DNA of 33,000 nucleotides from Botryllus schlosseri. Its lineage: Eukaryota. Of the stretch, positions 1 to 33,000 are shown in pieces. Every line of letters begins with the position of its first letter. The first letter of the stretch is position 1. The notes below the pieces were generated by a model that searched no databases, was not told the origin of the DNA, and worked only from the letters and a program-made list of their open reading frames with translations. The stretch spans positions 13,144,001 through 13,177,000 of the forward strand of contig CM119383.1 of assembly GCA_051294905.1 (NCBI GenBank). The letters are read 5' to 3'. A program made the translations under genes and the position numbers.

Positions 1-178
1 TATCTGAATGATGCAATACTACAAACCAAATGGTTATCCTAGAGTGAAAAACGATGATATCAAGTAATTATATTGAATGTTTAACATAGCGAATTGTGGA
101 TAATTTTATATATAATACTGGTAGCAAATGTGTTAATAGGAAGCTTAATCAGGTCAAATGTAACATGAGATAGCTTAC

Positions 179-297
179 CTCAGTCAATTCAAATCCTGCA
201 GCGCAGCCACACGAATACGAGCCATAGTTATTCCGGCACCGCATCATGCATCCACCATTTTCTGTTTGACATTCGTCAACGTCGTTACAGACGAAAT
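179..297 (-). CDS. Exon: cbEGF ([40 protein letters not shown])
   Basis: Acceptor TTCAG, donor GTAAGC, phase 1->0; canonical calcium-binding EGF spacing; too short for the ORF track. Confidence 0.9.
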
Positions 298-3200
298 CTG
301 AACACAACCAATACACAATTATGCAGCATGTGGTAAGTACATGCTTGGTTTCTTGAAGCTAATATCTCCAATTTGTAACGAATATCAAAATGAAATACAA
401 TCAACGTTTACTGAAATTGGTGACATGGTTTTAGAAAATGCAAACTTGGGCAGTTTCATTCTCAATAATTGAAGCAGGGATGGCCCGTAAAAATATTGTT
501 TTACATGCGCAGGATGCAAAGAAACTCATGTATATATATAATATTTGGTCAGTCTGACACTTGATTACTGATTATGAGCTGTGTGAACAATCCTTTCTGC
601 AGCCTACCTCCGTCGCTTTGATAGATCTTCCGAAATCCAATCTGGCACAGGCATAGATAACTGCCGAAAGTATTGTTGCAATAACTTTTGAACTGCTTAC
701 AAAGCAACGGGTTTGACTCGCATTCATCCACATCTAAACTCAACGCATATTAATTTCAGCGAGAGTGATGTATGCAAGGAGTAAAAATCACCTTCGCATT
801 GAATACCATCTTCGGCTAGCACTTGTCCCACGGGGCATGTGCATTTGGGTGATCCGTTTACAACAATGCAATTGTATGGACATTGTGGCGGATCGGCAAA
901 GTCTCTGCATAAAGGTTGGTCACATTGCATTCCGTCGCCAGCCATGTTGTCAGGGCACGATCCGCATGTGAAAGAATGTCCAGACGAAATACACGACACA
1001 TCTATGGGATATGAAGTACAATTTGTAAAAAAATTTGCAATAGATTTTGTATATTACATATGAAAAAAACAGCTGCATACTCACTACCATTACAATTAAG
1101 GCTTGGCAAAATTTAGTACCTAGCTTATTCCATTCCAAGTCAAGTACCACCTATTATAGAGTCATATCAGATATAATGACTTGGAAAGTTCAAGTATGTA
1201 TCTTTCTCACGGCCACAAAAAAGTAATCCTCATTATATATCACCAAAATAATCTTGTAAATCTTGACCGTGAGTATTTCCTTTCTGCCACGACTTACAGG
1301 AAGTAAACGTTTAAGAAAGATATGGCCTCAACTGCAGCTAATCTATGGAACGTAGGCTATAAACTAATAGAAAAACGACGGCAATGTCCAAATTTTAACT
1401 GGTTGTCATTTACCTGGATAGCACGGATTCATGCTACAGGGATCAAGGAGACCGTCGCACCATTGACCACATTGCCAATCATCGCAAGCACAAGAAGCTA
1501 TCTTCAACCAGCTATAATCCTTTGCTAGTTCCGCGCCTGTCTTGTAAACGGAAGTAGCCTGTACAAGTTTGGTCAAATCGGATGTCACATGCAGGTATTT
1601 GTACCAATGTCGAGCAAACTCACCTCGTCAAATACACATTGGCTGTAATTCATGCAGAAACAGGCAATCACATCCACTGTCCTTGACGTTACTGCAAGAT
1701 ATAAAATTGTGCAAGTTTTTAAAATAATATCATATCAATCAATGTATCAATATTGATATATATCAATCAGGGTTGTAACCAAGTCACAAGGCTCCGAGTC
1801 ACAAGTCAATTTCACTTTTATAATTTTGACTCGAGTCAAGTCGAGTCATTTTCAACTCACCACCGAGTCAAGTCCGAGTCCAAGTCATCGATTAGAGGGT
1901 CGAGTCCGAGTCATGGTATTATGACTCGAGTCGAGTCCAAGTCAATACGTTGACTGCTCAGTTCCCAGCTAAAATCTTGTTAAACTCACTTTTTATAACT
2001 CTGTTTGGTGATTTTGAATGGTTCGTATTTATAATATAGTAATTTTCCACATTTTCAGCAGGTTCTGATCGCAATCTCACGTGCTAGTACCAATAAACGA
2101 AATCCCAATAGGGTGGTTACTTCACTATTCTTCGAAATTACGATAAAATATCGGTCTTATCCGTCTGCGTCTCGAGTCATATGACTTGGTTCGAGTCATG
2201 CGCAATGACTCGAGTCCAAGTCGAGTCAATACACAGATTGACTCGAGTCGAGTCGAGTCATTTCTGTATTTTGAGAAAATGACTCGAGTCAAGTCGAGTC
2301 ATCAGAAAATCGTGACTCGACTCTGACTCGAGTCGAGTCATGACTCGAGTCATTACAACCCTGATATCAATATAATATCAAGAAATATGTGATTGGTACC
2401 TCGGTCAGCATAGCTTCTCGTTACATTTCCAAGACTTCGTGGAACACATCATTCTCATCATCATCATTATTATGCATGATAACATGAAATAGACTGTTTA
2501 GAGTCAAGTGTACCTGTTTGATGCTGGTGTGATCAGACTAGATGACCTTCACGGTCTTATCGATCATTCCTATCTAATACCGAATACTGTGCAAGCATAT
2601 TTTCTGTACCACCATCACTGCCGTGTGTTATGTAATTTGGTTGGATGAAAATGAAGACTCTCTCTCTCTCTCACTCTCTCTCTCTAAGGGATCAGGATTT
2701 ACTCGCAAATGCAGCAATTGAGTATGAGTGCTCATTTTTATTGATGAATTTGAATTAAATATGAAATCAAAGTAATTAATAAAATCTTATGATAATATGT
2801 GTCACGATTTTTAGGCGAAATGGCAATACAGGCTGTTGCTTTTCAGTTTGAACATAGCTGCTAATACACGCCTTGTTGATTCCTGAGCTTCTTCACACAG
2901 ACGATGTAGTCATAGGTATCTAAGGTTTTGATATGCAGTGGGAAATATGTTATTATACTTAAACTCTATGCTTTCACATCCAAACCTATTCTTATTGATC
3001 TCCCAACAATTACATGAATCATATACAGTACATTCATGATTTTCAGTCTTTGTTGATTGACAGCTTAGAGTAGGCGGTTGCTTTTTTGCAACAAAATCTG
3101 TTTTGCCGATGCTCCAGCAAATTCTTACAAACAGTGGGGTTACAGGCATCGGGCATTTTGATACATTACGGGAAATTAGCGTTTTACAAGACATCTATGT

Positions 3201-6200
3201 CCAAACTGACAATATCGTAGCCGGAAAAATATTTTTGAATTCATCCCGCCAGTAGCAATAACCAACCTGGAGATCCAGTTCCATTTTCTTTCATACTCAA
3301 CAGAAACCGATTTTTTAGATATGCAGGAAGAGATGAAGACTGTAGTTGTAAGGGTAGGCCGCATTCCGAGCTTGGCAGAATGAAATCAGGATCGGTCGCG
3401 TTCACTCGTAGAATGTAGCTAAGTTTCTGTTGGATGTAATTTACACGGGCATCATCCGTCAGTGACAAGTCCGCGCTTCCTTCATCAAGCACCATTTTTT
3501 GAAACGTAGCGACAAAGACCTGAATAGAAACAATGTCAGCAAATTGGTTTCTTTTCGTCATACTAGCACGATAGACTCCACTTATTTCAACTTCAATGTA
3601 CACCGTTTTAAGGGCATCAAGAACAACACCGACGGCATGCATTTGAAGTAGTGAATAATCTTTTTTCACTAAACATTATTTGGACATGTTGTGATCCTAT
3701 TCACGCCTTTAACTTTTCATTAGCAACCAACGTTGTAGACTAGGTCTGATCAAAAATCACATTTTTCGAATTTTACTGGCTACTTGATAAAATTGTTAGG
3801 TGGCCTAAAAAAACGTTGCACAAGAAATTTCGCTCATTTCCAATCTGTTGAAGCGAAGTTGGGAATACATTTGAATATTATGTAGATGTTTATTACCTGA
3901 AGCATTTCTGGGATGAAACTTGGCAGAGGTGACAAATATGAATATTAGGGCTCTTCAAAAATGACTTTTTTTCTCAAATCCTACTGGCTACTCGATAAAA
4001 TTGTTAGGTTACCTTATTTAAGCCTACACACAAAATTTGGTTCAATTCCAGCCAGTAACCGCTTTGCTACAGGAGAAGAAAGTTTCTATTTATTGTATAA
4101 AAATAAATAACAAAAAATTTGAGAATTTTCTGTTCACCCCATGAAAGTGTTGGGCTGTCTATAGAAACGATGCTCACCAAATTTGGTTCAATTCCCACCA
4201 GTGGAAGCGGAGTTATGGCCGTCGGAAAATTTGGATTTGAATAAAATAGTATTTACGGTGAGCACAACTATAATAAATAAACAAAGAATCGGTCACCGTA
4301 AATACTATTTTATTCAAATCCGAAAACTTGCCATATTAGCACGATGGAAATTATCTTATCCTGCCTGATATATTATGCTGTACTTTACTTTGCTATACCT
4401 GTGATTGGCATGACAGTCTTCCTTCTTGACCATGATACAACATCAGATTTCCGTCGCAAATAATTTCACTAGGTAGGGTCCCCGGCGTCAACCCTGTTCT
4501 ACTTGACCGAAGCAAATCGTTCTTGAACGAGTCCATCAGACTTTCATTGGCAGCTCGCAAAGACTGCTGAATGCATATTTCGTACGTGTGGATATCCGCG
4601 AATCCATTGCAGTCTTCTGCATCAAACGTAGCATCGTCGGAGGCCTGGTAAAGATACATAAGATTTAGTACGTAGTTCAAAATCTATTTGAGTAAGTTTG
4701 GTGAAGTGCATTAAATGAAGTAATTCAATACATTATATATTTAATTGCAATTTCATTCTTATGCTCAACATTGAAAATCTGGCAAGTACTGGTCCGTAAC
4801 CACAATAATTTCAAATGCATCCATCAGATAATAATACAAGAGAATAATCTGAAGTGAAAAATCTTCAGGTGACGTCACATTGTAACAGAACAGTGTTTCT
4901 CAAACTTTTTCTGATCAAGTACCGCTAATTTGGTTTTTACTACTCTGTTAATCACCTGGCTCATGAATGACTTACTGTATTAAAATGTACCAGTATTTAT
5001 CAGTCACAGGCGTTATATTAGTACTACACCATAACAGCAATGAATAGAAAGAAAACATAGTTCAATGTGATAGATGCCAATGTTTCTTATGCAAAAGCTT
5101 GTCTATTCAGGGTACAATGTTAAAACATATCCTACATACTATACCATTTCAACAGTTGCTTGATTTTCTGTATTGAAAATGGAATTATTCAACAGTTGCA
5201 CAGCTGCAGTAATTCTTATATTGTGTAGTTACATTGGTTTTAGCTACTGCAAAGGACAGTAAATTCTAAAATCCCCAAAAAACCGCCAAACTATTCACAC
5301 ATCACTGCTAAAGCTGCCGTGTAAACTCTTTCCTTTATCATGGTACTTTTCACATATCTCTCACTTTCATGTATTAATAGTCAGATTCTCAACTGTTCCT
5401 CAAATGGCACACGTTGTTGCCTCAATTTCCAAATCACTTACACAACAAAAGCATATTCTGTTAGAAGGTATTTGCACGATTTCCACTTGTCTATAGGAGA
5501 TGCTTTATCAACCTAACCATTTACTTATAATGAAAATAATCAATTAGTGTACGCTCCCATAGCCATTTGATTAGGGCTAGGATCTTAACTAAATTAATAT
5601 TGCTTACCTGTAAGTTGGTGCCAAGACAAGAATAGTAGTGAATGTTGTTCATAAAAATGTCATTACTGTCGACGAGTTGATTAGTGGTTACAAATTGAAA
5701 GCTCCAAGACTTCACGAATTCCCAACCGATCTCGTCTGTGGCAGGGACCCAGAGACCACGGGAATTTATTCTGCCGGGAAGCTCCACGTTACTGGATGTC
5801 ACAAAGTCGTTGGAAGAGATGCTGTCGAAGTTTCCTGACGAAAGATCAAATCACTTGAAACATACAGCTGATGGAGCCGAGCTTGATCTTATGGATATGA
5901 AATGGACATTTTCAGCCCGTGGGGTAAATACGGCGCAGAACATGAATATGACCGGCCCGTGGTTTGGAGTTTGGGGAATGAAATAAAATTTAATTGTGAA
6001 TGCCGCTACTAAAACCATAGTAGTATAAACTAAACTGAGAAGGCCTTTACTTTGAATCCTGTTTTTATAAAATGTTATGTTGGCTGACGCATAAAGCAGT
6101 ATGTCCCGAGATTAATTAGAACATGCGCATCACGCCCAGAGAAAAGCTTGTGTTTGATTCATCCCTTGAAAATTGAATCAACAGGCAACGGCCATAAATT

Positions 6201-9200
6201 CTTCCATTGGCAAGCATTTAATGGATAATTCTAGTAGTTAAACTAAGTTATACAGGATGTAGATTTCACGTCGTCATGAGGTCATTTATTCTTTCATTTG
6301 TGTGCTTGAGAGTCGATTTTTATCAAGCTACACCAACTTAGTTTGTGACGACATAAGAACTATGAGTATAATCTAAAGATACTACACTGAGCTTATACCA
6401 TTTTCCGCCTCAATTATTCGAATTTTTATGCCCCAATTTGCATTTCACACCATAATTCGTGATGACATGACATGACCTACAATACACAGTATTAACACGC
6501 CCACTTAGCAACCTGTGTATAAAATGTGATTCACTGCTTTCAATTCAGAAATAAAATAGTTTGAAACGTTGACACGGCATATCACAATATTTTTTGATTC
6601 TCATTTGGCCCCCACGCTATAGAACATCAAAACGAGATATTGAAATTACATGTAGTGCTAGTAGTATATTTTCTTCCTACACTTCATGCACCAGTTCAGT
6701 CTCCCTCTTACAACTTATATATCACGATTCCAGATAGATTCCTACCCCACAAATATATGGCTTTATTTTTTGGCGGTCATAATCTATTCTCCTTAATTTT
6801 GAGTCGTCCTCACCCATTAGGCCACTTGTTTTTCCTTTCAATGTAATCGGAACGTGGCCAGTGTGTGAGATCGAATTTTCCACGGCCCGAACGGAAAATT
6901 GCACGCGTTCCGAGAATATCAAGCTCACTGCTTCGCACAGGTAGTGGTCATCTTCGTCAATCTGCAAATCTGAAATTGGTAAAAATATTTCCACTTTTGC
7001 TAGCAATTGTCAAGGACTGCACTCGGGCCTCTGCCAGATGAAATTAGATAAATAACCATTGATTGCAAACTCAAAGAGAACAAGGAGCAGGTAATATTAC
7101 CATTTGCAGGATTTCTTGTAAGGCTACAGGTGAAAATGGACATACAAAACTGGAAAACAAAGGTTTTCAAGCGCACCAGCTAATCGAAAGACATAACTAT
7201 ATGAGTATGATAGGGAAAGCATATATTTCAGGATGGTTCAGACAAGTTCGCAATGCCCGGTAAAATGCCCAAACATAATTTTCCTGTGTATATTCCAAAT
7301 CGAAACAGAATTAGAGATAAACAACACTCAGATATGGTCAAAATAGTCAACGTGGAAGGAGAAAATTAAACGTCAGAAAAGTAAGAAGTCAAAAATGAGA
7401 TTTGGTCTTGGACTCGCATAATTCAAGCAGTTGAGAGGTTGCTACATTTAAAAAGTTCATGATAAATCCCCGCGGCCAATGCAAAATGACCAATGATAAT
7501 GCACATAAATACAATGATTAAAATCATGTTCAGATACCGTAATACAGAGGCTATTTCATGAAGACGATTTCACTAATAAAGTGATGCAAACCTATCACTA
7601 AAATACTTTAAAACACTCGACTAAGTAGTGATAGTAGAAAAACCTACTGAGTATTGGAACTAGTCAAAACACTTTATTACTGATTATACCAGTAACCATT
7701 TCTGACAATACTTCATTGATTAAAATTAAAAATGACTTGCTGAATGCTGAATAGAATGGATAATAGCATCCAATAACTAAGAAACAAGTTGCATTATAAC
7801 CTTCATATTCAATAAATGTGTCCATCCCAACTATAGTGCCCGTGCCCGTCTCAGTGCCCAACAGAGCCTCAGGTGTTGAAGCCGTCACATGTAGTTTCCC
7901 CTCAAAAGTATTCATCTCCAACAGGAAAACCTTATCTATAACTTTGAAGCCCATCGCCGTGATTACGTTGATCATTGCGCCGTTGAATTCGACACAATCG
8001 ACAACGCATTGAACCAATAGGTGATTCGTTTGGAAGAGGATGTATTGTCCTGGCTTATCGATGTTGAAAATCGCTCCGTCTAACGTTAGAAAGGTTGGAT
8101 CGCCGCCGCCGTACGTGAATGCAGCAGGCTTATACAAAGAATAACCTGTGAATAGACATTGGAAACTTTAACATTAAGATGAGGCTCACTATAAAGTACA
8201 TACTGAGCTCGTTAGCAACAAAGAAAATCAGATGGATTCAAGTTTTGTAAGTGGCTTTCCTAGATAAGTGCTGATTTTCAGTTTAAATGATGGAGGTAAT
8301 ACTTCACAAATTCCGGTAATCTGGATGAATTGGCATTTGCGAGTGTAATGAACACAAGTATTTGGCACTGCGTCCGTTTTAAATTGCCATTTATGTTGCT
8401 AATGAAGATTTTACTTGATTTGAAATTAATTTTCCCATGGACTATAAAGTAAATGCAATTCGAGAAGGAAGAAAGTAAATACTAGCGGGAGTCAACTATT
8501 TCAGTAATGTCAGAACCGTATTTTCGTCAACACCAGTTCTGTATTTTATTGACTTGAACAGAACGGTACGGCAGTCTTTTGACGGTACAGACCATACCAG
8601 GGTTGTAATCAAGTCACAAGGCTCCGAGTCACAAGTCAATCTCACTTTTATAGTTTTGACTCAAGTCAAGTCGAGTCATTTTCAATTCACCACCGACTCA
8701 AGTCCGAGTCCAAGTCACTGAGAAGAGGGTTGAGTCCGAGTCATGGTATTATGACTCGAGTCGAGTCCAAGTCATTGTGTTGACTGACCAGTTTTCAGTT
8801 GAAGTCTGCCTAAATCAATTTTTATAACTCTGCTTGGTGATATCTGTTATGTTCGTGCATTTACGTTCAGTGTTGTTCAACTCCTAATTTCTATAGGACA
8901 AGTAATTACCGCCAATCATTATTTGCTCGAGTGTCGTGCTTCGTATTTATACCCTGTGTTCCATTGTCTAATGGTCTTTCGTTTGAATGCACTTTGGATT
9001 GTATCGCCTGTCGTGAGTTGTTCTGCTGATAATATACCAACTTCGTATTGCAACCTCGTCGTATGAGTCATTGTTCAAACAAGATCAAGAACATAACAAT
9101 ATCGAATGGTTCACATTTATAATGTATCAATTTTCCTCATTTTTGGCAGTTTCCGGTCGCACTTTCAAGTACCAGTACCAATAGACGAAATCCCAATAGT

Positions 9201-12200
9201 GTGGTTACTTTAGTATTCGTCGAAATTACAATGAAATGTCGGTCTTGAGTCTCGCGTCAGATGACTTGGTTCGAGTCATGCGCAATGACTCGAGTCAAGT
9301 CGAGTCATCATAAAATCGTGACTCGAGTCATTCCAACCCTGGACCATACAAACATTGAGAATTTTTGCCAAAATTAATTTTCTATCTGAAGAATATGGCA
9401 TTGCATAGCCTACTGTAGATATGAAAAAGCGTTGACATGGACGAAATGAAATTGTGTTCGCTTTTCATGGAAATTTGATCTTAAACGCGGGATAAAAATA
9501 AATTCACTGACAGTATTATTGAAATGTCAATCAAGGGTAATGCTCTTTTTAACTGGAAACACTGATGGGTGAATATTGGTAGAAAACGAGTCCTGGCAAA
9601 TCATAATCAGACAACTTACCTGACATAGGTCTCTTCTCAGTGTAGAGCGAGCATAAATTTTCGTTGGTCTTCTTTAGACCGAGGAGGCAGCAGTGCATTT
9701 GGGGAAGGGCTTCTCTCTTCATAAATTCGTCCGAAGATTTATCGCTGTGTCTAAAAGTGGATTTCAATACTTGAGAAGCAATAATATTCAATCCATCTAA
9801 AGTGGATACGAAGCAAGTAGTAAGTAGAGGAGCGTCAAAATGGAGAGAATGTGAGGTGCAGTGATCATGATAACTGGCTTGCTCAATGAAATGACGAAAT
9901 GAAAAGCTAGCCTACAAATTGGGAAACATTTTCAATAATCAATTTCCGATTTCTTACTGATGGAAATGCGTGTCAATGTTATCTATGACGGAATGACTTG
10001 CAAGCTAGACAGCGGACCTCTAAACGAAATATGTATGCATGATTGATTGAATAGCAGGAAAGAAACGAAACAAGCAGATACCCTGCTAATCTTAAACTGT
10101 TAGATTTTACAACGGAACCTTTCGAGTATCTCATACCCTAATAATTCCAAAAAATTATTATTGCAGCTTTTGGTAAAATTAAGTTTTTTAAAAGTTCTTA
10201 CGATCTTAGTGCAACAAAAATTTGCCCTACTAATGAGACTATGATTAGATGCAATATCCAAACTCATTTTAAATCACTGTGACACGGGCAATATTTAGCG
10301 CTGTTGTTATGACAGTTTCACTCACTGATGCAAACGCATGCCAAACCTACTTTATACTTATATTAAATTCAAAGTGTGAAACATCAGTAGGTACGCCAAA
10401 ATATTTGTTAAGTAGAAGTGGAAGATGTCTAAAAATATATCCACTTGGGAAAGCAGTACAAGAGAGAAAAAAAACTTGAGTAGTCCATAAAATAGCAGTA
10501 TTGCAATATTGACTAATGACCACTTCTAGAAACAAACAGTAACAAAATATATTGAAATGAAATGAATATCGCCTCAGCCACGGGATACTCTGATTCAAAT
10601 TCAAAGTTTGTCTTTGCACCACAAAACTGTCCGTTACCTTCTAGAAAATCCTGTCATATACCATTCGGAGAAACTTCGTATAATTCTTCTCTCTGGTAGT
10701 AAGTAGCAGCAGTCAACATTCCACCCATTGTCGGCAGACAGTTTCAATGTGTAGCACATCGTTTCAGATTCAATCCACTGAAGAAACAAGACCTGCCGAG
10801 GGACCTCAAGAGGAAATAACAAAAATAGCTACCTTGAGTATCATATCCACGTCCTCGTGACTTTTTGTATAGTTAGCGAAACTTTCATTATCAGTCCATT
10901 TATCGGTGACTCTCTGAAATACAAATGACCAAATCATAATAGCATTTTACAGCAGAAGAATCCAAGATTGTGTAATGTAAATTGAGTGCACAGATAATTT
11001 TACTTTTCATCCTACCGAATTACATCACAACATACAGCAATAGTGGTGGTACAAAAAGACGCATGTACAATATTCGGTATCAGATAGGAATGATCATCAA
11101 ACCTGGAAAGTTCAAACTAACTTTCACCCTTGATCTACAGACAATTCTGATTAATTCCAACCAAGCCTGCGCCTACAGAAGGAGTTTGTGTACCATCTAA
11201 AAATAGTACATTGAGATTAGGCGTTCTCTCCGCCGCGATTATTCAAAATTTCATGTAGGTGACATAACATTCCATGACACGATTGTTTATACACAATGTT
11301 CTTTTCAATTCTCTACTAGTTCCTAACGATTACCCTTGACGAGTGTCAGTCGGAAACATTTGGGTTAATTTCAATAGGAATATACTATTCAATTGGAAAT
11401 TTCATGTATGTTGAAGAATTTTTGCACATGAGACAGGAAACTATTTTGCAGCTGCATAATGCATGATCACCTATACACCAAATAAGGCTTATAGGCTTCC
11501 CAATTGAAGCTACGATTTTATGCCAGATTGGATTGGATTCGTTTATGTCAGGTTGAATACATATATATTAATTCAGATCATGTGGTGCGAGTCACATAAA
11601 CATCAAACCAACCCATAAAGCAGTGTTGAAAGAGAGATCTTCTTCTGTAGGAGGGCATATTTCACTGGTGGATTCGATATTCTCTGGTGGCGCTGGTTCT
11701 GAATAGTACCACCGCAAACAAATATCTGAAAACGGGAAAAGGATACCAAATGCTAATTAAATGAATATCATCAAAAATGAAAATACACTGGTGCAAGACC
11801 ATGGCAACAACATTGGTCAACCAAACTTAAAGTTTTGTAAAACTCTTCAATTACGTTATTTTTTATAGATGACTCATTGGAAAGTACTGCATGCAAAATA
11901 AAAATGGTTCTGTTCTAAAATGGAATTCAATGTAACATACCTTGTCCAGCGTTCGCTGCAACTTTGTAAATATCTGTATTTCCAAATAAAGTGTGAGGCA
12001 AAAATTCCTGTTTTACATCGCCGTCCACGGAAAGATCAGTAAACATGAATCTAAAAACAAATATTGTCAAAAAAGTATGTTCACAATCTCTTACTCGAAG
12101 ACGAACTTATAGAATATATTAAAAATATAGAAAATATAAACTTTGCTCGTAATTCAGTAGATTTACGTCATTGAGCTCGAGCGGTTATATCTTTGACTAC

Positions 12201-15200
12201 TTCTGAAGTTTTTTCTCTGTCTACTGCCACTTGAAGTTATTTAGGTCTTACAGCGTTACTTCTACCGTGTAAATTAAAGAATTCAAGCACGAAGACAAAA
12301 ATCGCAAAACATTTCATCACTCGAACAGAAGCAACGGTTACCTTCCCTTCGAAGCGCCCGGGTCAGGAATTGCGTATCCGCGCAAAATCGGAAAAGAATG
12401 CGTCACCAGCTCCAGCCCCGATCCTAAATACCCGTACACATACAAAAGGTACGTCACATCAAAATCCGTCGCCAGAATGGCTTGAAATTCGATGCTTTCG
12501 TTAACAGAATTCAAACTCGTGACGTAGCCTTCCCACGTTACTGTCGTAATTTGCAGGAAGTCTTCAGACTGGCTGAGTTTAGAAGCATCCAGCATTTTGT
12601 TGACATATTGCAACGAAGTCTGGTATTGAGTAGATGTCGGTGTGACCGTATCTGCGCATATACTTGTGAACTCATAATCCGAATAATCATCTCTGACAGC
12701 CCACAGTGGGAGAAAAACTGCTTGAAACTCAGAAGGAAACTGTTTTGAAACAGTCGGATGACTGAGAACTTGAATCCATTCTGTGGGCAGTTCTTTTGCG
12801 GCGAGAATGAATATTCCATTGGACGCGGCGTATAGGTTATCGAGGAAAACATGTTCTGCATTGTGACTGAACGGAACGGAATGGTCAATCTTGATATGAA
12901 TAACATCCGTCTGTAGACAATTAGCTGCGACAAGCAATACAGCCTTCTGATTTTCAGGAGCTGTCTCTGTAGTGTTTTCTCCATGCCTGGGATAGAAAGT
13001 GAATCAACAGATTTTTATATCACCGTATATTCATACAAGATACAAAAGTATGATATGACGTTAACCACTGATTAGTAGGAGGCCTATTCAAGAAAACTTT
13101 TCGTGCACATAATTTTAAAAGGTCCTGGGGCTGTAATGTAAACTAATAAGTGTATCGTTCTCAGTTTTGTAAGTATATGGAAATTTCATCGACTTCAATA
13201 TCAAGAGTAGAGAAATATATTCTGTGCGGCAGTATTAGCATGCTGGTCGTATATAGAGATCAATATAATCCAGTTCTTAAACTGGGGCACATGGACCCCT
13301 TGGGGGTTCGCGTACTAGTGTTAAGGGTCCACGAATGGCAAATGTTGACACTACAACTACATAAAACTACATATTCCTCCAACTGGTAAACAGACTGTGG
13401 CGAGGGCTGTAAGTTATGACCTTTTTTTCTCATCAAGTAGCTTTTTAGGCATGAAATAGACATGATTGAGGCTGGGATTATGATTGGGACTAAGTGATGA
13501 TCATTTTTAGGAGCCTAACGGGTTCACGCCAGATAAAAGATTAAGAAAAATTGATGTAATGAAATGTTTGATGAAATGCATCCCCATACAATGATAAGTT
13601 TTTCATTGTCTTGACATTGAATGAACAAGAAATGTTATAATTAAAGTAAGTATCTGTCACAGTAAATTAGTATCGAGTCACTTGGAAAATGATATTTTGA
13701 TTTTACTGATATAAAATACATAACAATCAATTCAAAGTCACCTCGCTTATTCAAATGTGGAATTATAATAACGCTGTTGCGGTACAAATATCGACTTGTG
13801 ATTCAGATCAAGTAATTCAGGTAGAGCGAGTGCAATGTTCCTCACTAGGAACACCCAACTCACCGTTTTGAATCGCTCTCCGTGGTACCGTCGAAGCAAT
13901 ACAAAAATCTTCCTACACCGTCAAACATTTCGACATGGGGTGGTTTGCATGAACAACTACAAAACATGAATGGTTACATAACAATACCGTAAAAAAGGAA
14001 ATACCAGTAACATACCTGATATCCTCTGATCCACGTAATTTACACACTCCGTTGCCACTTAACTGATCGCATCTGTCCAACGAGTCACCGCAAGGATTGA
14101 TCGCTCCAGATGGACATTCTGTCGGTATGCATTGAATTTCTTCACTGTCCAAACCTGCTTGAAACAGATACTTTGAATTTTTTAAAACTATATGGGGTTC
14201 GAGAAAATATTTACAGATATAGGGTTGCAAATTGTCACAAAAAATATCAAAACTTCTACAAGAAGTTCACTCAATTATTTAAAATTATGCTGTTTTGAAT
14301 CTTTTTGTGCAACTGCTTGGAAATTCAGGATAATTATATGGGAAGTGATAAACTGTGTCACTATCTTGTTGAGAAAATTATGTAGACACAAAACCAGTAG
14401 TATTACTTATTCAAATCATCAATAAAAGTAAGATACAAAAAATTTATTAATAGCAGAGCAGGCTTATGTAAAACATAAATGGGTACCTTACCAATGCAAT
14501 TGTTTCCATCACAAGTCCTGTACCGAGTTTGAATGCCCTTTCCACAAGATGTCGAGCATTCACTAAAATCACTCCATGCACTCCACGTATTCGCAATTTC
14601 ATCACAAGAGCCTTCCGCTGATTCATTGCAGAAACGTCTAAAATAAAACAATTTTTGATATACGGCGAAGATAATTAATGCGGTTGGAGGTAGGGTTTCA
14701 GTGGGTTGCTATCACAAAATATGTTCGATACAGTAATAAAATCGATTTGATTTTACAACCACGCAGTCCTTTATATTATTGCTTCTCGTTTTTTTAATGC
14801 TACTTTACTTATTCGTGTGATTTAGAGCCAGAACCTCATCCATCTCAACAATAAATTTTATATCAACCAATCACTGTCCAAGTAACATGCCACCCCATTT
14901 TTTGTCGCTTGCTTTTTTCCATACTATCCTCTTTTACTTTTCATTCACGGTGCATGCCTCTTCTTTAATATCGCCGAGGCCAAGGTGGGTGTCTGATTCC
15001 AAAGACTACTCCAAGTGGTTCCGACACCTTCTTCCTCTATTCATTGTATAGCAATTTTGTGGTGTATTGAACTGATAAAATTGCTAATAAACCGTACCGA
15101 TTTGTTGTTGTTGTTGAAAGTCCACAACCTATAAAAAAATCTAAAAGATATAATCAAAAGCAGAAATTGGCTCCATACCGCAGTCCCGGCAATAAATCTT

Positions 15201-18200
15201 CGCATATTCCATTAGGGCAAGCGGATTCCGTGCAGTTGAGCGGATCAATACAATAATTTCCAATCATCTCAAAGCCAGCATCACAGACACAAGAGAAAGA
15301 TCCTAACAATAACAAGGACTCGCTAGTATAAATTAATTGAATGCAGAGCAATATCTCACCTTCCGTATTGTGACATGTCGAAAAGGAAGGGCATACGTTA
15401 ACATCCAAACATTCATCAACGTCTATGCAATCGCCCCAATGGTACTTCAGACCTCGAGGGCAATCCACAATGCATATTTCTGAGATAAAGTAAATGGAAA
15501 TATATCAAGACAATATATTAAGTCCATGAAGATGTATCACACATCCTCATAGATTTCTTATGTGTATTTGAGATATGGGCACTGAAAGGCATCGGTCATG
15601 TCACATTGTCAATTATCATAATCAACTGCATTCTTCATTTCACTGTTATAGTTTGAATAATCTCCCATTCTTTGGGATGTTTGTTGTGTCATGTTGTGTT
15701 TTTCAAACAATAGACTGCAATTTATTTTATCATACAGCACTAATGAACCAATTCTAAGTCAGTGCGATCCATCATTCATTACCATAAAGATATGAACAAA
15801 TATACTACTTTACCTCCGTCTGTAGTTTGACAATTTGACAAACGTGAACAATTCCCGTATTGATCTAGCAACAGATCATCTGGACATGCGCACGAAAACC
15901 CACGATACTTGTCCACGCAAAAGGCTGGAGGTGTACAATTATGAACTCTCATTACGCATTCGTTCATAAGTTTTGATCCGCAATCCATAAAATATTCTTC
16001 TTGCCACAAATTACTACCCGCAACAATCTACAGACAATGAAGAAATACTAGTTCCGAAAACTTTTTCTGACTGAAAACTAAATTCGTAAATTCATAAGCA
16101 AAAGACAAGCTCACCTAATGACTTGCTCTGAAAAGAAGCATTGAACTGATGAATTTAAAATGGCTACAATGAGGACAACACACAACATATTCTATTTTAT
16201 TTAAATTAAAGCATTGTTTCTTTGTTTCCATGCACTGCTGTCACTGGCACAAAAAGAAAAACTTTTGCTTACATGCTTTGCGACCACCGTACAAATGACA
16301 TAGCACTATATTACAGGTGGAAAGTATTATTGAAAATCAATAAATCACAGTAATCCGGTATATAAATACAATGCCATGATGATTCATAACAGAAATCAGT
16401 CTCCAATCAGATACGTTTATACAAAGTGTAATATCGCCACCGTTTTATTTTCATTATGGAAAAACATACTGATGTTGACATACTGTAACCACAATACAGT
16501 ATAGGTAATTCTATTCCACTAAACTGTACCATAACACATCAATAAGTTACCTGCTCCATTGACGATTCATCCCATACGGACACCAATAGAAAAACGTTAC
16601 CCCAGCACCATTTGAATATCGTGCTGTCCAAGTCTATATTTCCCAAAAACACAGCGACATCATCAAACGTTGCTTGACCATTTGCTATCTCTTTTTCAGC
16701 AATGGAAGATTCGGTTTTTATTCGAATACAGCTTTCGGTGTGCATCATGGTTTGGAAAGTGGAATAATTTGCAAAGGAATATTTTTCAAAGTCTCTTGCA
16801 CACATGTAGAAGCTAGCAATCGGTTTTATGCTTTGAACTTGCAGATCAGTGGTGAATCCTTGTATAAATAATGATGCTGAGGTCATTCGAGTAGGCAGTG
16901 ATATTGTCTTATCCATAAACTCCAGTTGAAAACTTTTTAGTTGCGTTCTGTGATAAAAAAATCATTAAAAAGACTTTCTTGATGTGTGTTCTGTACTTCA
17001 CATTCTTACCCATTCAATAATAATGGCATATTACCTTTGATTGGAGACGTGTTCCTAACAGTGCTTATAAAGAGGAATTCTTCGGAACACTTTTGGTTCC
17101 TTTGGAGTGCTATGAGGTGTCACCAAGTCTCAAACATGATTTTATATACTATCATACATAGCCTCGTTATTATATGAGTAGGCTATTTAAAAAAATATAT
17201 GTCAATTACTATCTGAATCATGAATATATCTATGTAGTAAGTAATGTTTGGATATCTGCCATGAATAGGTAGTGTATCCGTCTCCCTAGATGATTGACAA
17301 TAATTATTATTATTTTGATTGCCATGGCAAAGTTATACGATGAAAATGTATAAATCGTTGACAATTCACAGTCGTCAAATACAAATATGGCGAAATGATT
17401 TCGAACGATATTATTTTCGTGTGTTAATACTCACTTGGTTTCAGTCGGGCAGTTCATCAAGGTTAATTCCTCTAAGACATGAGCATTATTTAGTAGAGAC
17501 ATCTCGACAAAACTGCTACCTCTCGTGATGAATGCCATTACCTGAAAGATGCAAATAGCAATGGTGACACAGTTGCATAATTTGGTAACAATATGTCAAG
17601 ATTTACTATCGAGCGTAACTATTTACATATCTGCTCACCGGCGTCCTCACATACCACTTATAAAAATATCCAAATTTGAAATGGACTTCAATCACAATCA
17701 TTTTCTGATATTTTCATGCAATTGTTTGCGTTTATCACAATATTAGTGCCAATTATGTCAATAATGTGATGTCCGCACAAAGTATTCACAAATATTTCAT
17801 GTGTGAACACTAAAATTTATGACCATCCGTATTGAGACCTCATACGTTGATGAATATTATGAGCTGTTACATACTCGATACTCACATGCATCAAGATAAT
17901 TATTGAAAAGGGGAGGTGTTGTAGCAATTTGATAACTCGGTCAATATTCAACCTTAGACAAACATCAAAACATGTAATTTCTGAGACCACTGATACAAAT
18001 CAGAAAAGCGTGGATTGTATCAGACATGTTGTTGTGCATACCTTCAAAGAACCGATGTTCGTCTGAGAACAGATTTCCATGACAGTATTGTTGTCGATTT
18101 GCAAAGGGAGCACTAGTTCGAATCCTTTTGTTATCGCATTGTGAGTAGTGTGCTCATGAGTATACGTCAAGTCAGGAAGTTCCCGCTCCATCAAAGGGAT

Positions 18201-21200
18201 CACTTTCACTTCACCAGAGAGGCTATATGTAAACTCTAGCTTCACTGTAATGACGACACTATCGAGAAAGTTTTGGAAAGTGTCAAGAACTGAAAAATTC
18301 CATAGCTGCACCGCATACAATCGATCAACTGAAACTGGCTGGTGATATATCTGCATTTTCATTTGTACAGATGTATTTTTGTTTAGCTCCAGCGCATCAT
18401 GTGATAAAGAATTTTGATCAAGCCAGTTAATACCGGTTACCACCGGTGGAAACAGCTCGAGATCCGCAACTCCAAAGCAGTCAATTTTAAAGGTGACATA
18501 CTTCACGTTGTTGTACAAGACTTGATCAACGGTATAATATAGGTCATTAAACTTCACGTTTGGTTTGATAGTGATCTGCTGTACAATCTCTAATAAGTCT
18601 GTAGTGTCGTTGTCTCTTGTGTGCAAAGCACAAATGTCACTGGAAACATTCATGTTGAATATAACGGTAAAATTCACTTGTTCTAACACATTCCAATACA
18701 TTCTTTGTTGTGATGTCACTGTCCAGTCATACTGTAAAAGATTTCCTGTTGTTTCGATGGAAAAGAAGGATTCAGACTCTTCCCGTTGCAGCTGAAATTG
18801 CCCGAAGTTCCATACCGAAACCTGCATTCTCACTTTCGAACTCTTCAACGGATCAAGTATAATGTCTTCGTGGAAATATTCGTGAACATCGATACTGGTC
18901 TGTAGGCTGTGAAAAGACGACTCTGTCCAAACAAGCACGTCACCTGGGCATTGAACCTTGACAATCTTTTCGAGATAATTATCGCTTTTGTCATTATCAA
19001 TGATAAAGTTTCCATTGTCTTCAACCGATAAGGATATGTGTGACTGTCCGCAAAGCGTTCCAATCAGTCGAATGGGAATTGTGAAAGTAGACTGAATTGT
19101 GATGGAAGGTACGTGGTAACGTTGTATCTTGAACAGTTCGTCGTCAGAGACTACTGCGCCGATGGATTCGTTGAAAATTATGAACGAGCCAGCTTGAAGA
19201 GTGTTGGATTTATCACCGATGCGAATCACTAATTGCAGTTTGACGAAGTTTGCGGTATCGGTGGTGTCGTCCAAAGTTCTGTAAGATGATGTAAACAAGA
19301 CAGAATTGGTCAAAGTTGACAATATTGCTGCTCAAGTAGAAGTAGGAGTAATGCCATAGATTTCTACGCAATTACGCATGAAAGTTCCAAATTCATAGAC
19401 ATATCATAACTAGGGCTGGACACAATGATTCGAGTACTCGAATCTTAATCGAGTATTAATTTTAATGATTCGAGTCGAGTAGTAGGAGATATTTTTGAGT
19501 ATTGGAATTATACGCCCCTAGCCACTAACACAGTGGTTCCCAACGTGGGCAATATTGAGAAACGAAGATGCGAAAAGGGGGCGACTGGGGGCGAAAATGT
19601 TAGATCGTTCTATGAGCTGTATTTAATTAACACGCCTAAAAATGCATGTGAAGACGGCTTATTTTGCATATGACTCGAAAAAGAGGTCAACTCAACGGAA
19701 GGTAGATGCGGTGACTGGTTCTCCGAGCACCTACCACCTTGGAAAAACGGCCTTTTTTATTAAATTCACCAGCGATAAGAGTTGGGTGAATAAATTTCCC
19801 GATTATACGTCCTCTTTTTCCGATCCATAAATATGGGGGGCGAAAACTTGTGTCGAGACTGATAAGGGGTCGATCAGTCGGAAAAGATTGGGAGTCAATG
19901 CACTAAGAGTTAATGTGTCAACGAGAATGATAGTTTTTATGCTATCTCCTCTCTAGAAGCCTTGAATCCTCTGTTGACCGTATCGCAGCACACGAAACAT
20001 GTAGTACAAAGCTAAGCACGTTAGTCAAAATTACATTTCCGTGAAGTCGTGATGAACGCACTGCATTGTCACTAAGTCCAATGTAATTGGCAAGGTAGAT
20101 AATATACCAACATATCTTGAATGTGATTTAAAACTGGCCTCGTGTTCTTTGTGGTCGCATAAAAGGTACATAGGCTATATGTGCTATCCACATCATTCAT
20201 GCTGTTATGACATTACAATGAGTGATACTCGAATACTCGACTCGAAGCTTAATACTCAATTCAGAGTCAACCAATCACTCGGGTACTCGATTTTGCCCAG
20301 CCCTAGTCACAACTATTTCAATTAAAAGCAGAAAACGGTATTCTGAAAAGAAAGCGGGATTATTTTAACACCCGGTATGATATGTTACGACAGTGGTTCT
20401 CAATCTTTTTGTCCCCGCGGACCTTCACAAGTTCTAGTTCAAATATAACTCAATTATCATGCAACAGCCATCTTCTTTTGAAAATATTAACTGTATGCTG
20501 CTGATAAACAGCAACAAAATGACTTTTTTTGTTTAAAGGGGCACTGCACTCTAAAAATGATGTGGTCTCAAATTGAAGGGCAAAACGAAAAAATGTTTGG
20601 CCGCGGCTGTTTTCTTCATAATGCCACCGTAATGGAGCTGCAATTTATTGAAATTTCCACAAGAACTTCACGCTCCAGCAGTCAAGCAGAGATTGAATAT
20701 GTCGTACACGACAGAAATAGAATACACTAGGCACGATTTTGACATAAGTATCATGGCTGAACATCTTCCGTTGAACGCGGTATCTAAACAACCTTGGTGC
20801 GTACGACATCTTTCCTTCATAACATCGGCTGAGAACTACATAAAGTTCGATCTCTACATGACTGCTGGACCGTGAAGTTCTTGTGGAAATTTCAATAAAT
20901 TGCAGCTCCATTACAGTGGCGTTCTGAAGAAAACAGCTGCGGCCAAAAACTTTTTTTCGTTCTGCCCTTCAATTTGAGACCACATCATTTTTAGAGTGCA
21001 GTGCCCCTTTAAAATAGCATCATATTATATGTAGAAATTGGGTAGACTTATATTATTTCAAATCGAATTCAGTAGTTGGATTTCTTGAAATGCATGGTCA
21101 TGTCTTGAGACAGAGAGAGAGAGATATGGTATTCTTTTTCGCCATCACCATCGAGATGCTTTGACGACGGAGATGCGATACGGCCTTTATAGTAAGGTCA

Positions 21201-24200
21201 TCTAGTCTGCACCCCCGTTTTTTCTCCTCCGTGCTATCCGTGATTGCTGAGCGCCTAGCAGGATAGCCGCGGATACCAGTTTTCGAGTCTTTGGTCTGAC
21301 CCGACCGGGGGTCGAACCCACAACCTACCGATCGAGAAGCCGGACGCACAACTATTACACTATCTCGCTCGGTGAAAATCCATTTGATATGAACGAGAGC
21401 CTAAAATCCAGTTCCACAAACATAGAAGATGATGAATGTAGCATTAACGTGTAACGCTTCCAACGACACATTTGGGTATGATCGCAACATAGATGACAAC
21501 AAAAGTGAGAAACACATTTTTATTACTCAAAATATGACTCCCAAGCCTAGTCATTTCTATCTACCAGCTCATCTTCAAGTTCAGAGGAGAAAATGGATTC
21601 TACGCCGAGGTTTCAATTCCTTAATTTGGACAGATTAGGAAATAAAACGTCAGGAATTTTAAATTCAAACGGCTGTTCACTAATTAGCTGAGTCTGAAAA
21701 CTTCAAATCCAAAATGTTTTGCAAACATTTCGCAGTCATAGCCTGATTGAGCTTATTACTCCTACTTTAGTTTTTCCACAAACCCCAGTGAAACAACATC
21801 TCTAAAAACAGCAATATGTTTTATCAGTAGTCTATTGACAATTTGCTAATTGCACAGTAGGATATAACGCCCATTTTGATGATGGGAGTCCTGAAGTTTT
21901 AGAAGCTAGCAAATTCCTTGTGATTTTCCTGATTTAAATATATTACAGATTAGGTTTTCATTAATCTTGCAAATTTAGAGGATTCGCGGGCCCCTAGCGG
22001 TTCGCGAACCACCGGTTGAGAAACATGATTTTAGTATCTTGAAAAAATGTTGTATGTGTAATAATTATGGTTTCGTTACTAGTTTCACCATCAGAACACA
22101 GGTTTGGTCGGCTGTGTGAAGCACACTGACTCATGAACCGAAGGTGCGGGCGAAAGCACTAGAAATCATAAACGGAAATAATCAAATACTATATTGGTAT
22201 GTATCTGAATCTCAAACAGTTTTAGCAGTCAGATAGAACTTCAAAGGAAGCCTCTTACCTCTGAAGTTTCGACGAAATGGAAGCTACAAATGAGCTGCTT
22301 CCCGTTATCCGGACAACGCCATTGTCCGACAAAGAGAAATCGTCCAAAACCAAATAGGAATCATCAGCCGCACCATCGAATTCTCTCAAGTTTGCGACCG
22401 ACCCCAGGGGCAAAGAAAACCAATTGTTACCCCACTGCTTGTCGGCATCAATCAAGGGACCTGGAAATTGATACGTAAACCTATTTACTTAGTACATCGA
22501 ACCCTAATAAAAATATGAAGTCAATGAAATATTAATTAAGTAAAAGGCGGCATGAAAATATCTATTTTGTCTCACAAATATCTACCATGCAAAGAAACGT
22601 GAATGTTAGGAAATAAATTTATTGTAAATATTGGCAGTATGGGTACTTACATGTGATCTGAATAATTAGGTATTTCTGACGGCCGTCTGCGCAAGATGTG
22701 AAAGAAAGACTGAGGTTGCCTTTGGCTCGAATATGAAGCGATGAGCTAGAAATTACACAAATGACTGTGTCAAAATTTGAGGAACTAAAATAGTGCAAAC
22801 ACAAAAAGCAATCCTTATTCTGCATATTCTGCATTGAGATACATATTATGAAGATTATTATCTAAAACCTTACACCTGTTTTTCTAATACATGTCATCAA
22901 CGTCTAGTAACAATGAATGCAATAAAAAATGAGATACATTTCAAATTTGGATTATCATGGATGGTAATCGTGCATTCTAGAAAAATATTCCCGTCGATAC
23001 AGATATTTACTCGAGTGGTAGCGTTTTGAACTACTTTCACTTCTACTTGAGAGGATTTTATCAAAATTACTTACTTTTCACGATTTGGATTTTGTAATGA
23101 AGAAAGGGGTGTATTCCCGTCAAGTTTATGAGTGGAATTGTCATAACGTCTGGGGGAAATAGCCAGGGGCTGTATCATGGTAACTGGACACATTTTCAAA
23201 AATTGCACCAATTTGTAGTGGAATTAGTCATGGAAATGCACCTGAAATTTGAAAAGCAGCCACTTATGATCGGCTACTAAAAGTAGGCAACGTCTCGATC
23301 AAATCAAATTTTTGAAACTATCCGAGTACTTTACTAATCTTGATTTTCTACTTCCACTTCAAACAGTTTTGAAAGGTCTTGGAAATTGCTACTTTTAAAT
23401 GTGATTGAGTATGATTAAACATGATTATTTCTTTTCCTCGGGTACCAGCGATGACTACATCAATCACTTCTGGATTGATATTTGGTTGAAAGCTTAGCAT
23501 TTCCTGCTATATTCAATTCATGTGAACCTCTCTTTGATTTACATCATATTTGGATATATCAACGTCATGTCATAGGAAATTCTGATACGAACCTGTTACC
23601 AACATAAAAATTTGAGCTTTGTACGCGAAGTCGCACTACTTCGTCAAAAGTTCTGTCTAATAGCGGATCATAGGAGACGTAAGCTTTCCAAACAAAATCG
23701 CCATCATGCATTGCTTGTTTCAGAATTGTGGAATTGGCAAATGAAAGCGACGCCGTCACCAAGATAGGAGTATCCACAAAGCATGATAACTTTATCCATG
23801 GCAACACCGATATGACAGACACGTCCTTAACATGATACACATCATCTAAAAGAAAATTATCATAAAACTTGTATTACGCACCAAGTCATTATGACAATGA
23901 CCAGATTTTCTAACCTATGCATCGGATGAACAACTTCTTTGTAATGGAATCATTAGGCGTATAGGGATCAACACAGTGCAGAGCATTCTTGTTGATAGTA
24001 GCCACGATTTCGGTGTGACCACAAAACATAGCATTCCAGCCGTGATCTGATGCGAAAATTATTTCCGTGGACACAGGAATACCCAATGATGGATCATCAG
24101 CTTCAATCAAGTCCGATACTGGGTTTGTAATTAGCGGAATGCTGATCTCACCCCTGAAAAAATATGTTCCAATGAGATCTAACAGGAACAGTAAAGCCTG

Positions 24201-24913
24201 TATCCTGATATTGATCTACAAATGCAGTTCTCTGTTACCAATAAAAACTATTTATTTGATAAAGTGCTTGGTTTGTTTGCTTCTGTCAGCATAAACATTA
24301 TGAATTCGAACTGTCAGATCAAATATATATGTATGCCTCCATAATATGAGGATCTCCAAAACTCGACATTAACCCAAATGCTGAACTTGTGACAAAATCA
24401 GTTCGAAATTAGAGTCCACACAGTTATATTCATTATTGCTCCAAAAATTTTTGTTTGGAAAATTAATATTGAATATATTCCTACATATAATTTAAGACCA
24501 AAATCTTGTAGAAATGTAAGAGATAGTAAAGTGTGGAAAAAAATTCAAACCTTATTCAAGTTAGAACGGGCTCACATAAAATTCTGAAGTGATTAGCAAT
24601 CTTACTTCTTCAACTTGTAAATAATAACTTGAGGATCCAACAGTTCACTCAGAACAAGAGTCTGATTCGGCCTGAGATACCGTAACTGGAAGTAGTCTAT
24701 AATGCTGTGCTGTTGTCCTTCTGCGATCATATCAGGTGCAGATGTCTCCTCGATAAACGCATCGCAAAGATCTTCATCAATACCCGGACAATGTAGATTG
24801 GATGCCATTTTTCCATTAAAATATGCAGCTTCAATACCGTGACCTTCCCAAATCAAGGTCAATATCATTATGACACATGAGACAAGAAACAGATCCCTAC
24901 AGTGTCTCGGCAT
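179..24913 (-). CDS. Multi-exon gene (33 exons, 3'-incomplete): large secreted/cell-surface mucin-like protein with CARDB-like repeats, EGF/cbEGF, TSP1, NIDO, AMOP, VWD and C-terminal EGF repeats
   Basis: Exons below have GT(GC)-AG boundaries with matching phases and sum to 6876 nt (2292 codons) without stops. Recognised motifs: DVDEC cbEGF, WSAWS..CS.SCG.G.QTR.R.C (TSP1), [10 protein letters not shown] (NIDO), C..W..EP/CCY/CC..Y..KRP (AMOP), GDPTF.TLDG and GLMGNFD (VWD). Confidence 0.85.
608..733 (-). CDS. Exon: cbEGF ([12 protein letters not shown]...CLCQIGF)
   Basis: Within ORF 549..743; acceptor TTTAG, donor GTAGGC, phase 1->1. Confidence 0.9.
792..1001 (-). CDS. Exon: end of one EGF plus one full EGF-like domain (FTCGSCP..M.GDG..C; [16 protein letters not shown])
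   Basis: Within ORF 724..999; acceptor CCATAG, donor GTGATT, phase 1->1. Confidence 0.9.
1414..1558 (-). CDS. Exon: EGF-like ([14 protein letters not shown]...[10 protein letters not shown])
   Basis: Within ORF 1406..1588; acceptor GTACAG, donor GTAAAT, phase 0->1; 65-nt intron upstream. Confidence 0.85.
1624..1691 (-). CDS. Exon: [23 protein letters not shown], start of post-stalk EGF-like domain
   Basis: Acceptor TTGCAG, donor GTGAGT, phase 1->0; C-x-C-x-N-x-x-x-C pattern typical after the VWD stalk. Confidence 0.8.
1768..2363. mobile_element. Non-autonomous hAT-type MITE, family A copy 1 (596 bp) with subterminal GACTCGAGTC arrays
   Basis: TIR CAGGGTTGTAA...TTACAACCCTG; perfect 8-bp TSD ATATCAAT (1760-1767, 2364-2371); homologous to 8598-9341; no transposase ORF. 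Confidence 0.9.
2530..2685 (+). mobile_element. Retroelement (SINE/LINE) 3' fragment ending in a (TC)n tail
   Basis: Aligns by eye to 11001-11119 in the opposite orientation; shares CAGACTAGATGACCTT (2534-2549) with the SINE at 21194-21209; (TC)n at 2658-2685. Confidence 0.55.
2872..2919 (-). CDS. Candidate small exon ([16 protein letters not shown]) with a GC donor
   Basis: Acceptor CCTTAG; the only open frame is phase 1 and fits both neighbours if AG|GCGTGT is the donor. Confidence 0.4.
3267..3519 (-). CDS. Exon: post-VWD stalk (…[11 protein letters not shown]…[10 protein letters not shown])
   Basis: Within ORF 3241..3669; acceptor TTTCTATTCAG, donor CAG|GTTGGT, phase 0->1. Confidence 0.65.
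3760..4330. repeat. Unclassified interspersed-type repeat with internal ~208-bp and ~146-bp subrepeats and a terminal hairpin
   Basis: TACTGGCTACT(T/C)GATAAAATTGTTAGGT at 3774 and 3982; AAATTTGGTTCAATTCC at 4033 and 4179 (degenerate at ~3824); perfect 29-bp inverted repeat 4233-4261/4293-4321. Confidence 0.6.
4399..4644 (-). CDS. Exon: Cys-containing region following VWD (…[27 protein letters not shown]…)
   Basis: Within ORF 4393..4680; acceptor TTTACCAG, donor GTATAG, phase 0->0. Confidence 0.75.
5608..5834 (-). CDS. Exon: VWD C-terminal part ([11 protein letters not shown]…WEFVKSW)
   Basis: Extends ORF 5521..5802; acceptor TTTCGTCAG, donor GTAAGC, phase 1->0; completes GLMG|NFD. Confidence 0.85.
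6814..6969 (-). CDS. Exon: VWD middle part (…[14 protein letters not shown])
   Basis: Within ORF 6722..7006; acceptor ATTTCAG, donor GTGAGG, phase 1->1. Confidence 0.85.
7801..8145 (-). CDS. Exon: AMOP end / VWD N-terminal part ([20 protein letters not shown]…GQYIL)
   Basis: Within ORF 7664..8137; acceptor ATTCACAG, donor AG|GTTATA, phase 1->1; GDPH-like VWD start. Confidence 0.85.
8598..9341. mobile_element. Non-autonomous hAT-type MITE, family A copy 2 (744 bp)
   Basis: TIR CAGGGTTGTAA...TTCCAACCCTG; perfect 8-bp TSD GACCATAC (8590-8597, 9342-9349); collinear with 1768-2363 but with an extra internal segment at about 8842-9104. Confidence 0.9.
9620..9750 (-). CDS. Exon: AMOP C-terminal part (HSDKSS…LPQMHCC…[11 protein letters not shown])
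   Basis: Within ORF 9549..9791; acceptor CTTTTAG, donor GTAAGT, phase 2->1. Confidence 0.85.
10638..10777 (-). CDS. Exon: AMOP core ([18 protein letters not shown]…)
   Basis: Within ORF 10634..10822; acceptor TTTCTTCAG, donor GTAACG, phase 0->2. Confidence 0.8.
10833..10913 (-). CDS. Exon: AMOP linker ([27 protein letters not shown])
   Basis: Acceptor TATTTCAG, donor AAG|GTAGCT, phase 0->0, 27 codons; 55-nt intron downstream. Confidence 0.65.
11001..11119 (-). mobile_element. Second copy of the retroelement 3' fragment seen at 2530-2685
   Basis: Reverse complement GATCATTCCTATCTGATACCGAATATTG…TAATTCGGTAGGATGAAAA matches the 2560-2652 region. Confidence 0.6.
11613..11725 (-). CDS. Exon: AMOP start ([13 protein letters not shown]…[10 protein letters not shown])
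   Basis: Acceptor GTTTTCAG, donor GTTGGT, phase 1->0; C-x-x-W..EP..CP.T is the AMOP N-terminal signature. Confidence 0.85.
11941..12050 (-). CDS. Exon: NIDO C-terminal part ([11 protein letters not shown]…[14 protein letters not shown])
   Basis: Acceptor TTTTTAG, donor AAG|GTATGT, phase 2->1. Confidence 0.8.
12342..12910 (-). CDS. Exon: NIDO domain (SNGIF…FLPLWA…TVTW…[18 protein letters not shown]); alternative 5' boundary 12986
   Basis: ORF 12338..12937; donor AG|GTAACC; acceptor TGTCTACAG (12910, phase 0) or CTATCCCAG (12986, phase 2). Confidence 0.85.
13271..13553. mobile_element. Degenerate hAT (Buster/Charlie-like) MITE
   Basis: Left CAGTTCTTAAACTGGGGCACATGGACCCC; right GGGTTCACGCC…ATTAAGAAAAATTG; flanks ATATAATC/ATGTAATG match 6/8. 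Confidence 0.45.
13864..13912 (-). CDS. 49-nt exon between the EGF-like segment and NIDO; reading frame ambiguous
   Basis: Acceptor GTGTAG, donor GTGAGT; open in two frames, each giving a consistent path. Confidence 0.65.
14016..14154 (-). CDS. Exon: TSP1 end ([14 protein letters not shown]) plus partial EGF-like segment
   Basis: Within ORF 13913..14230; tandem AAG/CAG acceptor, donor AG|GTATGT (alternative 14005). Confidence 0.8.
14492..14637 (-). CDS. Exon: thrombospondin type-1 repeat ([25 protein letters not shown])
   Basis: Within ORF 14403..14651; acceptor TTTTAG, donor GTAAGG, phase 2->1. Confidence 0.92.
15179..15302 (-). CDS. Exon: cbEGF end plus next EGF-like ([10 protein letters not shown]…[11 protein letters not shown])
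   Basis: Within ORF 15154..15468; acceptor TTGTTAG, donor GTATGG, phase 1->2. Confidence 0.88.
15360..15479 (-). CDS. Exon: EGF end / cbEGF start (DCPRG…[13 protein letters not shown]…CHNTEG)
   Basis: Acceptor ATCTCAG, donor GTGAGA, phase 1->1. Confidence 0.88.
15814..16027 (-). CDS. Exon: end of last CARDB-like repeat plus cbEGF (MNEC…[13 protein letters not shown])
   Basis: Extends ORF 15779..16009; acceptor GTCTGTAG, donor GTAAAG, phase 0->1. Confidence 0.88.
16551..16947 (-). CDS. Exon: CARDB-like beta-sandwich repeat (…[19 protein letters not shown])
   Basis: Extends ORF 16539..16916; acceptor TTTATCACAG, donor CAG|GTAACT, phase 2->0. Confidence 0.8.
17010..17054 (-). CDS. Small exon ([15 protein letters not shown])
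   Basis: Donor GTAAGA; acceptor TGTTAG chosen to fit phase 2->2; 5' boundary uncertain. Confidence 0.5.
17435..17541 (-). CDS. Exon ([17 protein letters not shown]…NCPTET)
   Basis: Acceptor CTTTCAG, donor GTGAGT, single open frame, phase 0->2. Confidence 0.75.
18042..19278 (-). CDS. Large exon (1237 nt): several beta-sandwich/CARDB-like repeats
   Basis: ORF 18000..19322; acceptor TCTTACAG, donor AAG|GTATGC, phase 2->0; contains [41 protein letters not shown]. Confidence 0.85.
19411..20305. mobile_element. Non-autonomous hAT-type element, family B, with TCGAG/CTCGA subterminal motifs; host of a nested MITE
   Basis: TIR TAGGGCTGG(A/G)CA…TGCCCAGCCCTA; flanks ATCATAAC/GTCACAAC (6/8, both transitions); 18-bp palindrome GATTCGAGTACTCGAATC at 19427-19444. 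Confidence 0.75.
19531..19900. mobile_element. hAT (Buster/Charlie-like) MITE, family C copy 1, nested in the 19411-20305 element
   Basis: Ends CAGTGGTTCCCAA…TTGGGAGTCAATG; TSD CACTAACA/CACTAAGA; homologous along its length to 27575-27960. Confidence 0.85.
20537..21008. mobile_element. Kolobok-like non-autonomous foldback element (472 bp, ~150-bp TIRs)
   Basis: TTAA on both sides (20533-20536, 21009-21012); termini AGGGGCACTGCAC…GTGCAGTGCCCCT; near-perfect inverted arms 20537-20684 / 20859-21008. Confidence 0.85.
21107..21373 (-). mobile_element. tRNA-derived SINE with (TC)n tail
   Basis: Minus strand: A-box-like TAGTGTAATAGT (~21351-21362), B-box GGTTCGACCCC (21308-21318), body GGGTCAGACCAAAGACTCGAAAACTGGTATCC…GGCGCTCAGCA, (TC)n tail at 21107-21124. 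Confidence 0.8.
22259..22460 (-). CDS. Exon ([20 protein letters not shown]…ISSKLQR)
   Basis: ORF 22255..22455; acceptor TTTCCAG, donor AG|GTAAGA, phase 1->2. Confidence 0.8.
22651..22784 (-). CDS. Exon ([24 protein letters not shown]…IIQIT); alternative 5' boundary 22764
   Basis: Within ORF 22619..22834; donor GTAAGT; acceptor ATTTTAG. Confidence 0.7.
23075..23149 (-). CDS. 75-nt exon, open in two frames
   Basis: Strong acceptor TTTCCCCCAG and donor GTAAGT; length is a multiple of 3. Confidence 0.6.
23593..23845 (-). CDS. Exon: CARDB-like repeat N-half ([11 protein letters not shown]…[20 protein letters not shown])
   Basis: ORF 23565..23840; acceptor TTCTTTTAG; donor AG|GTTCGT (alternative 23604). 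Confidence 0.75.
23915..24153 (-). CDS. Exon: CARDB-like repeat C-half ([13 protein letters not shown]…[13 protein letters not shown])
   Basis: Extends ORF 23910..24110; acceptor TTTTTTCAG, donor GTTAGA, phase 2->1. Confidence 0.8.
24606..24913 (-). CDS. Putative first coding exon with signal-peptide-like N-terminus ([26 protein letters not shown])
   Basis: ORF 24602..24913; donor GTAAGA in phase 2 matches the next exon; splice acceptor TTTGTAG 36 nt upstream of the ATG (exon boundary 24949). Confidence 0.75.
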
Positions 24914-25019
24914 AGTACATGTCAGTGCAGATGGCAGCCGATCTCGTACCTACAAACTCAATAAAATCAAAAAAGATGCATCACATTCAGGTTGCTTTCA
25001 TAAAATGTAAGCCTGCCTA

Positions 25020-25127
25020 TCACACGTTTTTTAAAGAACCTGTTTCGGAATCCAATGATAAAATCATCACTTCAATTTGGAAATAAATGTCCATTTCATG
25101 AAGAAAACCAACAGTACAGGAATATTC
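25020..25127 (-). CDS. Candidate terminal (or linking) exon of the upstream region (EYSCTVGFLHEMDIYFQIEVMILSLDSETGSLKNV*)
   Basis: Acceptor GTGTAG, 35 open codons then TGA; weak donor AAC|GTGTGA at 25026/25025 would be in phase with the 24949 acceptor. Confidence 0.4.
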   Translation of the reverse strand, partial: EYSCTVGFLHEMDIYFQIEVMILSLDSETGSLKNV

Positions 25128-28100
25128 CTACACAATTTGAGTAGCTTAATCGAACACAACAAGCGATGTTTGAATATACACTTGTATAACCTTTCTCAAA
25201 TGTTTATTCGAGCAACTATGGGAATTTTGATGCACTCTGCCTTAGCACTATTGAATTCTGGTTTAATCGATAGAGATTCAACTATATTCGATCACTACAG
25301 TGTCAAAAATTCACTGTATTAGATAAATGTTTGTGATGACAATGAGTTTAAGCCGTATTGCATTATGGCTTGTATTAAAAGAGGGGGAACAAAAAGAATC
25401 AAAATAAATTTATCCTACAAAAATTCCGTAAAGCAAAATGAGTTTATGTATAATTATAAATAAATGCCTAAACATTGGTTGATTCGTACTTATGAGAATG
25501 TTCAGTGCAAAACAAAATCACCACATCATCAAATACATTACTCATTCAGCAGTGCCTTACCTGAGACAGAAAGCATATACCGCAGTTGCCCACTAACACA
25601 GAACATGTCTTCAAATGCAGCAATTCCGTTGCAAGATATAGTAGCCACAGTGTGTTGCTCAAAATCTAAAACAAGATCCATAGCAGATTTAATGATTCCA
25701 TGTCATACTTTTCGCGATCATACCTGTATCAATCTCGGTGACATTGCATTTGATAGTCAAAGAAGCCGGTAATGTGAAATTATTCGCATGAATGTGATCA
25801 ACGGCTATTAAGAGTTCAACTTTGATTTGCGCAAAGTCCAATTTGGTTTCATTCAATTCCACAAGAGCAGCTCGTTGGAAAATATCGTCTACGACTTCAA
25901 ATTTAATTGGGTACGGGATCGATGGATATACGGTGCTTTGAAGTGCATATTTAATGTCAGCGTATATAGACGCATACTCAGAATCACAAAGAATATACAC
26001 CAACTGATCGTGCTCCATACTGGTCTGTGAATTTGTAATGGGTGAAAAGGTATAGGATTCAAAGTGCAATGTCATTTTCCAAATTTTTCCACAAATCCTG
26101 CTATGTGATGGTATGTTCAGAGGAATGGTATAGTGGGAACTGCCAAGATACAGTCCATTCCTGTTAAAATCCTGGTGATCTAGATAAAACAAACCTACTA
26201 GTCTTTGACCAGATATGAGAGGAATTTCATCAAAGTCTTCATGTTTGGCAAAAGGGTTTTGGTTACTAATCATTACCGACATGCTCATATTCATGTACAC
26301 ATCATTGTTCACAACATCACGGTGGTAGTAATTTTCTTCCGATATGACTTCAATGGTAATTGCCTTATTTGAATGAAGAATAGAGGGGATTTTGGTATTG
26401 ACATGAAAGTATGGTACGCTTAAATATGCGTCTTCACATCCAACCAATTTCAATTCCAGTGCAAGATAGTTGTTGTCATTTTCAATGATCTCTTCATAAA
26501 ACCCTGAAAGGGAATTGAGAAACGTAAATCCAACATAATATGACAATATTTGTTGTCCTTAAAGAAACAAGGAAATTTTACAGTCTAAGGGTGTGAGAAA
26601 TGTTTTAGTTTTGACACCTTCCTATGTTTTCATTATATCGGAATATTGTGGTGTTTTTGAATTAATAAAAATATCAATAAATGACAAACTGAAGTGTTGA
26701 CATGTTAGGAGCCATACATGTGTGTGTAGTACTTTTAGAACTCAGGTATAGGCTGCATAAGCTGTCTTGCTACACACTGTTAAAAAGATGTATTTGAAGT
26801 TTGAAAACAACATTCTTTCAGATAAATACCTACACTCTAGGAATTCGTGAGTAAAAGAGTTTACAATAAACGCAGTGTTTTACTGAGGAATACAACACCT
26901 AAACGAATTCAAATCAAAAATGGAAAGTGATTCGTCAAACCTTGAGATTACTTCACCTCAATGGAATGGGATAGGATAAGCAATGGGCTGATTAGTGGCC
27001 ATGCTTGTGTTACATGGTAATTACTTGGCAGTAAAATATATTGATTGTTCCACAACTCTAATACGACAGTGAGGTGGAGATAATCTTGCTGAGCTCGAAG
27101 TCAAAAAATGTATGGGAAATAATTTACAATTTTCCACTACATAGTCGGAAGAATTTCTCAACTACCATCTTTAGCATGAGCAACGAACCTTCTTTGTCAG
27201 TAGCGGCAATGAGAAAGATAGTGTTATTCAGGTTCATAAAGCGGGAACAAAACTGTATGTCAACGTATTGGAACAGCCCAATCCCGCCTTCGATATCAAA
27301 CACTTGGTTGTACGGTAGATATGAATTCCTAAAAAAACAAGATTGCATCAGTATATGGAAGTCTACGTCCGACAGCACCAGTAATTCTACTTTTTTGGAG
27401 TACTCAAGTCGGTTTTGCCTGCTTACACTGCATACTCAAGTGAGTATGAGATTACTTCCCTTCCACTGATTGTATTAAAATTTTGCAGGCAAAATTACTT
27501 GCTTTTTACACTTTGGAATTTATCAAGTAGAATGCAATCTTAAGATGTGTTTGTATCACATTTACTGGTTATATCATTCCTTCCTAATGTGGCCGACATC
27601 GCCCCAGTGGGCCATTTTGAGAAACAATTGGGCAACTGGGGGCGATAGCGAGCGAAAATGTTAGAACATCCAGTGAGATATATTTAATTACCACAGCTAA
27701 AAATGCACGTGAAGACGGATTATTCCACGTGATGCGATAAGAAAAGTCAACTCAACGGGAAGTAAACGTGGAAACCGGTTTTCCAAGCACCTACTCAGAA
27801 AAAGGACCTTTTTTTAGTCAATTCACCAGCGATTAGAGGTATGTAAATAAATTTTCTGTCTATATGACCTCTTTTTCTGATCCGTAAATATGGAAGGGGG
27901 TGAAAATTTGTATCGAGCTTGATAAGGGGGCGGTGATTCGAAAAAATTTGGGAATCACTGGGTTAAATTGTCATAACAACAGTGTGAAATAGCCTTTGCG
28001 TCACGACAACTGAAAATATTTCTATAAAATTGCACCTATTTCTATTGTAACTAGTCATTTTGCGTTAGTCGCGAAGATGTATTCTTCAATTTCAAAGGTA

Positions 28101-31100
28101 GCCACAAGCGATTATTCCTAAAAGATGGCAGATCTTGGATTATCCAAAGTAATTACTCGTGTACCTTTACCAACATTTCATTTGTATTCCATTCGGAGCA
28201 GCGTCAGTGTATCTTAGATATTGATACTCCTATTTACAGTGTCACTTCTACTTCTACTCATCTAGCACTATCCACAACTGTGACCACCACTGCAGCTCAC
28301 CATACTTCAGAACGAGCCCGGTTGCTGGTGATCCCAGCATAGACCATCACGTCATCTTCCGAAAGCTGACCATCTTTAGAAATGTAGAACGAGTATGTCG
28401 GTCTATGGGACTGGGATCCACTTGAACCTGACTGCTGCGGGTCTTGTAATATTTCTTGATCGATCTCGACGGAAGTCGCTACACCGACACGAAGAGATAT
28501 GGTAACTGGTTGTTTTTGAGATACGTCATACAAATTTGACAGAGAAGTGAAGCTGATAATGGACATATCTACATGGGCAGCCCAGTCCTTCTTGCAGATA
28601 GACACAATTTTAGATGCTTCTTCATGAATTATTGGATCTCCGTTTCCAAAAAGCTGCTCTTTGTTTGAAATTGAAATTCCAAGATACCTGAGAAGCAATA
28701 GATTGAAAACATCATAACTTACGTAGGAGCATACTGTCAATTCAATAATCTAGCATCTGAAATGGGTGATATGGAGATATTGGGAGTTCGTGTTGAATTT
28801 TGAATATTTCTTTTTGCGATTACCACTTTCCATCAATTTATATTTCCCCTGGTTCCAACATTGTCTCTTAGATACACCCAGAGTCTCATATCAAACCTTG
28901 GATGATTAGATGTCAAATATGTCAACACTGGCGAGCTATAAAAACAACTGGTATTCTAGATATCCGATAGTAGCTAATAGTATATTGATTTGAAGGTGAC
29001 ACGGGAAAGAAGTTCAAGATCTTTTTCATTTTCAGCAATGGAATTTAGAATGTAACAGAATTGAATTGAATCCGGATGAAAAACTGTTGCTTTTAAAATC
29101 AATATTAAAATAGTGCTGATAAATTTGTCAAATTTGACACTGACAAGTATTTTAGAAAACGCAAATATAAATTTCGCTAAAACTGTATTTCAAATTGCTT
29201 AGTGGCAACTGATGGAGTCACATAGAATGGAGTGGTCAAATTTAATTTGATGTCATCAACGTTAACTTATTTTTATAAACAAAAATGGCATTCACCATAC
29301 CTTACAATAAAATTAAGAGTAAACAATGAAACACATACCACTCTTTTCGGCATTGCTCAGGTTCCGCATCAATTTGTAGAAAACCTCCGGCGATATATTC
29401 GAATGTGAACATATTTTCATCGGATATAGATTCTATTTTGGAATGAGGAATATTTAGAAATTGACTTCTGTATTTGTCATAATCTTTCCAAAGAAGGTGA
29501 TTGCGTAACGATGAATTTTCAACATAGTAAACAACTCCTTTCGTGCCATCAATGGCTCTTGTTTCCAATTTCATCCTGTTTGGTAAATGATAATAAAGCA
29601 TATTAGCGTATCCTAATAATGCAATCAATTGCATGATAAGCAAATGATGACAGGAGATGAAGACTGAAATGCACGAGGAAAATCGGAAAGTTCAGATAGT
29701 GTTTGATTTTAGCTTTTAGAAGTACGTTCATCATGTTGCGTATGATAACCTTCACTGAACGTTGTTGTACAATCTACATGTACTTTATACCACATACTAA
29801 AATTCGGCGCCCCAAATCAGTTAAGCTTGATTTCACAAGTCTACTTATACGTGACTAAGCGCATTACGTACCTAGATTACATCTGCAAAATTGAAGTAAG
29901 AGTTGAAGAATACTTACTGCATCTCCGCTTCTCTGAATGTATTCATAATAGAACTGCAATCTGACCCATTACAGGTAACTGATAATGCTATTTCAACTGG
30001 CATGGGATATCCAAAGAAGACATGTCTTTGAATATTTTTGATCTGTAAAACAATGTCTTCTATAATGGCCTCTCCACAGACCATAGAAACTATTTACCTT
30101 GACAGAGGTTGATACAAGGGTTGAATTTGCGCTGTCTTCACACACAGAATCGAACGGTATTGAGTGGACACCTGATAAAATCTCAATCGCATGTCTAGGA
30201 AATGTGCAATTCTTACAATCATCTTCCATAACAACCGCTTGAAACATGAGATTATCAATGGCATTGTTTGCGGGCAGGGTTAACATATATTTTCCAGTCC
30301 ACGAGAAAATACGTCGTCGATATAGGCCATTGACAACATCGTCATCTGTTTTAAAATATGAAATTATAAACAGTCGACAAAATATAATTTGGGACGGGCA
30401 TGGGTAAGCTATGTAATCGTTTTGCAATACTGACAGCTTTTACGGTAATATTACTTACAATTACGATACATTAGATTAAGATGTAAACTCAAATTGATAC
30501 TCACCTAGTAAAATGGAGTCCATTTCAAGCAGTTTTCCAGGAAGCGCAGGAGAAACAACAAGATCATGAGTTTCAACAGAGTCTGACGCCAAATCAAGAT
30601 CATAAGATTGATGCAACACATGAATTGCAAAGTCTGCAACAAAATCACTTTGAGAACAGCTTTTGTTTCTGCTACACCGGCGAAAAGATTCGCAATAGGA
30701 CGGTTCACTCGAAAGTTGAATGTTCTGTACCTTTACGATTTGTCGACTGTAACAATCGACTGGTACATGGAAAGCAATGTAGTTATTTGAAAATATAAGG
30801 TCATTAGTATCATCGATCTTCATCAGTAAAATATGCACCCCTAGATTACAAGGCTCGTGAAATACACCGCTGAACAATGTCTTTTCATAATCAAATCCGA
30901 ATGTTATAGATTGATAAAGATAAACTCCATCGTCTGTTGATAAGCATTTGAGAATTTGAGAGTGGAGGATAGCTAACGATACGTCAGAATAGTCAAATAT
31001 TTCATCGCATGATGCAGCAGCAGCCCAGTTAATGACATCACCACATTTGCTGCCAGTAACATGCATCCAAGAATGATACGTGATCCAATGCTCGCTTTCC

Positions 31101-31326
31101 GAGGAAGAACTCTCCTGCTTTATTGATAGCATCTTCCATCCACCGGACTCGGATATATTTTGAGTACTTATGATTTTGACATTGTTCCAATCGTGATTAC
31201 ATGAAATCTTTAACGAAGCGTCACTTTTAGAGAGGCTGCTCGGCGAGCATGTGGAGCTTGATTTGTCATCGTCAAGGCATATCTCCACATATACATTCAC
31301 TTGGCCGCATAAATCTGCCGAGAATG
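25020..31326 (-). CDS. Upstream multi-exon coding region (5'-incomplete) made of CARDB-like beta-sandwich repeats; separate tandem gene or N-terminal part of the gene below
   Basis: Long minus-strand ORFs (274, 144, 113, 147, 84, 285 aa) bounded by splice sites and linkable in phase from 31326 to 25561. Repeated CG..hhh..D...NN...h.h.C and FYISKDGQLSEDD motifs. A donor site (AG|GTAAGT) at 32998/32997 suggests another exon beyond the window edge. Confidence 0.7.
25196..25281 (-). CDS. Candidate exon (VESLSIKPEFNSAKAECIKIPI…), ends at TGA 25196-25198 or at a weak donor at 25217/25216
   Basis: Phase-1 acceptor AATATAG matches the exon ending at 25561; poor pyrimidine tract. Confidence 0.3.
25561..25665 (-). 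CDS. Exon (DFEQHTVATISCNGIAAFEDMFCVSGQLRYMLSVS)
   Basis: Acceptor TGTTTTAG, donor CAG|GTAAGG, phase 1->1; 58-nt intron upstream. Confidence 0.7.
25724..26503 (-). CDS. Exon (780 nt): CARDB-like repeats (FYEEIIENDNNYLALELKLVGC; GLFYLDHQDFNRNGLYLG…ICG)
   Basis: ORF 25689..26546; acceptor CCCTTTCAG, donor CAG|GTATGA, phase 1->1. Confidence 0.85.
27189..27418 (-). CDS. Exon: CARDB-like repeat (…CSRFMNLNNTIFLIAATDKEG)
   Basis: Extends ORF 27124..27378; donor AG|GTTCGT, phase 2->1; joining gives FLIAATDKEGFYEEIIENDNN. Confidence 0.7.
27575..27960. mobile_element. hAT (Buster/Charlie-like) MITE, family C copy 2
   Basis: Right end TTGGGAATCACTG, decayed left end; TSD GGTTATAT/GGTTAAAT; collinear with 19531-19900. 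Confidence 0.8.
28301..28749 (-). CDS. Exon: CARDB-like repeat (…YSFYISKDGQLSEDDVMVY)
   Basis: ORF 28297..28740; donor GTGAGC in phase 2; 5' boundary ambiguous (28749 or 28687). Confidence 0.75.
28878..28935 (-). CDS. Exon start (CSPVLTYLTSNHPRFDMRLW); 3' boundary uncertain, in-frame TGAs follow
   Basis: Acceptor TTTTTATAG in phase 2 matches the exon ending at 29339; donor GTGTAT is weak. Confidence 0.45.
29339..29575 (-). CDS. Exon (QMKLETRAIDGTKGVVYYVENSS…AEPEQCRKE)
   Basis: Within ORF 29302..29643; acceptor CCAAACAG, donor GTATGT, phase 2->2. Confidence 0.75.
29918..30042 (-). CDS. Exon (IKNIQRHVFFGYPMPVEIALSVTCNGSDCSS…)
   Basis: Acceptor TTTTACAG, donor GTAAGT, phase 0->2; 55-nt intron upstream. 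Confidence 0.8.
30098..30429 (-). CDS. Exon (…RRIFSWTGKYMLTLP…STSVK); alternative 5' boundary 30345
   Basis: ORF 29993..30427; donor AAG|GTAAAT, phase 1->0. Confidence 0.7.
30505..31326 (-). CDS. Exon (822 nt): CARDB-like repeats (LCGQVNVYVEICLD…LKISC; CNLGVHILLMKIDDTNDLIFSNNYIAFHVPVDC)
   Basis: Extends ORF 30476..31300; acceptor TGTTACAG, donor G|GTGAGT, phase 1->1. Confidence 0.85.
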
Positions 31327-31599
31327 CTGTAACAGGATTTATTTAAATGTATCATCTGCATACTCAAATATACAGGCACAAATGAATGATTACAACTGAG
31401 TATGGTTGGACATCAACAATATAACTTAACAGGCCTGCTTCACAATATGCACAAGATCAATTATGTTGATTGATAGGATTGGTATGTCCGATTCGATTTT
31501 TGATATTTTTCTAACTTCAAAACAATGCGGTTTGAAATTTCACTGACAAGAGCAATTGAGCACACATATACTAACCAATCCCACGAAGATGCATTAGAG

Positions 31600-32702
31600 C
31601 AGGGGTGGGCAAACTACGGCCCGCATGCGGCCCGCAACACCGTTCTGTGCGGCCCGCGAGAGTCGAAAGAAACTTTTTTTTTATATTGATAAAATGCGTA
31701 CTAAAAATCGAATTATTGCAGGGACTTGATTAACTATTTCTTAGTATATTTCACCATGATAATTCTAAGACAGTGGTTCTCAAACTGGTGGGCTCGCTCC
31801 CCTTGGGGGCGTGAAAGCATCTGAAGGGGGACGCGAAGCTAAGCGCAACTGAAAAATTTTCGCGCTCCGCGCGATTTACTTCGAATTCAAAGTTTTTGCT
31901 CTGTATTTAGTCTGAATTACATATATTAAAAATCTCTCATCCACAGTCGTAACCTTCCATGCCATTAAACTATCCGTTAGGTTTGCTAGCATCCTGGTTT
32001 CGTTTTGTGATATGACGATAAGGGGGCGCGAAATCTTTTACCATCATAAGGGGGGGGGGGCGTGTCTTAAAAAGTTGATCTAAGGTAAATACTTAATATC
32101 ACAGCGGGATAGCTGCAACGAGATTGACATAATTTGGATCACGAGTGGGATTTCAGATTGACCACTCCATTTTTAATTATTTCAGTGTTGTGCTTATAAA
32201 AAACGATTCGGGCGTGTCTTAGGTAGATTCGTTTGTATGCGTAGAATTGGGGTATTTATATTTTATCTACACATAGTAGAAGCGTGTTTGAAGCTAACAT
32301 GGTTATGATGCTGTCAGCATTGTGTGTCCTGGAACTGAACCAAAAGTGGAATTAGTAAATCTATGTACAGATCGCTGCTCACAGATTTAAATTTCAATCA
32401 TGTTCTAAGAATCGGGCCAACCGACTTTCATCTCATCTCTATAGTTTTGACAATTTTGTTATTGAGGTCCGCCAGCCTATGAAATCTCGCCACTACATGT
32501 TTCTGACGCGTGTACGATATCATCAAAGCAATGTTTGGCTTGATTTAAATAAGCACTTACGTATATTATCTCCATGTCCTCACTATATAATCAAATATCA
32601 ATATTGCGTTTTGGTTAATAATCCCAATTTTATATAGTGCGGCCCGCGAATGGATTCGGATGTTGAATGCGGCCCGCGAGCTCAAAAGTTTGCCCACCCC
32701 TG
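31600..32702. mobile_element. hAT (Buster/Charlie-like) MITE, family D (1103 bp including nested insert)
   Basis: Perfect 16-bp TIR CAGGGGTGGGCAAACT…AGTTTGCCCACCCCTG; perfect TSD CATTAGAG (31592-31599, 32703-32710); subterminal GCGGCCCGC repeats at both ends. Confidence 0.92.
31771..32078. mobile_element. Nested Buster/Charlie-like MITE with truncated right TIR
   Basis: Left CAGTGGTTCTCAAACT preceded by TTCTAAGA; right end …AAAAAGTTGA runs directly into TCTAAGG, so the terminal ~10 bp appear deleted. Confidence 0.6.
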
Positions 32703-33000
32703 CATTAGAGCCTATAACATACATAATTCATACTTGAATGTCATACAAGAAAATGAGGATGCATTTGCTATGAAATGAAAATGGCTGTTCATTGTTCATT
32801 ACTAGGATTGCCAGGGTTTGTCGGACAATGGCCATGTTATTTGTCCCACTAGTATCCTAGGTAACTTATTCACTCATGTGTGGTAAGCTTCATTAATCGT
32901 TAGTGATGTTAAAATCGCAGCATTATCGGTGTCATAAGAATGTTGAACAAGTGAATTTAAGTTTCTCATACATAGTGAATTCAAGTCAGGTACTTACCTA

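Follow-up and report, generated by a model that had tools for sequence, protein, structure and literature searches.

Central exons of a probably very large ascidian gene joining a long Pfam-less region to a MUC4-type NIDO-AMOP-VWD core

The window analysed here comprises 33,000 nucleotides of Botryllus schlosseri (contig CM119383.1, positions 13,144,001 to 13,177,000) and is crossed by a multi-exon gene on the minus strand, for which our own model predicts 36 exons running from 31326 to 179 (Table 1). All 36 exons have GT-AG introns and consistent phases, and they give 3,132 codons with 0 stops. Splice junctions are sequence-based predictions throughout the model; the weaker ones concern the exon 8 acceptor (24843) and exon 11, where either 22784 or 22745 could serve. 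Scans with Rfam and for tRNAs detected no RNA genes, and Tandem Repeats Finder found no tandem repeats in the window DNA. By BLASTP, model residues 1302-3132 align as one segment to residues 6-1881 of Styela clava XP_039264177.2 (36.8% identity over 1,897 columns, E = 0). The phase-consistent exon chain that a first-pass annotation had read from the bare DNA is thus real; its motif order, EGF-TSP1-NIDO-AMOP-VWD-EGF, is correct, and its 3' limit at 179 is a genuine GTAAGT donor. We give a probability of roughly 0.72 to the reading that the window carries the middle 36 exons (~3,130 codons) of one giant ascidian gene for a membrane-held surface protein, truncated at both window edges. With a probable length of 5,500 aa or more, the full protein would probably rank among the largest that ascidians make.

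Table 1. Predicted features of the window, from the upstream to the downstream end of the gene. P0004, Styela clava XP_039264177.2; L001, Styela; L002, Logan contig; L003, Ciona.
Feature	Position	Strand	Evidence or remarks
Exon 1 acceptor	31327		CCTGTTACAG|
Exon 1 in window	30505..31326	-	enters in phase 1; no Pfam domain; gene extends upstream of window; homologous to L001 3749-4429 (E 6e-16) and L003 5096-5362
Exon 2, N-terminal region	30098..30345	-	GT-AG junctions; matches Styela ORF 4834-5205 (E 4e-5)
Exon 3, N-terminal region	29918..30042	-	tblastx to L001 5171-5311, L002 223-306; donor GTAAGT
Exon 4, N-terminal region	29339..29575	-	L002 429-665 (E 7e-7)
Exon 5, N-terminal region	28301..28687	-	L001 5778-6077 (37% identity, E 8e-14); L002 944-1258
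Exon 6, N-terminal region	27189..27328	-	tblastx L001 6154-6336 (47.5% identity), L002 1344-1502
Exon 7, N-terminal region	25724..26503	-	L001 6365-7024 (31% identity, E 5e-30)
ATG 24913 and signal-peptide-like stretch of the first-pass annotation	24844..24913	-	M-P-R-H-C-R-D, then 15 hydrophobic residues
Exon 8, first exon of the first-pass annotation	24606..24843	-	predicted phase-1 acceptor at 24843
Exon 9, copy 1 of duplicated ~110-aa unit	23915..24153	-	iterated HMM and jackhmmer; alignment A2
Exon 10, N-terminal region	23593..23845	-	L001 8194-8421, L002 3329-3532; intron of 69 nt
Exon 11, N-terminal region	22651..22784	-	tblastx L001 8798-8905; donor GTAAGT; alternative acceptor 22745
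Exon 12, N-terminal region	22259..22460	-	L001 9156-9344 (E 9e-9)
Exon 13, large 412-codon exon	18042..19278	-	P0004 aa 6-377 (E 6e-34)
Copy 2 of duplicated unit, inside exon 13	19274-18912	-	
Exon 14, small	17435..17541	-	P0004 aa 381-413 (E 2e-5)
Exon 15, last of N-terminal region	16551..16947	-	P0004 aa 417-545 (E 1e-10); acceptor TTTTTTTATCACAG|
Exon 16, EGF-like	15814..16027	-	weak Pfam EGF-type matches; 44% identity to P0004 aa 555-624
Exons 17, 18, calcium-binding EGF	15479-15360, 15302-15179	-	57-nt intron; phase-1 junctions; EGF_CA 20 bits on the unspliced ORF
Exon 19, thrombospondin type 1 repeat	14492..14637	-	TSP_1 39.3 bits against a cut-off of 21.6; match spans 14406-14708, upstream of NIDO
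Exons 20, 21, cysteine-rich linker	14154-14016, 13956-13864	-	P0004 aa 754-830; GT-AG junctions
Exons 22, 23, NIDO domain	12986-12342, 12050-11941	-	40% identity to Styela
Exons 24-26, AMOP	11725-11613, 10777-10638, 9750-9620	-	41-53% identity to Styela
Exons 27-29, VWD	8145-7801, 6969-6814, 5834-5608	-	46-51% identity to orthologues
GDPT at the MUC4 GDPH autocleavage position	8093..8104	-	
Exons 30-33, conserved region after VWD	4644-4399, 3519-3267, 1691-1624, 1540-1414	-	P0004 aa 1476-1728
Exon 34, EGF-like modules	792..1001	-	54% identity to P0004 aa 1730-1799; weak Pfam EGF-type matches
Exon 35, calcium-binding EGF	608..733	-	EGF_CA 39 bits, match at 552-749; phase-1 borders
Exon 36, calcium-binding EGF, last in window	179..297	-	EGF_CA 35 bits, match at 152-358; gene runs on leftward

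Ciona intestinalis LOC100182773 (P0007) also matches colinearly, at 26% identity and, like Styela, over the whole overlap; on this sequence evidence the Ciona and Styela (LOC120339992) proteins belong to the same family as the window gene and are probably its orthologues. Both share its domain order, the GDPT/S variant described below and the Pfam-less N-terminal region, and both loci are laid out as in the window, with conserved exons upstream. We take the gene structure and the domain order as shown, along with conservation in three other ascidian sequences. Beyond the window's end the Styela protein has ~660 aa more, made up of further EGF_CA modules, a TSP1 and a transmembrane helix; a C-terminal transmembrane helix with a short tail is present in both orthologues, and so a membrane anchor, which the first-pass annotation had suggested seeking (transmembrane or GPI) to the left of the window, is seen there. 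The annotated proteins P0004 and P0007 have no signal peptide though they are type I membrane proteins, and both annotated N-termini are therefore incomplete. These public models, each named 'uncharacterized protein', are cut short at the N terminus: the one for Styela begins inside a large exon, while the Ciona gene appears, from the alignments, to have been split by annotation into two (2,330 aa and 3,192 aa). A literature search found no paper naming Styela LOC120339992 or Ciona LOC100182773; the protein is uncharacterised and has so far been found in ascidians only.

Domain assignment in the core drew on Pfam, families of which the first-pass annotation had proposed to search with InterProScan. 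Run per window exon, it gave passing matches for EGF_CA and TSP_1 and 18.5 bits for NIDO (PF06119, cut-off 25), with no match for AMOP, VWD or CARDB. The colinear NIDO segments score 25.8 bits in Styela and 45.2 in Ciona. For AMOP (PF03782, cut-off 25) the corresponding values are 28.7 and 17.2 bits, and for VWD (PF00094, cut-off 22.9) 38.5 and 39.1; neither family matches a single window exon, each domain being spread over three. The window exons are 46-53% identical overall to the orthologous AMOP/VWD segments (41-53% for AMOP, 46-51% for VWD), and the AMOP stretch of the window has 8 cysteines in 129 aa, the count expected of that domain. By homology, then, an AMOP domain and a VWD domain directly after it can be assigned in the window, and the proposal of a giant protein with a MUC4-type NIDO-AMOP-VWD-EGF core after TSP1 and EGF modules is supported. 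The ~230-aa region encoded by exons 30-33 matched no Pfam family in the window exons or in the orthologues. Used as a query, the NIDO-VWD part recovered Ciona and one frog protein; a PDB sequence search with this region gave nothing useful, and a two-sequence profile found no relative among proteins of 470-1,490 aa. Where MUC4 has its autocleavage motif, the window and Styela read GDPT and Ciona reads GDPS; the frog relative P0008 has GDPH. As aligned, the GDPH motif is not kept, its histidine being replaced in every ascidian member examined.

The first-pass annotation had taken ATG 24913 as the start of the protein. Window positions 31045-19331 have colinear, conserved coding matches in Styela L001, Logan contig L002 and Ciona L003, and the conserved colinear exons run upstream of this ATG to 31326, so that the gene is longer than had been described. 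Exon 7 ends at a phase-1 donor, ATACAG|GTATGA, for which Styela, L002 and Ciona each have a counterpart of equal phase at the corresponding site. Across all four species compared, a phase-1 GT-AG intron interrupts the coding sequence at the position of junction 25724|24843. Because this intron is conserved in four species, ATG 24913 was rejected as the main start; the alignments indicate that it is probably not the start, and the stretch 24844..24913, for which the three other species show no counterpart, probably belongs to an intron or forms an alternative first exon.

We also considered that the region might hold two neighbouring genes, an upstream Pfam-less gene ending at the stop at 25691 and a MUC4-core gene running from ATG 24913 with its own signal peptide. 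The latter does begin with a methionine, a charged n-region and 15 hydrophobic residues, and lies 37 nt downstream of a pyrimidine tract and AG (24951/24950). Operons and SL trans-splicing are present in ascidians, and the MUC4-core gene might occupy the downstream place in an operon and acquire a trans-spliced leader at AG 24950. NCBI's annotation of the corresponding Ciona locus shows two abutting genes on the same strand, 166 bp apart, the upstream one a separate 2,330-aa gene without Pfam domains, and model P0007 starts near the equivalent exon. However, the donor and acceptor occupy homologous positions, both in phase 1, in four species, and in Ciona they lie only ~78 nt apart, the intron spanning the two annotated 'genes'; the Ciona reading frame moreover continues upstream past the annotated methionine to an AG acceptor. 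The counterparts of exon 8 in Styela and L002 have no methionine upstream of the conserved cysteines, the missing signal peptides of P0004 and P0007 speak against this reading, and the upstream gene would encode >2,300 aa of ectodomain-like modules without an anchor. Two separate genes are accordingly a distinctly improbable reading of the locus, and we retain the single gene.

Within this single gene, the N-terminal region accounts for no fewer than 1,848 aa of the window model and runs on past the window, where the first-pass annotation had a front of ~950 aa starting from a signal peptide; in total it probably exceeds 3,000 aa. What did stand is that a long non-PTS tract occupies the place of the MUC4 mucin domain: no 100-aa stretch of the 3,132-aa window model contains more than 29 S+T+P residues, and no PTS or tandem-repeat mucin domain precedes NIDO within that length. 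The region has few cysteines and is probably rich in beta structure. None of 13 N-terminal window ORFs matches a Pfam family at E <= 0.1, and Ciona aa 1-1160 match none at E <= 0.01. An exhaustive HMMER search with exon 13 returned only two true relatives among 1.84 billion representative proteins (a third match, P0003, is a bacterial repeat protein and was discarded as spurious), and the Styela N-terminal part matched nothing beyond itself.

Such results could mean that the region is a mixture of unrelated or partly disordered lineage-specific sequence, in which a duplicated unit is a local event and its likeness to CARDB a matter of chance. BLASTP among the exons detected no internal repeats, and iterated HMM and jackhmmer searches over four species detected one paralogous pair only; a second Atlas query scored just 0.6-0.7, and AF2, given the 443-aa exon and 3 sequences, returned an unusable model (pLDDT 33), all of which, with the lack of any Pfam match, would fit such a mixture. 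Yet colinear conservation extends over 1,800 aa of the region in four species (23-47% identity), which argues for folded domains. Cysteine pairs 32-36 residues apart number 11, against 4.4 +/- 2.1 in shuffled sequences (P about 0.005), with weak sub-threshold HMM matches in register at several of them, and two independent kinds of search both rank CARDB first among families. We therefore regard the mixture as rather unlikely and favour an N-terminal region of folded domains.

The 'CARDB-like repeats' of the first-pass annotation fared less well: no N-terminal exon matches Pfam at E <= 0.1, the searches brought out no regular repeat array, and the single duplicated unit detected is one of ~110 aa with the motif FCG...D-x4-[DN]-N...C. 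Structure prediction, also proposed at that stage, failed on the 443-aa exon and succeeded on this unit, where AF2 gave 7 strands (pLDDT 73, pTM 0.68). The nearest shapes to this model in three libraries are CARDB domains: a search of the ESM Atlas by shape placed CARDB at rank 1 (TM 0.56), CARDB matches among the AFDB clusters had TM 0.41-0.51 (E 0.04-0.14), and language-model features pointed to the same family. Foldseek found no match with E < 0.1 in the PDB, profiles A1 and A2 found no CARDB chain among PDB sequences, and the CARDB family profile (PF07705) was not matched by the N-terminal window ORFs. On the model, the unit may fold as a beta-sandwich of seven strands that has a D-x4-[DN]-N loop and in which a disulphide pair is conserved. 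It would resemble CARDB (PF07705; e.g. PDB 3IDU) in its modelled seven-stranded sandwich shape and in the acidic/Asn loop before the last strand, but differs in its conserved cysteine pair, in belonging to an intron-bearing animal gene and in having no Pfam or PDB sequence match. CARDB domains are mostly bacterial and archaeal, and typical of prokaryotic cell-surface proteins. 'CARDB-like' would thus denote a weak resemblance in modelled fold and language-model features, confined to one ~110-aa unit and carrying no family membership; the gene is real and conserved, and it is not a proven CARDB protein.

Judged by its domains, the protein is a new variant of the MUC4/SUSD2/Mesh kind. Like vertebrate MUC4, it places a very large N-terminal ectodomain before NIDO-AMOP-VWD and EGF modules after it and, as seen in the orthologues, ends in one transmembrane helix and a short tail. 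In contrast to MUC4, it has no PTS or tandem-repeat mucin domain in the window's 3,132 aa, carries GDPT/S in place of GDPH, has TSP1 and EGF modules preceding NIDO, possesses at least 10 EGF_CA modules in Styela as against 3 in MUC4, and in the ascidian orthologues has a second TSP1 near the membrane. Mesh and SUSD2 are likewise single-pass membrane proteins with AMOP-VWD, Mesh also having NIDO and an Ig-like E-set beta-sandwich in its ectodomain; at smooth septate junctions, Drosophila Mesh takes part in adhesion between cells. The ascidian protein, however, is far larger than either and has EGF_CA and TSP1 modules, and the sushi (CCP) domain that follows VWD in Mesh and SUSD2 was found neither in the window exons nor in the orthologues. 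The parallel with coral mucin-like skeletal proteins that the first-pass annotation had named is real: TSP1 with NIDO-AMOP-VWD-EGF is reported from these proteins as peculiar to corals and absent from other metazoans (PMC4890752). Compared by description, the mucin4-like skeletal organic matrix proteins of Acropora have TSP1 N-terminal to NIDO-AMOP-VWD-EGF, as in the window gene, but they lack its long N-terminal region and come from a calcified matrix.

We propose that the gene would encode a type I membrane glycoprotein, arranged from N to C terminus as the long Pfam-less region, two EGF modules, TSP1, the cysteine-rich linker, NIDO-AMOP-VWD, the ~230-aa region and an EGF_CA array; beyond the window, the orthologues predict a second TSP1, one transmembrane helix and a short cytoplasmic tail. 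We infer that the protein would be carried to the cell surface of an epithelium, where the EGF_CA rod and MUC4-type core would hold the very long N-terminal ectodomain off the membrane. With folded modules in place of an O-glycosylated PTS tract, a fold that for the remainder of the N-terminal region is likewise presumed, this ectodomain would act as an adhesive, barrier-forming or matrix-anchoring surface coat. The more specific terms of the first-pass annotation, 'rigid stalk' and 'tunic scaffold', are conjecture.

The product of the single gene could instead act mainly after shedding or secretion, as a scaffold of the extracellular matrix (tunic, mucus or basal matrix), and not as a membrane-held coat. 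Asp-Pro cleavage of GDPT/S in the VWD would then free the N-terminal part, as in MUC4, whose alpha/beta pair of subunits is described as the product of cleavage at GDPH, and the freed part would enter the matrix via its TSP1, EGF and NIDO modules, like the coral mucin4-like proteins. GDP, with its acid-labile Asp-Pro bond, is indeed kept in all three ascidian proteins, and the coral TSP1 + NIDO-AMOP-VWD-EGF proteins were recovered from skeletal matrix (PMC4890752). Cleavage is nevertheless not assured, because the GDPH histidine is replaced in the ascidian members, and the transmembrane helix is kept in the orthologues. We thus hold a mainly shed scaffold to be possible though doubtful, and prefer the membrane-held coat.

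Tunicates are the closest living relatives of vertebrates, and their cellulose synthase is of prokaryotic origin. At its furthest, the present gene could be an ascidian-specific giant of at least 5,500 aa, in which >3,000 aa of diverged CARDB-like beta-sandwich modules replace the O-glycosylated mucin domain before the MUC4-type core, derived from prokaryotes or preserving a pre-mucin state of the chordate MUC4 lineage, and could tie the epidermis to the tunic; we consider this very improbable.

For annotation, the locus draws attention to a Styela model that starts inside an exon and a Ciona gene apparently split in two, and its N-terminal region constitutes a large conserved body of sequence without family assignment. 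The combination of TSP1 with NIDO-AMOP-VWD-EGF, reported as peculiar to corals, is present in ascidians too. The gene suggests that a tunicate MUC4-type membrane protein has a long array of folded modules and not a mucin tract, which bears on the origin of membrane mucins.

Across the 33-kb window (G+C 33-42%), no long ORFs of bacterial style were observed and the minus strand displays many stop-free stretches of 60-440 codons each, as would be expected of an animal gene rich in introns. With the 443-codon ORF at 19331-18003 as query, HMMER was run exhaustively against 1.84 billion representative proteins and returned three matches: Styela clava LOC120339992 (2,489/2,544 aa, annotated as 'uncharacterized protein') was the best; the second was an ORF of 421 aa encoded by L002, a Logan contig of 7.5 kb (SRR10746997_5798) assembled from run SRR10746997, and the third, a bacterial repeat protein, was judged spurious. 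Styela residues 6-1881 are colinear with window positions 19178 to 179 (25-60% identity per exon), and the NIDO-VWD part of this protein used as query led to Ciona intestinalis LOC100182773 (3,192 aa, uncharacterized), for which colinearity with the window likewise holds, though the identity is lower. The window therefore derives from an ascidian, or a close relative of one, distinct from both species. L002 holds a third, compact copy of the gene: its introns are very short, and 7.5 kb suffices for the N-terminal exons together with both EGFs and TSP1. The contig probably derives from a further ascidian whose genome is small, and its copy helps to fix exon borders.

With cross-species matches as anchors, frame-keeping GT...AG pairs were sought for each junction. 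The resulting model runs from 31326 to 179 and comprises 36 exons separated by introns of 55-2,980 nt, with AG and GT flanking every exon, consistent phases, and 3,132 codons without a stop. By BLASTP, model residues 1302-3132 align with Styela residues 6-1881 in a single segment (36.8% identity, E = 0), and the Ciona protein matches at 26% identity over 1,631 columns; judged by sequence, this agreement is beyond chance, and the gene seen by the first-pass annotation is both real and more extensive than reported. Borders are uncertain at acceptor 24843, 22784 vs 22745, 10777 vs 10792 vs 10804, and 4644 vs 4683, and the small exon 17541-17435 was found only via the Styela protein. Several introns contain repeats (Table): the first dispersed repeat is probably an interspersed mobile element, and the palindrome looks like a MITE or foldback element.

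Features located in the window
Feature	Position	Strand	Details
EGF_CA (Pfam)	152-358	minus	35 bits, cut-off 27
EGF_CA (Pfam)	552-749	minus	39 bits, cut-off 27
Weaker EGF-type matches (Pfam)	727-1053, 15157-15504, 15782-16027	minus	
Conserved region between VWD and EGF array	1414-4644		exons 30-33; ~230 aa; Styela aa 1430-1730
VWD	8145-5608		exons aligned to Styela segment
AMOP	11725-9620		exons aligned to Styela segment
NIDO	12986-11941		exons aligned to Styela segment
NIDO (Pfam)	12341-13003	minus	18.5 bits, under cut-off 25
Thrombospondin type 1 repeat (Pfam)	14406-14708	minus	39.3 bits
Paralogous unit, two copies	24153-23915, 19274-18912	minus	~110 aa
First dispersed repeat	1768-2158, 8598-9246		~400-650 bp, two introns, direct orientation, 82-88% identity
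Shorter related piece	2112-2323		seen in translation
Second dispersed repeat	19577-19836, 27638-27893		introns 12 and 5; two ~85-nt blocks within ~260 bp, 82% identity
Near-perfect large palindrome	20532-21013		intron 12; arms 110 nt (91%) and 67 nt (97% complementarity)
81-nt unit, three diverged direct copies	3762-4196		intron between exons 30 and 31; 64-75% identity

The gene had previously been started at the ATG at 24913, which precedes a convincing signal-like stretch; upstream exons, counterparts lacking the methionine, a conserved intron and the Ciona annotation all speak against this. The Styela locus (L001), L002 and the Ciona locus (L003) all contain conserved coding blocks colinear with window 31045-25851, a stretch that lies upstream of this ATG, and Styela has an 883-codon ORF still farther upstream (L001 628-3276), no counterpart of which was detected in the window's last 1.6 kb. 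In neither Styela nor L002 does the counterpart of exon 24843-24606 contain a Met ahead of its conserved cysteines. Each of the four species has a GT donor a few codons past a conserved cysteine near the end of the upstream exon and an AG acceptor ~17-20 codons ahead of the conserved C...C motif of the next, donor and acceptor being phase 1 in 4/4 (window, ATACAG/GTATGA and GGGAAG/GT; Styela, ACTCAC/GTAAGT and TTTATAG/GG; L002, TACAAG/GTTTGT and TTTTCAG/TG; Ciona, TTTTAA/GTAAGT and ATTGCAG/GT). The Ciona intron spans ~78 nt and falls inside a 166-bp 'gap' that separates two annotated genes on the same strand, the upstream one encoding 2,330 aa (no Pfam match on record) and the other being LOC100182773; the annotated Met of the latter is then an internal residue, and its exon reads on upstream to the acceptor. 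Neither the Styela nor the Ciona public model starts with a signal peptide, so both are N-terminally incomplete. Taken together, these comparisons of sequence favour a single gene over two with a probability of about 85%. The ATG at 24913 may still be an alternative or lineage-specific start. The window cuts the gene at both ends, and in Ciona the whole protein probably reaches at least 5,500 aa. For both Ciona (AP043574.1; L003 1-10001) and Styela (OZ123520.1; L001 1-10001), the public annotation of the locus looks wrong: the Styela model begins inside the large exon, and ~10 kb of conserved coding blocks upstream of it, the 883-codon ORF included, have no gene call.

Pfam scans assigned no family to any exon from 16.5 to 31.3 kb, nor to the window pieces expected to hold AMOP and VWD. 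When the Styela protein is scanned piecewise, NIDO (25.8 bits), AMOP (28.7) and VWD (38.5) all score above their cut-offs, and the Ciona protein passes for NIDO (45.2) and VWD (39.1), with AMOP not passing at 17.2. Because these orthologue domains lie at aligned places and the AMOP stretch of the window has eight cysteines in 129 residues, the order EGF-TSP1-NIDO-AMOP-VWD-EGF given by the first-pass annotation is right, the window's NIDO, AMOP and VWD being assigned through orthologue homology, not direct profile matches. The conserved region following VWD has several conserved cysteines and matched no Pfam family in the three species scanned. Past the left edge of the window, both orthologues add ~10 EGF_CA modules and another TSP1, then end in a hydrophobic helix followed by a short basic tail, which identifies the family as type I membrane proteins.

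The N-terminal region had been made too short: it covers 1,848 residues in the window, where it is cut by the window edge, and no named relative of it was found. Cys makes up 2.3% of it, Ile, Leu, Val, Ser and Asp are abundant, and it has 24 N-glycosylation sequons; S+T+P nowhere exceeds 29 per 100 residues, so a mucin (PTS) tract is absent from the visible part. No tandem repeats were found in the window DNA, nor internal repeats in this region by BLAST. Profile searches over four species revealed one paralogous pair in each, both copies sharing the pattern FCG...D-x4-[DN]-N...C-[PGK]-G-[DK], and no further sequence joined the profile at a significant level. Cys pairs 32-36 residues apart number 11, where shuffled sequences give 4.4 +/- 2.1 (P ~0.005), and several draw in-register, sub-threshold matches to the profile, a weak hint in the sequence of more, strongly diverged copies.

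For the entire 443-aa exon, AF2 gave no usable model (pLDDT 33); for the unit, with an eight-sequence alignment, it predicted seven strands (pLDDT 73, pTM 0.68). Foldseek of this model found nothing in the PDB at E < 0.1; structure searches yielded CARDB-domain proteins (TM 0.41-0.51) and a beta-helix repeat protein (0.53) at E 0.04-0.15 among AFDB clusters, and the luminal beta-sandwich of CLPTM1L (TM 0.38) as the best relevant result in AFDB Swiss-Prot. By shape, CARDB clusters took ranks 1, 3, 4, 7 and 8 in the ESM Atlas (best TM 0.56). A language-model feature search ranked CARDB clusters at the top both for the large exon and when the unit was taken by itself, with scores of 0.80-0.87 that fall under the tool's level for more than a lead; another N-terminal exon reached only 0.6-0.7. 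In our reading, the modelled unit would be a beta-sandwich belonging broadly to the Ig/E-set type, its nearest known shape being CARDB. The 'CARDB-like repeats' proposed earlier amount to a weak likeness of fold and of language-model features for one unit; family membership was overstated, and one repeat pair was detected. Serial modules of this kind along the whole N-terminal region can reasonably be inferred, though not claimed as a result.

The core of this protein is that of MUC4, SUSD2 and Mesh, and the outline of a giant MUC4-core protein lacking a mucin tract has stood. Unlike MUC4, the ascidian protein has no PTS tract in its visible part, carries TSP1 and EGF ahead of NIDO, and has many more EGF_CA modules; unlike Mesh and SUSD2, it has no sushi domain. 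MUC4 is described as self-cutting at GDPH within its VWD domain (PMC8660890), whereas the ascidian proteins have GDPT/S: the aligned site reads YGGGDPT in the window and Styela and YGGGDPS in Ciona, keeping the Asp-Pro bond with the histidine replaced. A frog relative from the same search reads FGDPH.

Domain order, conservation and the orthologues' membrane anchor are the observed part of our working model. The protein would sit in an epithelial surface as a type I membrane glycoprotein, with the EGF_CA rod and MUC4-type core close to the membrane and a very long N-terminal ectodomain, composed of folded modules, pointing outwards, where it may form an adhesive, protective or matrix-anchoring coat. 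What the same core does elsewhere suggests this role: in MUC4 it is a surface barrier and signalling partner, Mesh mediates cell-cell adhesion at smooth septate junctions, and coral mucin4-like proteins are incorporated into the extracellular matrix. Like those coral skeletal proteins, the ascidian protein combines TSP1 with NIDO-AMOP-VWD-EGF, an arrangement said to have no counterpart in other metazoans (PMC4890752); contrary to that statement, the ascidian family is a non-coral counterpart.

Follow-up and report, generated by a model that had tools for sequence, protein, structure and literature searches.

MUC4 and SUSD2 bear a long, variable N-terminal region on a conserved membrane-proximal base, which combines a NIDO-AMOP-VWD core and EGF/EGF_CA domains with one transmembrane segment and a short tail. 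CARDB domains (PF07705, E-set clan) are Ig-like sandwiches of ~100 aa found in tandem arrays on cell-surface proteins, with the C-terminal motif D-x-x-N-x-V-x-E-x-x-E-x-N-N. A seven-strand sandwich topology is also seen in the MG domains of A2M, C3 and CD109 and in the luminal domain of TRAP-alpha. We compare with these systems a gene on the minus strand of a 33-kb stretch of Botryllus DNA (the window), in which a sequence-only reading had noted at least seven disulfide-clamped, CARDB-like units, possibly an animal-specific subfamily or an ancient transferred domain that had become intron-rich.

Gene architecture and orthologues

The gene product is a giant, uncharacterised type-I membrane protein of the animal cell surface, in which N-terminal repeats precede EGF, TSP1, a NIDO-like region, VWD, an EGF_CA array, TSP1 and a transmembrane segment. 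Minus-strand segments are collinear with two distant orthologues, LOC120339992 of Styela clava and an anonymous Logan contig with short introns (L002), the latter at 23-50% identity. Collinearity with the Styela protein (XP_039264177, P0004, annotated as uncharacterized) extends over its residues 6-2541, with 25% identity in the repeat part versus 33-65% in the EGF/VWD part. Its annotated start falls in the middle of a unit, the one ending at 18930 in the Botryllus window, and many upstream units of the Botryllus gene are absent from it or unannotated; the Styela annotation is probably truncated at the N-terminus.

The membrane-proximal half, judged by its domain content, appears to resemble MUC4 and SUSD2. 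The part within the window (152..15504, minus strand) was delimited by Pfam and by collinearity with the Styela protein, and contains EGF_CA (15157-15504), TSP1 (14406-14708), a NIDO-like region below the Pfam threshold (12341-13003; 18.8 versus 25 bits), VWD (6725-8167; detected in the Styela orthologue with E=7e-9 and 36.6 bits) and further EGF domains (152-1053). The transmembrane segment lies ~8 kb beyond the left edge of the window; the orthologue has it as well, together with a short basic tail. Shared with MUC4/SUSD2 are the NIDO-like region, VWD, EGF/EGF_CA, the single transmembrane segment, the short tail and the general plan of a conserved base bearing a long variable N-terminal region. 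The core differs, however: NIDO is sub-threshold, no AMOP domain was detected in the gene, and TSP1 modules are present. The N-terminal region is also of another kind, a folded, cysteine-clamped array instead of a Ser/Thr-rich mucin tandem repeat; the translations contain no low-complexity or mucin-like Ser/Thr/Pro tracts.

The gene is far larger than the window, reaching at least 30 kb past it upstream, and includes stop-free open segments of 443 aa and, in an upstream exon, 886 aa. Its segments are coding and collinear with both orthologues, and the cysteines are conserved. No paralogue of the 443-aa exon was found elsewhere in the Botryllus genome by a genome search.

Exon map of the repeat array

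The array in the window consists of ~11-13 consecutive units of 130-175 aa each, all encoded on the minus strand, and the earlier description of an animal multi-exon gene with a long run of units, mostly beta where modelled, holds. Open segment E3 (30479..31342; limits are stop-to-stop and splice sites not exact) comprises the last part of a unit (LCGQVNVYVEICLD...LKISC, 31199-31312), one whole unit that ends in CNLGVHILL...VPVDC (30752-30850), and the beginning of the unit after it. It matches L002:4704-5657 (26.5% identity, E=1e-13), with conserved cysteines at residues 12, 48, 100, 133, 165 and 197. The repeat region continues in 29305..30093 through two smaller coding segments (29917-30093 and 29305-29691), with collinear matches at L002:6055-6327 and 6228-6488.

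Exons E6 to E8 would be joined in phase. E6 (28301..28687; acceptor CTTCTCAG/ at 28687, donor ATG/GTGAGC at 28301) codes for a unit up to about two thirds of its length from the N-terminus, including FYISKDGQLSEDDV (28348-28389), kept as YLSKDKHISKDDL in the alignment with L002. E7 (27189..27328; acceptor TTTTTTTAG/ at 27328, donor AAG/GTTCGT at 27189), whose phases fit both neighbours, encodes strands E-F of the unit begun in E6 (FCSRFMNLNNTIFLIAATDKEG) and is 43% identical to L002:7203-7367. E8 (25724..26503; acceptor TTTCAG/GG at 26503; matching L002:7336-8256) opens with the last strand of that unit (FYEEIIENDNNYLALELKLVGC), holds one complete unit (25971-26447, ending ICGKIWKMTLHF...VYILC) and runs into the start of the next.

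Downstream, segment E9 (23913..24215) carries the C-terminal half of a unit (...KKLFIRC) belonging to the detectable 'd1' subgroup. Two segments in 22622..23873 follow: one (23568-23873) holds a mid-domain string conserved as NAFVSVDPLLDIQLD in the orthologue, the other (22622-22861) is matched to L002. The 443-aa exon (E12, 18003..19331) is a single open segment with three consecutive units, ending at C128 (CGQSH...KVQC-PGD, 18930-19052), at C285 and after C421. In its alignment with L002 and Styela (A1), C94, G95, E104, D105, D112, D117, N118, C128, P129, G130, D131, N175, C234, N274, N275, D284 and C285 are invariant. The conserved wN.G in this exon (N175) resembles the strand B motif of CARDB by eye only. 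The last array unit (15782..16961), composed of segments 16542-16961 and 15782-16027, directly abuts the first EGF domain and matches L002 and Styela residues 417-624.

Conservation and recurrence of the signatures

All peptides quoted in the sequence-only reading are encoded on the minus strand at the positions given there or within a few bases, for example the one ending ...VQCPGDVLV at 18930-19052. The signature proposed to be split by an intron, FLIAATDKEG/FYEEIIENDNNY, is joined by canonical, in-phase splice sites (donor 27189, acceptor 26503). In each flagged unit the orthologue retains the flanking cysteines, with the two members of the pair 32-51 residues apart; cysteine identity with the orthologue is 39/57 (68%) versus 26% over all residues. 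Most units terminate in such an orthologue-kept pair, often with a C-PGD junction.

Recurrence of the C-terminal signature from unit to unit exceeds chance only in part. Three of the seven flagged units (19.0, 23.9 and 26.1 kb) show similarity to one another, while the signatures at 31.3, 30.8, 27.2/26.5 and 16.6/16.0 kb have no statistical support apart from the conserved Cys pair. BLASTP of all minus-strand open segments against each other revealed no repeat-repeat similarity, the matches being confined to intronic repeat copies and EGFs. HMM iteration with opposite-strand decoys joined no window units other than those that end at 18930 and 23919, and added two units upstream of the window; the 23.9 kb unit entered at E=0.06 and scored 70 bits after its own inclusion in the profile. 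By hhalign, the 23.9 and 19.0 kb units match at P=0.0034, and the 26.1 kb unit is added at P=0.004, a value to be read against reversed-profile controls of P=0.002-0.01. Iteration seeded with units two and three of the 443-aa exon recovered orthologues only, and word-based homologue searches with this exon and its alignment recovered the L002 ORF only. As for the mid-domain signature also said to recur, two of its three strings are conserved in the orthologue; LFYLDHQDFNRNGLYLG is not, and their mutual likeness is not significant.

Pfam searches of 41 exon ORFs returned nothing except one sub-threshold CARDB match and EGFs. Ordinary animal Ig, fn3 and cadherin families gave no hit at E<=10 for these ORFs, which come from three species, and when an fn3 alignment was compared by hhalign with all 15 profiles, P stayed at >=0.05. 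We regard the repeat array as real and orphan, its units matching no catalogued family; the conserved, cysteine-rich part of the ectodomain without such a match exceeds 2,000 residues.

Fold of the units

The unit at 25971-26447 was modelled with AlphaFold2 (model mab0da223e542) as a 7-stranded beta-sandwich, at pLDDT 69.1 and pTM 0.66 and with four of five models in agreement. Cys119 and Cys155 flank strands 122-134 and 139-153, one immediately preceding strand F and the other immediately following strand G, and these positions in the model suit a clamp of the F-G hairpin by a putative disulfide. The three-unit 443-aa exon, modelled with four sequences, reached pLDDT 37 and is unusable; both models consist mostly of beta strands.

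The nearest structural neighbours of the modelled unit were TRAP-alpha (Z=9.0) and the MG1 domains of CD109 (8.5), C3 (8.3) and A2M (7.9), with rmsd 2.6-3.1 A over 95-118 residues in the MG1/TRAP-alpha alignments, though these Z values are within 1 unit of the unrelated sandwiches NIS1, arrestin and TMEM106B. The ESM Atlas clusters nearest to the unit were A2M (TM 0.56), CARDB (0.53), DUF11 (0.51) and NPCBM_assoc (0.51). IRC22, which we take to be the yeast TRAP-alpha homologue, reached TM ~0.5, and V-set structures only 0.29; a profile search of PDB sequences gave nothing meaningful. CARDB clusters span TM 0.46-0.53 and are equalled or bettered by A2M MG, DUF11, NPCBM_assoc and TRAP-alpha. 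Matches at TM ~0.5 and Z 8-9 hardly exceed what the search tool reports for unrelated sandwiches, and since TRAP-alpha, MG1, CARDB and DUF11 all fall there, the fold is a generic E-set one. The structural check that had been proposed for the CARDB idea supports a sandwich for one unit and shows no preference for CARDB among E-set families. Extrapolating from this modelled unit, the units are most likely Ig-like (E-set) beta-sandwiches. An ED..D..DN motif is a candidate for the calcium site that the sequence-only reading had in view.

Relation to CARDB

The Pfam gathering threshold for CARDB is 22.7 bits, and neither in the gene nor in the 495-Mb genome was it reached. The best match in both is a unit 14.5 kb upstream of the window (ext 47502-47621; E=5e-4 per protein), which scores 18.3 bits over ext 47517-47597 and carries LDHNNLLEESDETNNV, to be compared with aDp.n.VaE.nE.NN of CARDB. 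Against an HMM that we built from 14 genuine bacterial CARDB domains it scored 19.5 bits, the first decoy scoring 5.1. In hhalign the similarity to CARDB (Prob 91%, P=1.3e-6) covers 29 columns, namely the C-terminal D..N..E..E.NN motif only, while DUF11, NPCBM_assoc and fn3 gave P>=0.4. The same unit is weakly linked to the 19.0/23.9 kb subgroup, at P=8.7e-4. This subgroup in turn aligns to CARDB columns 68-110 in the correct register at P=0.005-0.1 (0.025-0.1 in one comparison of both units, 0.031 for the 23.9 kb unit in another), versus P>=0.28 for DUF11, NPCBM_assoc and fn3; the in-window P values lose significance after correction for ~60 profile comparisons. The C-terminal motif is clear in one upstream unit, weak at 19.0/23.9 kb and absent by score elsewhere.

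No unit of the window hits or approaches the CARDB model, either in Pfam scans of ten and then 41 exon ORFs or with our own HMM, and the assignment of the window units to CARDB is not upheld. The spliced unit at 28.7-26.4 kb, the best look-alike by eye, scored -2.3 bits against our HMM, no better than shuffles. For the N-terminal half of CARDB (positions 1-70, with strand B v.V.N.G) no match covers that part of the model, the best being the second unit of the 443-aa exon (columns 10-50, P=0.2 by hhalign). ESM features of this exon pointed only to CARDB/DUF11 clusters, at 0.80-0.86, a range that shuffled sequences also reach; those of the 289-aa and 288-aa exons gave no usable or named hits in the ESM Atlas and no CARDB lead.

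The suggested bacterial transfer fares no better: HMMER, run exhaustively over 1.8 billion proteins with the largest exon as query, retrieved no real prokaryotic relative. One bacterial hit (P0003, Chloroflexia) was discarded as spurious, since a chance match over 48 residues is counted there in each of five near-identical repeats. A literature search yielded no relevant report of CARDB in metazoa or alongside NIDO/AMOP.

The units would have in common with CARDB a probable Ig-like sandwich in tandem on a cell-surface protein; one unit carries the C-terminal motif, and two others align to the same columns. They differ in that all scores are below cut-off and most units lack any CARDB signal; they are 30-70% longer, the conserved Cys pair and the frequent C-PGD junction are absent from most of the 14 aligned bacterial domains, and the host is an animal with an intron-rich gene. 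CARDB homology is no more than plausible, and for a subset of units. Because this subset keeps a remnant of the C-terminal motif, the array could have branched from within the CARDB/DUF11/MG group of E-set domains and diverged very far since. Of the original claim, a run of units stands, more than seven in number and mostly with the conserved Cys pair; their likeness to CARDB is weak and concerns few of them.

Interpretation of the array

With moderate confidence, we favour an array of ~11-13 extremely divergent E-set-like domains in the window, forming the membrane-distal stalk together with upstream units; on balance, the interval would encode a portion of the outer stalk that this giant animal cell-surface protein carries. 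In most units the conserved Cys pair probably forms a bridge from where strand F begins to where strand G ends. The repeats and the further units upstream would make up the N-terminal, membrane-distal stalk of a type-I membrane glycoprotein. This array likely serves as a spacer or in adhesion; rigid, fast-evolving and stabilised by putative disulfides, it may hold the conserved modules at a distance from the cell surface. The fold common to all units, the disulfide and the stalk or adhesion role are what we infer from these data.

Membership of the true CARDB family (the PF07705 lineage), either as a subfamily of animals or through an old acquisition from prokaryotes that later gained introns, is a tentative alternative. 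The best CARDB match of the whole genome lies in this very gene and is specific to the C-terminal motif, the 19.0/23.9 kb subgroup aligns to these CARDB columns but not to the other families, and CARDB clusters appear both among the ESM features and among the nearest shapes; yet the sub-cut-off scores cover ~30 residues, none of the window units is matched, the ESM score lies within the shuffled range with two other exons giving no lead, the P values do not survive correction, the units are longer than CARDB, and the lack of a prokaryotic relative leaves transfer without support. We regard as rather doubtful the bolder version in which the whole N-terminal array (25-30 units, >45 kb) is an unrecognised metazoan CARDB branch, now hardly recognisable as such, that acquired introns along with the clamp and came to serve as stalk in a MUC4-like surface protein of the chordate lineage, whether by ancient descent or by an old bacterial transfer.

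It is unlikely that the region is heterogeneous, with a few related sandwiches and much of it (the 886-aa upstream exon, 30.7-28.7 kb) being other folds or linker and the signature being largely a reader's pattern imposed on Cys spacing. Most unit pairs do lack significant similarity, reversed controls perform equally well, all detectable similarity comes from three of the seven signatures, and conserved cysteines of the 886-aa exon are irregularly spaced. However, every flagged unit keeps its Cys pair in the orthologue, both models are mostly strands, and low-complexity or mucin-like tracts are missing. An origin from an animal sandwich family, either the MG domains of A2M/C3/CD109 or the TRAP-alpha luminal domain, seems very unlikely in spite of their place at the top of the structural matches, with A2M as the first ESM Atlas cluster and IRC22 at TM ~0.5. 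The likeness is at fold level and tied with unrelated sandwiches, no exon ORF among the 41 matched an MG, A2M or TRAP Pfam model, the surrounding EGF/TSP1/VWD/transmembrane architecture is not of A2M type, and the sole signal from sequence favours CARDB.

Most giant surface proteins of invertebrate deuterostomes lack annotation, and a new E-set repeat family, once defined, would better annotate this gene and its 'uncharacterized' Styela orthologue. A fast-evolving stalk on a conserved base is a pattern of interest for recognition or host-microbe contact. If true, the CARDB link would place a rare 'bacterial' adhesion module in an animal protein; this striking part of the claim is weakly supported, and the overall interest is moderate for that reason.

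Transcription and an intronic repeat

The transcript and its splice pattern are predicted from the genomic sequence. They include, at ext 47.5-47.9 kb, two F-G exons that are candidates for alternative use. Four RNA runs gave no exon coverage and no joints across 25.5-31.45 kb, with 6-13% of each run read, hence no sign of silence. The sole mapped reads fall at 27638-27893, on a copy of an intronic interspersed repeat that is separate from the protein repeats and has another copy, 82% identical, at 19577..19836.

Gene structure and orthologues

The array is part of one very large gene, and its exons are real. All 15 peptide strings quoted in the sequence-only reading were recovered on the minus strand where that reading had placed them, within long stop-free segments such as those of 443 aa (18003-19331, holding three units), 289 aa (25692-26558) and 288 aa (30479-31342), all on the minus strand. 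The proposed join FLIAATDKEG|FYEEIIENDNNY is borne out by canonical, phase-compatible splice sites, assigned to the 28.7-26.4 kb unit. No exon reads were seen across 25.5-31.45 kb in four sampled RNA runs. Between 15.5 and 31.5 kb no direct repeats at the DNA level link these exons, so that any repetition in the protein is ancient; the only repeats there are a two-copy intronic interspersed element and a fold-back element.

When the 443-aa exon was searched exhaustively with HMMER against 1.84 billion cluster representatives, only two true relatives emerged: the Styela clava ‘uncharacterized protein LOC120339992’ (XP_039264177, 25% identity) and an ORF of 421 aa from L002, an anonymous Logan contig. 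L002 carries an orthologue with short introns; its ORFs follow the order of the window segments, which they match at 23-50% identity. Over residues 6-2541, the Styela protein is collinear with the window and the flank to its left. Downstream of the array come EGF/EGF_CA, TSP1, a NIDO-like region that stays below threshold, VWD (36.6 bits in the orthologue) and an EGF_CA array, followed by a hydrophobic transmembrane stretch and a short basic tail. More large exons lie upstream of the window on the same strand, including an 886-aa open segment that matches an 864-aa ORF of L002, and further Cys-ended units extend to at least ext 62 kb (window coordinates continued upstream). Hence the array makes up one portion of the ectodomain of a giant type-I membrane protein, whose gene family is unannotated and whose repeat has no match among catalogued models.

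The annotated Styela protein (XP_039264177.2, residues 1-85) starts partway through the unit whose end lies at window position 18930; its gene model is thus probably cut short at the N-terminus, and many repeat exons upstream may be missing from it.

Units and their cysteines

Aligned with the orthologue, the exons keep cysteine far better than any other residue (39/57, 68%, against 26% for all residues). Both cysteines of every flagged signature are kept in L002, and in Styela as far as its protein reaches. By the number of conserved Cys pairs, the stretch from 16.0 to 31.3 kb holds about 11-13 units, each 130-175 aa long. Some units lie whole within one exon, as do the three of the 443-aa exon, and others are interrupted by two introns. 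Each large exon carries 2-13 N-glycosylation sequons.

Recurrence between the units exceeds chance only in part. BLASTP found no similarity between units. Iterated HMM searches, in which opposite-strand ORFs served as decoys (the first at E=0.8), bring together the C-terminal halves of two window units (ends at 18930 and 23919), the two upstream units at ext 49.0 and 47.5 kb, and their orthologues. In profile-profile comparison of all orthologue-pair profiles, the 26.1 kb unit joins this group at P=0.004, where reversed-profile controls reach P=0.002-0.01; all remaining pairs were no better than these controls. Three of the seven flagged signatures (19.0, 23.9 and 26.1 kb) are thus demonstrably related, whereas the other four share only the conserved Cys pair.

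Fold and relationship to CARDB

No PF07705 match was found among the window exons, nor any match to Ig, fn3, cadherin or MG models, so the units do not map to an ordinary animal Ig/fn3/cadherin family. A six-frame CARDB HMM scan of the whole 495-Mb genome (cut-off 22.7 bits) gave its single best match, 18.3 bits over model positions 73-99, at ext 47517-47597, in the same gene and on the same strand, 14.5 kb outside the window. An independent profile of 14 genuine Chloroflexota CARDB domains scored this unit at 19.5 bits (first decoy 5.1), with no further match in the gene, L002 or the Styela protein; the spliced 28.7-26.4 kb unit, the most CARDB-like by eye, scored -2.3 bits. By hhalign, the ext 47.5 kb unit and CARDB aligned with P=1.3e-6 (probability 91%); control alignments of DUF11, NPCBM_assoc and fn3 gave P of at least 0.4, and the unit's reversed sequence gave 0.33 with CARDB. 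The ext 47.5 kb unit aligned with the 19.0/23.9 kb subgroup at P=8.7e-4; without it, this subgroup aligned the same CARDB columns at only P=0.025-0.1. Judged by sequence, the CARDB link thus appears specific, yet short and below threshold, and it extends to the window only by way of another unit. For the 443-aa exon, ESM sequence features returned CARDB/DUF11 clusters only (0.80-0.86), at scores that shuffled sequences attain as well; those of two other exons gave no result.

The three-unit exon gave no usable structure model (pLDDT 37). From a nine-row input (the 25971-26447 unit, its orthologue and the related subgroup), the 25971-26447 unit was modelled with seven strands (pLDDT 69.1, pTM 0.66; 4/5 models agree). 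Cys119 stands directly before strand 122-134 and Cys155 directly after strand 139-153, in the model the geometry required for clamping an antiparallel F-G hairpin. The neighbours found by fold searches were generic E-set sandwiches: TRAP-alpha (Z 9.0), NIS1 (8.6), CD109/C3/A2M MG1 (7.9-8.5), TMEM106B (8.3) and arrestin-like folds (7.8-7.9), Z under 8 being common among unrelated arrangements by the tool's guidance. Foldseek against PDB and Swiss-Prot gave the same picture. Among ESM Atlas clusters, A2M (TM 0.56) came before CARDB (0.53), DUF11 (0.51) and NPCBM_assoc (0.51), and in AlphaFold DB clusters a CARDB entry ranked 29th. The model thus supports the E-set sandwich class, and its fold searches single out no one family, CARDB included.

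We class the repeat as a new and highly divergent form among the E-set sandwich repeats, and consider specific common descent with CARDB rather unlikely. The suggested transfer from bacteria finds no support, because the HMMER search yielded no real prokaryotic relative. A Chloroflexia MAG protein, P0003, was rejected as such: its E=3e-7 with the 443-aa exon stems from a chance match of 48 residues, which was counted once in each of its five near-identical 95-aa tandem repeats. Repeat proteins can, as here, inflate HMMER scores.

For most units we infer the fold, as we do the disulfide and the function. The array would most likely form a long series of N-glycosylated sandwich domains stabilised by disulfides, which may project as a stalk or adhesion array from a conserved base likened to MUC4/SUSD2. 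The stalk part, at 25% identity to the Styela protein, evolves far faster than the base, at 33-65%.

Neighbouring segments and intronic elements

At ext 47481-47914 (minus strand), a strand F-G type ending is encoded twice, by two adjoining open segments that differ in frame, RICVLAEADLSDFQIKNPADNTDSV... then VYCGDMNLRVHLDHNNLLEESDETNNV..., the second being the best CARDB match of the genome. The gap between them is too small for the N-terminal half of a unit, and they may be alternative or duplicated exons. Between repeat exons, an open segment at ext 43953-44264 (minus strand) encodes a C-type-lectin-like string, SGSWTWEDGSNF, with no Pfam match; this candidate could be an exon, a gene of its own or a chance occurrence. 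A 605-aa ORF that lies upstream, beyond the repeat gene (ext 66633-68447, minus strand), has no Pfam match or likeness to the repeat units; it may represent another gene or come from a mobile element.

The interspersed repeat occupies two different introns (19577-19836 and 27638-27893, 82% identical). RNA reads mapped to 25.5-31.45 kb fall only on the 27638-27893 copy; their loose ends enter unrelated sequence, and they therefore probably derive from other genomic copies. The fold-back element (20532-21013), within a 3-kb intron, looks like a MITE with nested inverted arms (110 nt, 91% complementary; 67 nt, 97%), owing to which the same 17-letter peptide is encoded on both strands.
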